DNA from: an uncultured Clostridia bacterium | Lineage (GTDB): Bacteria > Bacillota > Clostridia > TANB77 > CAG-508 | Direction: 5' to 3' | DNA: 64,000 nucleotides | Assembly: GCA_934168305.1 (NCBI GenBank) | Contig: CAKPNF010000002.1 | Location: forward strand, 32,308-96,307 | The notes under the pieces: model-generated | Database searches by the model: none | Told to the model about the DNA's origin: nothing | What the model saw: only the letters and a program-made list of their open reading frames with translations | In this document: positions 1 to 64,000 of the stretch, piece after piece | How positions within the stretch are numbered: the stretch's first letter is position 1 | Layout: every line of letters starts with the position of its first letter | Program-made: the position numbers and the translations under genes

Positions 1-636
1 AAAAAAAATCAAGTTGTAATTTATGTTATTGCATTAATGCTAGTTGTAGCAGGATATTTAAATTATACAGCAACTAATGATTTGAATAGTGCTGTTCAAA
101 CAAGTAGTAGTGAAGAGGAATTAACTAAAATGGCTAATATTGGAGATGCACAATTGGTAAGTAGTAATGTTGTTAGTGAAAAAAATTATATTGAAGAAAA
201 CACAACTAATAATACAAATAATTCAATAATTAATAACAATGAAGCATCTACTAATAACACTATATCTACAAGTAGTAGTGTTTCTGGTAATAATGAATAT
301 TTTTCGAGCTCAAAGTTAGAAAGAGATACTATGTATTCTCAAATGCTAGAAACATATGAAAAAGTTTTAAATAGTAATAATTCATTAGAAACACAAAAAC
401 AATCTGCTTCAGAAGAAATTACAAAGATAAACAATGTAAAAAATGGAATAATGATTTGTGAGAATTTAATTAAAACTAAGGGATTTAGAAATGTGGTTAT
501 TTTTGTTAATGGGGATAGTGTGAGTGTAATTGTTGAAGATGAACAATTAAGTCCAGAAGAAGTTGCACAGATTCAAAATATAATTTCTAGAGAATTAAGT
601 GCTAAAGTAGAAAATATACATATTTCAAGTAAATAG
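1..636 (+). CDS. spoIIIAH: stage III sporulation protein AH-like, 5'-truncated at window edge
   Basis: Frame is open back to position 1 (KKNQVVIYVIALMLVVAGYL... hydrophobic N-terminal anchor). C-terminus ...NVVIFVNGDSVSVIVEDEQLSPEEVAQIQNIISRELSAKVENIHIS resembles the SpoIIIAH/YscJ-like C-terminal domain of clostridial SpoIIIAH. Confidence 0.5.
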   Translation, partial: KKNQVVIYVIALMLVVAGYLNYTATNDLNSAVQTSSSEEELTKMANIGDAQLVSSNVVSEKNYIEENTTNNTNNSIINNNEASTNNTISTSSSVSGNNEYFSSSKLERDTMYSQMLETYEKVLNSNNSLETQKQSASEEITKINNVKNGIMICENLIKTKGFRNVVIFVNGDSVSVIVEDEQLSPEEVAQIQNIISRELSAKVENIHISSK

Positions 637-1235
637 TTATAAAATATTGGTATTAATTCTGTATAAAAAGTATTTAAAAGATAATACTATTGATACAAAA
701 TTAATTAAGAAAAGTAAAGAAAATGTGAAACAAAATTAGTAAAAAAATATAAAAATGTTTCACATTTGAAATAACCCTTAAGATTAAAATCTTAGGGGTT
801 ATTTTTGGCTTTAAACTTATATTAAATATGAATAAAAATGTCACAGAACTACATAGATTTATCATGTGATGAATTATGGAAAAATGAGAATTTTTCTCTA
901 CTCATCTTTAAATTTTCACGTATTTTTCTAATTATTTATCCAATTTTAATATTATCTTGCATAAATAATTCTTCTAAAAACTCAAAAATATTATATTAAA
1001 AAAGCAAAAACAGACTAATATGAAAAAAGCATAAATGTTTTTAAAAAAGTATTGCAAAAATAATAAAGGTTTAGTAAAATTTATACATAATATAATTTAT
1101 ATTTTTTGCAAATAAAGAACTTTGAGAAGTGAATAATTCCTAGGTATGTAATGTGAAATTATAATTAAAAGTATATTATTTGTAAAAATATAAATAATAG
1201 TATTTTATATATAATAATAAAGGGGGAAAGATTTA

Positions 1236-2438
1236 ATGCAAAAAACAAATAACAAAAAAGTTATAACATTAGTAGCGTTAGTAATTACTATAATAATATT
1301 ATTAATAGTGGCAGCTATATCAATACAAGCATTAACAGGAAGTAGATTATTCGGCAAATCACATATTACAAATGTAAATACATCAGAAACAAATCCAGTA
1401 GGAGCAATGCCAAAAGGAGCAACAGTAATAGAAGGAGATGCTAATAAAGGAATAGTAATAAAAGACAGTAATGATAATGAATGGGTATGGGTAGAAGTAC
1501 CAAAGACCGAAACAGAAGGGAAAACAAAAGATAAAGATATAGAAGAAGCATTACAAAAATATGCAGGAGATTATAGAAAGAACTGGACAGATGATAAATG
1601 GTATGCAATAGATGGAGATAAATTGGTAACAGCAAGTACAGATAATTTAACAACAGAGCAAAAGGCATTAAAAAATGGATGTGGTTTAACATATGATGAA
1701 TATAATACAGCAAAAAGTAAAATATTACAGAGTATAAAGACAAATGGAGGATTCTGGATATCAAGATATGAAGCAGGGATAGCTGGAACCAATACAGATG
1801 CAACAAGTGATGAGATACCAAATGTAAGATATTCACATAGGGATATAACAAAAGATTCACCAAAGGCGGTTAGCCAAGCAGACAGAATACCATATAATTA
1901 TGTATATTGTAGTGAAGCACAAACATTAGCATCAGCAATGTCAACAGATTCAAATAAAACAAGTAGTTTATTGTTTGGAATCCAATGGGATTTAACATGT
2001 AAATTTATAGAAACGAAAACAAATCTTACAACAGCAGATATAAAAAAAGATAGTGCAAGTTGGGGAAATTACAGAAATAGTTCAATAACACTAACAAGAG
2101 GAAGATACAATGTATCTCCATCAAGTTCATCAAGTGTATGGAAAAAATTTGATGTAAATACAGATAATGTAACAGGTTCACAAACATCAGATAATATAAA
2201 TTATAATCAATTATTAACGACAGGGGCATCAGAGCAAACAAATAAAATGAATATATATGATTTTGCAGGAAATGTGTGGGAATGGACATTAGAGAAACCT
2301 TCCGGCGCAAGTTATCCTTGTGCTCTTAGGGGAGGGAGCTTTGACAGAAATGGTTCTGACCTTCCAGCGTCTGGCTGCATCGACGAAGATAATACCTTCG
2401 GTTACTCCTACATTGGTTTCCGCTCCACACTTTATTAG
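1236..2438 (+). CDS. membrane-anchored protein with C-terminal FGE-sulfatase/SUMF1-like (C-type lectin fold) domain
   Basis: SD-like aaagggggaaag upstream of the ATG. N-terminal K-rich segment then a 23-residue hydrophobic helix (type II anchor). C-terminus GNVWEWT...RGGSFDRNG...GYSYIGFRS matches the GNxWEW / RGGS / GFR signature of the FGE-sulfatase fold. The last ~150 nt are ~50% GC in a 28% GC gene. Confidence 0.6.
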   Translation: MQKTNNKKVITLVALVITIIILLIVAAISIQALTGSRLFGKSHITNVNTSETNPVGAMPKGATVIEGDANKGIVIKDSNDNEWVWVEVPKTETEGKTKDKDIEEALQKYAGDYRKNWTDDKWYAIDGDKLVTASTDNLTTEQKALKNGCGLTYDEYNTAKSKILQSIKTNGGFWISRYEAGIAGTNTDATSDEIPNVRYSHRDITKDSPKAVSQADRIPYNYVYCSEAQTLASAMSTDSNKTSSLLFGIQWDLTCKFIETKTNLTTADIKKDSASWGNYRNSSITLTRGRYNVSPSSSSSVWKKFDVNTDNVTGSQTSDNINYNQLLTTGASEQTNKMNIYDFAGNVWEWTLEKPSGASYPCALRGGSFDRNGSDLPASGCIDEDNTFGYSYIGFRSTLY

Positions 2439-2846
2439 TAGTAGGTCTGAATGCTAAAATCGTAAAATTAAATATATATCAAAAGTAGTTTTAGAATTCG
2501 TTTTTAGAAAGGATGAATTCTAACGAATGAAATACGTTAGAGGTAAAATTTATTATATTTCAAGAGTTATTATAAGTTCATATGGATATGTGTATTTATA
2601 ATAACCTTAGAAAATTAGAAATTTTCACCTAAGCGATAGCGCCACCTAAGCAGTGGTGCTATTTTACTTTTAGGCAAAAATAATGTCACCAAATAAGAAA
2701 AAAGTGATGAGCCAGATAAAAACGAAAATGAAAGTAATATATCAATAGCACAGCAAATAGCAAACAATCCAAAGGCATATTATGGAAAAAAAGTAGAGAA
2801 TTATAAAGTTAGTGATAGTGATACAAATATATATAGAATATTCTAC

Positions 2847-3557
2847 GTGAGTACAGCAAATAATGAATTTGGAGACCCACAATATACAATATATTTAAAA
2901 GCTGACTGTTCTAAAAGCATTTCTTGTTCAACTACATATGATTCAGCAAATACAAAAGTAAGAACAATGAATCCACAATGGAATAAAGGAGAAACATCAT
3001 CATCAAATACAAAAACAAGAGGAGATAATGAAAGCAATTGGAACACAAACGAAAAAGCAGCAGCGTATTTATGCTCTCCAGTAAATGACACAACATATTC
3101 AAATACAAAATTACCATGGAAAGAATATTATAATTCTGAAAAAGCAAAATATGTTATTGGTGGACCTAGTGTAGAAATGTATGTAAAGTCATATAATCAA
3201 GCATATGAGGGAATAACTGATATTAATACTTATATCTTAGGAGCAAAGTATAGAGCAACAAATAAACCAGGGTATATTTATACATTAAATGGAACACAAT
3301 CACTAATATCAAAAGATGATTATTACACAGGAACTGATAGTTTAGATTATACAAAATATAATAGTATGTATTATGGAAATAATGGAAAGAAAACAGGAAA
3401 TTGGTGGTTAGCTTCTCCATCAGCTAATAATTCTATACGTGTATGTTATGCTGGAGGAGAAAAAGCACATTTAAGTTTATATGATTATAATATAGAAGTT
3501 GGACTTTCTCCTCTAATAGCATTAAACTCAAGTTTTATTCCACAAATTGAAGAGTAA
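2847..3557 (+). CDS. hypothetical protein with a degenerate FGE-like C-terminus; start uncertain, possible truncated paralog or pseudogene
   Basis: Only start is a GTG at 2847. The frame is open without any ATG back to 2697. A 21-codon ATG ORF in the +1 frame (2683..2748) overlaps its 5' end. C-terminus GNWWLASPS...RVCYAGG...GLSP loosely parallels GNVWEWT...RGGS...GFR of the upstream gene. Normal AT-rich composition throughout. Confidence 0.35.
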   Translation: MSTANNEFGDPQYTIYLKADCSKSISCSTTYDSANTKVRTMNPQWNKGETSSSNTKTRGDNESNWNTNEKAAAYLCSPVNDTTYSNTKLPWKEYYNSEKAKYVIGGPSVEMYVKSYNQAYEGITDINTYILGAKYRATNKPGYIYTLNGTQSLISKDDYYTGTDSLDYTKYNSMYYGNNGKKTGNWWLASPSANNSIRVCYAGGEKAHLSLYDYNIEVGLSPLIALNSSFIPQIEE

Positions 3558-3648
3558 AATACATTAAACTTTATAAAAAAGCCTTGTGCTTTTTTTATTT
3601 TACCTATATAATAAATACAGCAAAGAGCAAGGAGGGAGAAAAAACAAC

Positions 3649-4650
3649 ATGAATTTTATAGAAACAATAAAAGAACGAGCAAGACAAGAAATAAAAACAA
3701 TTGTACTTCCAGAAGCAGAAGATATAAGAACACTAAAAGCAACTGAAACAGCATTAAAGGAAAAATATGCAAATATAATTTTAGTAGGAAACAAAGAAAA
3801 AATATTAGAAATTGCCAAAAGTAACAATTTAAACATTGAAGGAGCAGAAATAATAGAACCACAAACATCTACAAACTACGAAAAATATGCAAATTTATTA
3901 TATGAATTAAGAAAACATAAAGGGATGACACTAGAACAAGCAAAAAAAATATCATTAGACCCTGTGTATTTTGGTATGTTAATGGTAAAAGATGAAGAAA
4001 CAAAAGCAGACGGACTAGTTTCAGGTGCTGTGCATTCAACAGCTGATACATTAAGACCAGCACTACAAATATTAAAAACAGCACCTGACACAAAATTAGT
4101 TTCAGCATTTTTTGTAATGGTAGTACCAGAATGTGAATATGGTTCAAATGGTACATTTATATTTGGAGATGCAGGTCTAAATGCAAACCCAAATCCAGAA
4201 GAATTGTCAGAAATAGCAATATCATCAAGTAAAAGCTTTAAGAAATTAGTTGGAGAAGAACCAAAGGTTGCAATGCTATCATATTCAACATACGGAAGTG
4301 CGAAATCTGAATTAACAGAAAAGGTTATTGAAGCAACAAAATTGTTAAAAGAAAAAGAACCAGAATTAAAATCAGACGGAGAATTACAACTAGATGCAGC
4401 AATAATACCAGAAGTAGCAAAATCAAAAGCACCAGGAAGTAATGTAGCAGGAGAGGCCAATGTATTAATATTTCCAAATTTAGATGCAGGAAATATAGGC
4501 TATAAATTAGTACAAAGATTAGCAAAAGCTGAAGCATATGGACCATTGTGTCAAGGAATTGCAAAACCAGTAAACGATTTATCAAGAGGATGTAGCTATC
4601 AAGATATTGCTGGAGTAATAGCAATTACAGCTGTTCAAGCTCAAAAATAA
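3649..4650 (+). CDS. pta: phosphate acetyltransferase
   Basis: SD caaggaggg 8 nt before the ATG at 3649. Protein MNFIETIKERARQ...SGAVHSTADTLRPALQ...ANVLIFPNLDAGNIGYKL... is a canonical Pta. The annotated ORF start at 3586 is an upstream artefact. Confidence 0.9.
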   Translation: MNFIETIKERARQEIKTIVLPEAEDIRTLKATETALKEKYANIILVGNKEKILEIAKSNNLNIEGAEIIEPQTSTNYEKYANLLYELRKHKGMTLEQAKKISLDPVYFGMLMVKDEETKADGLVSGAVHSTADTLRPALQILKTAPDTKLVSAFFVMVVPECEYGSNGTFIFGDAGLNANPNPEELSEIAISSSKSFKKLVGEEPKVAMLSYSTYGSAKSELTEKVIEATKLLKEKEPELKSDGELQLDAAIIPEVAKSKAPGSNVAGEANVLIFPNLDAGNIGYKLVQRLAKAEAYGPLCQGIAKPVNDLSRGCSYQDIAGVIAITAVQAQK

Positions 4651-4704
4651 ACCAATGGGGACGTTCTTAAATTGGTTGAAAAAGACAAAAAAAGGAGGAA
4701 TTTT

Positions 4705-5898
4705 ATGAAAATTTTAGTCTTAAACTCAGGAAGTTCATCACTTAAATATCAAGTAATTGATATGGAAACAGAAGAAATGCTTGTAAAAGGATATTTTGAA
4801 AGAATAGGTCAACAAAATTCTTTTTTAACTCATAAAGTGAATGGAATTAAACATAAATTTGAAAAACATGTAGAAAATCATGAACAAGCATTAGAATTTG
4901 TCTTTACAAGATTAACAAATGACCATTATGGAGTTTTAAAAAGTTTAGATGAATTGGGTGGAATAGGGCATAGAGTTGTTCAAGGTGGAGAAAAATATTC
5001 ACAGCCAGTAATAATTACAGAAGAAGTTATAGAAGAAATAAAAAGATGTAGTGATTTAGCTCCATTACATAATCCGGCAGCAATTTTGGGGATAAATGCT
5101 TGTAAAAAAATAGCACCAAATATTCCAATGGTTGCAGTATTTGATACAGCATTTCATCAAACAATTCCAAAGGAAAGATATATTTACCCAATACCATATG
5201 AATATTATAAAAAATATGGAATTAGAAAATATGGAGCACACGGAACATCACATCAATATGTAGCATATAGAGTTGCTGAGATATTAGGAAAAGATATTAA
5301 AGATTTAAAAATAGTAAATTGCCATTTAGGTCAAGGTGCAAGTGTATGTGCAATTCAAAATGGTAAATCTGTAGAAACAAGTATGGGACTTACACCACTA
5401 GGTGGGATACCAATGGGAACAAGAAGCGGAGATTTGGACCCATCAGTAGTAACATACATAATGAAAAAAGAAAATCTAACACCGCAAGAAATAGAAGATA
5501 TATTAAACAAAAAATCAGGAGTTTATGGAGCGTCTAGAGGAGTATCAGTAGATTTTAGAGACATAGAAAACGAAGCATTAGCAGGAGGAACACATGCTCA
5601 ATTAGCTTTGGATATATATCATTATTTAACAGCATCGTATGTTGCAAAATGTGCAGTAGCTATGGGAGGAATTGATGTACTTACATTTACTGCAGGTGTT
5701 GGAGAAAAAGGACCAATATCAAGAAAAGCTATATGCGACCAACTTGCATTCTTTGGAGTAAAAATAGATGATGAAAAAAATAAAATAAGAGGCGAAGAAG
5801 TTGAAATTTCAGCTGAAGACTCAAATGTAAAAATCTATGTTATTCCAACAAATGAGGAGTTAATGATTGCAAGAGAAACTAAGAATTTAGTCAAATAA
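4705..5898 (+). CDS. ackA: acetate kinase (copy 1)
   Basis: SD aaaaggagga precedes MKILVLNSGSSSLKYQ. Motifs HRVVQGG, DTAFHQT, KYGAHGTSH. Confidence 0.9.
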   Translation: MKILVLNSGSSSLKYQVIDMETEEMLVKGYFERIGQQNSFLTHKVNGIKHKFEKHVENHEQALEFVFTRLTNDHYGVLKSLDELGGIGHRVVQGGEKYSQPVIITEEVIEEIKRCSDLAPLHNPAAILGINACKKIAPNIPMVAVFDTAFHQTIPKERYIYPIPYEYYKKYGIRKYGAHGTSHQYVAYRVAEILGKDIKDLKIVNCHLGQGASVCAIQNGKSVETSMGLTPLGGIPMGTRSGDLDPSVVTYIMKKENLTPQEIEDILNKKSGVYGASRGVSVDFRDIENEALAGGTHAQLALDIYHYLTASYVAKCAVAMGGIDVLTFTAGVGEKGPISRKAICDQLAFFGVKIDDEKNKIRGEEVEISAEDSNVKIYVIPTNEELMIARETKNLVK

Positions 5899-5902
5899 AT
5901 GA

Positions 5903-6001
5903 GGGATTAAGGGGCCACCACACAAAATCCCTCTTAAAATAAAAAGAAATATAATATATAAATAAAAAAAGAGGGATTTTGTGTGGTGGCCCCTTAATCC
6001 C
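5903..6001. repeat. GC-rich palindromic element copy 1: 33-bp perfect inverted arms (GGGATTAAGGGGCCACCACACAAAATCCCTCTT) around a 33-bp AT core
   Basis: Arms at 5903-5935 and 5969-6001 are exact reverse complements. A T-run follows. Sits between the ackA1 stop and the ackA2 SD, so it probably acts as an intrinsic terminator or stable stem-loop. Confidence 0.85.
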
Positions 6002-6023
6002 TTTTATAGAAGGAGAATAGAAA

Positions 6024-7214
6024 ATGAAAATATTAGTATTAAATTGTGGTAGTTCATCACTAAAGTATCAATTAATAAACATGGATACAGAAGAAGTAAT
6101 GGCTTCTGGAAAATATGAAAGAATAGGAGAAGCAGAAGCATTTATAACACACAAAGTAAATGGACAAAAAATAGAAATAAAAAATCCAGCATATAATCAC
6201 TCAGAAGCAATTGATTTTACATTAAAACAATTTACAAATCCAGAATATAAAGTAATAGATAGTTTAGACGAAATAAATGCAATTGGACACAGATTAGTTC
6301 ATGGTGGAGAAAAAATTGCGGAATCTGTTGTAATCGACGACAATGTTGTAAAAGTATTAGAAGAATATACAGACTTAGCACCTTTACACAACCCTGCTTG
6401 TATATTAGGAATAAAGGCATGTCAAGAAGTTATGCCTGGAAAACCAATGGTAGGTGTATTTGATACAGCATTCCATCAAACAATGCCAAAGGATAAATTT
6501 ATTTATCCAATACCATATGAATATTATAAAAAATATGGAGTAAGAAAATATGGATTCCATGGAACATCACATATGTTTGTATCACAAAGACTTGCTGAAA
6601 TTGAAAACAAATCATTAGAAGGTACAAAAATTGTAACATGTCACTTAGGACAAGGCTCAAGTATATGTGCTATAAAAGACGGAAAATCTGTAGATACAAG
6701 TATGGGATTAACACCACTTGGTGGACTTCCAATGGTTACAAGAAGTGGAGATTTAGACCCATCAGTTGTAACATATATAATGAAAAAAGAAAACTTAACA
6801 CCTGCACAAATGGAAGATTTATTAAATAAAAAATCAGGACTTTCTGGTATGTCAGGATTAGTTCCAGACTTTAGAGAAATTGAAATCGCTTCAAATGAAG
6901 GACAACCAGATGCTAAAATGGCAGTTGAAAACTTCAATTACACAATTGCAAGTTATGTTGCAAAATATGCAGTTGCAATGAATGGTGTTGATTACATTAT
7001 ATTTACAGGTGGAATTGGTGAAAATCAAATTAATATCCGTAAAGGAATATGTGAAAAATTAGAGTTTATGGGTGTTAAATTAGATGTTGACGCTAATAAT
7101 ATGAGAGGTGAAGAGAAAGTTATTTCTACACCAGATTCTAAAATTAAAGTTTATGTAATTCCTACAAATGAGGAATTAATGATAGCAAAAGAAACTTTGA
7201 GATTAACAAAATAA
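6024..7214 (+). CDS. ackA: acetate kinase (copy 2, tandem paralog)
   Basis: SD aaggag precedes MKILVLNCGSSSLKYQL. Same motif set (HRLVHGG, DTAFHQT, KYGFHGTSH). Roughly 60% identical to copy 1 by eye. Confidence 0.9.
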   Translation: MKILVLNCGSSSLKYQLINMDTEEVMASGKYERIGEAEAFITHKVNGQKIEIKNPAYNHSEAIDFTLKQFTNPEYKVIDSLDEINAIGHRLVHGGEKIAESVVIDDNVVKVLEEYTDLAPLHNPACILGIKACQEVMPGKPMVGVFDTAFHQTMPKDKFIYPIPYEYYKKYGVRKYGFHGTSHMFVSQRLAEIENKSLEGTKIVTCHLGQGSSICAIKDGKSVDTSMGLTPLGGLPMVTRSGDLDPSVVTYIMKKENLTPAQMEDLLNKKSGLSGMSGLVPDFREIEIASNEGQPDAKMAVENFNYTIASYVAKYAVAMNGVDYIIFTGGIGENQINIRKGICEKLEFMGVKLDVDANNMRGEEKVISTPDSKIKVYVIPTNEELMIAKETLRLTK

Positions 7215-7240
7215 ATCGTTATAATAAATTTATTAAAAGA

Positions 7241-7280
7241 AGGTAAATATAAGAAATTTAATTATATTCACCTTTTTTTA
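7241..7280 (+). terminator. intrinsic terminator after ackA2
   Basis: aggtaaatata...tatattcacct stem (1 mismatch) followed by TTTTTTT. Confidence 0.6.
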
Positions 7281-7384
7281 TAATAGAAAAAATCTATAAA
7301 TATCATATAACATGTTTAAAGACAAATATATGGCTAAACTGAAACTAATCAAAAGAAAAAAATGTCGAAAATTAAATTTTACTA

Positions 7385-7413
7385 TTGAAAAAAATAAACG
7401 TTATTGTTATAAT
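7385..7413 (+). promoter_or_regulatory. sigma-A type promoter with extended -10 upstream of the TM2 operon
   Basis: TTGAAA - 17 nt - TGtTATAAT. About 100 nt of 5' UTR before the SD aaggagg. Confidence 0.6.
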
Positions 7414-7511
7414 GAGATTAACACTGTTGTACTTAGAGAAATTTAAGTAAACAAATATCAAATTTCAAAAGGAGCAGTTGTTGGATTTTAAAAAGAAGGA
7501 GGAAACAAAAT

Positions 7512-7721
7512 ATGAAAAGCGATAAAGATTGGTTAGTAACATTGTTATTAAGTTTATTTTTAGGAACATTAGGTGTACATAGATTCTATGTAGGTAAAAT
7601 AGGAACAGGAATTTTACAATTAATAACATTAGGTGGATGTGGTATATGGACATTGATAGACCTTATAATGATAATAACAGGAAACTTTAAGGATAAAGAT
7701 GGTAATGTCATCGAAAACTAA
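7512..7721 (+). CDS. TM2 domain-containing membrane protein
   Basis: SD gaaggagg. GVHRFYVGKIGTGILQLITLGGCGIWTLIDLI matches the TM2 domain signature. Confidence 0.7.
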   Translation: MKSDKDWLVTLLLSLFLGTLGVHRFYVGKIGTGILQLITLGGCGIWTLIDLIMIITGNFKDKDGNVIEN

Positions 7722-7992
7722 AATTTTTATATTTTTAGGATTTAATTTAATATTAATAATTTTACTGTATAACATTTCAATTGATTCGGAAATATTACAA
7801 AATATCTGTTTAATAAAATTTCTAACAGGAAAAAAATGTTGGAATTGTGGTATGACAAGAGCGTTTTTATCAATATTACATTTTGATATCTATTCAGCTT
7901 ATCAATATAATCACAATGTACTAGTAGTTTTTCCATTAACAATTGTAATGTATTTATATAGTTGGTACAAATATATTTTTAAGGAGAAATAA
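7699..7992 (+). CDS. DUF2752-like small membrane protein
   Basis: CWNCGMTRAF motif (CxxCGxTR) typical of DUF2752. Overlaps the TM2 gene by 23 nt. Confidence 0.5.
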   Translation: MVMSSKTKIFIFLGFNLILIILLYNISIDSEILQNICLIKFLTGKKCWNCGMTRAFLSILHFDIYSAYQYNHNVLVVFPLTIVMYLYSWYKYIFKEK

Positions 7993-7994
7993 AA

Positions 7995-8318
7995 ATGAGT
8001 GAAAAAGCAAAAGCTATATTAGCATATATTTTTGGATGGTTAGGTGGACTCATTGTTTTATATGCTGTTAAAGATAATGAAAAAAATACAAAATTTCATG
8101 CTGCACAAGCAATAGTAATAGGTTTGGGATATACTATTTTAGTTACAATTTATAGATTTATTCCAATCACAATTCCATTCTTTAGTACAGCAGTATGGAT
8201 AATTTATATTATATGTATTATTATGGGAATTGCAAAAGCAAACAAAGAAGAAGATCCAGAAATACCTGTAATAGGAAATATTGCAAAATCTATTTTTGGT
8301 AAAAAAATAGAAGAATAA
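7995..8318 (+). CDS. DUF4870-like small membrane protein
   Basis: AILAYIFGWLGGLIVLY...KFHAAQAIVIGL pattern. This family commonly partners TM2 proteins. Confidence 0.5.
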   Translation: MSEKAKAILAYIFGWLGGLIVLYAVKDNEKNTKFHAAQAIVIGLGYTILVTIYRFIPITIPFFSTAVWIIYIICIIMGIAKANKEEDPEIPVIGNIAKSIFGKKIEE

Positions 8319-8360
8319 TAATTAAAAAACTTTAAGGCTAATAAAATAATTTATAAAAAA

Positions 8361-8399
8361 AGGTAGATATAAAAATTCTCATTATATCTACCTTTTTTA
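8361..8399 (+). terminator. intrinsic terminator
   Basis: aggtagatataa...ttatatctacct perfect 12-bp stem plus TTTTTT. Confidence 0.75.
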
Positions 8400-8655
8400 T
8401 TAATTCTGTAAAAATTTAAATTAAAAATTGAAACTTTTTACTAAAAATAAAAACTCTATAAGTGATTATTTAAGATGGGATAATCAATGGTCAAAATATT
8501 ATTCAGTAGAATGATATGAAAAAGTATTGATAAATAATTCAAAAAAGTGTAAAATGAGACAAGAGGGACAGTCCTTTTTTGTCTCATAATTTTGTCAAAA
8601 TGTGTCGAAAATACATGTAATGATAAACAAGCAAAACAAGTGAAAGGTAAAAAAC

Positions 8656-9657
8656 ATGGGAAATAAAGTAGATATATTACTAACAACATACAATACAAAA
8701 ATCGAATATTTAAAAATCCAATTAGACAGCATATTAAATCAAACATATAAAAATTTTACACTAATAATATCAGATGACTGTTCTTCAAACAAAGAAGTCA
8801 TAGATGTATTAAAAGAATATGAACAAAAAGATAATAGAATACAATTATACATTCAACCACAAAATTTAGGATACACAAAAAATTTTGAATTTGTGTTAAC
8901 AAAATCAACAGCTAACTACATAGCATTTAGTGACCATGATGATATATGGTATCCAAATAAAATAGAAGAAAGCCTAAAAATATTAAAAGAAAAAAAAGTT
9001 GATTTAGTTTATTGTGATGCAAAACAAATTGATGAAAATGGAAAAGTGTTACATGGAAGTTATTTAAGATATAAAAATATGCCTATATTAAATGAAAAAT
9101 ACAATAAAGAGATATTACCATTTTCAAGACATATAGCAATTGGATGTAGTCAATTATTTACAAAACAAGTAAAAGATTTAATGATACCATTTACAGAAAA
9201 TACAATGGCGCATGATTGGCATTCACTTTATATTGCAAGTAAATTGAAAGGAATTTATTGCATAGACAAGCCATTGTTTGAATATAGGCTTCATGGAAAC
9301 AACGCCTTTGGTGGTAGAAGCTTTAAACAAAATGTGAAAATATGGAAAGAAAGAAATGGAAATAGCTATAAATCTTATTTAAAATACAGGCATAGAGCCA
9401 TTACAGAAACATATTTAGCCGGAGTATTAATGTGTGAAGATTATAATTCTAAACTTCCAAAAAATGAAAAACAAGAAAAAACTGAGAAAAAAATAATTAA
9501 ATATTTTGAAAATTCTCAAAAATCAAAAATTTTATATTTTCCAATTCATAAATATTTTAAATATTTATATTTTAAAGGAATGAAAAAAAGAAAGTATAAG
9601 GAAATTATGATTTTACACTTTCCATTGCTAAGCTACATAGTTTTTTCAATTATATAA
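8656..9657 (+). CDS. glycosyltransferase family 2
   Basis: LLTTYNTKIEYLKIQLDSILNQTYKNFTLIISDDCSSN and a DHDD(I)W motif. GT2 rhamnosyltransferase-like. Confidence 0.8.
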   Translation: MGNKVDILLTTYNTKIEYLKIQLDSILNQTYKNFTLIISDDCSSNKEVIDVLKEYEQKDNRIQLYIQPQNLGYTKNFEFVLTKSTANYIAFSDHDDIWYPNKIEESLKILKEKKVDLVYCDAKQIDENGKVLHGSYLRYKNMPILNEKYNKEILPFSRHIAIGCSQLFTKQVKDLMIPFTENTMAHDWHSLYIASKLKGIYCIDKPLFEYRLHGNNAFGGRSFKQNVKIWKERNGNSYKSYLKYRHRAITETYLAGVLMCEDYNSKLPKNEKQEKTEKKIIKYFENSQKSKILYFPIHKYFKYLYFKGMKKRKYKEIMILHFPLLSYIVFSII

Positions 9658-9725
9658 AACATTTATACAATTTGAAACTTTTTTTAGTTTTAATTGTATC
9701 TATATATATAAAAGGAGGAAAACAA

Positions 9726-12143
9726 ATGAAAATTTTAAAAAATGAAATAGTATTAAAAATCTTTTGTACATGTACATTATTAATTGCATTAATATTAGGA
9801 TGTATGGGAAATCAATATGCAACTGAAACTGAAAAAAATACTCGACAAATAACAAAGCCAAGTGTAATGTATAACACACATATACAAAATGAAGGATGGG
9901 AAAAAGATTTTTCTAAAAAAGATGGTGAGATGTCAGGAACATCTGGAAAATCTTTAAGACTTGAAGCTATAAAAATAAAATTAGATAATCTAAAAGATGT
10001 TTCAATTAAATATAAAACACATGTCCAAAATATAGGTTGGCAAGACTGGAAATCTGATGGACAAATGTCAGGAACATCTGGAATGTCATATCGTTTAGAA
10101 GGAATAAGAATAAAACTAGAAAACACAGAAAGATATAGTGTTATGTACAGAGTCCATGTTCAAAACATTGGATGGCAAGACTGGAAATATGATGGAGAAA
10201 TGGCAGGAACAGAAGGACAATCTTTAAGATTAGAAGGAATTGAAATAAAAATCATTGATAAAGTAGAAAAAGGAAAAATAAATATAGATACTTTTATTTC
10301 AGATACATATTACGAAGAAAAAGAACTAAAAATAGATGGATGGAAGATGGCAAATATTGAAGAAACAAAAATAAAAGCAACAGTAGATAACAACGAAATC
10401 AAAGAAATAAATTACATCCAAAGACAAGATGTAATAAATTCAATAGAAGGATATGGAACTATAAAAGAAAACCCAAATCCAGGATTTAATTTTTATATAA
10501 AATTAAATGATTTAAAAGAAGGAAAACATACATTAAAAGTCTCTATAGTAAATAAAAGCGGAAAAGAAATACAAACATACACAAAAAAATTTACAATAGA
10601 TAGAAATATTCAATTAAAATATTGTACACATGTTCAAAGTATAGGATGGCAAGGTTGGAGAACTGGGCCTAATATGTCAGGAACATCTGGACAAGGATTA
10701 AGATTAGAAGCAATACAAATAAAAGCATTTAACTTACCTGAAGGAGTTACATTAAAATATCAAACACATATCCAAAATGAAGGATGGCAAAATTGGAAAA
10801 ATAACGGAGAAATGTCAGGAACATCAGGAAAAGGATTAAGACTTGAAGGTATAAAAATAAAATTAGAAGGTACATCAGATTATTCTGTAATGTATAGAAC
10901 ACATGTCCAAAGCATAGGATGGCAAGATTGGTGCTATGATGGAGAAACATCAGGAACATTTGGGGAAGAATTAAGATTAGAAGCAATTGAAATTAAAATA
11001 GTGCCAAAAATAAAAGATACAAAAACAAGAATTAATATTGACAATCCAACAGAGCAAATTGAAAAAACAAATCAAACAATAAAAGGTTGGGTAATGACAA
11101 CAGAAAAAGATACAAAAGTAAAAGTATTAATAGATGAAAAAGAAATAAATGAAAAAAACATAAAGAGAACGGAAAGAAAAGATGTAATAAATGCAATAAA
11201 GGGTTATGGTGATGAAGATACCTCTAATAAAAATCCAGGATTTGAAGCTAATATTGACTTTTCAAAATATTCTTTAGGAAAACATGAGATAAAAGTACAA
11301 GTACTAAGCCAAAACAATGTAATAAGTGAAACTACTAAAGATTTTACAATAAAAAATAAAATTGAATATAGTGAAGGAATATATGGAGTAACAGGACTAA
11401 AAGCAATAGGTGATAATAGAGGAAATAGTCTAAAATATTATAAATATGGAAGTGGACCAAATGTATTTTTTGCAACATTTGCAATACATGGGTTTGAAGA
11501 TATCTGGTCAAAAGACGGACAAGAATTAGTAACAATTGCTAATAATTTTTATCAACAATTAATAAATAATAAAGATTATGATTTAGCTGAAAAATGGACA
11601 ATATATATATTTCCAGGAATAAATTTAGATGGATTGAATTATGGTTATACAAATTATGGACCAGGAAGAACAACTTTATTTAGTCAGGCACCTAATAATA
11701 GAGGAATAGATTTAAATAGATGTTGGCAAATAGGAAGTGACTATACAAGATATACAGATAGCAGAAATTACAATGGAACATCTGGATTTCAAGCATATGA
11801 GGCACAATATTTAAGAGATTTCTTGTTAAAAAACAAATCACAAAGCGGTCAAACTATATTAGTAGACTTACATGGATGGACAACGCAAGTAATAGGAGAT
11901 AGTAAAATATGTTCATATTATTCAAAACAATTTCCTGAAAATGATAAATCAGCAGTAGGAAGATATGGAACTGGATACTTAATAAATTGGGCAAGAAGTT
12001 CATTAGGTTCAACATCAAAAGCAGCAAAATCAGCATTAATAGAATTACCAAGTGCAGGAATTAATGGACATCAATCTGTTATAGAACATAATTATTCTAA
12101 TAGATATATACAAGCAACATTAGATATGTTAAAAAATATTTAA
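9726..12143 (+). CDS. lipoprotein with six ChW repeats and a C-terminal M14 zinc-carboxypeptidase-like domain (putative cell-wall peptidase)
   Basis: SD aaaggagga. Lipobox LILGC. Six Y(R/K)THVQNIGWQDWK...GT(S/E)G...LRLEAI units (ChW). C-terminus HGFED (HxxE), GIDLNRCW and VDLHGW resemble the M14 zinc ligand motifs. Confidence 0.7.
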   Translation: MKILKNEIVLKIFCTCTLLIALILGCMGNQYATETEKNTRQITKPSVMYNTHIQNEGWEKDFSKKDGEMSGTSGKSLRLEAIKIKLDNLKDVSIKYKTHVQNIGWQDWKSDGQMSGTSGMSYRLEGIRIKLENTERYSVMYRVHVQNIGWQDWKYDGEMAGTEGQSLRLEGIEIKIIDKVEKGKINIDTFISDTYYEEKELKIDGWKMANIEETKIKATVDNNEIKEINYIQRQDVINSIEGYGTIKENPNPGFNFYIKLNDLKEGKHTLKVSIVNKSGKEIQTYTKKFTIDRNIQLKYCTHVQSIGWQGWRTGPNMSGTSGQGLRLEAIQIKAFNLPEGVTLKYQTHIQNEGWQNWKNNGEMSGTSGKGLRLEGIKIKLEGTSDYSVMYRTHVQSIGWQDWCYDGETSGTFGEELRLEAIEIKIVPKIKDTKTRINIDNPTEQIEKTNQTIKGWVMTTEKDTKVKVLIDEKEINEKNIKRTERKDVINAIKGYGDEDTSNKNPGFEANIDFSKYSLGKHEIKVQVLSQNNVISETTKDFTIKNKIEYSEGIYGVTGLKAIGDNRGNSLKYYKYGSGPNVFFATFAIHGFEDIWSKDGQELVTIANNFYQQLINNKDYDLAEKWTIYIFPGINLDGLNYGYTNYGPGRTTLFSQAPNNRGIDLNRCWQIGSDYTRYTDSRNYNGTSGFQAYEAQYLRDFLLKNKSQSGQTILVDLHGWTTQVIGDSKICSYYSKQFPENDKSAVGRYGTGYLINWARSSLGSTSKAAKSALIELPSAGINGHQSVIEHNYSNRYIQATLDMLKNI

Positions 12144-12155
12144 AAGGATTCAAAT

Positions 12156-12906
12156 ATGAAAAAAAGAAAATTAATAGTTATAAGTGCATTAATAATTGCA
12201 TTAATTATACTAAGTTTTGTATTTTATATAATAATGTCAAAGAAAAACAACAGTACAAACAATAATGATGAGTTTGAATATACACAACTAGATAAAAATG
12301 AAATTCAATATCAAGAAAATACAACAATAGAGGATTTAAAAAAACAAACAAGTATAACTCGGAAACAATGATATATATGAAATACAAAAAGAATATGATG
12401 GAAGAAAAGTTTTGACTGTAAAAGCAAATGTGAAATATAAAGTAGCCCTTGCTGGAATGATAAAAAAAACACTACCTTCATTTGAAGAATTAGATAAAAT
12501 TCTAGAACAAAAATCACCTAAATATAGAGGAATATGGATTGAGCAAAATAGCAGAGATAAATTATTAAAATTATTTAACAGCAGTGAGAAAATTAATTCA
12601 AAATATTCAATTAATAACGAAGGATATTTAGAAATTGTAGAGAAAAATTTTCAAACTAATTATGACAAAAAAATAGAAAACGCTATAAATGGTGAAAAAC
12701 AGTATATATTAGATATATCCAGTGTTTGTTATATTGTCGATGATGTTACAGGTGAGATATTGGATTATAATTTTGAAAATATGGATAAATATCAGACATA
12801 TGAATATTTTAAGGATGGTGATAAAAATATTATCTTTATTAATCAAAATACTGATAATCAATTAGCAAGTTCTGAAATTATCGATAGTATCATAGAAATA
12901 TTTTAA
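12156..12906 (+). pseudogene. membrane-anchored hypothetical protein, frame interrupted by a single C insertion at ~12360 (actCGGAAAc)
   Basis: ORFs 12156..12371 (frame 0) and 12412..12906 (frame 1) join into one ~250 aa frame if the C at 12360 is removed. No stop codon occurs in the joined frame. Confidence 0.45.
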
Positions 12907-12932
12907 AAGAGTTCATTTTTGAACTCTTTTTT
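12906..12932 (+). terminator. intrinsic terminator
   Basis: aagagttca-ttttt-tgaactctt followed by a T-run. Confidence 0.7.
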
Positions 12933-12933
12933 G

Positions 12934-12962
12934 TTGACAAAAAGCCAATTTAAATATAGAAT
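12934..12962 (+). promoter_or_regulatory. sigma-A type promoter for the ABC exporter / glycosyltransferase operon
   Basis: TTGACA - 17 nt - TAGAAT. Confidence 0.55.
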
Positions 12963-13053
12963 ATAAAAGAAAAAAATAAGCTTGAAAAATGTCTATTTTT
13001 AGACATAAATATAAAATTATAAAACAAGAAAATTTTGAAATAAGGAGACAAAG

Positions 13054-13845
13054 ATGGAATTTATAAAAACATTATGGAAAAATAGGAAAATAGCATGGAA
13101 ATTAGGAAAGAGCGATTTTAAAAATAGATTTGCAAGTACAAGTTTAGGAAGTGTATGGGGGTTCTTACAACCATTTGTATTTATGATTATGTATGTAATA
13201 GTATTTCAATTCATATTTGGAATGGAAGGAGATAATGGCTCACCATATGTAGTATGGTTTTTACCAGGAATGTCAATATGGCAAGTTATAAATGATAGCA
13301 TAATGAGTTCAAGCATGTCAATAAGAAGTTACAGTTATTTAGTAAAAAAAGTAGTATTCCCAATAGATATAATTCCAGTAATAAGTATTATAGGAAGTAG
13401 TTTTGTATCAATATTTTTATTAGCAGTAGCAACAGTAATATGCATAGTATTTGGATACATGCCAAACATATTATCAGTTTTATATGTTATTATAGCACTA
13501 TATGCATTTATATTAGCATTTACAAGATTCACATCAGCACTTACAACACTTGTTCCAGACTTTTCTAATTTACTTGGAATATTAATGCAACTATTTTTCT
13601 GGGCAACACCAGTTGTATGGAGTCTAACAAGACTTGCAGGACATCAAAAAATATTAGAAATAATACAATGCATGCCATTTGCATATTTAGTAACAGCATT
13701 TAGAGAAGCATTTATGGGTGGAAATATAATTACTGCACACAATGGAATGTATACAATAATATTTTGGATAATTACAATAATAATGTTTATATGGGGAAAT
13801 CATATATTTAACAAAAACAAAAAAGATTTTGCAGATGTACTATAG
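13054..13845 (+). CDS. ABC-2 type polysaccharide/teichoic-acid export permease (TagG/Wzm-like)
   Basis: Six predicted TM helices. ABC-2 family pattern. Followed by the cognate ATPase. Confidence 0.75.
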   Translation: MEFIKTLWKNRKIAWKLGKSDFKNRFASTSLGSVWGFLQPFVFMIMYVIVFQFIFGMEGDNGSPYVVWFLPGMSIWQVINDSIMSSSMSIRSYSYLVKKVVFPIDIIPVISIIGSSFVSIFLLAVATVICIVFGYMPNILSVLYVIIALYAFILAFTRFTSALTTLVPDFSNLLGILMQLFFWATPVVWSLTRLAGHQKILEIIQCMPFAYLVTAFREAFMGGNIITAHNGMYTIIFWIITIIMFIWGNHIFNKNKKDFADVL

Positions 13846-13860
13846 AAAGGAAACAGAAAA

Positions 13861-14853
13861 ATGCAAGAAACAATAGATGTACTATTAGCAACATATAATG
13901 GAGAAAAATACATCAAAGAACAAATAGACAGCATATTAAACCAAACATATGAAAATATTAGATTAATAATATCAGATGATTGCTCAAAAGATAAAACACA
14001 AGAAATCTTAAAAGAATATGAGAAAAAAGATAATAGGATAGAATTGTATATACAAGAAAAAAATTTAGGTGTAGTAAAAAATATAGAATTTTTATTAAAG
14101 CAAGTAAAAAATAAATATTATATGTTATCAGACCAAGATGATATATGGCTCCCAGAAAAAATAGAAAAATCATTAGAAACATTATTAGAAAATAATGCTG
14201 ATTTAGTCTTTGGAGATTTAGAAGTTGTTAATCAAGACTTAAAAACAATGTATCCATCATTTGGAGATTTCATGTTATTAAATAAAAAAATACATAAATA
14301 CATAAACAGTAATATGTTAAATTATATATACAACTGTGTAACAGGATGCACAATACTTGCCAAAAAGGAAACAATACAAAAAATATTGCCATTACCTAAA
14401 AAATCCAAATATTTAATCCATGATCATTGGATTGGATTAATGACAAGTATATATGGAAAAGTTGTATATATGCCAGAAAAATATATAAAATATAGGCAAC
14501 ATGGAAACAATCAAGTAGGTACAGACAAAATATCACATGGATTTAAAAAATTAGATCAAGTAAGAGAATTATTTATAAATGTAAAATTAGGTGTATTTGG
14601 TACTTATGTAGAAAATAACGATAGATTTCCAGAAGATATGCAAAAACTAAATACAGAAATATATGAATATTTTAAAATGATACAAAACAAGAAAAACATC
14701 AATTTTAGAAAATGGAAAACTTTTCATAAATTATATAAAACAGAAAGTTTTAGTTATTATATATTGAACTTTATAATAATGAATATACCAATGCTTGGAA
14801 GACCATTATTCAATATTAGATATGCAATACTAAAACTTTTAGGAAAAAGATAA
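13861..14853 (+). CDS. glycosyltransferase family 2
   Basis: LLATYNGEKYIKEQIDSILNQTYENIRLIISDDCSKD. Paralog of 8656 and 30085. Confidence 0.8.
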   Translation: MQETIDVLLATYNGEKYIKEQIDSILNQTYENIRLIISDDCSKDKTQEILKEYEKKDNRIELYIQEKNLGVVKNIEFLLKQVKNKYYMLSDQDDIWLPEKIEKSLETLLENNADLVFGDLEVVNQDLKTMYPSFGDFMLLNKKIHKYINSNMLNYIYNCVTGCTILAKKETIQKILPLPKKSKYLIHDHWIGLMTSIYGKVVYMPEKYIKYRQHGNNQVGTDKISHGFKKLDQVRELFINVKLGVFGTYVENNDRFPEDMQKLNTEIYEYFKMIQNKKNINFRKWKTFHKLYKTESFSYYILNFIIMNIPMLGRPLFNIRYAILKLLGKR

Positions 14854-14867
14854 AAAGAGGTTAAATA

Positions 14868-16217
14868 ATGGACAAAGAAAATCTAAATAACGAATGTGTA
14901 ATTGAAATAAAAAATTTAAAAAAAGATTATAAAATGTATAAAACAAAAAAGGCAAGACTATTAGAAGCGGTCTTACCTTTCTATGAAAATCATAGTACAT
15001 TTAGTGCTATAAATAATCTTGATTTGGAGATTCATAAAGGAGAAGTCCTAGGAATACTAGGAAAAAATGGAGCAGGAAAATCAACATTACTAAAAATGAT
15101 AACAGGTGTTGTAACTCCAACTTCTGGAACAATAAAAGTAAATGGAAAAATAAGTTCATTATTGGAATTAGGAGCAGCATTTAATCAAGAGCTAACAGGA
15201 GAAGAAAATATATATCAACATGGACAAGTTATGGGACTAACAAGAGAAGAAATAGAAGCAACAAAACAAGATATAATAGATTTTGCTGATATAGGAGACC
15301 ATCTATATCAACCAGTAAAAACATATTCTTCCGGAATGTTTGCAAGACTAGCATTTGCTTGTGCAATAAATGTAAATCCCGATATTCTAATAGTTGACGA
15401 GGTTTTATCAGTTGGAGATATAGCATTTCAATTAAAATGTTTTAAAAAATTCGAACAATTTAAAGAAAAAGGAAAAACAATTCTTTTTGTTACGCACAAT
15501 GTAACTGATGTAATAAGAAATTGTAATAGGGCAATAATTATAAATGAAGGCAAAAAAATATATGATGGTACAGTTAAAGATGGTGTGGAAAAATATAAAA
15601 AGATAATTGTTAAACAAGATAAAGACAAAGAACAAATAGATGAAAAAGAAAAAATAGAAAATGAACAAAATAAAAATTTTGGGTTAAACAAAGGAAATAT
15701 AATAAAAAGCACATGGAAAGAAAACTATGCAGTAAATCCTAATATTATAGAATATGGAAATGGAAAGGCAGATTTAATAGATTTCGGAATTTTTGATTTA
15801 AACGGAAACATTTTAACATCTATTCCAAATGATAAAGAAATTGTATTAAAATCAAAAGTTGTATTTAATGAAAAAGTCGTAGACCCAATTTTTACAATGA
15901 CAGTAAAAGACTTTAAAGGATTAGACATGATGGGAACAAATACGTTAATAGAAAAAATATTAACAGGAACATATGAAAAAGGAGATACAGCGATTGCTGA
16001 ATTTAGACAAAAAATTAGTCTATCTCCAAATAAATACACATTATCATTTAGTTGTACGCATTTTGATGGAAATGGGGAACTAGAAGTATTAAGCAGAAAA
16101 TATGATGCACTATTAGTTGAAATAACATCAAACAAAGACAGTGTTGGATTATATAGATTAGATTCTAAAATAAATGTTACAAAAATAGAGGGAGCTAAAG
16201 AAAATGAAAAAAAATAA
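14868..16217 (+). CDS. ABC transporter ATP-binding protein (TagH/Wzt-like) with extra C-terminal domain
   Basis: Walker A GKNGAGKST, signature YSSGMFARLAFA, Walker B ILIVDE. About 200 extra C-terminal residues, as in Wzt-type carbohydrate-binding extensions. Confidence 0.85.
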   Translation: MDKENLNNECVIEIKNLKKDYKMYKTKKARLLEAVLPFYENHSTFSAINNLDLEIHKGEVLGILGKNGAGKSTLLKMITGVVTPTSGTIKVNGKISSLLELGAAFNQELTGEENIYQHGQVMGLTREEIEATKQDIIDFADIGDHLYQPVKTYSSGMFARLAFACAINVNPDILIVDEVLSVGDIAFQLKCFKKFEQFKEKGKTILFVTHNVTDVIRNCNRAIIINEGKKIYDGTVKDGVEKYKKIIVKQDKDKEQIDEKEKIENEQNKNFGLNKGNIIKSTWKENYAVNPNIIEYGNGKADLIDFGIFDLNGNILTSIPNDKEIVLKSKVVFNEKVVDPIFTMTVKDFKGLDMMGTNTLIEKILTGTYEKGDTAIAEFRQKISLSPNKYTLSFSCTHFDGNGELEVLSRKYDALLVEITSNKDSVGLYRLDSKINVTKIEGAKENEKK

Positions 16218-17103
16218 AATTCTAAGAATAATTACAACATTAATTTTGATTGTTGTAATTATATCCACTCTATTATACATAAAAAGAAGAAACAATTATA
16301 TATATATAACACAATTTTCACCAACAACATCAAGACAAATGATGGGTTATGCAATTAAAACCAAAAATGGAAAAATAGTTATAATAGATGGTGGAACACG
16401 AGAAGATGCAAATCAACTTGAAAATTATATTATAAATAATGGTGGAGAAGTAGAAGCATGGTTCATTACACATCCTCATGTTGATCATGCGGGTGCATTT
16501 GAAGTAATTTCACAAAATGATGAAATAAAAATTAATAATATATATATGTCAATAACTAATAAAGAATGGTATATAGAAAATGAGCCAAAAAGAAAAGAAG
16601 ACATAGATGATTTCTTTGAAGTTGTAGAAGAAGAAAAAATAACAAATAAGATTATAGAGCCACAAATAAATGACGTAATTAAAATTGATAATATAAGTGC
16701 AAAAATCTTAGGAATAAAAAACACAGAAATAACAAATAATGCAATAAATAATTCTAGTATGGTAATACAAATAAAAATAAATCAAAAGAAAATATTGTTT
16801 TTAGGAGACACAGGAACAGAAAGTAGTACAAAATTAATAAAAGAACAAGCAAAGAACTTAAAATCTGATATTGTCCAAGTAGCACATCATGGTCAAAATG
16901 GAGCAACAGAAGAACTATACAAAATAGTAAAACCTAAAATATGTTTATGGCCAACAACAGATTGGTTGTGGGAAAATAGTGTTGATGGAGTAGAGGGGAC
17001 AGGACCTTGGAAAACTACAGAGACAAGAAAATGGATGGAAAATTTAAAAGTAAAACAAAATTATTTGGCCCAAAATGGAATACAATATATTAAAATTTTT
17101 TAG
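16204..17103 (+). CDS. MBL-fold metallo-hydrolase related to the ComEC/Rec2 C-terminal lactamase domain, with N-terminal TM anchor
   Basis: ITHPHVDHAG (HxHxDH) and VQVAHHGQNGAT motifs. Confidence 0.55.
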   Translation: MKKNKILRIITTLILIVVIISTLLYIKRRNNYIYITQFSPTTSRQMMGYAIKTKNGKIVIIDGGTREDANQLENYIINNGGEVEAWFITHPHVDHAGAFEVISQNDEIKINNIYMSITNKEWYIENEPKRKEDIDDFFEVVEEEKITNKIIEPQINDVIKIDNISAKILGIKNTEITNNAINNSSMVIQIKINQKKILFLGDTGTESSTKLIKEQAKNLKSDIVQVAHHGQNGATEELYKIVKPKICLWPTTDWLWENSVDGVEGTGPWKTTETRKWMENLKVKQNYLAQNGIQYIKIF

Positions 17104-17135
17104 TATATTAAATAAAAATAGTGAAAGGTAAAATT

Positions 17136-18686
17136 ATGGAAGATATAGAAATTAAGATGGAAGATATATCGACTGCTAAGAAAAATATAATTAGTTGGTA
17201 TCCATTTGAAAAAGAAAAATCATTATTAGAAATAAATTCAAATTCAAAACAAATTACAGAAGAATTACAGAAAAAAGTTAAAAATGTAATTTCAATAAAT
17301 ACAGAAGAAATAGAAAATGTAACTGAAACATTTGATTATATTACAATAATTGGACTAGAAAATATAAACAATAATTTACAAAAACTATTTGAAAAAATAA
17401 AAACAATATTAAAGCCAAACGGAAAACTTTTAATTGCAATGAACAACAAATATTCTGTAAAAAATTTATCAACTCAAAACGGAATAAATAAAATTTTGAA
17501 AAATGAAAATAAAGAATATAAATTAGACGATGTAATAAAAAATTTGAACGATTCTGGATTTAATAATAGCAAAATTTATTATCCATTAACAGACTATAAA
17601 TTTACAAATGTTATATTTACAGATGAGCATAAAATATCAAAAAGTGAACTATCAAGAAATATTGTTTATAATAGTGAAGAAAGTATAAAATTCTTTGAAG
17701 AAAATGATATGATAGATAAGCTAATTGAAGATAATATAGAACTTAAGCAATTTTTAAATTCATTTTTTATAGAAGCATTTAATGGTGACTATGTAGATAA
17801 TGAAATTAGGTTAGTAACATTTTCAAATATGAGAAAAAATAAATATAAAATTAAAACAATAGTAAAAAAAGATTATGTTTATAAATACCCAGATAGTGAT
17901 GAAAGCAAAAAACATATTGAGAATATAAAGAAAAACATTGATATAATGCTAAAATCAAAATTAAAAACAATAGATAGCTATGACGAAGAAAAAATAATAA
18001 GCAAATACGTTGAATATGACACTTTTGACAAAGTCATAATTCAAACAGTAAAAAGAGATAAAAATAAAGCATTAGAACTAATAAAAAAATTTAAAGAGAA
18101 TTTATTAGAAAATTTAGAAGAGGGTCAAAAAAACAAAAATGTATTTGATAAATATTCTATCAAGTATGATACAGAAATAATAGACAACATGAAATTTACC
18201 AAATATGGATTATGGGACTTAATATTTCAAAATTGCTTTTATATAGATGAAAATTTCTATTTTTATGATCAAGAATGGATAGAAGAAAATGTTCCAATAG
18301 AATTTATATTATATAGAGCAATCAAATATATTCCAAATATAAAAGAATATATTTCAACAGATGAACTATATGGAATTTTAGATATAAATGAGGAAAAAGT
18401 AAAAATATTTGAAGAATTAGATGACAAAATTCAAGAAGAAAAAAGAAATGATAAAGTTTGGCAAATGCAAAAGAATGGAAAGACAACCGAAGAATTAAGA
18501 ATACAAAAGTTAACTGACAACCACACAATAAATTTATTAAACATTGAAATCGAAAAAAAGAAAAAAGATATTGAAGAATTAAAAAGAACATGTGAAAATG
18601 CACAAAATGAAGTTAATATTATATATCAATCAAAATCTTGGAAAATAGCAGAAAAATTTAGAAAGATAAGAAAAATTTTTAAATAG
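17136..18686 (+). CDS. hypothetical protein, possible methyltransferase-like N-terminus and C-terminal coiled coil
   Basis: ATG at 17136 behind gaaaggtaaa. The in-frame GTG at 17121 is an alternative start. K/E-rich and not membrane-embedded. Confidence 0.35.
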   Translation: MEDIEIKMEDISTAKKNIISWYPFEKEKSLLEINSNSKQITEELQKKVKNVISINTEEIENVTETFDYITIIGLENINNNLQKLFEKIKTILKPNGKLLIAMNNKYSVKNLSTQNGINKILKNENKEYKLDDVIKNLNDSGFNNSKIYYPLTDYKFTNVIFTDEHKISKSELSRNIVYNSEESIKFFEENDMIDKLIEDNIELKQFLNSFFIEAFNGDYVDNEIRLVTFSNMRKNKYKIKTIVKKDYVYKYPDSDESKKHIENIKKNIDIMLKSKLKTIDSYDEEKIISKYVEYDTFDKVIIQTVKRDKNKALELIKKFKENLLENLEEGQKNKNVFDKYSIKYDTEIIDNMKFTKYGLWDLIFQNCFYIDENFYFYDQEWIEENVPIEFILYRAIKYIPNIKEYISTDELYGILDINEEKVKIFEELDDKIQEEKRNDKVWQMQKNGKTTEELRIQKLTDNHTINLLNIEIEKKKKDIEELKRTCENAQNEVNIIYQSKSWKIAEKFRKIRKIFK

Positions 18687-18706
18687 AGAAAGGAATTGAT
18701 TTTCGA

Positions 18707-20605
18707 ATGTCGCAAAAAAAGAGAATTAGAGATAGACTATTTCCTGAAGGAGGAAAAACTAGAAGTTACTTAAGAACAGCAAATAGATTTGTAAAAAGTA
18801 TATTTAGTATAAAATATTTAAAAGAACAAAAAAATAAGATTAAAGAAAAAGGGTGGAGAGTCACATGGATTGAAATGAAAAGATATATGGTTATGGGAAC
18901 TGCTGCAGAACCAGAAAATCTATATCAAATGTGGATAGAAAACAATGAACCAACCAAGGAAGAAATTGAAGAACAAAGAAATAAAAAATTTAAATTGAAT
19001 CCAAAAATAAGTATAATAATTCCAATGTATAACACTCCACTAAATTTCTTTAAAGAATTAGTTGATAGTTTAATAGACCAAACTTATACAAATTGGGAGT
19101 TATGTTTGGCAGATGGAAGCCCTGAAAAAAATCAAAAATTAGAAAAAATATACAAAAAAGATGAAAGAATAAAGTATAAATTTATAGGAGAAAACAAGGG
19201 AATTGCTGGAAACACAAACGAAGCCTTATCTCTAGTTACAGGTGATTTTGTCGCATTATTAGACCATGATGATTTATTACCAATATTTTCTTTATATGAA
19301 ATAGTAAAATGTATAAACGAAAACCCTGATGTCGAATTTATATACACAGATGAAGACAAGTTTGAAAAAATAGGTGGAAAAAGGTACGACCCATATTTTA
19401 AATCAGACTTTGCACCAGACACACTAAGAGCAAACAACTTTATCTGCCATTTTAGTGTATTTAAAAAAGAATTAATAAACAAGTTAGGTGGATTTAGAAA
19501 TGAATATGATGGAGCTCAAGATTATGACATTTTACTTAGAATGAGTGAAGAGACTAATAATATTATACACATTCCAAAGATTTTGTATCATTGGAGAGTA
19601 CATAGTTTATCTACTGCAAAATCAGGTGGAACAGCAAAACCATATGCATATGAAGCAGGAATAAAAGCGATTCAAGACCACATTGATAGAATTGGATTAA
19701 AAGGTACAGTAGAATCTGGAAATACATTGGGAACATACAAAGTAAATTATGAAATACAAGGTAATCCAAAGGTTTCAATAGTAATTCCTAACAAAGATTA
19801 CATAAAGACATTAAAAGTATGTTTAAATTCCATAAAAAAACTTACAACATATGAAAATTATGAAATTATAATAGTTGAAAATAATAGTGAAGAAAAAGAA
19901 ACATTTGAATATTACAAAAAAATAGATGGCAAAGATAAGATAAAAGTAGTATATTTCCCAGAAAAAGAATTTAACTATTCAAAAATAATAAATTTTGGAG
20001 TTAAAAATTCAACAGGAGAATATATAGTTCAACTTAATAATGATACAGAACTATTAACGCCAAATTGGTTGCAAGAAATGCTTGGATTTGCACAAAGAGA
20101 TGATGTAGGAGCAGTGGGAGCAGAATTGTTTTATCCAGATAATACAATTCAACACGCCGGAATCATAATAGGAATTGGAGGAGTTGCTGGACATGTATTT
20201 AAAAATTTACCAAAAGGAATACATGGATACTTTTCAAAAGACGCAATGATACAAAACTTAAGTGCTGTAACGGCAGCATGTATAATGACACCAAAATCAG
20301 TTTATGACGAAGTTGGATATATGGATGAAAAATTCAAAGTAGCATTTAATGATGTTGATTTTTGTTTAAAAATTAGACAGACAGGAAAGCTAATTGTATA
20401 TAATCCATATGTACAATTTACACATTATGAATCAAAAAGTAGAGGATTTGAAGATACTCCTGAAAAGAAAAAAAGATTTCAATCAGAAATAGATAGATTC
20501 CATGATAAATGGCAATCAGTTTTAGAAAAAGGAGACCCATATTATAACAAAAATTTAAGATTAGATAATGACCAATGTGCTATAAGAACAGAAAAAGTAA
20601 AATAA
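18707..20605 (+). CDS. two-domain glycosyltransferase family 2
   Basis: Two GT2 modules: ISIIIPMYNTPL...DQTY and VSIVIPNKDY...IIVENNS, each with a downstream DxD motif. Confidence 0.75.
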   Translation: MSQKKRIRDRLFPEGGKTRSYLRTANRFVKSIFSIKYLKEQKNKIKEKGWRVTWIEMKRYMVMGTAAEPENLYQMWIENNEPTKEEIEEQRNKKFKLNPKISIIIPMYNTPLNFFKELVDSLIDQTYTNWELCLADGSPEKNQKLEKIYKKDERIKYKFIGENKGIAGNTNEALSLVTGDFVALLDHDDLLPIFSLYEIVKCINENPDVEFIYTDEDKFEKIGGKRYDPYFKSDFAPDTLRANNFICHFSVFKKELINKLGGFRNEYDGAQDYDILLRMSEETNNIIHIPKILYHWRVHSLSTAKSGGTAKPYAYEAGIKAIQDHIDRIGLKGTVESGNTLGTYKVNYEIQGNPKVSIVIPNKDYIKTLKVCLNSIKKLTTYENYEIIIVENNSEEKETFEYYKKIDGKDKIKVVYFPEKEFNYSKIINFGVKNSTGEYIVQLNNDTELLTPNWLQEMLGFAQRDDVGAVGAELFYPDNTIQHAGIIIGIGGVAGHVFKNLPKGIHGYFSKDAMIQNLSAVTAACIMTPKSVYDEVGYMDEKFKVAFNDVDFCLKIRQTGKLIVYNPYVQFTHYESKSRGFEDTPEKKKRFQSEIDRFHDKWQSVLEKGDPYYNKNLRLDNDQCAIRTEKVK

Positions 20606-20627
20606 GAGAGGAAAAGGAAAAAACAAA

Positions 20628-22349
20628 ATGAAGCAAAAAATATTTAATACTTTAAAAAATTATGGTTTAGTAATCTTTGTTATTATTGTATCAATAATAA
20701 AAATTATAAGTATACTTAATATTCCTATATATGCAATTGCACCATCATCAATAGATGATAGATTAATGATTAATATAGGAAATTCACTATTATCAAAAAA
20801 ATGGCTAGGAACTTATGACCAATTTACTTTAGTAAAAGGAATGATGTTCCCACTATTTTTAGCAATTAGTCATTACATAGGGATACCTTATACAGTAGCA
20901 ACAATATGTTTATATATCATATCAAGTATTATATTTATACATATGTTAAAAAATATAATTAAAAATAAATATTTATTAGGATTTATATTTTTAGTATTAG
21001 TATTTAATCCTGTTACAACATCAATAAACACACTTTCAAGGGTGTATAGAAATTGTCTAACACCTTCACAAGTATTGTTAATCATTGGATGTTGTATGCA
21101 AGTTTACTTCAAAATAAATGAGAAAACAAAAACAAAATATTTATGGGCTATACTTGGTGGAATTAGTTTAGCAAGTTTTTATAACACAAGAGAAGACTCT
21201 GTTTGGATAATACCATTTATTATGTTTTTCATAATAATTACAATAATCAAAATATTGATAAATAAAGAAGAAACAAAGAATAAATTGACAAATGTGATAT
21301 GTGTTTTTATACCATGTATAATTTTAATTGCTACAAATACAATAATATCTACATTAAACTATAAATATTATGGCATTTATACAACAAATGAATTAAATGA
21401 TAGTGCATTTACAAGAGCAATGAAAAATATATATGCAGTAAAAAATCCTGATAATATAGAATATGTATCTGTTTCAAGAAAAAAATTAGAAGAAATATAT
21501 AAAGTTTCACCAACAATGAATCAATTAAAGGACAATTTAGATAATGCAATAGAAATATATATGGTGGCAGACAGACACCCAAGCGATAATGAAGTAGAAG
21601 ATGGATGGTTTTTCTGGTGTTTAAGACATGCAGTTTCAACTGCTGGATATTATGATACAGCACAACATGCAGAAGAAATTTACAACAAAATTTCAGATGA
21701 AATAGAACAAGCATTTAAAGAAGGAAATTTGGAAAAACAAAATGTTATGCCATCAGCATTGATGTCTCCATGGAGAGAAGGACATTTTGAAAAATTATAC
21801 AATGCTTTTGCAAAAATATTATATTTTGTACCATCATATACAGATGTAACAACAGAAGCTCTAGAAAGTATAGGAGATGGTAGTGATGGAATTGCACTTT
21901 TTGAAGAATTAACTAATAATAAAGCAATTTATCCTAATGATTCATATAAAACAATATATGAGTTAAATGTATCATCTTATATAAAAAGATTAAACCTTAT
22001 TACTAAAGTATATCAAAAAACCGGAATACCAGTTGCAATTATGGGTGTAGTATTATATGCATTAATTATAATAAAAGCTATATTAGGAATTAGAAAAAAA
22101 GAATATAAATACTTACAAATATTTTTAGTTTTAAGTGGAATTTTAGGAAGTTTTATAGTTTTAGCAGTAGGTGTTTCATATAACGAAATAGCATCATGTC
22201 CATCAATAAATTATATGTATTTATCAGGTGCATACCCACTTACAATAAGCTTTTGGACTATAGGTGTAAGTGCATTTATTGAAGAGATAATATCAAAAAT
22301 AAAATCAAATAAGATAAAGGGGACAATAAGTGATGGAACAAAAAAATAA
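20628..22349 (+). CDS. polytopic membrane protein with a large extracytoplasmic domain (function unknown, within glycan locus)
   Basis: SD gagaggaaaagg. Multiple N-terminal TM helices, a ~230 aa hydrophilic segment, and C-terminal TM helices. Confidence 0.45.
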   Translation: MKQKIFNTLKNYGLVIFVIIVSIIKIISILNIPIYAIAPSSIDDRLMINIGNSLLSKKWLGTYDQFTLVKGMMFPLFLAISHYIGIPYTVATICLYIISSIIFIHMLKNIIKNKYLLGFIFLVLVFNPVTTSINTLSRVYRNCLTPSQVLLIIGCCMQVYFKINEKTKTKYLWAILGGISLASFYNTREDSVWIIPFIMFFIIITIIKILINKEETKNKLTNVICVFIPCIILIATNTIISTLNYKYYGIYTTNELNDSAFTRAMKNIYAVKNPDNIEYVSVSRKKLEEIYKVSPTMNQLKDNLDNAIEIYMVADRHPSDNEVEDGWFFWCLRHAVSTAGYYDTAQHAEEIYNKISDEIEQAFKEGNLEKQNVMPSALMSPWREGHFEKLYNAFAKILYFVPSYTDVTTEALESIGDGSDGIALFEELTNNKAIYPNDSYKTIYELNVSSYIKRLNLITKVYQKTGIPVAIMGVVLYALIIIKAILGIRKKEYKYLQIFLVLSGILGSFIVLAVGVSYNEIASCPSINYMYLSGAYPLTISFWTIGVSAFIEEIISKIKSNKIKGTISDGTKK

Positions 22350-24057
22350 AATAATAAATAAATTTTCTATAAAAATTTGTACGGCTATCTTATATGTAAT
22401 TGCAATATTGTATTTTGAAATAGCGTATTGCAATTCTGTAGCTGTAAGTAATTTCATAAATGGAGAATCAATACATTATAATGTTTCATTTTGTAGAATT
22501 GTAATGTATACATTATTTGCAATAATTTTTGCAGTATTATCATTTTCAAAAAGAGATTTTTGGAAAGAAATTGAAGATACCAATAAAAATAAATTTAAGA
22601 GAATTTTAATATACTTATGCTTAATATGTGAAATTATAACAATTATTGTAGCAACATTAGTAATAATAAAAAAACCACAATTATCAAGAGGAATTAGTAT
22701 AGGTATTATAACAACATTAATGATATCAATATTTATTATAAATGTTTCAAAGAATATTGCAAAAAATGTTATTGTTATAACATTTTCATTAGGAATAGTA
22801 TATTCAATAACAACAAGCTTTAATCATGCAATTGATGAAAAAAAGCATTTTATGACAGCATTTAATATTTCGTTTTTAAATTTTGATTATGAGAAAAATC
22901 CAATAACAGACAAAAAAGTAGAAGAATTACCACAACTTAGTAAATTTACAACAATAGATAAATTTCTAGAAGGAAAATATGTACCTGAAATAACAAGTGA
23001 AGTAAATATGGAAGATACACCATCAACACCAACGAATTATAAAGCTATATTATATATATTTCCAGCAATAGGAATTACAATTGCAAGAGTTTTAGGTGGA
23101 AGTATAATTGATATATATATTATGGGAAGAATATTTAATTTAATACTATATGCAATTTTGATTTATATAGCAATAAAAATAATTCCATATAAAAAGAATA
23201 TATTATTTGTCTTAGCAATGATGCCGTATATGTTATTATTAGCAGGCTCATATTCAATTGATGGATACTGTATAGGAACAGCATTTATATTTATAGCATA
23301 TTGTTTAAAATTAAAAAAAGAAGCAGAGACAATAAGTCTTAAACAATTTATAATACTAGCTATACTATATGGATTTTTGTTAATTGCAAAGAATATGGCT
23401 TATTTATTTACAGGATTAATAGTTTTAATGTTACCAATAAGAAAAACATTGCAAAAAAATAAAAAATATTTACCTATCATTATTACAATAACTGTTTTGT
23501 GTATCATATTAATAGGTGCTTTGTTGCTAATGGCTAAAAGTAGTAATATAGTCACAGATGATAGAACAACAGGAAATGATGCTCAAAGTCAAATGAATTA
23601 TATGTTAACACATCCATTACATGATATTAGATTAGCTTTTGAACAAATAAAAAACACTTTATTTAGTTTTGATTGGATTTGCATGTTACATTACAATATT
23701 TTCTTTACTCAAAATGCAAAATATGTAATGTTACCATTATTGTTATTTATTCTATATGTATCTTTAACAGAAGACGACTTTAATTTTGAAAACAAAAATA
23801 AGATAATAATGATTATTTCATTTTTACTAGTATTAGGAATGACAAGTGCTGCATTATATTTATGCTTTACTGAAGTTGGAGCGTTATATGTTGCAGGATA
23901 TCAAACAAGATATATAGTACCAATATTACCACTATTATTATTTACAATATCTAATAATAGTATAAAAGTACAGAAAAAAGAGAGCAGAAATCAAAATATA
24001 GCTATAATGCAAGCAGCATTTATAGCAATTGGACTTTTACAATTAATTCTTGTATAA
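22333..24057 (+). CDS. polytopic membrane protein, candidate GT-C / GtrC-like glycosyltransferase
   Basis: More than 10 predicted TM helices with a periplasmic loop. Overlaps the upstream gene. No soluble catalytic domain. Confidence 0.4.
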   Translation: MEQKNKIINKFSIKICTAILYVIAILYFEIAYCNSVAVSNFINGESIHYNVSFCRIVMYTLFAIIFAVLSFSKRDFWKEIEDTNKNKFKRILIYLCLICEIITIIVATLVIIKKPQLSRGISIGIITTLMISIFIINVSKNIAKNVIVITFSLGIVYSITTSFNHAIDEKKHFMTAFNISFLNFDYEKNPITDKKVEELPQLSKFTTIDKFLEGKYVPEITSEVNMEDTPSTPTNYKAILYIFPAIGITIARVLGGSIIDIYIMGRIFNLILYAILIYIAIKIIPYKKNILFVLAMMPYMLLLAGSYSIDGYCIGTAFIFIAYCLKLKKEAETISLKQFIILAILYGFLLIAKNMAYLFTGLIVLMLPIRKTLQKNKKYLPIIITITVLCIILIGALLLMAKSSNIVTDDRTTGNDAQSQMNYMLTHPLHDIRLAFEQIKNTLFSFDWICMLHYNIFFTQNAKYVMLPLLLFILYVSLTEDDFNFENKNKIIMIISFLLVLGMTSAALYLCFTEVGALYVAGYQTRYIVPILPLLLFTISNNSIKVQKKESRNQNIAIMQAAFIAIGLLQLILV

Positions 24058-24075
24058 GATGAAAGGAATATAAAA

Positions 24076-25956
24076 TTGAAAAATAAAGAATTAAATACAA
24101 CAAAAAATGAAAGTATGAAAAAAATAAATATAAGTTTTTATTTATTATTAGTCTTTTTTATACAAGTGATTTTTTCAGACATAATAATTTATTTTACAGG
24201 TATTAGATATATTTTTGCACAAATTATCGCTTTAGTATTAAATATTTTATTAAATGTATTTTTAATAAAAAAGAATATAATAAAAATAAAAAATGATTTT
24301 AATAAATGGGATTTAATATTTTTAATTATATGGTTTTCTGTTGTAAGTATGACTATAATATTTCCAGATGGATTCTGGGATTCATACAGTTACCATATAT
24401 ATTTACAAAAAAATACATTCAATGACAAAATAAACTTTGACTTTTTTCCAGGAAGAACATTAACCACATATGTTTTTCCATTAGCAGATAGATTATTTTA
24501 CTTATTTAGAGCAAAATTAGGATTTAGATTGGGAACATTACCTGGATATTTATTATTTATTGTAATGTTTTACCAAATTAAAAAAATACTAAAAAAATTT
24601 ACTGAAAAAAGTATAAAGGAAAGCTATTTATCAATATTATCAATTTTACCACTATGCACATTTATTATCTTACAACAGATGGGGACATATTATATTGATA
24701 ACTTTTCAATAGTAATTTTATTGGAATTTATATATATAGTTTTATTTGAAAATGAGAATATATTCAAAGATAAAGCAAAATTATATTTTTTTGTATTTAT
24801 AGTAGGATTAGGTGTCTGTATAAAAATAACAAATGCAATATACATGATATTACCAATTGTTTATATATTAATAAAAAATATAAAAGATATTGGAAAATTA
24901 AAATGGTATGACTATATACTTCTAATTATAATAGGAATATTACCAATGTTCCCATATTTAATTGATACAATCGTTCAAACGGGAAGTCCAGTATTTCCAT
25001 ATTATAATACAATTTTTAAATCTCAATATTTTGCAGATGAAAATTGGTTAGATACAAGATTTGGACCAAAAAATTTAACTCAATTAATATTTTGGCCATT
25101 TTATATAATAAAACATCCAAACCTAGCATATGAAACAGCAGAAACAGATTTACATTTTGTAAGCGGATATATATTTTCAATAATATATATGTTATATTAT
25201 ATATGCTATAATTTAATATATAAAAGAATAATAAAAAAAGAAAAAATAAAATTAACCATTGAATTTTTATATTCCGCATATTTATTATATCTATATCTAA
25301 CTTGGGGGAAATTTGTAATTGGCTATACAAGATATGCTGGAATAATAGCAGTATTATCCGCAATATTTGCAATAAAAATTCTAATTGAAAGCATAGATAA
25401 AAAGCAAATAGCAAAAATTGTAGTAATTTCATGGTTATTATGTGCAGCAGCATATCAAGGAGTTCATAATTATATTGGATATGGCTCACTATCAAATTAT
25501 GTTTCTTTAATAAATGGAAATAAAGATATAGTTGGATATATAAAATCAAATATTTCAACACTGTTAAAAGACCAAGATTATCTAAAATATGATATTAATG
25601 GAATATGGGGAGTTATATATGATGATAGTGCTGTTCCATCAATGTTAAACGTAGATGATAAAATAGTACATTTAGAATATGGAACAAAAACAGGGGAGAC
25701 AGAAATATCTCAAAAAATATATTGGGATAATGTACTAGAAAATAATATTTTTGTTCCTTTATATAATTCAACATTAGTAGGAAAACTACAATACTTAGAT
25801 TTATATAATTTTGAAATCACTGAAATAAAAGATGTATTAACAAATGTAACATATTTAAACAATGGTGGACCAATATACATTGTAAAAGTAAAATATAACG
25901 AAGATAAAAAACTATCAAATCAAGAAATATTTAACAATTTGATAAATGAGATGTAA
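24076..25956 (+). CDS. polytopic membrane protein, candidate GT-C fold glycosyltransferase
   Basis: TTG start behind gaaagga. More than 10 TM helices. First extracytoplasmic loop FPDGFWDSYSYH. Confidence 0.4.
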   Translation: MKNKELNTTKNESMKKINISFYLLLVFFIQVIFSDIIIYFTGIRYIFAQIIALVLNILLNVFLIKKNIIKIKNDFNKWDLIFLIIWFSVVSMTIIFPDGFWDSYSYHIYLQKNTFNDKINFDFFPGRTLTTYVFPLADRLFYLFRAKLGFRLGTLPGYLLFIVMFYQIKKILKKFTEKSIKESYLSILSILPLCTFIILQQMGTYYIDNFSIVILLEFIYIVLFENENIFKDKAKLYFFVFIVGLGVCIKITNAIYMILPIVYILIKNIKDIGKLKWYDYILLIIIGILPMFPYLIDTIVQTGSPVFPYYNTIFKSQYFADENWLDTRFGPKNLTQLIFWPFYIIKHPNLAYETAETDLHFVSGYIFSIIYMLYYICYNLIYKRIIKKEKIKLTIEFLYSAYLLYLYLTWGKFVIGYTRYAGIIAVLSAIFAIKILIESIDKKQIAKIVVISWLLCAAAYQGVHNYIGYGSLSNYVSLINGNKDIVGYIKSNISTLLKDQDYLKYDINGIWGVIYDDSAVPSMLNVDDKIVHLEYGTKTGETEISQKIYWDNVLENNIFVPLYNSTLVGKLQYLDLYNFEITEIKDVLTNVTYLNNGGPIYIVKVKYNEDKKLSNQEIFNNLINEM

Positions 25957-25982
25957 TAATTAATTATAGGAGGATTTATATT

Positions 25983-26909
25983 ATGAATAGTAAAATAGCA
26001 GTTTTAATCCCATGTTACAATGAGGCTAAAACCATAGAAAAAGTAGTAAAAGATTATAAAAAGGCACTTCCAGAAGCTGATATATATGTATATGACAATA
26101 ATTCAACAGATGGAACAGATGAAATAGCAAGAAAAGCAGGAGCTATAGTTAAATATGAATATAGACAAGGAAAAGGTAATGTAATTAGAAGTATGTTTAG
26201 ACAAATAGATGCAGATTGCTATTTAATGGTAGATGGAGATGACACGTATCCAGCAGATAATGCTAGAAAAATGTGTGATTTAGTGTTAGAAGGAAAAGCA
26301 GATATGGTAATAGGAGATAGATTATCTTCAACATATTTTTCTGAAAATAAAAGAGCATTCCACAATTTTGGTAATAGAATAGTTAGACTATTAATAAATA
26401 AACTATTTAATAACGAAATTAAAGATATAATGACAGGATATAGAGCATTTAGCTATGAATTTGTAAAAACATACCCAGTGCTAGCAAAAGGATTTGAAAT
26501 TGAAACAGAAATGACAATACATGCTGTTGATAAGAATTTTTTATTACAAGAAGTACCAGTAGCATACAGAGATAGACCAGAAGGAAGTGTATCAAAATTA
26601 AACACATATAAAGATGGATTTAAAGTTTTAAAACTTATTGCAACATTATTTAAAGAATATAAACCATTCTTCTTCTTTAATATAGTGGCAATTATTTTAG
26701 CAATAATATCATTTATACTAATAATTCCAGTATTTAGTGCTTACTTTAAAACAGGACTAGTTGAAAGATTTCCAACATTAATAGTTGGAGGATTTATGAT
26801 GATAGCAGCAATTTTATCTTTTGTTTGTGGAGTAATATTAGATGTTATTGCAAAAAAACATAAACAATTATATGAATTAACATTAAATGAATTAAAAAAA
26901 GAAGATTAA
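25983..26909 (+). CDS. GT2 polyprenyl-phosphate sugar synthase (GtrB/DPM1-like) with C-terminal TM helices
   Basis: AVLIPCYNEAKTI...YVYDNNSTDGT, DGDDTYP, and two C-terminal TM helices. Confidence 0.7.
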   Translation: MNSKIAVLIPCYNEAKTIEKVVKDYKKALPEADIYVYDNNSTDGTDEIARKAGAIVKYEYRQGKGNVIRSMFRQIDADCYLMVDGDDTYPADNARKMCDLVLEGKADMVIGDRLSSTYFSENKRAFHNFGNRIVRLLINKLFNNEIKDIMTGYRAFSYEFVKTYPVLAKGFEIETEMTIHAVDKNFLLQEVPVAYRDRPEGSVSKLNTYKDGFKVLKLIATLFKEYKPFFFFNIVAIILAIISFILIIPVFSAYFKTGLVERFPTLIVGGFMMIAAILSFVCGVILDVIAKKHKQLYELTLNELKKED

Positions 26910-26926
26910 AGAGAGGAGAAAAGTAA

Positions 26927-27649
26927 TTGAAAACTTTACTAATAATTCCGGCATATAATGAGCAAGATAATATATTACGTACGGTGAACAAAATAAAAGA
27001 ACATAGTAGTGAATTAGATTATATTGTTATAAATGACTGTTCAACAGATTCAACCAAACAAGTTCTAGAAGAAAATAACATAAATCATATAAATCTCTTA
27101 AGAAATTTAGGAATTGGTGGTGCAGTCCAAACAGGATATAAATATGCGTATGATAATAATTATGATATAGCAATTCAGTTTGATGGAGATGGTCAACATG
27201 ATATAAACTATGTACAGAATATTTGCGAACCAGTAATATCAGGACAAGCTGATATGTGTATAGGAACAAGATATTTAGATAAAAGTAAAAGTGAATTTCA
27301 ATCGACTTTTATGAGAAGGCTAGGTTCAAGAATAATATCAGGATTTATAAAAATACTTACACACGAAAAAATAACAGATCCAACTTCTGGATTTAGAGCA
27401 GTAAATAAAAATATAATAAAAGAATTTGCACAAGAATATCCAAAAGATTATCCAGAACCAGAGTCAGAAGTTTCATTATTAGTTAACGGATATAAAATTA
27501 CAGAAGTACCAGTTAGCATGAATGAAAGAGAAGCAGGAGTATCTTCTTTAACAAAAAATATTTGGAAACCAATAGATTATATGGTTAAAGTTGTTTTAGC
27601 AATAATTGTTGATAGCATCAGTTTTAAAAGAAAAGGAGGTAAGAAATAA
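26927..27649 (+). CDS. GT2 polyprenyl-phosphate sugar synthase-like (GtrB-like, no C-terminal TM)
   Basis: TTG start behind agagaggag. LLIIPAYNEQDNI...IVINDCSTDST, FDGDGQHD. Confidence 0.7.
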   Translation: MKTLLIIPAYNEQDNILRTVNKIKEHSSELDYIVINDCSTDSTKQVLEENNINHINLLRNLGIGGAVQTGYKYAYDNNYDIAIQFDGDGQHDINYVQNICEPVISGQADMCIGTRYLDKSKSEFQSTFMRRLGSRIISGFIKILTHEKITDPTSGFRAVNKNIIKEFAQEYPKDYPEPESEVSLLVNGYKITEVPVSMNEREAGVSSLTKNIWKPIDYMVKVVLAIIVDSISFKRKGGKK

Positions 27650-28011
27650 TGCAAACAACATTGAAAATAGCACTAATAATAATCTTATTAATATATCTTT
27701 TTTGTATATCAAAATCTGTAAAACATAAAAACATGAAAATGAATTATTTAATTTTTTGGTCTATTACAGGATTAATTTTGATAATTGCATTATTAACTCC
27801 AAATTTTGTAGAAAATGTGTCATGGAAACTTGGATTTGAATTACCAATAAATATGATATTTAGCGGAGCAATATTTGTTATATTGTATTTGGTATTTGAT
27901 TTAACAAAACAAATCACAAAGGAACAAAATAAAAATGTAATGTTAATACAAGAAGTTTCAATTTTAAAGAAAAAAATAGAAAAACTAGAAAATAAAATAG
28001 AAGGTGAATAA
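27649..28011 (+). CDS. DUF2304-like small membrane protein (accessory to GtrB-type GT2)
   Basis: Two TM helices plus a C-terminal coiled coil. Immediately follows the GT2 gene. Confidence 0.55.
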   Translation: MQTTLKIALIIILLIYLFCISKSVKHKNMKMNYLIFWSITGLILIIALLTPNFVENVSWKLGFELPINMIFSGAIFVILYLVFDLTKQITKEQNKNVMLIQEVSILKKKIEKLENKIEGE

Positions 28012-28801
28012 GTTGAAAGAATTTAAAAATCATACATTTATAATTTGTGCTTATAAAGAATCTACATATTTAGAGGAATGCGTTAAATCTTTATTAAATC
28101 AAAAAGTAAAAAGCAATATAATAATGACAACATCAACACCTAATCAATACATAAAAGCTGTATCAGATAAATATCAAATTCCATTATATATAAATAATGG
28201 AGAAAAAGGAATAGGACAAGATTGGAACTTCGGTATAAGCAACGCAAACACAGATTATGTAACAATAGCACATCAAGATGATATATATAAACCAGATTAT
28301 CTAGAAGAGATAGTAAAACAATTAGAAAAAAACAATAATTTTGTAATTGCATTTACAGATTATAGAGAAATAAAGAATGGAAAAGAAATTCCATTAACAT
28401 CAAATTTAAGAATTAAAAAGATACTACTATTTCCACTAAGGGTATTTAAAAAATCAAAATTTATAAGAAGAAGAGCTTTATCGTTAGGCTCAAGTATATG
28501 TTGTCCAAGTGTAACTATAAATAAAAAAATTACAGGAGAGAACCCATATAAAACGGAATTAAAGTGTGATTTAGACTGGGATACATGGGATAAAATGTGC
28601 GAATATAATGAAAACTTTTTATATATACCAAAAGAACTAATGCAACACAGAATTCATGAAGAATCTGAAACATCAAATTTAATACAAAACAACACAAGAT
28701 TAGAAGAAGATTTATTAATGTTAAAAAGATATTGGCCAAATCCAGTAGCAAAATTTATAATGAAATTTTATGGAAATGCTATAAAAACAAATAAAATTTA
28801 A
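28004..28801 (+). CDS. glycosyltransferase family 2-like
   Basis: FIICAYKESTYLEECVKSLLNQ...AHQDDIYKPDY. Confidence 0.6.
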   Translation: MNKLKEFKNHTFIICAYKESTYLEECVKSLLNQKVKSNIIMTTSTPNQYIKAVSDKYQIPLYINNGEKGIGQDWNFGISNANTDYVTIAHQDDIYKPDYLEEIVKQLEKNNNFVIAFTDYREIKNGKEIPLTSNLRIKKILLFPLRVFKKSKFIRRRALSLGSSICCPSVTINKKITGENPYKTELKCDLDWDTWDKMCEYNENFLYIPKELMQHRIHEESETSNLIQNNTRLEEDLLMLKRYWPNPVAKFIMKFYGNAIKTNKI

Positions 28802-28832
28802 TAACAATGCTAAGAAAGGAATATTTCATAAA

Positions 28833-30095
28833 ATGGAAAAAAGTATTCAATTTAGAAAAAATTTTATATGGAATATATTAGGTACAGGATTTAATTCTTT
28901 CAATTCATTATTTTTTATGATTATTGCAACAAGAATTAATGGGATTGATGAAGCAGGAATTTTCACTCTTGCTTTTTCAACAGCCTGTATCTTATATTCA
29001 TTTGGAATATATGTAGGTAGAATATATCAAGTTACAGAACTAGATAAAGAAATTACAGATAAAGATTTTATAATAAATAGACTAATAACAACATTATTAA
29101 TGCCAGTATTGTTATTATTTTTCTGTATTTTTAGAGGATATAATGCAGAAAAAACAATAATATTTTTACTTTTAACTCTATATAAAGCATTAGATGCATT
29201 TAGTGATGTTATATATGGTATATTACAGAAAAATGATGAATTACATATCGCAGGAAAATCATTATTTATGAAATCATTATTTTCTATTATTATATTTTTA
29301 ATTGTAGATATAATTATAAAAAATATGACAATAGCAATAATATCAATGATAATTGTATGTATATTAATTTTTATTATATATGATTATAGGAAAGCAAAAC
29401 AACTAATCAATTTTAAAGTTAAAGTTAATCTTAAAAATGTATTTTCAATATTCAAAAAAGGATTTTTTGTCTTTGCAATTTCATTTTTAAGTATGTATGT
29501 TTTGAACTCTCCAAAATACGCAATAGATACATATTTACAAGAAAACTATCAAACAATATTTGGAATAATAGTTATGCCAGCTACAGTAATAGGACTAATT
29601 TCTACTTTTTTAATACATCCATATTTGAATGATATACTAGAATTATATGAAAAGGGAAAAGAAAAAGAATTTAATAAAATACTATTAAAAATAATAATTT
29701 GTATTACAATAATAGGAATTATATCAACAATTATAGCTTACCTAATTGGAACTCAAGTTTTAGGATTAATTTATGGAATTGACTTAAGTGCACACAAAAT
29801 AGAACTAGCAGTTATAATTATATCGGCAACAATATATACGATGGGAACAATATGTTCTTCATTCTTAACAGTTGTTAGAGAAACATTTTCTCAATTTATA
29901 ATTTATGTTATTGTTTCTGTATTTGCACTTTTTGTATCAAACATACTAGTAAGTATATACAAAATAGAGGGGGCAGTAATAGCTTATTTTCTTATAATGC
30001 TAACACAATTCTTATTATATATAATTTATACAAAAATAAGAATGAAACAAATATTTTCTAGAAAAATTAAGGAGAATGAAATAAATGAACAATAA
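28833..30095 (+). CDS. Wzx-like oligosaccharide flippase / polysaccharide biosynthesis protein (MOP superfamily)
   Basis: About 12 TM helices. N-terminal FIWNILGTGFNSFNSLFFMIIATRINGIDEAGIF is typical of polysaccharide biosynthesis (Wzx) proteins. Confidence 0.65.
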   Translation: MEKSIQFRKNFIWNILGTGFNSFNSLFFMIIATRINGIDEAGIFTLAFSTACILYSFGIYVGRIYQVTELDKEITDKDFIINRLITTLLMPVLLLFFCIFRGYNAEKTIIFLLLTLYKALDAFSDVIYGILQKNDELHIAGKSLFMKSLFSIIIFLIVDIIIKNMTIAIISMIIVCILIFIIYDYRKAKQLINFKVKVNLKNVFSIFKKGFFVFAISFLSMYVLNSPKYAIDTYLQENYQTIFGIIVMPATVIGLISTFLIHPYLNDILELYEKGKEKEFNKILLKIIICITIIGIISTIIAYLIGTQVLGLIYGIDLSAHKIELAVIIISATIYTMGTICSSFLTVVRETFSQFIIYVIVSVFALFVSNILVSIYKIEGAVIAYFLIMLTQFLLYIIYTKIRMKQIFSRKIKENEINEQ

Positions 30096-30996
30096 AAAAG
30101 TCGCTATACTAATGTCCACATATAATGGTGAAAAATACATAAAAGAACAATTAGATAGTTTATTAAATCAAAGTTATAAAAATATAGAAATTTATATCAG
30201 AGATGATGGATCAAAAGATAAAACTATTAATATAGTTAAAGAATATGAAAATAAGTACAATAACGTAATTTTTAATCAAGGGGAAAATGTAGGATATATT
30301 AATAGTTTTTTTAATCTATTAAAATTATGCAACGATGCCGATTATTATGCATATTGTGACCAAGATGATATATGGATGGAAGAAAAAATTGAAAGAGCTG
30401 TACAAAAATTAGATGAAAACAGCTGTGATAAACCGATTTTATACTTTTCAAACTTGGATTTTTATGATGGAGAAATGAATTATTTAGCATCAGCACCTAA
30501 AGAGAAAAAATATAATTTTAGAAATTCATTAGTTGAATGTATAACACAAGGGATGACGATGGTTATAAATAAAAAAGCAAGAGATACAATTATAGATAAC
30601 ATTCCTAGTGTATGTTTAGGACATGACTGGTGGACATATATGATTTGTAGTGGATTTGGAAAAATTATTTATGATAGTGAATCTCTAGTAAAGTATAGAA
30701 GACATAATAAAAGTGTTACTTTGGAAGGAGAAAGCCAGTTTAAATTATTAATTTGGAGAATAAAAAAATTTCTATTAGGTGATTCTTTAAAACAAATAAA
30801 AGTCCAAATTAAAGAATATGATAAATTATATTCAGACAAATTGAACAACGAAGATAGAAAATTACTTAAATTATTTACAAAAGATAAATACAATTTTTTA
30901 ATAGCATTAAGAAAAGCTTTTTATCCTAAGAGATATAGAAGAAAAATAACAGATGAAATAAGTGTTAGAATATTATTTATTTTTGGAAAATTATAA
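30085..30996 (+). CDS. glycosyltransferase family 2
   Basis: AILMSTYNGEKYIKEQLDSLLNQSYKNIEIYIRDDGSKDKT, CDQDDIW. Confidence 0.8.
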   Translation: MNNKKVAILMSTYNGEKYIKEQLDSLLNQSYKNIEIYIRDDGSKDKTINIVKEYENKYNNVIFNQGENVGYINSFFNLLKLCNDADYYAYCDQDDIWMEEKIERAVQKLDENSCDKPILYFSNLDFYDGEMNYLASAPKEKKYNFRNSLVECITQGMTMVINKKARDTIIDNIPSVCLGHDWWTYMICSGFGKIIYDSESLVKYRRHNKSVTLEGESQFKLLIWRIKKFLLGDSLKQIKVQIKEYDKLYSDKLNNEDRKLLKLFTKDKYNFLIALRKAFYPKRYRRKITDEISVRILFIFGKL

Positions 30997-31097
30997 TTTT
31001 GTTAAAAAACATCAAAATTCAAACCAGTATTTTACATTGAAAAGCCTTATAAAAAATATTATAATAAAGTATATAATAATCATAAAGGAGGCATAAA

Positions 31098-33224
31098 TTG
31101 AAAAAAGTCACAAATTTAGTAATATTATTATTAATATCACTGCTATTAATAAATGTTTTTCTGCCTATTAATTTAGCAGATTCTGAAAATGCAAATCAAG
31201 AAAATAATAACTCTATATTATATAATAACATAGAGCTAGAAGAGAATAAAACATTGTTAAGTAATAATGAGGTTAATGATGTTATTGAAAAAGAAGAAAC
31301 AAATATAGAAGAAAATGAGAAAATTGAAGAGAAACAAGAAAATAAAGTTCTTATAGAAAATACGATTCCCAATGAATTAAATGAACAAACAACTATTGAA
31401 AATGATGATGTAATGCCATTAAATGATACTACTGGTTTAGCAGTACAATATAAAACACATGTACAAAATATAGGATGGCAGGATTATGTACAAGATGGGA
31501 ATATATCAGGAACATCTGGTAAAGGGTATAGATTAGAAGGAATTAATATTCAATTATTAAATTCAGAAAAAAATTTAAACATAAAATATCAAGTACATGT
31601 ACAAAATATAGGATGGCAAGGTTGGAAAAAAAATGGGGAAGTAGCAGGTACTTCAGGACAAAGCCTAAGGTTAGAAGCTATAAGAATTTGCTTAGATAGT
31701 TCTGACGATTATTCTATACAATATAGAGTACACGTACAAAATATGGGATGGCAAGATTGGAAAATCGATGGAGAAATGGCAGGTACATCTGGACAAAATC
31801 TGAGATTAGAAGCAATACAAATAAAAATTATTCCAAAGCAAAAAAAAGGAAGATTATGTATAGATACTCCATCTAATGGAAATACATATTATTCATCATC
31901 TGACATAAGAGTTCAAGGTTGGAAAATGTCAAATATTTCTAATACATTTATAAAAGCATATATAGATAATATAGAAATTGATTCCAAGACAATAACTTAC
32001 TATAATAGAACTGATGTAACAAATGCAATTTTAGATTGTGGAACAGAATCTCAAAATCCAAAAGCAGGTTTTTATTTTAGTTTTAATAGTAATAATATTT
32101 CAAGCGGACAACATACTTTAAAGATAGAATTATATTCAGAAAAAGATATTATTAGTGCAGAAAGTACAAATTTTTATATAGATAAAAACTTACATATAAA
32201 TTATAGAACTCACGTCCAACATGATGGATGGCAGGGATATGTAAAAGATGGTCAAATGTCAGGAACTTCAGGAAAATCTTATAGAGTAGAAGCTTTAAAT
32301 ATAAGTTTAATAAATGCACCAGAAAATGCAAAAATATTATATAGAACTCATGTCCAAAATATTGGATGGCAAAAATGGAAAGAAAATGGTGAAATGGCAG
32401 GGACAGAGGGAAAAGCATATAGAATAGAAGCTATAGAAATAATTCTAGAAAATATGGATAAATATACAGTTGAATATCAAGTTCATATACAAGATAAAGG
32501 ATGGACAGACTGGTATATGGATGGAGAAACGGCCGGAACTGTAGGACAAGAAAGAAGAATTGAAGCCATAAGAATAAGATTAGTTGCAAAAAAAGAAAAG
32601 AGATTATATAAAGGAATTGATGTAAGTAAATTCAATGGTAGCGTAAACTGGGGCTTTGTAAAAAGAGATGGAATAGATTTTGCATTTATAAGAGCCGGTT
32701 TTAGAGGATATGGTTCAAGAGGAACACTTAATGAAGATCCATGTTTTAGATTGAACATACAAGGTGCTAAACAAGCAGGAATTCCGGTTGGAGTTTATTT
32801 TATAACACAAGCTATTACGGCTGAAGAAGCAATTCAAGAAGCAAACTGGGTAGTAGAAAGAGTAAAAGATTATAATATAGAATATCCAATTGCAATTGAT
32901 ATAGAAGCGCCAGGCTTAGAAAAACCTGATGATATACCAAGAACACAAAATTTAGACAAAAATACCAGAACATATCTAGCAAAAGTATTTTGTCAAACAA
33001 TACAAAAAGCAGGGTATACACCAATTATATATTGCAATATAGATTGGGCATATAATTATTTAAATATGTCAGAATTATCAGAATATGACACATGGATAGC
33101 AAGTTACAGAGATAATAATCCAGGATATAATGGAAAATACTCTATTTGGCAATACACAAGTAAAGGACAAGTAAATGGTGTATTAGGATATGTGGATAGA
33201 AACATATGTTATAAAAAATACTAA
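31098..33224 (+). CDS. secreted autolysin: six ChW repeats plus C-terminal GH25 lysozyme (muramidase) domain
   Basis: TTG start behind aaaggagg. Signal peptide ...NLA/DS and an acidic E-rich linker. Six YxxHVQNIGWQ ChW units. C-terminus GIDVSKFNGSVNWGFVKRDGIDFAFIRAGFRGYGS...GIPVGVYFI is a GH25 signature. Confidence 0.8.
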   Translation: MKKVTNLVILLLISLLLINVFLPINLADSENANQENNNSILYNNIELEENKTLLSNNEVNDVIEKEETNIEENEKIEEKQENKVLIENTIPNELNEQTTIENDDVMPLNDTTGLAVQYKTHVQNIGWQDYVQDGNISGTSGKGYRLEGINIQLLNSEKNLNIKYQVHVQNIGWQGWKKNGEVAGTSGQSLRLEAIRICLDSSDDYSIQYRVHVQNMGWQDWKIDGEMAGTSGQNLRLEAIQIKIIPKQKKGRLCIDTPSNGNTYYSSSDIRVQGWKMSNISNTFIKAYIDNIEIDSKTITYYNRTDVTNAILDCGTESQNPKAGFYFSFNSNNISSGQHTLKIELYSEKDIISAESTNFYIDKNLHINYRTHVQHDGWQGYVKDGQMSGTSGKSYRVEALNISLINAPENAKILYRTHVQNIGWQKWKENGEMAGTEGKAYRIEAIEIILENMDKYTVEYQVHIQDKGWTDWYMDGETAGTVGQERRIEAIRIRLVAKKEKRLYKGIDVSKFNGSVNWGFVKRDGIDFAFIRAGFRGYGSRGTLNEDPCFRLNIQGAKQAGIPVGVYFITQAITAEEAIQEANWVVERVKDYNIEYPIAIDIEAPGLEKPDDIPRTQNLDKNTRTYLAKVFCQTIQKAGYTPIIYCNIDWAYNYLNMSELSEYDTWIASYRDNNPGYNGKYSIWQYTSKGQVNGVLGYVDRNICYKKY

Positions 33225-33254
33225 TTATATTAAATGAAATATGAGGAGAAAAAG

Positions 33255-33701
33255 ATGGAAAAAATAAAAGATTTATACTTAAAATATAAAGAAATAATAA
33301 ATTATCTAATAGTTGGAATACTAACAACAATAGTAGCTTTAGCAGTATATTATATATCAGTTTTTACTTTCTTGAACCCAGAAAACAGTGTACAATTACA
33401 AATTGCAAATATATTATCTTGGATAGCTGGTGTTACATTTGCATATTTTACAAACAGAAAATTCGTATTTGAAAGTAAAGAGAAAAACAAAATCAAAGAA
33501 GCATCAAAATTCATATTAGCAAGAGTTATTACACTTTTTATGGATATGATTATTATGTGGTTAGGTGTAACAATATTACATGGTAATGATAAAATAATGA
33601 AATTGATTTCTCAGGTAGTAATAACAATATCAAATTATATTTTTAGTAAGATTTTTGTATTTACAAGGGCAACCGAGGAATATTCTAAGGAGGAAAAATA
33701 A
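33255..33701 (+). CDS. GtrA family flippase-like protein
   Basis: SD gaggag. Four TM helices. LIVGILTTIVALAVYY...NRKFVFESK pattern. Confidence 0.65.
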   Translation: MEKIKDLYLKYKEIINYLIVGILTTIVALAVYYISVFTFLNPENSVQLQIANILSWIAGVTFAYFTNRKFVFESKEKNKIKEASKFILARVITLFMDMIIMWLGVTILHGNDKIMKLISQVVITISNYIFSKIFVFTRATEEYSKEEK

Positions 33702-33702
33702 A

Positions 33703-34644
33703 ATGGAAAAGAAAAAAGTAACGCTTGTTATACCAATGTATTATGAAGAAAAAGTAGCAGAAGAATGCTATAAAAGAGTAAAAGAAAACTTAAAAAAATT
33801 AGAAAATTATGACCATGAAATAATATTTGTAAATGACGGAAGTAAAGACAAAACATTAGAGATACTAGAAAATATTGCTAAAAATGATACAAGTGTAAAA
33901 ATAATATCATTTTCAAGAAACTTTGGACACCAAGCAGCAGTAACTGCAGGACTTCAATATGTAACTGGAGATGCAATAGTAATAATGGATGCTGACCTTC
34001 AAGATCCACCAGAATTAATACCAGATATGTTAAAATTATGGGAAGAAGGAAATGAAGTAATATACGGAAAAAGAAAATCAAGAGAAGGAGAAAGTGCTTT
34101 CAAATTATTTACAGCAAAAATGTTTTATAAAACTCTTAATGCTCTATCAGATGTTGAAATACCAAGAGATACAGGAGATTTTAGATTAGTAGATAGAAAA
34201 GTAGTTGATACAATAAATATTTTACCAGAACATAATAAATTTTTAAGAGGACTATTTAGTTGGGTTGGCTATAAGCAAGCTCCATTTGAATATGAAAGAA
34301 AAGAAAGATTTGCAGGAGAGACAAAATATCCTTTGAAAAAAATGCTAAAATTAGCATCAGATGGTATTATAAGTTTTTCTACAAAACCATTAAAATTAGT
34401 TGGAGCATTAGGAATAATATCAATAATAATATCAGTTATATTATTAATTTATGCATTAGTATCATATGCATGTAAATTAAATAATTTATCTGCTGGATGG
34501 ACATCTATTATGGTTGCCATTACATTTTTTGCAGGAGTTCAACTATTATCAATTTGGGTTATGTCAGAATATGTAGGTAGAATTTATGACGAAACAAAAC
34601 AAAGACCACAATATATAATAGATAAAAAAATCAATATAGAATAA
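33703..34644 (+). CDS. GT2 polyprenyl-phosphate sugar synthase (GtrB/ArnC-like) with two C-terminal TM helices
   Basis: SD aaggagg precedes the ATG at 33703. VTLVIPMYYEEK...FVNDGSKDKT, MDADLQDPP, and two C-terminal TM helices. Confidence 0.8.
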   Translation: MEKKKVTLVIPMYYEEKVAEECYKRVKENLKKLENYDHEIIFVNDGSKDKTLEILENIAKNDTSVKIISFSRNFGHQAAVTAGLQYVTGDAIVIMDADLQDPPELIPDMLKLWEEGNEVIYGKRKSREGESAFKLFTAKMFYKTLNALSDVEIPRDTGDFRLVDRKVVDTINILPEHNKFLRGLFSWVGYKQAPFEYERKERFAGETKYPLKKMLKLASDGIISFSTKPLKLVGALGIISIIISVILLIYALVSYACKLNNLSAGWTSIMVAITFFAGVQLLSIWVMSEYVGRIYDETKQRPQYIIDKKINIE

Positions 34645-34651
34645 AAAAGAA

Positions 34652-34690
34652 AAAGGATAGATTTAAACAAAAATCTATCCTTTAAAAAAT
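34652..34690. terminator. bidirectional intrinsic terminator
   Basis: aaaggatagatt...aatctatccttt stem flanked by A-run and T-run. Confidence 0.7.
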
Positions 34691-34701
34691 TTTTTTCAAA
34701 A

Positions 34702-34803
34702 TTATCTACAATTATTATTGTTATTTTGTCTTTCATTACTTTGATTTTGATTATTATTGTTATTATTATTGTTGTTATTATTTTTCTTATTTGATTTTGA
34801 CAT
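34702..34803 (-). CDS. possible 33-aa Asn-rich micro-ORF (MSKSNKKNNNNNNNNNNNQNQSNERQNNNNNCR) in a low-complexity (ATT)n tract
   Basis: Strong SD GGAGGTG 7 nt upstream of the ATG on the minus strand. The ORF lies wholly in simple-sequence DNA, so it may be spurious. Confidence 0.15.
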   Translation of the reverse strand: MSKSNKKNNNNNNNNNNNQNQSNERQNNNNNCR

Positions 34804-34961
34804 TGAAATGCACCTCCATTCAATTTCTAAACATATTTTAACCTAAAAATAAAAAATTATTCTATAAAATTTGTCTTTTTATAAAAAAAGGGATATAATA
34901 ATAACGAAAAAAATTTTTATGAATAAAATAAAACATAAACAGGTATCAGGAGGTAATAATT

Positions 34962-36362
34962 GTGAATTTTGAAAATAAAAAATTAGAAGAATTTAATGAA
35001 TACATAAGATTTAGGAAAGTAGCAGTAATAGGGTTAGGAGTAAGCAATTTACCACTATTAGACTATCTATATGAAAAAAAAGCACAAGTGACTGTCTTTG
35101 ATGAAAGAACAGTTGATGAAATCCCACAAAATATAATAACAAAAATAAATACATATGAATTCAAATATTCATTTGGAAAAAATTGCCTTGAAAAATTAAA
35201 AGGATTTAACATTATATTTAGGTCACCAAGTTGCCTACCAACAAGAAAAGAATTACAAGAAGAAGCGGATAGAGGAGCAATTGTTACAACAGAAGTAGAA
35301 ATGTTAATGGAAATGTGTCCATGTAAAATTATAGGAGTTACAGGAAGTGATGGCAAAACAACAACAACAAGTATGATAAATGCAATATTAAAAAAAGCAG
35401 GATACAACACTTTCTTAGGGGGAAATATAGGAACACCATTATTTACAAAATTGCCAGAAATAAAACCAGATGATATTGTAGTATTAGAATTAAGTAGTTT
35501 TCAATTAATGAATATGCAAGTAAGTCCAGATATAGCAGTTATTACAAATATAACACCAAATCATTTAAATATTCACAAAGATTATCAAGAATACATAGAT
35601 GCCAAAAAGAACATTTTTAAAAATCAAGATGAAAGCGGAATATTAATTTTAAATTATGATAATGATATAACAAGAAGCTGTGCAAAAGAAGCAAAAGGAA
35701 AAGTTATATTCTTTAGCAGTAAAGAAAAATTAGATAATGGCTTTATAGTAGATGAAGAGATAATAAAAGAATGTGAAGATAAAGTTAGAAAACATATTTT
35801 AAATACAAATGAAGTAATTTTAAGAGGAAACCATAATTTTCAAAACATTGCAACTGCATTAGCTGCTACAAAAACTTTAGTAGACACAGACATTGCTGTC
35901 CAAGCAATAAAAGAATTCAAACCTGTTGAACACAGAATAGAATTTATAAGAGAAATTGATGGAGTAAAATGGTATAATGACTCTGCAAGCTCTTCACCAA
36001 CAAGAACATTATCAGGAATAAATGCTTTTAAAGAAAATATAGTTTTAATAGCCGGAGGATATGACAAGAATTTAGATTACGAACCACTTGCAAAGCCAGT
36101 ATTAGATAAAGTTTCAACATTAATATTAATAGGTCAAACTGCGGAAAAAATATTTGATGCAGTAAAAAATGAAGTAGATAAACAAAATAAAAAAATTGAT
36201 ATTTATATGTGTGATTCTTTAGAGCAAACAATAGATATTGCAAAAAAAACATCTAAAAAAGGTGATGTAGTATTATTTTCACCTGCAAGTGCAAGTTTTG
36301 ATATGTTTAAAAATTTTGCAGATAGAGGCGAAAAATTTAAAAATCTAGTAAATAATATTTAA
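34962..36362 (+). CDS. murD: UDP-N-acetylmuramoyl-L-alanine--D-glutamate ligase
   Basis: GTG start behind aggaggt. GVTGSDGKTTTTSMI (Mur ligase P-loop). Length and order match MurD. Confidence 0.85.
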   Translation: MNFENKKLEEFNEYIRFRKVAVIGLGVSNLPLLDYLYEKKAQVTVFDERTVDEIPQNIITKINTYEFKYSFGKNCLEKLKGFNIIFRSPSCLPTRKELQEEADRGAIVTTEVEMLMEMCPCKIIGVTGSDGKTTTTSMINAILKKAGYNTFLGGNIGTPLFTKLPEIKPDDIVVLELSSFQLMNMQVSPDIAVITNITPNHLNIHKDYQEYIDAKKNIFKNQDESGILILNYDNDITRSCAKEAKGKVIFFSSKEKLDNGFIVDEEIIKECEDKVRKHILNTNEVILRGNHNFQNIATALAATKTLVDTDIAVQAIKEFKPVEHRIEFIREIDGVKWYNDSASSSPTRTLSGINAFKENIVLIAGGYDKNLDYEPLAKPVLDKVSTLILIGQTAEKIFDAVKNEVDKQNKKIDIYMCDSLEQTIDIAKKTSKKGDVVLFSPASASFDMFKNFADRGEKFKNLVNNI

Positions 36363-36417
36363 CCAAAACAAAACCTTTCTCATATGATATAGAAGTAAAA
36401 AATGAGGGAGGTTTATT

Positions 36418-37071
36418 ATGTATAACGAAACATATGATGACTACATAAGAAGTATTTTAGGATATCCACCAATGAGGTCATATGAAGATGATTTCGCAGA
36501 TTATAGAAATCAAAATATGATGAATTCAAATATGAATATAAATTCAATGAATACAGCATCAAATATGGATTTAGAAAATTGTTATCCTGAGATATACAAA
36601 ATTGTTTATCCAATGGTACAGAAAAAATGCGACAGTGTTGGAACATCTGTATCAAATGATGATATACAAAATATGACAAATGAAATATATTTTGCTTTAG
36701 AGGGAAGAGCAGAAGTTCAACTTAACATCAATTTAGAAAACGAAGTAAGAAAATCGGAAACAACAAATTCAAATACAACTAAAATATCAGAAAAAAAACC
36801 AAATGTAAAAATAAGTGAAACATCAAATGAAAAAAGAGAAACAAGGCAAATAAACACAGGACTTAGGGATTTGATACAAATATTATTAATTAGAGAATTA
36901 TTAAGGAGAAGGAGACCAGGCGAAAGACCAGGAAGACCACCTATGCCACGTCCTCCAATGCCAGGACCTCGACCACCAATGAGACCACCTTTTAGACCGG
37001 GATTTGGACCAGGAGGAACAATGTTTAATAGGGATTTTGAAATATCAAATTATGATATTTATGAAAACTAA
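36418..37071 (+). CDS. hypothetical protein with a Pro-rich repetitive C-terminus (possible spore coat/structural protein)
   Basis: SD gagggagg. C-terminal RPGERPGRPPMPRPPMPGPRPPMRPPFRPGFGPGG tract. Confidence 0.35.
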   Translation: MYNETYDDYIRSILGYPPMRSYEDDFADYRNQNMMNSNMNINSMNTASNMDLENCYPEIYKIVYPMVQKKCDSVGTSVSNDDIQNMTNEIYFALEGRAEVQLNINLENEVRKSETTNSNTTKISEKKPNVKISETSNEKRETRQINTGLRDLIQILLIRELLRRRRPGERPGRPPMPRPPMPGPRPPMRPPFRPGFGPGGTMFNRDFEISNYDIYEN

Positions 37072-37239
37072 AAAATGAAAAATTTTCCAAATATGCAAAT
37101 TAAATTTTGCATATTTTTTTTTATTTTGATAAACAATAATTTAAGAAAGCAAATTTTAGAATTTTTTTGTTGTTCAGTAGAGTATAACATAGAAAATAAA
37201 AATTTGTTTAATATAAAGTAAGAGAAAGGTGGTATAAAA

Positions 37240-37686
37240 ATGAAAGTAAAAGACTGTATGTGTGAAAACGTATGTTGTGTAAAACCAGAAACAAAAATAG
37301 ATGAGGTTGCAAAATTAATGAGCGAAAATCATATTGGATGTATTCCAGTATGTGATAGTAATAATTGTATTTGTGGAATTTTAACAGACAGAGACATTTT
37401 ATTAAGAACAGTAGCATGTAATAAAGAAGCAAATAATACAACAGCGAGTGATATAATGTCAACAGATGTATGTACTTGCAAAGAAGATGATGAAATGTCA
37501 AATGCAGAAACTAAAATGGGAAATAATCAAATAAGAAGATTACCTGTTTGTGATGAAAATAATCATGTAATAGGAATTTTAACATTAGGCGATTTAGCAC
37601 AAAATGATATTCAACTTGGTACACAACAAGTTTGTAATACAATAAGTAATATATGCGATTGCAATACAAATAAGAATAATCAATAA
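37240..37686 (+). CDS. CBS domain pair protein with Cys-rich tail
   Basis: Two CBS-like units (IGCIPVCD...GILTDRDIL; IRRLPVCDENNHVIGILTLGDL). Confidence 0.65.
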   Translation: MKVKDCMCENVCCVKPETKIDEVAKLMSENHIGCIPVCDSNNCICGILTDRDILLRTVACNKEANNTTASDIMSTDVCTCKEDDEMSNAETKMGNNQIRRLPVCDENNHVIGILTLGDLAQNDIQLGTQQVCNTISNICDCNTNKNNQ

Positions 37687-37707
37687 AAGTGGATTAATGG
37701 ACCAAAA

Positions 37708-37811
37708 GGGATTAAGGGGCCACCACACAAAATCCCTCTTTTACAATCAATTTAACAACAATTACATTAGTTTAAAAAAAGAGGGATTTTGTGTGGTGGC
37801 CCCTTAATCCC
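37708..37811. repeat. GC-rich palindromic element copy 2 (37-bp perfect arms around a 38-bp core)
   Basis: Arms at 37704-37740 and 37779-37815 include the same 29-bp core as copy 1. A degenerate partial arm (ggattaatggacc) lies just upstream at 37691. Confidence 0.85.
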
Positions 37812-37874
37812 TTTTTATACTAAGAATATAAAATGGAATATTACATATAATAATTACATAGGAGAAATTTGGTT

Positions 37875-38972
37875 ATGATTATTGATATGTCTTATTGGAC
37901 AAGAGTATTAAGAAGATTTTTATATGTAATATTAATATTAGTAGGATTATTTTTGGCATTTAAACTATCAATATTTTATATGCCTTTTTTAATAGCATTC
38001 ATAATATCTTTAATAATAGAACCAGCAATAAGATTCCTTATGAGAAAATTAAAATTAACAAGAAAAAAAAGCTCAATAATTATTTTTGTTATAGTATCAG
38101 CAATAATAATCGGTACATTAATATGGGGAGTAGTAGCATTAATTTCGGAAGCTTCAAATTTATTACAAGGGTTAAATGGATATGTAGAAAAAGCATACAT
38201 ATTATTTCAAAATTTTACTGGCAAATTTGATATGAGCAAAATTCATTTACCAAATGAAATAAATACAATAATACAAAATTCAACAGGAGGATTATTAAAT
38301 ACAGCATCTAATTGGATTAGAAATGCTTTAACAGGATTATTAAATATTGTAACTTCAATACCAACAATTGCAATTTATTTTGTTGTAACGATAATGGCAT
38401 TATATTTAATATGTGTTGATAAGGTATATATTTTAGATCAAATTGAACATCACTTTCCAAAAAAATGGGTATTTAAAGTAGGAAATCATATTAGAGATTT
38501 GACAAAAACTTTAGGTGGATATTTAAAAGCAGAAGCTACTTTAATATTAGTTTCTTTTATAATATCTTTAATTGGATTATATATATTAAAATTTGCAAAT
38601 TTTAATATTGAATTTCCGTTGTTAATGGCATTATTTATAGGATTTGTTGATGCATTACCAATTCTAGGTTCTGGAACGGTTATGGTTCCATGGGCTATAA
38701 TTTCAGCATTAAATGGGGATTTGAAATTAGGTATTGCAATTATTGTTTTATTTATAATAATGTCTGTTATAAGACAATTTTTAGAACCTAAATTAGTTAG
38801 TAAACATATAGGTACTCATCCTATTTTTACTTTGATTGCAATGTATACAGGATTTAAATTTATTGGTGTTATTGGTATGTTGATTGGTCCTATTATACTG
38901 ATTATTATAAAAAATGTTTTTGCAACTTTGATAGATGAGGGTGTATTTAAAAGTATTATGGATACAAAATGA
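37875..38972 (+). CDS. AI-2E family transporter (YtvI-like integral membrane protein)
   Basis: SD aggaga. Eight TM helices. Conserved PILGSGTVMVPWA region typical of UPF0118/AI-2E. Confidence 0.65.
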   Translation: MIIDMSYWTRVLRRFLYVILILVGLFLAFKLSIFYMPFLIAFIISLIIEPAIRFLMRKLKLTRKKSSIIIFVIVSAIIIGTLIWGVVALISEASNLLQGLNGYVEKAYILFQNFTGKFDMSKIHLPNEINTIIQNSTGGLLNTASNWIRNALTGLLNIVTSIPTIAIYFVVTIMALYLICVDKVYILDQIEHHFPKKWVFKVGNHIRDLTKTLGGYLKAEATLILVSFIISLIGLYILKFANFNIEFPLLMALFIGFVDALPILGSGTVMVPWAIISALNGDLKLGIAIIVLFIIMSVIRQFLEPKLVSKHIGTHPIFTLIAMYTGFKFIGVIGMLIGPIILIIIKNVFATLIDEGVFKSIMDTK

Positions 38973-39035
38973 TTTTTGACAACATTATTTAATTTATGGT
39001 ATAATTGTTTTAGTTTATGTTTAAGGAGAAATGTT

Positions 39036-39371
39036 ATGGTAAATGAATTCAAAGTTGTAACAATTATGAATGAAGCAATGTTAAAAACACTCAAAGAAAA
39101 TCAGCAAAATTATGACGAAAATTTAAAAATTCAAAAATACTTAGAAGACGAAACTTTCTTTTTTAAAATAAAAAAAGAAGATGCACAAATTGTACTAAAA
39201 AAAATTGGAGTACAAGAAGGGCAATTAGAAAAGGTATATAAAAAATTAATAGCACCAAATATTTATTATGAATTATTAAATTGTGGAAAGATTAAAGAAA
39301 ATGATAATAATATAATCATTAAATATGACAAATACAATTCAGAAAATTTATTTAATAAAAAGAAGAAATAA
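39036..39371 (+). CDS. hypothetical small cytoplasmic protein
   Basis: SD taaggag precedes the ATG at 39036. No recognisable motif. Confidence 0.35.
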   Translation: MVNEFKVVTIMNEAMLKTLKENQQNYDENLKIQKYLEDETFFFKIKKEDAQIVLKKIGVQEGQLEKVYKKLIAPNIYYELLNCGKIKENDNNIIIKYDKYNSENLFNKKKK

Positions 39372-39382
39372 TGGAGGAAAAA

Positions 39383-64000: not shown

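What the first reader, a model, noticed from the sequence alone, without database searches (positions are those of the whole stretch)
2285..2438. Compositionally aberrant 3' end of an FGE/C-type-lectin-fold gene: candidate hypervariable region of a diversity-generating retroelement (DGR)
The last ~150 nt of CDS 1236..2438 are about 50% GC against about 28% GC for the rest of the gene and genome. They use codons that are otherwise rare here (ggg, ggc, tgc, atc, gac, gcg, ccg-type). This stretch encodes exactly the RGGSF...GFR tip of an FGE-sulfatase-like fold and ends at the stop codon. From established DGR biology, variable regions lie at the extreme C-terminus of C-type-lectin/FGE-fold target proteins. 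Adenine-specific mutagenesis depletes A relative to the template, which in an AT-rich genome would raise local GC as seen here. No reverse transcriptase or template repeat is present in this window, so the DGR reading is inference. The alternative is a mosaic segment acquired from a higher-GC donor.
Basis: partly seen in the sequence, partly recalled or inferred. Interest (0 to 1): 0.6.

Follow-up and report, generated by a model that had tools for sequence, protein, structure and literature searches.

The report
Retroelement-written variable tip of adhesin gene
The GC-rich last 140 bases of this gene are a variable region written by a diversity-generating retroelement (a reverse transcriptase that copies a template with errors at adenines) into a pilin-like surface protein of an uncultured gut Clostridium. 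This copy lies away from the retroelement and looks unchanged between strains.

The parts
990..1235 (+). Upstream region of the target unit, presumably holding its promoter. It is shared with the cassette-linked paralog locus L092.
   Evidence: Window 990-1351 matches L092 6407-6768 at 89.8%, and 1001-1200 are 95-96% identical. A sigma-70-like site lies at 1052-1080; that is a consensus match only.
1236..2438 (+). Target gene (400 aa): a pilin-like N-terminal hydrophobic helix, a middle domain and a C-terminal C-type-lectin/FGE-fold domain.
1260..1340 (+). N-terminal pilin-like alpha-helix / membrane anchor (aa 9-35). This copy has V where relatives have G at position -1.
   Evidence: The model shows a helix at residues 9-35. 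The family profile hits pilin N-termini in the PDB (geopilin, E 1.4e-4). The sequences are compared.
2296..2434 (+). Variable region (VR): the stretch homologous to the template repeat.
   Evidence: Against the L092 TR (9969-10107) it has 25/51 mismatches at template adenines and 7/88 elsewhere, Fisher p=9e-8. It is 49% GC and 21% A.
2418..2434 (+). IMH-like 3' end of the VR (TTCCGCTCCACACTTTA). The TR has CTCTA where every VR has CTTTA.
   Evidence: This sequence is identical in all lineage VRs and differs from the TR at one fixed position, 137 C>T.
2447..2463 (+). Conserved post-stop motif CTGAATGCTAAAATCGT.
   Evidence: It follows the stop codon of the VRs in L092, L094, L009 and L066, and occurs in related form (CTGAAAGCTAAAGCCGT) in L003 and the CAKPOI01 loci.
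2491..2541 (+). Two overlapping hairpins: 2491-2523 (TTAGAATTC / GAATTCTAA) and 2519-2541 (TCTAACG, loop AATGAAATA, CGTTAGA). They are candidates for the DGR target-recognition hairpin.
   Evidence: The loop AATGAAATA is conserved, with compensatory stem changes, after the VRs of L003, L035, L018, L020 and L027 among others. No function was tested.
2635..2665 (+). Terminator-like hairpin followed by a T run.
   Evidence: The terminator scan finds an 11-pair stem. The hairpin is conserved in L092 and L094.
2703..2705 (.). Right-hand boundary of the target unit. Similarity to the cassette loci and to strain L098 ends here.
   Evidence: Window 1364-2702 matches L092 6895-8249, after which L092 and L094 continue into the accessory ORF, bAvd, RT and TR. 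The window-L098 match ends at 2705 and resumes at 3256.

Best explanation
Window 2296-2434 is the variable region of a diversity-generating retroelement target.

Shown: the 400-aa gene encodes a pilin-like N-terminal helix and a C-terminal C-type-lectin/FGE-fold domain whose last ~46 codons align codon for codon with a non-coding template repeat. In a closely related contig (L092) that TR lies just after a bAvd gene and a DGR-type reverse transcriptase. The window's segment keeps 81 of 88 non-adenine template positions but only 26 of 51 adenine positions. This is the signature of adenine-mutagenic reverse transcription followed by replacement of the VR by cDNA.

Shown: the window carries the whole target unit (upstream region, gene, VR, IMH-like end, post-stop motif, hairpins, terminator; 990-2702). 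It does not carry the accessory ORF, Avd, RT or TR that follow the unit at the cassette locus. It is one of many dispersed copies of this unit in these genomes.

Shown: the high GC is a property of the module. TRs avoid adenine at scaffold positions and use G/C there, and A-to-N writing removes further adenines.

Inferred: this copy was written from a TR nearly identical to L092's, either in trans or before the unit was duplicated to this site.

Inferred, less firmly: it is now rewritten rarely or not at all. It is identical in three haplotypes and carries six unshared non-adenine differences from the TR, five of them GC-to-AT, as expected from ordinary mutation in an AT-rich genome.

Inferred from the family: the protein is a surface or pilus-associated ligand-binding protein whose binding face is the VR.
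Against: No TR or RT lies in the 64-kb window, and none could be tied to this organism's samples. RT P0248 was found only in ERZ27242371, ERZ28616638 and ERZ28564360, whereas the window's gene is in ERZ27287477, ERZ15610132 and ERZ27287876. The matching TR therefore comes from a related genome, not demonstrably from this one. The divergence of the VR from that TR at non-A sites (6/87 after excluding the IMH position, 6.9%) is similar to the divergence of the flanking unit from L092 (about 9% downstream, 9-13% in the gene). So the six differences may reflect a slightly different TR in this genome and not decay; one of them (position 65 T>C) is shared with L007 and L008. Only about six assemblies of this organism exist, so 'static' rests on few haplotypes and on consensus sequences, not reads.
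Confidence: 0.82

Rival explanations
1. The segment is a fully active remote DGR target. The organism carries the cassette elsewhere in its genome, with a TR that differs from L092's at the six positions, and rewrites this VR in trans. The sampled assemblies just happen to share one dominant variant.
For: The IMH-like end, post-stop motif, hairpins and terminator are all intact and about 91-94% identical to those of the cassette-adjacent VRs. L092 and L094 carry different VRs beside a near-identical cassette, so the lineage's DGR has been active recently. Position 65 T>C is shared by the window, L007 and L008, which suggests a lineage-specific TR variant. DGRs can act on targets far from the cassette (Wu et al. 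2018, PMC5758913). Cassette contigs are typically short, so a cassette could have been missed in these assemblies.
Against: The VR is identical in three haplotypes that differ elsewhere. The same VR peptides recur in several mosaic alleles of other paralogs, so VRs in this lineage behave as stable alleles. No RT more than 92.3% identical to P0248 appeared among the listed hits, and P0248's 90% cluster has a single member in three unrelated samples. The non-A differences are biased GC-to-AT. The N-terminus of this copy looks degenerate: G-to-V at position -1 and a linker deletion.
Confidence: 0.25
2. The segment is a mosaic piece acquired by recombination from a higher-GC donor.
For: There is an abrupt composition change at the 3' end of the gene. 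The target genes are clearly mosaic and recombine: the L007 and L008 alleles differ at 191 of 1320 nt within flanks that differ by about 0.4%.
Against: Every locus that carries the module has 24-29% GC, including those with the cassette. The differences from the TR are concentrated at adenines, which horizontal transfer does not predict. The TR is non-coding and lies beside an RT.
Confidence: 0.02
3. No retroelement was involved in this copy. The composition reflects purifying selection on the FGE/C-type-lectin scaffold, and the variability reflects ordinary diversifying selection and gene conversion among paralogs.
For: Paralogs recombine extensively. Third codon positions also vary among lineage VRs (21/46).
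Against: Selection on protein sequence does not explain identity to a non-coding TR at synonymous scaffold positions together with scrambling at exactly the template's adenines. Nor does it explain the conserved non-coding post-stop module shared with the cassette-adjacent VRs.
Confidence: 0.03

Closest known systems
Treponema denticola DGR (TvpA plus seven scattered related targets)
   Different: The targets here have a pilin-like N-terminal helix, not a lipoprotein signal. The family is much larger: 19 or more loci in one MAG, against the seven remote targets cited as the maximum in that survey. Many dispersed copies carry numerous non-adenine mismatches to the TR.
Bordetella phage BPP-1 DGR (Mtd, bAvd, Brt, TR, IMH and hairpin)
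   Different: The cassette here is in a chromosomal housekeeping context, not a phage. The TR lies after the RT, not between avd and the RT. The RT is at most 40% identical to any RT in annotated phages. The window's copy has no cassette next to it.
Thermus aquaticus variable protein TaqVP (PDB 5vf4)
   Different: Sequence identity is only 13%. It comes from a different phylum and has no pilin-like N-terminus.
Bacteroides DGRs that diversify type V pilus adhesins (bioRxiv 10.1101/2024.11.15.621889)
   Same: These are gut commensals using DGRs on pilus-associated adhesive proteins (abstract seen).
   Different: Different phylum and a different pilus system (type V, against a type IV pilin-like N-terminus here). 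I did not compare sequences.
Modular type IV pilins such as Streptococcus sanguinis PilB (PMC8179133)
   Same: The architecture is the same: an N-terminal pilin helix followed by a grafted C-terminal binding module (abstract seen).
   Different: No DGR is involved there. Here the canonical E at +5 is absent in the whole family, and the window's copy also lacks G at -1, so processing as a true pilin is unproven.

Membership tests
DGR target / variable region | A cognate template repeat whose differences from the VR are concentrated at template adenines | tested here: met
   Against the L092 TR the window VR has 25/51 mismatches at A sites and 7/88 at non-A sites, p=9e-8. The TR comes from a closely related contig, not from the window's own assembly.
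DGR target / variable region | A DGR-type reverse transcriptase and accessory protein (Avd) encoded with the TR in the same genome | not testable with these tools
   bAvd and RVT_1 flank the TR in L092, L093 and L094. None is in the 64-kb window. The rest of this organism's genome could not be read, and the RT's samples do not overlap the window's.
DGR target / variable region | VR located at the C-terminus of a C-type-lectin (FGE-type) fold | tested here: met
DGR target / variable region | An IMH-type VR end that differs from the TR end, plus a downstream hairpin | tested here: met
   Every VR ends ...CACACTTTA where the TR has ...CACACTCTA. A conserved post-stop motif and hairpins are shared with the cassette-adjacent VRs. 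This is sequence-level evidence only; function was not tested.
DGR target / variable region | Observed hypervariability of the VR between strains or reads | tested here: not met
   At this locus the VR is identical in the window/L002, L001 and L098. It is met for the cassette-adjacent VR, which differs between L092 and L094. Read-level data were not available.
Pfam FGE-sulfatase (PF03781) | Score at or above the curated gathering threshold | tested here: not met
   The score is 20.2 bits against a cut-off of 23.3, matching residues 318-353 only. Six of 17 relatives match at E<0.01. The relationship is at fold level.
Type IV pilin (class III signal peptide) | N-terminal methylation motif with G at -1 and E at +5, followed by a hydrophobic alpha-1 helix | tested here: inconclusive
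   Nine of 17 family members hit Pfam N_methyl. The family profile hits pilin N-termini in the PDB at E 1.4e-4, and the model has a helix at residues 9-35. However, the window's protein has V at -1 and the whole family has A at +5.

The most novel reading that the evidence does not exclude
These uncultured low-GC gut Clostridia may run a two-tier diversification system for pilin-like adhesins. One or two chromosomal DGR cassettes would write new binding tips. The complete target unit (upstream region, gene, VR, recognition module) would then be repeatedly duplicated and dispersed around the chromosome, with 19 or more loci in one MAG. There the copies would stop being rewritten and recombine with one another, building a standing archive of frozen, DGR-invented variants. 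On this reading the window's copy is one archived unit, and the DGR acts as a generator of paralog diversity as well as a hypermutator of single loci.
Probability: 0.3. Interest if true: 0.65.

Novelty: new member of a known kind. Interest (0 to 1): 0.45.

Why it matters
The result confirms that a purely compositional anomaly, a GC-rich and adenine-poor 3' gene end in an AT-rich genome, can flag a DGR variable region even when the retroelement is not nearby. That makes it a usable search signal for orphan or remote DGR targets.

It also brings to light a very large family of DGR-linked, pilin-like C-type-lectin proteins: more than 4,950 homologs, and up to about 20 dispersed loci per genome in uncultured gut Clostridia from human, mouse and rabbit. 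Most dispersed copies no longer match the template perfectly.

If these are surface adhesins, the family is a candidate determinant of host or glycan binding in an abundant but uncultured gut lineage. It is also a natural system for asking how often DGR targets are written in trans, duplicated and then frozen.

Tried and rejected
- **Structured RNA.** Rfam at gathering thresholds over the whole window, and at permissive E-values over 2000-3000, found nothing relevant, so a structured RNA does not explain the GC peak.
- **Scaffold-pattern DNA searches.** Patterns built from the lineage VR scaffold found nothing in GTDB representative genomes, IMG/VR or JGI metagenomes.
- **TR search with ambiguity codes.** The lineage TR, allowing either base at the six discordant positions, found nothing in JGI or IMG/VR. 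This lineage is simply absent from those collections, so these results say nothing about this genome.
- **RT search with the L003 RT.** It returned 2,878 hits, none on a contig attributable to this organism.
- **Unproductive look-ups.** P0245, the nearest other RT to P0248, comes from an unrelated sample. P0003 sits at another cassette-less locus. P0001 gave a third haplotype but not a sample that holds the cassette.
- **Neighbour look-up.** Looking up the neighbour Pta returned only the same few assemblies.
- **Scripting errors.** Two of my scripts compared the VR and TR one base out of register. The counts printed are meaningless and were replaced.
- **Heterologous TRs.** I first judged the window VR against the TRs of L003, L018, L035 and L066 (19-28 non-A mismatches). 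That understated the match, because those TRs belong to more distant lineages.

Full report
**1. The observation**

Window 2285-2438 is 48.1% GC in a window that is 26.7% GC overall. The highest value of any 154-nt stretch (0.50) is reached only inside 2247-2464. The only other stretch at or above 0.45, 36854-37064, encodes a Pro/Gly/Arg-rich peptide. Adenine drops from 0.46 in the rest of the gene to 0.21. Twenty of the segment's 50 codons have a synonymous share below 0.15 in the window's long ORFs, against 7.4% of background codons. The CDS 1236-2438 and its RGGSF...GFRSTLY ending are as described. Rfam finds no RNA family here. The window contains no near-copy of the segment, no ORF with a reverse-transcriptase Y/F-x-DD motif, no paralog and no TR-flank motif.

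**2. The protein and its family**

The protein has more than 4,950 relatives at E<=1e-3. Among the closest ones, the part upstream of RGGSF is 70-80% identical. The last ~35 residues are scrambled at particular positions inside a constant scaffold, RGGSF..PAS..TT..(G/S)FRSTLY.

The N-terminus is pilin-like. Nine of 17 relatives hit Pfam N_methyl, and the family profile hits pilin N-termini in the PDB. The window's own copy has V in place of the G at -1, and the whole family lacks E at +5.

**3. The family contains bona fide DGRs**

In L003, a 47%-identical member is followed by bAvd, an RVT_1 reverse transcriptase and a 140-nt TR. Twenty-five of the 29 TR-to-VR mismatches are at TR adenines.

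A protein-guided scan of GTDB species representatives returned 78 loci, all in uncultured gut Clostridia MAGs from human, mouse and rabbit. One MAG (CAKPOI01) holds 19 or more loci and another holds 14 or more. Only four of the fetched loci have an RT, and each of those has a TR just after it.

In CAKPOI01 the cassette-adjacent VRs differ from their TR at 17/53 and 20/50 adenines, but at only 1/87 and 3/90 other positions. The dispersed paralogs carry 6-32 non-adenine mismatches. Many dispersed copies are therefore not being rewritten by the TRs I could see.

**4. The lineage's own cassette**

The best GTDB match to the window protein is only 56% identical, so this species is not among the representatives. 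DNA patterns built from the VR scaffold found nothing in GTDB, IMG/VR or JGI.

The cassette was found through a coincidence of contig lengths between an RT hit (P0248) and the closest non-allelic relative, P0002, which is 79% identical to the window protein. Contig L092 (26.8% GC) and L093, which is identical over their 9-kb overlap, carry the following in order:
- disA and a PPIase gene
- target P0002
- a 115-aa ORF
- bAvd
- RT
- the TR at 9969-10107
- pyrG

A third sample (L094) has the same cassette, with 1 mismatch in 2,059 nt and an identical TR, but a different adjacent VR.

**5. The decisive comparison (all lineage VRs)**

| VR | Mismatches at template adenines | Mismatches at other positions |
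|---|---|---|
| L092, cassette-adjacent | 19/51 | 1/88 (the fixed IMH position only) |
| L094, cassette-adjacent | 13/51 | 2/88 |
| Window 2296-2434 | 25/51 | 7/88 (p=9e-8) |
| L009 | 17/51 | 4/88 |
| L007, a paralog from the same sample and coverage as L001 | 17/51 | 12/88 |
| L008 | 22/51 | 21/88 |

The window's segment was therefore written from this TR or from a near-identical one. The A-to-N changes in the window are 12 G, 9 T and 4 C. Because L092 and L094 have different VRs next to an almost identical cassette, the lineage's DGR has been active recently.

**6. Anatomy of the window's locus**

Window 990-2702 is homologous to L092 6407-8249:
- about 245 nt upstream of the start codon, 95-96% identical over 1001-1200
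- the gene, 86.7% identical, with about 42 codons of helical linker missing from the window's copy
- about 265 nt downstream of the stop codon

That downstream stretch contains a conserved motif (2447-2463), two overlapping hairpins (2491-2541, one with loop AATGAAATA) and a terminator-like hairpin (2635-2665). The AATGAAATA loop recurs, with compensatory stem changes, after VRs in distant lineages.

Similarity stops at about 2703, exactly where L092 and L094 continue into the accessory ORF, bAvd, RT and TR. In the window an ORF with no start codon before 2847 follows instead. The same breakpoint (2705) separates the window from strain L098, which lacks window 2706-3255. The window thus holds a dispersed copy of the complete target unit without the retroelement genes.

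**7. Why the segment is GC-rich**

All host loci are 24-29% GC. The four TRs first found are 41-45% GC with 36-38% A, and their non-A positions are 67-72% G+C, against 48% for the window as a whole. Cassette-adjacent VRs are 49-55% GC with 20-26% A. The window's VR is 49% GC with 21% A.

The anomaly is therefore intrinsic to the TR/VR module. Roughly two thirds of the excess is already present in the template, whose scaffold codons avoid adenine. The remaining third comes from A-to-N writing.

**8. Is this copy being diversified now?**

The window is identical to L002 over the 12.4 kb they share. L001 differs by 34 mismatches over 12.4 kb but has the same protein (2 synonymous differences in the gene) and the same VR-to-TR mismatch counts. 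L098 is a third haplotype: its spoIIIAH is 88% identical to the window's, two genes are inserted upstream of the target, and a 13-mismatch tract lies within window 1501-1600, inside the gene. It has no difference at all in 2296-2434. The 90% protein cluster holds only two sequences.

In other paralogs the same VR peptide recurs in proteins whose upstream parts differ. VRs therefore behave as stable alleles while the genes are mosaic.

Six of the window VR's seven non-adenine differences from the TR are GC-to-AT, as expected from ordinary mutation in an AT-rich genome. That count includes the fixed IMH position; of the six unshared differences, five are GC-to-AT. This copy also has a degenerate pilin signal.

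Against this, the non-A divergence (6.9%) is no greater than the divergence of the surrounding unit from L092. One of the six differences is shared with L007 and L008. So a slightly different TR in this genome could account for them.

I conclude that DGR authorship is well supported. Present activity at this locus is not observed and is less likely than not.

**9. What could not be shown**

I could not show whether this organism's genome contains a cassette. RT P0248 occurs in three samples that do not overlap the samples known to hold the window's gene. No closer RT was among the listed hits. The tools do not allow the rest of those assemblies to be searched. Cassette contigs are usually short, so failure to assemble is a real possibility.

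**10. Comparison with what is known**

The system works like the Treponema denticola DGR: chromosomal, with FGE-type C-type-lectin targets and several dispersed targets. That DGR's seven non-adjacent targets were the maximum in the survey of Wu et al. 2018 (PMC5758913). The component set is that of the BPP-1 prototype.

It differs in three ways: the pilin-like N-terminus, the size of the dispersed family, and the many copies that no longer match the TR. The RT is at most 40% identical to any RT in annotated phages.

No paper in the searchable library links DGRs to type IV pilin-like proteins. The nearest theme is DGR diversification of type V pilus adhesins in Bacteroides.

**Verdict**

For the finding itself: a new member of a known kind, correctly inferred from composition alone. 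Interest is moderate.

Noticed in passing
window 36854-37064: This is the second-highest GC stretch of the window (up to 0.47). It encodes a Pro/Gly/Arg-rich low-complexity peptide (…RRPGERPGRPPMPRPPMPGPRPPMRPPFRPGFGPGG…), so amino-acid composition explains it.
   Followed up: partly
window 2697-3557 (junction at 2703-2705): The ORF after the target unit is open from 2697 but has no start codon before GTG 2847, so it looks N-terminally truncated at the edge of the unit. Strain L098 lacks window 2706-3255 and has only a 103-aa ORF there. It has no Pfam or NCBIfam match.
   Followed up: partly
window 1236-1390: This copy has KKV|ITL where relatives have KG|ITL at the pilin-like cleavage motif. 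It also lacks about 42 codons of the helical linker present in P0002 and most relatives. It may not be processed or assembled like its paralogs.
   Followed up: partly
window 1-770 and 3256-5913, compared with L098: Between two strains spoIIIAH is only 88% identical while pta/ackA are 99.8% identical. L098 also has a Fic-domain gene and a 330-aa ORF inserted between spoIIIAH and the target. The neighbourhood is a recombination hot spot.
   Followed up: partly
window 4672-5898 and 6024-7214: Two acetate kinase genes lie in tandem after pta, about 71% identical at the nucleotide level.
   Followed up: no
L003, L020, L024, L027, L035, L050, L055 and others: about 110 nt after each VR stop codon: A non-coding module with two hairpins is almost identical after a dozen or more dispersed paralogs whose coding regions are only 40-80% identical. 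Either it is a functional target-recognition element or it is homogenised by gene conversion.
   Followed up: partly
L007 vs L008 (second paralog locus, between the NFACT and DUF2207 genes): The flanks differ by about 0.4%, but the target gene differs at 191 of 1320 positions and the next gene (DUF2207) is also a divergence hot spot. Whole alleles are swapped here, not only VRs.
   Followed up: partly
L053 10892-10986; L013 4745-5029: The L053 VR has a TR-like adenine content (0.38), as if never diversified. L013 has a bAvd-like ORF downstream of a target but no detectable RT, possibly a decayed cassette.
   Followed up: no
L092 2203-4422: An IS200-type Y1 transposase gene is followed by two separate gene calls with RadA-like (Rad51/DnaB_C) and ChlI/Lon_C domain hits, upstream of disA near the DGR cassette. 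They look like fragments of a split radA-like gene.
   Followed up: no
L018 and L035 (MAG CAKPOI01): One MAG carries two cassettes with slightly different TRs (14 differences in 140 nt). The RT ORF in L018 is shorter (about 260 aa), so it is possibly a pseudogene.
   Followed up: no

What the first reader, a model, noticed from the sequence alone, without database searches (positions are those of the whole stretch)
5903..6001. Family of GC-rich perfect inverted-repeat elements with variable cores (three copies in the window)
All six arms share an identical 29-bp core, GGGATTAAGGGGCCACCACACAAAATCCC, extended to 33-37 bp of perfect complementarity in copies 1 and 2. The three copies (5903..6001, 37708..37811, 53419..53598) enclose unrelated AT-rich cores of 33, 38 and 122 bp. 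Each sits between the stop codon of one + strand gene and the SD of the next (ackA1/ackA2, CBS/AI-2E, relA/MBL), and each is followed by a T-run. The 59% GC arms stand out in 28% GC DNA. Candidate explanations are a dispersed long-stem intrinsic-terminator or REP-like family, or a MITE with conserved terminal inverted repeats and variable cargo. Copy 2 also carries a degenerate partial arm (ggattaatggacc) just upstream, which fits mobility or recombination.
Basis: seen in the sequence. Interest (0 to 1): 0.6.

Follow-up and report, generated by a model that had tools for sequence, protein, structure and literature searches.

The report
REP-like hairpin repeats in gut Clostridia
The three GC-rich inverted repeats are real copies of a previously undescribed family of small palindromic DNA repeats scattered between genes in uncultured low-GC human-gut Clostridia; they behave like the REP/REPIN or MITE "junk" repeats known from other bacteria, so this is a new example of a familiar kind of element, not a new biological system.

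Summary
The 29-mer GGGATTAAGGGGCCACCACACAAAATCCC occurs six times, as three inverted pairs, against zero expected by chance.

Public scans found about 130 more arms in low-GC (25-34%) gut Clostridia contigs and none in phage or plasmid collections. They show that:
- The basic unit is a single arm: a 7-8 bp stem (GGGATT/AATCCC plus a covarying foot pair) around a conserved 17-nt loop.
- Arms occur alone, and as 31 doublets that always have the GGGATT ends facing outward.
- Doublets enclose 12-335 bp of unrelated cargo, much of it visibly palindromic.
- A second arm type has the same stem and a different loop, and sits at orthologous sites.

One gene junction can be empty, hold a solo arm, a doublet, or a different hairpin family. 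Arms stay about 99-100% identical while flanks diverge 5-15%. There are no target-site duplications. The core of copy 2 is exactly inverted in one related strain, but not in 17 other assemblies.

Best reading: a REP/REPIN-like non-autonomous palindromic repeat superfamily with terminator-like side effects. The mobilising enzyme was not found: no HUH/Y1 gene turned up in about 0.8 Mb of sampled sequence. The elements fail the canonical REP criteria (no GT[AG]G, large loop) and the canonical MITE criterion (no TSD).

Interest is moderate.

The parts
5903..5931 (+). Copy 1, left arm (type A, patch ACAA), 4 nt after the ackA1 stop codon
   Evidence: Exact 29-mer; sequence read
5932..5972 (.). Copy 1 spacer, 41 bp and AT-rich. 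The first and last 4 nt (TCTT/AAGA) extend the stem.
   Evidence: Identical in 9 of the 10 other assemblies, L100-L109; L104 differs by one base in the spacer
5973..6001 (-). Copy 1, right arm, followed by TTTT and the ackA2 Shine-Dalgarno sequence
37691..37707 (+). Degenerate remnant of an older arm (ggattaatggacc + aaaa) directly 5' of copy 2. The fuller version GGGATTAAGGGGCTACCATCCAAAA survives in L004 and L133.
37708..37736 (+). Copy 2, left arm
37737..37782 (.). Copy 2 spacer, 46 bp. In L004 it is present as its exact reverse complement (45/46). In 17 other assemblies it has the window orientation.
37783..37811 (-). Copy 2, right arm, followed by TTTTT
53419..53447 (+). Copy 3 (long form), left arm, 3 nt after the relA stop codon
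53448..53569 (.). Copy 3 core, 122 bp: a conserved nested palindrome. Inner inverted repeat TTTGTTATTATATATTAATATT at 53464-53485 and 53531-53552; asymmetric centre CATAGCTGGGGTCTACCTATAGGTC at 53497-53521.
   Evidence: The same core lies between arms in L005 (two copies), L037, L050, L067 and L094. Shortened derivatives occur in L019/L096, L047, L054, L072 and L098
53570..53598 (-). Copy 3, right arm, followed by GAAAAATTTT and the Shine-Dalgarno sequence of the MBL-fold gene

Best explanation
The three loci are members of a dispersed, non-autonomous palindromic repeat superfamily that is restricted, as far as sampled, to a clade of uncultured low-GC human-gut Clostridia. It works like REP/REPIN (BIME) elements.

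The unit is one arm, N-GGGATT-[17-nt conserved loop AAGGGGCCACCACnnnnA]-AATCCC-N', a small hairpin. Two arms with their GGGATT ends outward make a long hairpin (the doublet, REPIN-like). The inside of a doublet tolerates deletion, nested insertion of other palindromes, and occasional inversion.

Inferred, not shown:
- Copies are made, replaced and lost at gene junctions by an enzyme acting in trans on the folded single strand. The most likely candidate is an HUH/Y1 (RAYT- or IS200-like) nuclease encoded once elsewhere in the genome.
- The near-invariance of the arm reflects that sequence-specific recognition and/or continual replacement from master copies.
- Once in place, the A-run/hairpin/T-run context makes many copies behave as (bidirectional) terminator-like or mRNA-3'-end-protecting stem-loops between genes.

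The flipped core of copy 2 is a by-product of recombination or template switching between 39-bp perfect inverted repeats. It is not a programmed switch.
For: Shown:
1. Non-random, dispersed family. Six exact arms in the window against 0 expected. Fifteen loci in 4 Clostridia MAGs. Eighty-four metagenome loci, nearly all gut contigs at 25-34% GC. 139 arms in total, 113 with distinct flanks. At least 42 arms in one gut metagenome assembly (tallied). Contigs often end inside arms.
2. The single arm is a unit. There are 56 distinct solo arms. The foot pair -1/+1 is Watson-Crick in 64-75% of arms against 45% after shuffling (0/2000 shuffles). Pair types there are AU:41 and CG:22, with covariation in 0/500 shuffles.
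3. All 31 doublets are '+ then -'.
4. A second arm type, GGGATT-xGGGGACGGGTCTyy-AATCCC, sits at orthologous positions with identical flanks (L001 vs L035; L042 vs L082). It also sits in mixed A+B clusters (L041, L062).
5. Turnover at orthologous junctions. Empty / solo / doublet+203 bp (L035/L001/L032). Solo vs long form (L015/L067). Doublet vs half element. Different cargo at the same site. Both arms absent in L094 where L005 has a doublet. The relA/MBL junction has five states.
6. No target-site duplications (flanks).
7. Arm positions outside a 4-nt patch are 99-99.7% identical where the adjacent 200 nt are 85-95% identical.
8. Solo arms between co-directional genes are sense-oriented 18:5.
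9. 67% of solos have a T-rich 3' side and 71% an A-rich 5' side. Median solo fold is -12 kcal/mol.
10. Copy 2 core: exact reverse complement in L004, but same orientation in 17 other assemblies.

From the literature: REPs occur singly or as inverted doublets (REPINs/BIMEs) and are mobilised by a single-copy RAYT (PMC6006769, PMC3337134). RAYT group 1 occurs in Clostridia (PMC5581495).
Against: - No HUH/Y1 transposase was found. tblastn with remembered IS200/IS608 TnpA sequences and an HUH...Y motif scan of 1,456 open frames in about 0.8 Mb of arm-bearing loci plus the window gave nothing. The A+B cluster in L040 is not flanked by such a gene. Whole genomes could not be searched.
- Canonical REP features are missing: no GT[AG]G at the hairpin foot, and a 17-nt loop instead of 2-5 nt (criteria from PMC6006769).
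- Copy number looks like tens per genome, not hundreds.
- The evidence that arms insert or excise singly rests on one comparison whose spacer homology is only suggestive (p about 0.08).
- Sequence invariance could equally reflect host selection on function.
- Terminator or stabiliser activity is untested. Copy 3 lacks a T-run. The consensus terminator scan does not call any copy, because the loops exceed 8 nt.
Confidence: 0.55

Rival explanations
1. Classical MITE: the doublet is a deletion derivative of an insertion sequence. The 29-bp arms are terminal inverted repeats bound by a DDE transposase. Solo arms are decay products.
For: - The long form (arms + 122-bp core) recurs at at least five different loci with about 90-98% identity.
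- All 31 doublets have the same polarity.
- Other cargo families (203/204, 334/335 bp) also recur between arms.
- Solo arms at sites where relatives hold long forms fit decay.
Against: - No target-site duplication flanks any doublet (examined for the long forms from the same table).
- No full-length element or transposase lies between arms. The only 0.8-kb interval between two arms encodes an acyl-ACP thioesterase.
- Solo arms are as numerous as paired arms and keep perfect sequence plus a covarying foot pair.
- Cargo between identical arms is unrelated and can be as short as 12 bp.
- No similar ends occur in the plasmid or phage collections.
Confidence: 0.17
2. Host-maintained regulatory hairpins. 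These would be intrinsic, often bidirectional terminators or mRNA-stabilising stem-loops within operons. They would be kept by purifying selection and spread or homogenised by gene conversion, with no dedicated mobility enzyme.
For: - The positions inspected lie after stop codons.
- A-run/hairpin/T-run context in about 70% of solos.
- 18:5 sense bias.
- The arm is far more conserved than neighbouring coding DNA.
- The TCCA variant keeps an inner stem through G.U pairs only on the sense strand.
- Stem-loops in clostridial operons are known to set transcript stoichiometry (abstracts of PMC4423207, PMC8219983, PMC9045158).
Against: - Selection for a hairpin does not explain an identical 17-nt loop at dozens of loci. 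A copying process is still needed.
- 5 of 23 solos are antisense.
- Copy 3 and several solos lack a T-run.
- The same junction is empty in some relatives (L035, L150) and holds unrelated hairpins in others, so no particular sequence is required there.
- 6-8 bp of stem is too short for ordinary homologous gene conversion (own knowledge).
Confidence: 0.2
3. A regulon of invertible DNA switches (invertons). The arms would be sites for one site-specific recombinase that flips promoter-bearing cores.
For: The 46-bp core of copy 2 is the exact reverse complement in strain L004. It contains TTTACA-17-TACATT pointing at the downstream AI-2E gene. The centre of the long form also occurs in both orientations relative to its asymmetric inner flanks (L067 vs window).
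Against: - 17 other assemblies show the window orientation at copy 2, and copy 1 never varies.
- Promoter-like sites in and around the cores are at or below chance.
- Spacers as short as 12-25 bp cannot carry a switch.
- Solo arms are common.
- No serine recombinase was detected in the sampled loci: the Hin probe gave only a chance-level match. Tyrosine recombinases were not probed.
- Long perfect inverted repeats invert their spacers without dedicated enzymes (own knowledge: minute inversions in hairpin loops, template switching at quasi-palindromes).
Confidence: 0.04
4. An uptake-signal-like or other protein-binding genomic 'word'. This would be analogous to Neisseria DUS or Haemophilus USS, which often sit as inverted pairs forming terminators. 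It would be maintained by biased recombination.
For: A GC-rich invariant word in AT-rich DNA, in both orientations, often as inverted pairs after genes, conserved across species.
Against: - Density is about 1 arm per 10 kb in the window, and the copies inspected are intergenic, whereas uptake sequences are about 1 per kb and common in genes (own knowledge).
- 29 nt is much longer than known uptake words.
- Sequence-specific DNA uptake is not known in Firmicutes (own knowledge).
- Presence/absence at precise unit boundaries looks like insertion or excision, not point-mutational drift toward a word.
Confidence: 0.03

Closest known systems
REP / BIME / REPIN elements with their RAYT (TnpA_REP) nuclease (Enterobacteria, Pseudomonas and others)
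   Same: - Short extragenic palindromic units, found singly, as inverted doublets that fold into one long hairpin, and in mixed clusters of related unit types.
- No target duplications.
- Several unit families per genome.
- Lineage-restricted and long-lived.
- Located after genes, where they can affect termination or mRNA stability.
(Definitions from PMC6006769, PMC3337134.)
   Different: - No 5' GT[AG]G guide tetranucleotide.
- The stem is only 6 conserved bp plus 1-2 covarying bp, with a conserved 17-nt loop. Canonical REPs have a 7-20 bp stem and a 2-5 nt loop.
- Spacer length and content between the two units are highly variable (12-335 bp).
- Tens rather than hundreds of copies.
- No RAYT gene found so far.
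Bacterial MITEs and whole-length palindromic repeats (Correia/NEMIS of Neisseria, ERIC/IRU of enterobacteria, RUP and BOX of pneumococcus)
   Same: - 100-400 bp non-coding elements with terminal inverted repeats, folding end to end.
- Intergenic and co-transcribed with neighbours.
- Size variants arise by internal deletion or internal insertion (for ERIC, from my own knowledge of Hulton 1991 / Sharples and Lloyd 1990).
   Different: - No target-site duplication. Correia duplicates TA and RUP duplicates TA (own knowledge).
- No parent IS with matching ends.
- The terminal repeat also exists on its own in intact form.
- Unrelated cargo between identical ends.
IS200/IS605-derived miniature elements (PATEs) and the single-strand 'peel and paste' mechanism
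   Same: - Hairpin-forming ends.
- No inverted-repeat-dependent DDE chemistry needed.
- No target duplication.
- Strand/orientation bias expected, and an 18:5 bias is seen for solo arms.
   Different: - IS200/IS605 ends carry different left and right subterminal hairpins on the same strand, and insert 3' of a fixed tetra- or pentanucleotide.
- Here both ends are the same unit in opposite orientation.
- No fixed flanking word is seen.
Invertons (fimS, Bacteroides Mpi-controlled promoters, C. difficile RecV switches)
   Same: Inverted repeats bracket a segment that is found in both orientations in different strains (copy 2).
   Different: - Inversion is rare (1 of 18 assemblies).
- Spacers are mostly too short for a switch and not promoter-enriched.
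- The repeats are 29-39 bp, much longer than recombinase core sites.
- No serine recombinase found in the sampled loci (tyrosine recombinases not probed).
- Solo repeats abound.

Membership tests
Canonical REP (RAYT-associated) | Short imperfect palindrome, extragenic, many dispersed copies | tested here: met
   Hairpin unit with a covarying foot pair. About 130 arms in related genomes, with the inspected copies intergenic. Copy number appears to be tens per genome.
Canonical REP (RAYT-associated) | Conserved GT[AG]G tetranucleotide 0-2 nt 5' of the hairpin foot (PMC6006769) | tested here: not met
   The 5' flanks are AAGA, AAAC, TTTC, AACC and so on. There is no GTAG/GTGG at the foot. GTGG occurs only inside the loop on the minus orientation.
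Canonical REP (RAYT-associated) | Basal stem of 7-20 paired nt with a loop of 2-5 nt (or a bulged long hairpin) (PMC6006769) | tested here: not met
   Type A in the window has a 6+1-2 bp stem and a 17-nt loop. Type B and the TCCA/CCCA variants of type A do form a bulged two-part stem with a 4-6 nt loop, so the wider superfamily partly meets this.
Canonical REP (RAYT-associated) | A single-copy RAYT/TnpA_REP gene flanked by the cognate REPs (REPtron) | tested here: inconclusive
   No Y1/HUH open frame in about 0.8 Mb of arm-bearing loci plus the window.
REPIN | Two REPs in inverted orientation with one fixed polarity, forming one hairpin, as the replicating unit; singlets as remnants | tested here: met
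   31 of 31 doublets are '+ then -', and they fold as one hairpin. Solo arms sit at sites where relatives have doublets. That the doublet replicates as a unit is inferred from recurrence of the long form at at least 5 loci.
REPIN | Spacer of characteristic length within a family | tested here: not met
   Spacers range from 12 to 335 bp and belong to several unrelated sequence families.
MITE (DDE-type) | Terminal inverted repeats | tested here: met
   29-bp arms, with 34-39 bp of perfect complementarity in copies 1 and 2.
MITE (DDE-type) | Direct target-site duplication flanking the element | tested here: not met
   Outer flanks of the doublets are not direct repeats. They tend instead to be complementary (A-run/T-run).
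MITE (DDE-type) | A related autonomous IS with the same ends | tested here: inconclusive
   None in the sampled loci, plasmids or phages. Complete genomes were not searched.
Inverton | Both orientations present in a population; a promoter or other directional signal in the invertible segment; a cognate recombinase | tested here: not met
   One flipped strain against 17 unflipped at copy 2, and none at copy 1. Promoter-like sites are at chance level. The Hin-type (serine recombinase) probe was negative; tyrosine recombinases were not probed. Read-level heterogeneity is not testable here.
Intrinsic terminator | GC-rich stem, short loop, U-tract immediately 3'; transcripts end there | tested here: inconclusive
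   Stem and T-run are present at copies 1 and 2 and at 67% of solos. Copy 3 has no T-run. The consensus scan calls none because the loops exceed 8 nt. Transcript ends are not testable with these tools.
Any Rfam RNA family | Match at gathering threshold | tested here: not met
   No hit in the window or in nine cargo-bearing loci. The only matches are sub-threshold ones to plant miRNA-precursor hairpin models.

The most novel reading that the evidence does not exclude
The arms are not decaying selfish DNA. They would be sequence-invariant 'sockets' recognised by an as-yet-unknown, non-RAYT enzyme that repeatedly swaps hairpin loops and palindromic cargo at fixed gene junctions. Examples of such swaps are type A to type B at identical flanks, and different cargo at the same site. 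This would be a cassette-exchange system for intergenic terminator/insulator modules in reduced low-GC gut Clostridia, kept under host-level selection.
Probability: 0.1. Interest if true: 0.75.

Novelty: new variant of a known kind. Interest (0 to 1): 0.4.

Why it matters
- REP/REPIN-type repeats have been characterised almost entirely in Proteobacteria. A family in uncultured gut Clostridia with a different hairpin design (conserved large loop, no GT[AG]G) would extend where and how such elements exist. It also gives a concrete bait, the 29-mer, for finding their mobilising enzyme.
- The repeats fragment short-read assemblies of these organisms: many contigs end inside arms. They also mark recombination or rearrangement points.
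- If they terminate or stabilise transcripts, they shape expression at housekeeping junctions such as pta-ackA-ackA and relA-MBL.
- The finding does not by itself reveal a new mechanism.

Tried and rejected
- Rfam at gathering threshold on the whole window and on nine cargo-bearing loci, and at a permissive E-value on copy 3. Only generic long-hairpin (plant miRNA precursor) sub-threshold matches.
- Promoter/terminator consensus scans around all three copies. Nothing above chance, so the 'promoter in an invertible core' idea was dropped.
- A transposase or recombinase near arms. tblastn with remembered IS200, IS608 and Hin sequences, and an HUH...Y regex on 1,456 open frames, gave nothing. The 0.8-kb interval between two arms in L044 encodes an acyl-ACP thioesterase. 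The A+B cluster in L040 is flanked by a surface protein, a CAP-like protein and a Nudix-like ORF.
- The three Pfam-less ORFs just downstream of copy 2 were tested against Pfam, NCBIfam and PADLOC in case they encoded the missing enzyme. No informative hits.
- Phage and plasmid origin: 0 exact hits in viral contigs, and no BLAST similarity in the plasmid or phage collections.
- Literature search for the arm sequence strings returned 0 papers.
- Target-site duplications: none.
- Flipping of solo arms at orthologous loci: none found.
- Independent insertion of single arms (L005 vs L094): spacer homology is only suggestive at p about 0.08, so it is kept as a lead and not as a result.
- tRNA-like, CRISPR-repeat, attC/integron, dif/Xer-site and CsrA-site resemblances were considered from the sequence alone. 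They were dropped for lack of any matching architecture and were not formally tested.
Full report

Yes. The 29-mer GGGATTAAGGGGCCACCACACAAAATCCC is present six times in the window with no mismatch. The three pairs are at 5903/5973, 37708/37783 and 53419/53570. No dinucleotide-preserving shuffle gave a match, even with three mismatches allowed (sequences).

As RNA the three loci fold at -66.6, -70.0 and -93.4 kcal/mol, 13-16 standard deviations below shuffles.

Minor corrections:
- Arm GC is 55% and window GC is 26.7%.
- Perfect complementarity is 34 bp in copy 1 and 39 bp in copy 2.
- Spacers between the 29-mers are 41, 46 and 122 bp.
- Copy 3 is not followed by a T-run.

An arm profile finds no further copies in the window apart from the partial arm at 37691-37704.

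**2. The family outside the window.**

- The exact 29-mer occurs in 15 stretches of four GTDB genomes. All are uncultured 'Clostridia'/'Clostridium sp.' MAGs with 26-30% GC.
- The conserved 18-mer GGATTAAGGGGCCACCAC occurs in 84 metagenome stretches. All but five high-GC chance hits are gut contigs with 24-43% GC (nearly all 25-34%) that carry full arms.
- There are no hits in viral contigs, no similarity in the plasmid or phage collections, no Rfam family and no paper containing the sequence.
- In all I catalogued 139 arms, 113 with distinct flanks.
- One single-sample gut assembly alone (ORLY01) holds at least 42. Many contigs, especially k-mer unitigs, end inside an arm, as expected for a dispersed repeat.
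- L004 is 96% identical to window 34883-38970, so the window belongs to the same species as MAG CAYQBQ01.

**3. Anatomy of the unit.**

Arm positions 1-19 and 24-29 are almost invariant. A 4-nt patch at positions 20-23 defines subfamilies: ACAA (the window), TCCA, ACCA, CCCA, CCCC, ATCA, AAAA and others.

The ends GGGATT/AATCCC are complementary. The bases just outside them covary:
- -1/+1 is Watson-Crick in 64-75% of arms against 45% when flanks are shuffled (0 of 2000 shuffles).
- Pair types there are A-U in 41 arms and C-G in 22, and the whole-structure covariation score was reached by 0 of 500 shuffles.

So one arm is a hairpin with a 7-8 bp stem and a conserved 17-nt loop.

In the TCCA/CCCA/CCCC subfamilies the loop forms a second stem (GGGG with CUCC or CCCC) closed by CCACCA. 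With TCCA this needs a G.U pair that exists only on the GGGATTAAGG strand. The ACAA subfamily of the window has lost this inner stem.

A second arm type (B), GGGATT-xGGGGACGGGTCTyy-AATCCC, has the same outer stem but a different interior that folds into a continuous bulged hairpin (-18 kcal/mol).

**4. Arrangements.**

Arms occur in three arrangements.

- *Solo arms.* There are 56 with distinct flanks (28 of them at least 450 bp from a contig end). They are typically embedded as A-run / N-arm-N' / T-run: 71% have an A-rich 5' side, 67% have a T-rich 3' side, and the median fold is -12 kcal/mol.
- *Doublets.* There are 31, every one '+ then -', that is, GGGATTAAGG ends outward. Spacers run from 12 to 335 bp.
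- *Mixed clusters.* Examples are A(+)-B(+)-B(-) in L041 and B(-)-A(-) in L062.

The spacers fall into unrelated sequence families, and most of the long ones are visibly palindromic:
- The 122-bp core of window copy 3 has an inner inverted repeat and an asymmetric centre. It recurs between arms in L005 (twice), L037, L050, L067 and L094.
- The 23-58 bp spacers of L019/L096, L047, L054, L072 and L098 are central-deletion derivatives of that core.
- Other cargo families are 203/204 bp (L032, L082), 334/335 bp (L021, L093), 164 bp (L089), and about 330 bp between type B arms in L040, against about 85 bp in the otherwise 99%-identical L041.
- Direct partial arms immediately 5' of a full arm (window copy 2, L004, L028, L054, L099) look like relics of earlier occupants.
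- No doublet is flanked by a direct repeat.

**5. Dynamics at orthologous junctions.**

Flank-to-flank comparison of loci shows that the same gene junction can be in different states.

- Upstream of truB: empty with overlapping stop and start (L035, about 73% flank identity), a solo arm (L001/L059), or a doublet with 203-bp cargo (L032).
- L015 has a solo arm exactly where L067 has the long form.
- L079 keeps one arm plus half a core where L013 has a 19-bp doublet.
- L010 and L054 have different cargo at one site.
- L094 (94-97% flank identity) lacks both arms of the L005 doublet but keeps a spacer-like 27 nt. This hints that arms can come or go singly, but the spacer similarity is only suggestive (p about 0.08).
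- L094:2672 is a decayed arm (4 substitutions) where L005 has a perfect one.
- L001 has a type B arm where L035 and L077 have type A, with the same flanks (AAATC...GAAAAAATGC). L042 has a type B doublet where L082 has a type A doublet plus cargo.

The window's own junctions behave the same way:
- *Copy 1* is unchanged in ten other assemblies apart from base substitutions in L104 (three in its left arm). More distant relatives carry an unrelated palindrome of about 170 bp at the ackA1/ackA2 junction.
- *Copy 3's* relA/MBL junction has five states among relatives: empty, two other small hairpins, a type A doublet with a 23-bp spacer, and the type A long form.
- *Copy 2* exists as a fused two-arm hairpin without a core (L133), or with the core in either orientation.

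Despite this turnover, arms at orthologous positions are 99-99.7% identical outside the 4-nt patch where the adjacent 200 nt, mostly coding, are only 85-95% identical. When arms do differ, the change is usually a multi-base switch of the patch. This looks like replacement, not drift.

**6. The inversion.**

The 46-bp spacer of copy 2 in L004 is the exact reverse complement (45/46) of the window's, between identical arms and flanks. The centre of the long form likewise occurs in both orientations relative to its asymmetric inner flanks (L067 and L005 vs window).

However:
- Seventeen other fully assembled copies of copy 2 have the window orientation.
- Copy 1 never varies.
- Solo arms do not flip.
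- Promoter-like hexamers in the cores are at chance level.

I therefore treat inversion as an occasional consequence of 29-39 bp perfect inverted repeats. That such repeats invert their spacers by recombination or template switching is my own knowledge; it was not tested here. I do not treat it as a programmed switch.

**7. Context.**

Of 58 distinct elements with at least 300 bp on both sides:
- 37 lie between co-directional open frames, 9 between convergent ones, and 2 between divergent ones.
- Solo arms between co-directional genes have the GGGATTAAGG strand as sense strand in 18 cases and antisense in 5.

Orthologous loci in different species are not fully independent, so this bias is indicative only. 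It fits either selection at the RNA level or strand-biased insertion relative to replication.

**8. Most likely mechanism.**

*Shown:* a lineage-restricted, dispersed, intergenic palindromic repeat superfamily. It has a hairpin unit, fixed-polarity doublets, mixed clusters, no target duplications, frequent gain, loss and replacement at junctions, and near-invariant unit sequence.

*Inferred:* copies are produced and replaced by a trans-acting enzyme that recognises the folded arm. The closest known working model is the REP/REPIN-RAYT system, in which REPs occur singly or as inverted doublets and are processed by a single-copy HUH/Y1 nuclease (PMC6006769, PMC3337134). RAYT group 1 has been reported in Clostridia (PMC5581495).

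*Also inferred:* once inserted, the A-run/hairpin/T-run context gives many copies terminator-like or 3'-end-protecting activity. This could matter inside operons such as pta-ackA1-ackA2; compare the clostridial stem-loop work listed.

*Not shown:* the enzyme. Probes for Y1 transposases and a Hin-type invertase, and a motif scan of 1,456 open frames in about 0.8 Mb, found nothing.

**9. Rivals.**

- *DDE-type MITE.* Supported by recurrence of the long form. Weakened by the absence of target duplications, of any parent IS, and by intact solo arms.
- *Host-maintained terminators or stabilisers spread by gene conversion.* This explains position, sense bias and conservation. It does not explain why an identical 17-nt loop is copied to dozens of sites, nor why junctions can be empty or hold unrelated hairpins.
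- *Invertons and uptake-signal-like words.* Both are unlikely, for the reasons given under section 6 and in the rival entries.

**10. Comparison and membership.**

The family works like REP/BIME/REPIN elements and resembles whole-length palindromic MITEs such as ERIC or Correia in its size variants. It is not a canonical member of either:
- The GT[AG]G foot motif and the short-loop rule for REPs are not met.
- Spacer length is not fixed as in REPINs.
- The target duplication of MITEs is not met.
- RAYT or IS association is unresolved.

I therefore class it as a new variant of a known kind.

**11. Significance and limits.**

The result is a solid description of an undescribed repeat family. It is not a new mechanism.

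The more unusual features deserve follow-up:
- Loop swapping between types A and B at identical flanks.
- Cargo exchange at fixed junctions.
- Arm invariance across species.
- A recurrent GGGGAC(G) motif in the loops of several unrelated-stem hairpins.

With present evidence these features do not require anything beyond REP-like biology.

Limits:
- Loci were selected by the arm itself.
- Metagenome assemblies may be chimeric at repeats.
- No complete genome, read-level data or transcript data were available.

Noticed in passing
window 4651-4676: Another small GC-rich hairpin, ACCAAT-GGGGACGTTCTTAA-ATTGGT, lies between the pta stop codon and the likely ackA1 ATG (4705). It is not followed by a T-run. 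The same ACCAATGGGGACG string is nested between type A arms in L015:6961, and its remnants (TGTGAACCAATGG) form the 12-nt spacers of L010, L052 and L005:2957.
   Followed up: partly
L141-L149 (about 551-600), L151-L160 (about 522-600), L026:7148/7237, L033:7454/8347, L070:7917: Other hairpin families have different stems (TGTCCATTT/AAATGGACA; GAACA/TGTTC) but loops that share GGGGACG with type B arms. They occupy the relA/MBL junction in relatives and recur elsewhere. The recurrent G-rich loop motif on unrelated stems is unexplained.
   Followed up: partly
L110:2262-2500 (also L111, L112): In more distant relatives the ackA1/ackA2 junction holds an unrelated palindromic element of about 170 bp. 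Its ends are TTTTCCTGAAGTATATATATAATATTTTT and its interior contains GTGGGGACCGAC / GTTGGGGCGGCG. The same junction has therefore been colonised independently by different palindromes.
   Followed up: no
window 38976-42200 vs L004:4102-4967: This is a strain-variable segment just downstream of the AI-2E gene. The window has three ORFs (131, 341 and 369 aa) with no Pfam, NCBIfam or PADLOC match, plus an NTPase_I-T (DUF84) protein. The 96%-identical strain L004 has an 865-bp segment encoding a 241-aa cytidylyltransferase-like ORF instead.
   Followed up: partly
L023:1456, L020:4420, L009:3481; L080:1246, L014:7827, L044:12637: Some contigs join the 5' flank of an arm from one locus to the 3' flank of an arm from another locus. 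This is either a real rearrangement by recombination between arms or a chimeric assembly at the 29-nt repeat.
   Followed up: no
window 4672-7214: Tandem acetate kinase paralogues that are only 60% identical follow pta. The arrangement pta-ackA-ackA is conserved in all related assemblies examined.
   Followed up: partly
L088:290-780 (reverse strand): Next to a type A solo arm, an extra ORF of about 130 codons lies between two copies of the same Shine-Dalgarno/start region (GCAATTAAGAGGAGGTAGAyAAAATGCCTAATAAA). This is a local duplication or insertion that is absent from L035, L001 and L077.
   Followed up: no
L040:6774-7140 vs L041:2030-2145: Between the same pair of type B arms, in 99%-identical strains, one carries an extra palindromic insert of about 245 bp and the other does not. 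This is a recent cargo gain or central deletion.
   Followed up: partly

What the first reader, a model, noticed from the sequence alone, without database searches (positions are those of the whole stretch)
8656..34644. About 26 kb cell-wall glycopolymer locus bracketed by ChW-repeat hydrolases: candidate synthesis and decoration pathway for the ChW ligand
A near-contiguous + strand block encodes about nine GT2 enzymes (8656, 13861, 18707 two-domain, 25983, 26927, 28004, 30085, 33703) and an ABC-2 exporter pair (13054 and 14868, the latter with a Wzt-like C-terminal extension). It also encodes a Wzx-like flippase (28833), GtrA (33255), three GtrB-type polyprenyl-phosphate sugar synthases (two with DUF2304/TM partners), and three consecutive large polytopic membrane proteins (20628, 22333, 24076) that fit GT-C extracytoplasmic glycosyltransferases. 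Two secreted enzymes are embedded: a lipoprotein M14 peptidase (9726) and a GH25 muramidase (31098), each carrying six ChW repeats. The ligand of the clostridial ChW domain is not established. Co-localisation suggests this locus makes the anionic or decorated wall polymer that anchors ChW proteins, with three GtrABC-like modules adding distinct side-chain sugars outside the membrane.
Basis: partly seen in the sequence, partly recalled or inferred. Interest (0 to 1): 0.55.

Follow-up and report, generated by a model that had tools for sequence, protein, structure and literature searches.

The report
Wall-polysaccharide locus carrying ChW autolysins
This is a well-formed gene cluster for making, exporting and sugar-decorating a cell-wall polysaccharide in an uncultured gut Clostridia bacterium. 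Two wall-cutting enzymes with ChW repeats sit inside it, so it is a reasonable but unproven place to look for what ChW repeats bind.

Summary
The gene content is real. Window 8656-34644 is a single + strand block between two hairpins. It holds eight GT2 genes (nine domains), Wzm/Wzt with a Wzt_C domain, and three polyprenyl-phosphate-sugar-synthase-type GT2s with DUF2304 and GtrA partners. It also holds a Wzx-like protein, three polytopic membrane proteins and two 6xChW hydrolases (M14, GH25).

The same locus type occurs in 67 species-representative genomes, all uncultured Clostridia. Its core is conserved and its decoration region is hypervariable. The M14 and GH25 genes recur at fixed positions, but ChW is only one of three alternative non-catalytic modules: ChW in 9 loci, ricin-type lectin in 2, Ig-like or none recognised in 10. 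Both enzymes of one locus always carry the same module. ChW-GH25 always lies next to the Wzx-like cassette.

This fits polymer-directed targeting, most likely to a variable side chain, but does not prove it. Nothing indicates an anionic polymer. ChW also occurs far outside this lineage.

Verdict: a new variant of a known kind (ABC-dependent wall polysaccharide with GacIJKL/Wps-type decoration). The ChW-ligand idea is partly supported.

The parts
8554..8587 (+). Terminator-like hairpin marking the upstream boundary of the locus
   Evidence: 14-pair stem followed by a T-run, between the DUF4870 gene (ends 8318) and the first GT2.
8656..9657 (+). Cytoplasmic GT2 (GT2_a), part of the conserved core
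   Evidence: Pfam Glycos_transf_2, 92 bits. No TM helix. Orthologues at the same position in most related loci.
9726..12143 (+). Secreted, probably lipid-anchored peptidase: [3 ChW + Ig-like]x2 + M14 domain
   Evidence: Pfam ChW 350 bits in 6 stretches, and Peptidase_M14. The N-terminus ...LIALILGC fits a lipobox. HxxE and a later H zinc ligands are present in the sequence. Orthologues in 12 related loci carry ChW, ricin or Ig-like modules.
12156..12906 (+). Conserved partner gene of the M14 peptidase (TM-anchored, about 245 aa in relatives), split here by a frameshift into 12156-12371 and 12412-12906
   Evidence: Three-frame translation and intact orthologues in L032, L039 and L044. The junction is identical in 5 independent assemblies. 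The gene always follows the M14 gene.
13054..13845 (+). ABC-2 permease (Wzm-like)
   Evidence: Pfam ABC2_membrane. Weak NCBIfam match to galactan Wzm/RfbD. 6 TM helices.
13861..14853 (+). Cytoplasmic GT2 (GT2_b), conserved core
   Evidence: Pfam, 112 bits. Conserved in related loci.
14868..16217 (+). ABC ATPase with a C-terminal Wzt_C carbohydrate-binding domain (Wzt)
   Evidence: Pfam ABC_tran 87 bits and Wzt_C 101 bits at residues 295-431. NCBIfam TagH-type N-terminal half, below cut-off.
16204..17103 (+). Single-pass membrane-anchored metallo-beta-lactamase-fold hydrolase
   Evidence: Pfam Lactamase_B. The HPHVDH motif is present in the sequence. Nearest PDB and NCBIfam matches are the ComEC MBL domain. 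One N-terminal TM helix. Present next to Wzt in most related loci.
17121..18686 (+). WbdD-like candidate chain terminator: degenerate SAM-methyltransferase domain, kinase-like middle domain, C-terminal coiled coil (likely ATG start at 17136)
18707..20605 (+). Two-domain GT2 (candidate polymerising glycosyltransferase of the backbone)
   Evidence: Pfam: two GT2 stretches at 102-260 and 354-578. The most strongly conserved gene across related loci, 800-1300 bits.
20628..22349 (+). GT-C-fold polytopic glycosyltransferase (no Pfam family)
   Evidence: AF2 pLDDT 95, pTM 0.93. Top Foldseek PDB hits are AglB, ArnT, Pmt1/2/4, STT3 and EmbA/B/C. D43 is invariant and D44 nearly invariant in the first loop. 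One homologue is fused to GtrA. Paired with a GtrB_1 orthologue in L025.
22330..24057 (+). DUF2142 polytopic membrane protein (GT-C clan), in the GacL-equivalent position
   Evidence: Pfam DUF2142, 155 bits. About 12 TM helices. Strong orthologues follow the two-domain GT2 and precede GacI-like/DUF2304 in 10 or more loci, alternating with DUF7657.
24076..25956 (+). Polytopic membrane protein of a large uncharacterised family (DUF8201 / LIC_10190-like); GT-C or polymerase, undetermined
   Evidence: 1501 homologues. Acidic and aromatic loop residues D98 (nearly invariant), D102, Y106 and H107 (invariant). Only 17% hhalign probability against the 20628 family, and no PDB hit. Weak NCBIfam LIC_10190 match.
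25983..26909 (+). GtrB-type polyprenyl-phosphate hexose synthase (GT2 + 2 C-terminal TM helices)
   Evidence: Pfam GT2. NCBIfam AglJ 235 bits and Dol-P-hexose transferase 91 bits. TM helices at 230-248 and 271-289.
26927..28011 (+). GacI/GacJ-like pair: soluble GT2 (26927-27649) plus a 3-TM DUF2304 activator (27649-28011)
   Evidence: Pfam GT2 and DUF2304. NCBIfam PpgS/AglJ similarity. Present in nearly all related loci. GacJ = DUF2304 and PpgS/Rv3632 are precedents (10.1101/180810).
28004..28801 (+). Cytoplasmic GT2 (GT2_c), variable-region side-chain transferase
   Evidence: Pfam. Present in a subset of related loci.
28833..30095 (+). Wzx-like (MOP-family) polytopic protein, candidate flippase
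   Evidence: 9 of 12 orthologues hit PF01943, best E 5e-6; the window protein scores E 0.16. At least 9 TM helices. Adjacent to every ChW-GH25 gene found.
30085..30996 (+). Cytoplasmic GT2 (GT2_d), travels with the Wzx-like gene
   Evidence: Pfam. GT2_d, Wzx-like and ChW-GH25 lie together in L024, L028, L036, L037, L041, L057 and L062.
31098..33224 (+). Secreted muramidase: signal peptide, E/N-rich linker, 3 ChW + Ig-like + 3 ChW, GH25 domain
   Evidence: Pfam ChW 346 bits in 6 stretches, and Glyco_hydro_25 121 bits. Orthologues in 13 related loci carry ChW, ricin or Ig-like modules.
33234..34644 (+). GtrA-family protein (33234-33701) plus GtrB-type Und-P-sugar synthase (33703-34644)
   Evidence: Pfam GtrA_DPMS_TM and GT2. 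NCBIfam PgfS 344 bits (cut-off 500) and ArnC 164 bits. 2 C-terminal TM helices.
34652..34683 (.). 13-pair hairpin marking the downstream boundary
   Evidence: Followed by a MurD-like ligase gene at 34962.

Best explanation
The block is the cell-wall polysaccharide (CWPS) locus of an uncultured, low-GC gut Clostridia lineage.

**Inferred pathway.**
1. A backbone is built in the cytoplasm on an undecaprenyl-linked primer. The priming enzyme is encoded elsewhere. GT2_a, GT2_b and the two-domain GT2 do the building.
2. The 17121 protein stops growth. It has the WbdD architecture of methyltransferase, kinase-like domain and coiled coil. In this species the SAM site is degenerate, so the cap would more likely be a phosphate than a methyl-phosphate.
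3. The Wzt_C domain of the ABC ATPase recognises the capped end, and Wzm/Wzt exports the chain.
4. Outside the membrane the chain is decorated. Three Und-P-sugar synthases supply donors: the 25983 GtrB type, 26927 with its DUF2304 activator, and 33703 with GtrA. The Wzx-like protein and GtrA flip them. The GT-C proteins 20628 and 22330 transfer them. 24076 is either a third transferase or a polymerase.
5. GT2_c and GT2_d may extend the 26927 product into a short oligosaccharide before flipping, as in the lactococcal Wps route.
6. An LCP enzyme encoded elsewhere would attach the product to peptidoglycan.

**Hydrolases.** The M14 peptidase and GH25 muramidase are autolysins carried as cargo of the locus. 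Their ChW triplets most plausibly hold them on the wall by binding this polymer. The likelier target is its variable, Wzx-dependent side chain, not the conserved backbone.

**Shown versus inferred.** Shown: domain content, folds, conserved synteny, and module swapping. Inferred: every enzymatic step, the cap, peptidoglycan linkage, and ChW binding.
For: **Domain content.**

**Conserved locus.** The core order GT2_a-[M14-partner]-Wzm-GT2_b-Wzt-MBL-terminator-GT2x2-[DUF2142 or DUF7657]-GacI-DUF2304 is found in 67 species genomes. The 3' region is O-antigen-like in its variability, with heptose genes, RmlD, DUF6077 and GtrB cassettes.

**Terminator.**
- WbdD 4azs is the only listed hit spanning both domains (469 columns, E 8e-6).
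- D-x4-N and D residues with kinase catalytic-loop spacing are invariant.
- Domain order and boundaries equal those of WbdD: MTase 1-210, kinase 211-459, coiled coil (PMC3482155).
- The gene lies two genes downstream of a Wzt that carries Wzt_C.
- metK is adjacent in 12 related loci.

**GT-C.**

**Wzx-like.**

**GacI/J/K/L precedent.** 10.1101/180810.

**Hydrolase link.**
- M14 and/or GH25 genes sit at fixed positions in 21 of 67 loci.
- Modules are concordant within a locus in 5 of 5 cases: ChW/ChW three times, ricin/ricin once, Ig/Ig once.
- ChW-GH25 is adjacent to the Wzx-like gene in 8 of 8 loci, against 0 of 6 for non-ChW GH25 loci.
- Nine of 28 long metagenome ChW loci again have a poly420-type Wzx within 10 kb.

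**Precedent for the logic.** CWB2-PSII.
Against: - The window holds no primer transferase, LCP ligase or nucleotide-sugar gene. Peptidoglycan linkage and sugar identity are therefore unknown.
- The kinase-like assignment has no sequence-level support. The Foldseek TM-scores are low (0.21-0.24).
- The SAM motif is degenerate, so the protein may be only a scaffold.
- 24076 is unassigned.
- ChW association: 58 of 67 related loci have no ChW nearby. L019 and L042 carry ChW-M14 with no Wzx-like gene in the covered range.
- The ChW/Wzx correlation may be inherited linkage. It rests on about 4 versus 4 independent lineages.
- About half of the long ChW loci from metagenomes have no glycan genes.
- ChW occurs in taxa with unrelated walls.
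- A lactococcal ChW-like anchor did not fractionate with the lysozyme-released wall fraction (PMC6700490).
Confidence: 0.6

Rival explanations
1. ChW repeats bind peptidoglycan itself, or another ubiquitous envelope component, and not the product of this locus. The two autolysin genes sit in the locus only because wall-polymer insertion and wall remodelling are co-regulated, or through inherited linkage.
For: - ChW triplet proteins occur in Bacillaceae, Selenomonadaceae (diderm), Actinoplanes and Acetobacterium. These taxa share little beyond peptidoglycan (prior knowledge).
- Three of three stand-alone ChW genes, and about half of the long metagenome ChW loci, have no glycan genes nearby.
- The conserved core locus works with ricin or Ig-like modules in other species.
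- Both catalytic domains act on peptidoglycan.
Against: - The module type switches in concert in both enzymes of a locus, and one alternative is a ricin-type lectin. Both are easier to explain if the modules read a species-specific glycan.
- ChW-GH25 is adjacent to the Wzx-like cassette in 8 of 8 loci.
- Reviews list no demonstrated peptidoglycan binding for ChW.
Confidence: 0.3
2. One or more of the GtrB/GT-C modules decorate a different acceptor from the ABC-exported polymer. Lipoteichoic acid (CsbB/YfhO or GtlA/GtlB type) or surface proteins (Pgf type) are candidates. The locus would then be a composite of independent glycosylation systems.
For: - The 33703 protein scores best against the S. 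mutans protein-glycosylation enzyme PgfS, at 344 bits.
- The GtrA/GtrB pair lies beyond the GH25 gene at the far 3' end and occurs as a mobile cassette in only some related loci.
- Multi-component systems are known to act on LTA and WTA as well (PMC8035078, listed).
Against: - The PgfS score is below the family cut-off of 500.
- Synthases and polytopic proteins are matched 3:3 within one hairpin-bounded block.
- GtrB_1 travels with the 20628-type GT-C inside the locus in L025.
- There are no Ser/Thr-rich acceptor proteins or LtaS-type genes in the window.
Confidence: 0.2
3. The product is not a peptidoglycan-linked wall polymer. It would be a capsule/exopolysaccharide or an S-layer or protein O-glycan assembled by the same ABC-transporter-dependent, capped-chain route.
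For: - No LCP ligase gene lies in the locus or window.
- Capped-chain recognition by Wzt_C is described for O-antigens and, according to PMC3482155, for O-linked glycans of Gram-positives.
Against: - No S-layer, oligosaccharyltransferase or capsule-regulator gene is nearby.
- Embedded peptidoglycan hydrolases and GacIJKL-type decoration are typical of wall-polysaccharide loci.
- The locus is conserved in every related genome found, like an essential wall component.
Confidence: 0.12

Closest known systems
Streptococcal and lactococcal rhamnose-rich wall polysaccharide loci (S. pyogenes gacA-L; S. thermophilus/L. lactis rgp/cwps 'dual-chain' loci)
   Same: - An ABC-2 exporter for a cytoplasmically built backbone.
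- A GacI-type GT2 with a DUF2304 (GacJ/WpsB) partner.
- A Wzx-like flippase and GT-C/DUF2142 polytopic transferases acting outside the membrane.
- A conserved backbone region plus a hypervariable side-chain region (10.1101/180810; PMC9746298).
   Different: - No rmlABCD genes and no Rgp-type rhamnosyltransferases were identified here. RmlD is present in only some related loci.
- Wzt carries a Wzt_C domain, and a WbdD-like protein is present. mention neither for those systems; RgpE is only hypothesised to cap the chain.
- Three synthase/GT-C pairs lie in one locus.
- Peptidoglycan hydrolase genes are embedded.
- The host is an uncultured Clostridia lineage.
E. coli O9a O-antigen termination-export coupling (WbdD + Wzm/Wzt with a C-terminal carbohydrate-binding module)
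   Same: - Methyltransferase, kinase-like and coiled-coil domains in the same order and with similar boundaries.
- A polymerising multi-domain GT.
- An ABC ATPase with Wzt_C (PMC3482155).
   Different: - Gram-positive host.
- No detectable sequence similarity to WbdD.
- Shorter coiled coil (about 65 aa against about 250).
- The SAM-binding motif is degenerate in this species.
- The product goes to the wall and not to lipid A-core.
C. difficile CWB2 proteins and the adjacent anionic-polymer (PSII) locus
   Same: - Wall proteins, including hydrolases, that carry tandem triplets of a non-covalent anchoring repeat.
- These proteins are encoded next to the locus that makes the secondary wall polymer they bind (PMC4973711).
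   Different: - A different repeat family (ChW against CWB2).
- A different export route (ABC-2/Wzt against an MviN-type flippase).
- Binding is demonstrated for CWB2-PSII and not tested for ChW.
- Only two ChW genes are involved, and ChW is replaceable by other modules in sister species.
Three-component (GtrA/GtrB/GtrC-type) extracytoplasmic glycosylation systems
   Same: - A GtrB-type GT2 with two C-terminal TM helices.
- A GtrA-family small membrane protein.
- GT-C transferases (PMC8035078, listed).
   Different: - Only one of the three synthases has a GtrA neighbour.
- One uses a DUF2304 partner and a Wzx-like protein instead.
- The pairing between individual synthases and GT-C proteins is inferred from synteny only.

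Membership tests
ABC-transporter-dependent glycan pathway with capped-chain recognition (O9a type) | ABC-2 permease plus an ATPase carrying a C-terminal Wzt_C carbohydrate-binding domain | tested here: met
   Pfam ABC2_membrane 45.7 bits; ABC_tran 87 bits; Wzt_C 101 bits against a cut-off of 30.4.
ABC-transporter-dependent glycan pathway with capped-chain recognition (O9a type) | Dedicated terminator of WbdD architecture (methyltransferase and/or kinase plus coiled coil) | tested here: inconclusive
- A coiled coil is predicted.
- The Foldseek alignment to WbdD 4azs covers 469 columns at E 8e-6, but TM is only 0.21-0.24.
- Kinase-like D-x4-N...D residues are invariant.
- There is no Pfam or PDB sequence hit for the middle domain.
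- SAM motif I is degenerate.
ABC-transporter-dependent glycan pathway with capped-chain recognition (O9a type) | Polyprenyl-phosphate priming transferase (WecA/TagO type) available | tested here: not met
   None in the locus or in the 64-kb window. It is presumably encoded elsewhere; the whole genome was not available.
GacI/J/K/L-type side-chain addition | GT2 Und-P-sugar synthase with a DUF2304 small membrane partner | tested here: met
   26927 (GT2, no TM helix, PpgS/AglJ-like) is immediately followed by 27649 (DUF2304, 78 bits, 3 TM helices).
GacI/J/K/L-type side-chain addition | Wzx-family flippase | tested here: inconclusive
   The window protein scores only E 0.16 against PF01943. 9 of 12 orthologues hit it, best E 5e-6.
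GacI/J/K/L-type side-chain addition | GT-C-fold extracytoplasmic transferase | tested here: met
   - 22330 = DUF2142 (GT-C clan membership is prior knowledge).
- The 20628 model (pLDDT 95) matches AglB, ArnT, PMT, STT3 and Emb.
- 24076 is not resolved.
Rhamnose-rich CWPS (Rgp/GAC/Epa) | dTDP-rhamnose synthesis genes and a rhamnan backbone | tested here: not met
   No Rml genes in the window. RmlD is found in only 8 related loci. The backbone sugar is unknown.
Wall teichoic acid (TagGH-dependent) | CDP-glycerol/ribitol phosphotransferases (TagB/TagF type) and TagD/TarIJ | tested here: not met
   No such Pfam domain in any locus gene. The TagH-model hits to Wzt (224-233 bits) are below the cut-offs of 320 and 538.
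Repeat-module / secondary-wall-polymer anchoring pair (CWB2-PSII, SLH-pyruvylated SCWP type) | Anchoring repeats in tandem triplets on secreted wall enzymes | tested here: met
   Each protein has 2 x 3 ChW repeats. Both N-termini look like a lipobox/signal peptide on direct reading of the sequence.
Repeat-module / secondary-wall-polymer anchoring pair (CWB2-PSII, SLH-pyruvylated SCWP type) | Genetic linkage of the module with the polymer locus across genomes | tested here: inconclusive
   - ChW is present in 9 of 67 related loci, and other modules sit at the same positions.
- The ChW-GH25/Wzx-like adjacency holds in 8 of 8 loci but is phylogenetically clustered.
- 14 of 31 long ChW loci have 2 or more glycan genes, with no proper background control.
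Repeat-module / secondary-wall-polymer anchoring pair (CWB2-PSII, SLH-pyruvylated SCWP type) | Direct binding of the module to the polymer | not testable with these tools
   No ChW structure in the PDB by sequence. No ligand reported.

The most novel reading that the evidence does not exclude
ChW triplets are lectin-like modules that read a species-variable, Wzx-dependent side chain of an ABC-exported wall polysaccharide. They would be interchangeable in evolution with ricin-type lectin and Ig-like modules on the same two autolysins. In that case this locus family, with its natural module swaps across 67 species, would be a ready-made comparative system for identifying the long-unknown ChW ligand. 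It would also extend the O9a-type 'cap, measure, export' logic (WbdD-like terminator plus Wzt_C) to a Gram-positive wall polymer.
Probability: 0.3. Interest if true: 0.6.

Novelty: new variant of a known kind. Interest (0 to 1): 0.45.

Why it matters
- ChW is a widespread wall-protein and endolysin module. In the reviews and searches available here, its ligand has never been identified.
- This lineage keeps the same two autolysins at the same places in a conserved polysaccharide locus and exchanges only their targeting modules and the side-chain genes. That gives concrete, testable pairings of module type against side-chain cassette.
- The locus also suggests that chain-length control by a WbdD-like terminator coupled to a Wzt carbohydrate-binding domain, established for Gram-negative O-antigens, operates on a wall polymer in abundant but uncultured gut Clostridia.
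- Apart from these points the cluster is an ordinary, if unusually elaborate, wall-polysaccharide locus.

Tried and rejected
2. **24076 as GT-C.** There was no PDB profile hit, and hhalign gave only 17% probability against the 20628 family. It is left undetermined.
3. **ChW structure or ligand.** No PDB sequence match. The literature searches returned no paper that identifies a ligand.
4. **ChW in cultured phages.** Only two unannotated faecal phage contigs matched, so host-range reasoning was not possible.
5. **Teichoic-acid and rhamnan membership.** Both rejected, because the defining genes are absent.
6. **'Anionic polymer'.** Rejected for lack of any phosphotransferase, pyruvyltransferase or uronic-acid gene.
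7. **Genome-wide ChW presence or absence in the 67 MAGs.**
8. **Promoter-like hits.** They were not above the shuffled expectation, so no operon structure is claimed.
9. **metK against an intact SAM motif.** My regular expression failed on the more distant sequences. Only the count of metK-adjacent loci is used.

Full report
**Observation**

The window is about 26% G+C and nearly all of its genes are on the + strand.

- GT2 domains at 8656, 13861, 18707 (two domains), 25983, 26927, 28004, 30085 and 33703.
- An ABC-2 permease at 13054.
- An ABC ATPase at 14868 with a Wzt_C domain (101 bits).
- DUF2142 at 22330, DUF2304 at 27649 and GtrA at 33234.
- Two secreted enzymes, each with six ChW repeats (350 and 346 bits): an M14 peptidase at 9726-12143 and a GH25 muramidase at 31098-33224.

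The repeats are arranged as triplets separated by an Ig-like domain.

A simple hydropathy count gives two C-terminal TM helices for the 25983 and 33703 proteins, which is the GtrB type. The 26927 protein has none, its DUF2304 neighbour has three, and the three large proteins have 7 to 12.

Terminator-like hairpins at 8554-8587 and 34652-34683 coincide with the stated limits.

The flanks are housekeeping genes. Upstream are spoIIIAH, pta/ptb and two acetate/butyrate kinases. Downstream are a MurD-like ligase, radA, disA, pyrG, recJ, relA, hisS and fab genes. The window contains no priming phosphoglycosyltransferase, LCP ligase, nucleotide-sugar gene or any enzyme that would add an anionic group.

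1. *A WbdD-like protein at 17121-18686.*
   - It belongs to a family of at least 587 proteins, nearly all unnamed metagenome or MAG sequences. Its other members carry clear SAM-methyltransferase domains.
   - An AlphaFold model (pLDDT 85) shows a methyltransferase fold, a middle alpha/beta domain and a C-terminal helix of about 65 residues.
   - Among the listed Foldseek hits, only E. coli WbdD (4azs) aligns across both domains: 469 columns, E 8e-6, low TM-score.
   - K255, D366-x4-N371 and D383 are invariant in 55 sequences. Their spacing is that of a kinase catalytic loop and DFG aspartate.
   - WbdD is built in the same order: MTase 1-210, kinase 211-459, coiled coil. It caps the O9a chain so that the Wzt carbohydrate-binding module can export it (PMC3482155).
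   - There is no sequence-level support for the kinase domain, so I rate this assignment at about 0.65.
   - In the window's clade the motif I glycines are lost (EINSNSKQ against EIGAxxGE) and about 22 residues are deleted. Twelve related loci have metK directly next to the gene.
2. *A membrane-anchored hydrolase at 16204-17103.* It has a single TM helix, a metallo-beta-lactamase fold and an intact HxHxDH motif. Its nearest matches are the ComEC MBL domain. It is conserved beside Wzt in most related loci.
3. *A frameshifted partner gene.* The gene after the M14 peptidase is a TM-anchored protein of about 245 aa in relatives. Here a frameshift splits it into 12156-12371 and 12412-12906. The junction is identical in five independent metagenome assemblies.

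**The three polytopic proteins and the flippase**

- 22330 is DUF2142 (155 bits).
- 20628 has no Pfam family. With 55 homologues it folds at pLDDT 95, and its best PDB matches are all GT-C enzymes: AglB, ArnT, Pmt1/2/4, STT3, EmbA/B/C, AftD and ALG12. D43 is invariant and D44 nearly invariant in its first loop. One homologue is fused to GtrA.
- 24076 belongs to a large family (1501 hits) with conserved acidic and aromatic loop residues. It could not be tied to GT-C: hhalign gave 17% and there was no PDB hit.
- 28833 is Wzx-like at family level only: 9 of 12 orthologues hit PF01943, best E 5e-6.

**Comparative evidence**

The exact Wzt protein is found on gut and bovine metagenome contigs carrying the same locus.

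A scan of one genome per species with the terminator family returned 67 loci. Almost all are uncultured Clostridia MAGs; two are labelled Lachnospiraceae and Bacillota. The closest is Clostridium sp. CAG:389 at 69% identity.

Mapping the window proteins onto these loci gives a conserved core: GT2_a-[M14-partner]-Wzm-GT2_b-Wzt-MBL-terminator-two-domain GT2-[DUF2142 or DUF7657/DUF7654]-GacI-like-DUF2304. The core is followed by a hypervariable region that holds, in different species, Wzx-like/GT2 cassettes, GtrB/GtrA pairs, heptose genes (HldE, GmhA, GT9), RmlD or DUF6077.

This is the conserved-backbone plus variable-side-chain pattern of streptococcal and lactococcal wall-polysaccharide loci. 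The GacI/GacJ(DUF2304)/GacK(Wzx)/GacL(GT-C) logic is established there (10.1101/180810; PMC9746298).

**The hydrolases and ChW**

- M14 and/or GH25 genes occur at fixed positions in 21 of the 67 loci.
- ChW is present in only 9 loci.
- The orthologous enzymes otherwise carry ricin-type beta-trefoil lectin repeats (both enzymes of L007, and the GH25 of L025) or only Ig-like domains (L032, L039, L044, L047, L053, L058, L066, L073).
- Whenever both enzymes are present in one locus they carry the same module type: ChW/ChW in the window, L024 and L028; ricin/ricin in L007; Ig/Ig in L044.
- Every ChW-GH25 gene (8 of 8 loci) lies directly beside the Wzx-like gene, usually with GT2_d. None of six loci with a non-ChW GH25 has that cassette.
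- These loci collapse to about four lineages on each side. Two ChW-M14 loci (L019, L042) show no Wzx-like gene in the stretch held.
- A metagenome scan for ChW returned 80 loci. Together with the 3 stand-alone look-ups, 31 of the ChW loci are long (12 kb or more). Fourteen of these have at least two glycan genes within 10 kb. Nine of the 28 that came from the scan have a poly420-type Wzx gene within that distance.
- Several of these loci are the same lineage, the hits are biased towards relatives, and about half have no glycan gene at all.
- Small stand-alone ChW proteins in Ectobacillus, a Selenomonadaceae MAG and another contig are not near glycan genes.

**Interpretation**

I am fairly confident (about 0.8) that the block is an ABC-transporter-dependent wall-polysaccharide locus with multi-component extracytoplasmic decoration. 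I am moderately confident (about 0.65) that chain termination and export are coupled as in O9a.

The claim that the locus makes the ChW ligand is plausible. It has a precise precedent in C. difficile, where CWB2 triplets bind PSII made by the adjacent AP locus (PMC4973711). The concerted module swaps and the lectin alternative argue that these modules read something species-specific.

The conserved backbone cannot be that ligand, because it persists where ChW is absent. If the ligand comes from this locus, it is a variable side chain.

The main rival is that ChW binds peptidoglycan or another common component. The very wide taxonomic spread of ChW favours this reading. A lactococcal ChW-like anchor also did not behave like a wall-fraction protein (PMC6700490).

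I put ChW binding this polymer at about 0.35, and peptidoglycan or another component at about 0.3 or more. The rest is unknown.

'Anionic' is unsupported.

**Novelty and score**

Each component class is known. Four things are new:
- the combination in an uncultured Clostridia lineage;
- a WbdD-like terminator with Wzt_C in a Gram-positive wall locus;
- three synthase/GT-C pairs in one locus;
- autolysin cargo with evolutionarily swapped targeting modules.

I call this a new variant of a known kind, interest 0.45. The ChW question becomes more testable but is not answered.

Noticed in passing
window 12156-12906: The conserved TM-anchored partner gene of the M14 peptidase (about 245 aa in L032, L039 and L044) is split by a frameshift into 71-aa and 164-aa ORFs. 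The junction is identical in five independent metagenome assemblies, so it is fixed in this species and is not a sequencing error.
   Followed up: yes
window 17121-18686; A1 columns about 70-125: The methyltransferase domain of the WbdD-like protein has lost the motif I glycines and about 22 residues in this clade. Relatives with an intact-looking motif often have metK immediately adjacent (12 loci have metK).
   Followed up: partly
window 16204-17103: A single-pass membrane-anchored MBL-fold hydrolase with an intact HxHxDH motif, closest to the ComEC nuclease domain. It is conserved beside Wzt in most of the 67 related loci. Its role in glycan assembly is unknown (cap removal?).
   Followed up: partly
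L007 1-5576; L025 16133-18682: The M14 and GH25 orthologues in these loci carry long arrays of ricin-type beta-trefoil lectin repeats in place of ChW.
   Followed up: yes
L032, L034, L039, L043, L046, L048, L050, L051, L068 (variable regions): Heptose-pathway genes (HldE-like kinase/adenylyltransferase, GmhA-like SIS isomerase, GT9 heptosyltransferase) sit inside the variable region of this Gram-positive wall-polysaccharide locus type.
   Followed up: partly
e.g. L057 13495-15600 (26 loci): A membrane protein of about 700 aa with DUF7657 + DUF7654 occupies the same position as DUF2142 (after the two-domain GT2, before GacI-like/DUF2304). It alternates with DUF2142 between species and is probably an alternative extracytoplasmic transferase.
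   Followed up: partly
window 43534-44900: radA appears split into two ORFs in different frames: 43534-43953 (zinc ribbon plus the start of the ATPase) and 44040-44900 (Lon-like C-terminal part).
   Followed up: no
window 3586-7214: A phosphate acetyl/butyryl-transferase gene followed by two tandem acetate/butyrate-kinase paralogues, immediately upstream of the locus. The same flank is present in the metagenome contigs L001-L005.
   Followed up: no
L100, L102, L141, L149, L151 (metagenome loci): Tandem arrays of three or four large ChW proteins (up to 12 repeats each) with no glycan genes nearby. L142 and L154 show runs of short ChW fragments that look like decayed or misassembled arrays.
   Followed up: no
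window 36418-37071 and 38976-41514: Four consecutive-to-nearby ORFs (217, 131, 341 and 369 aa) downstream of the locus have no significant Pfam match.
   Followed up: no
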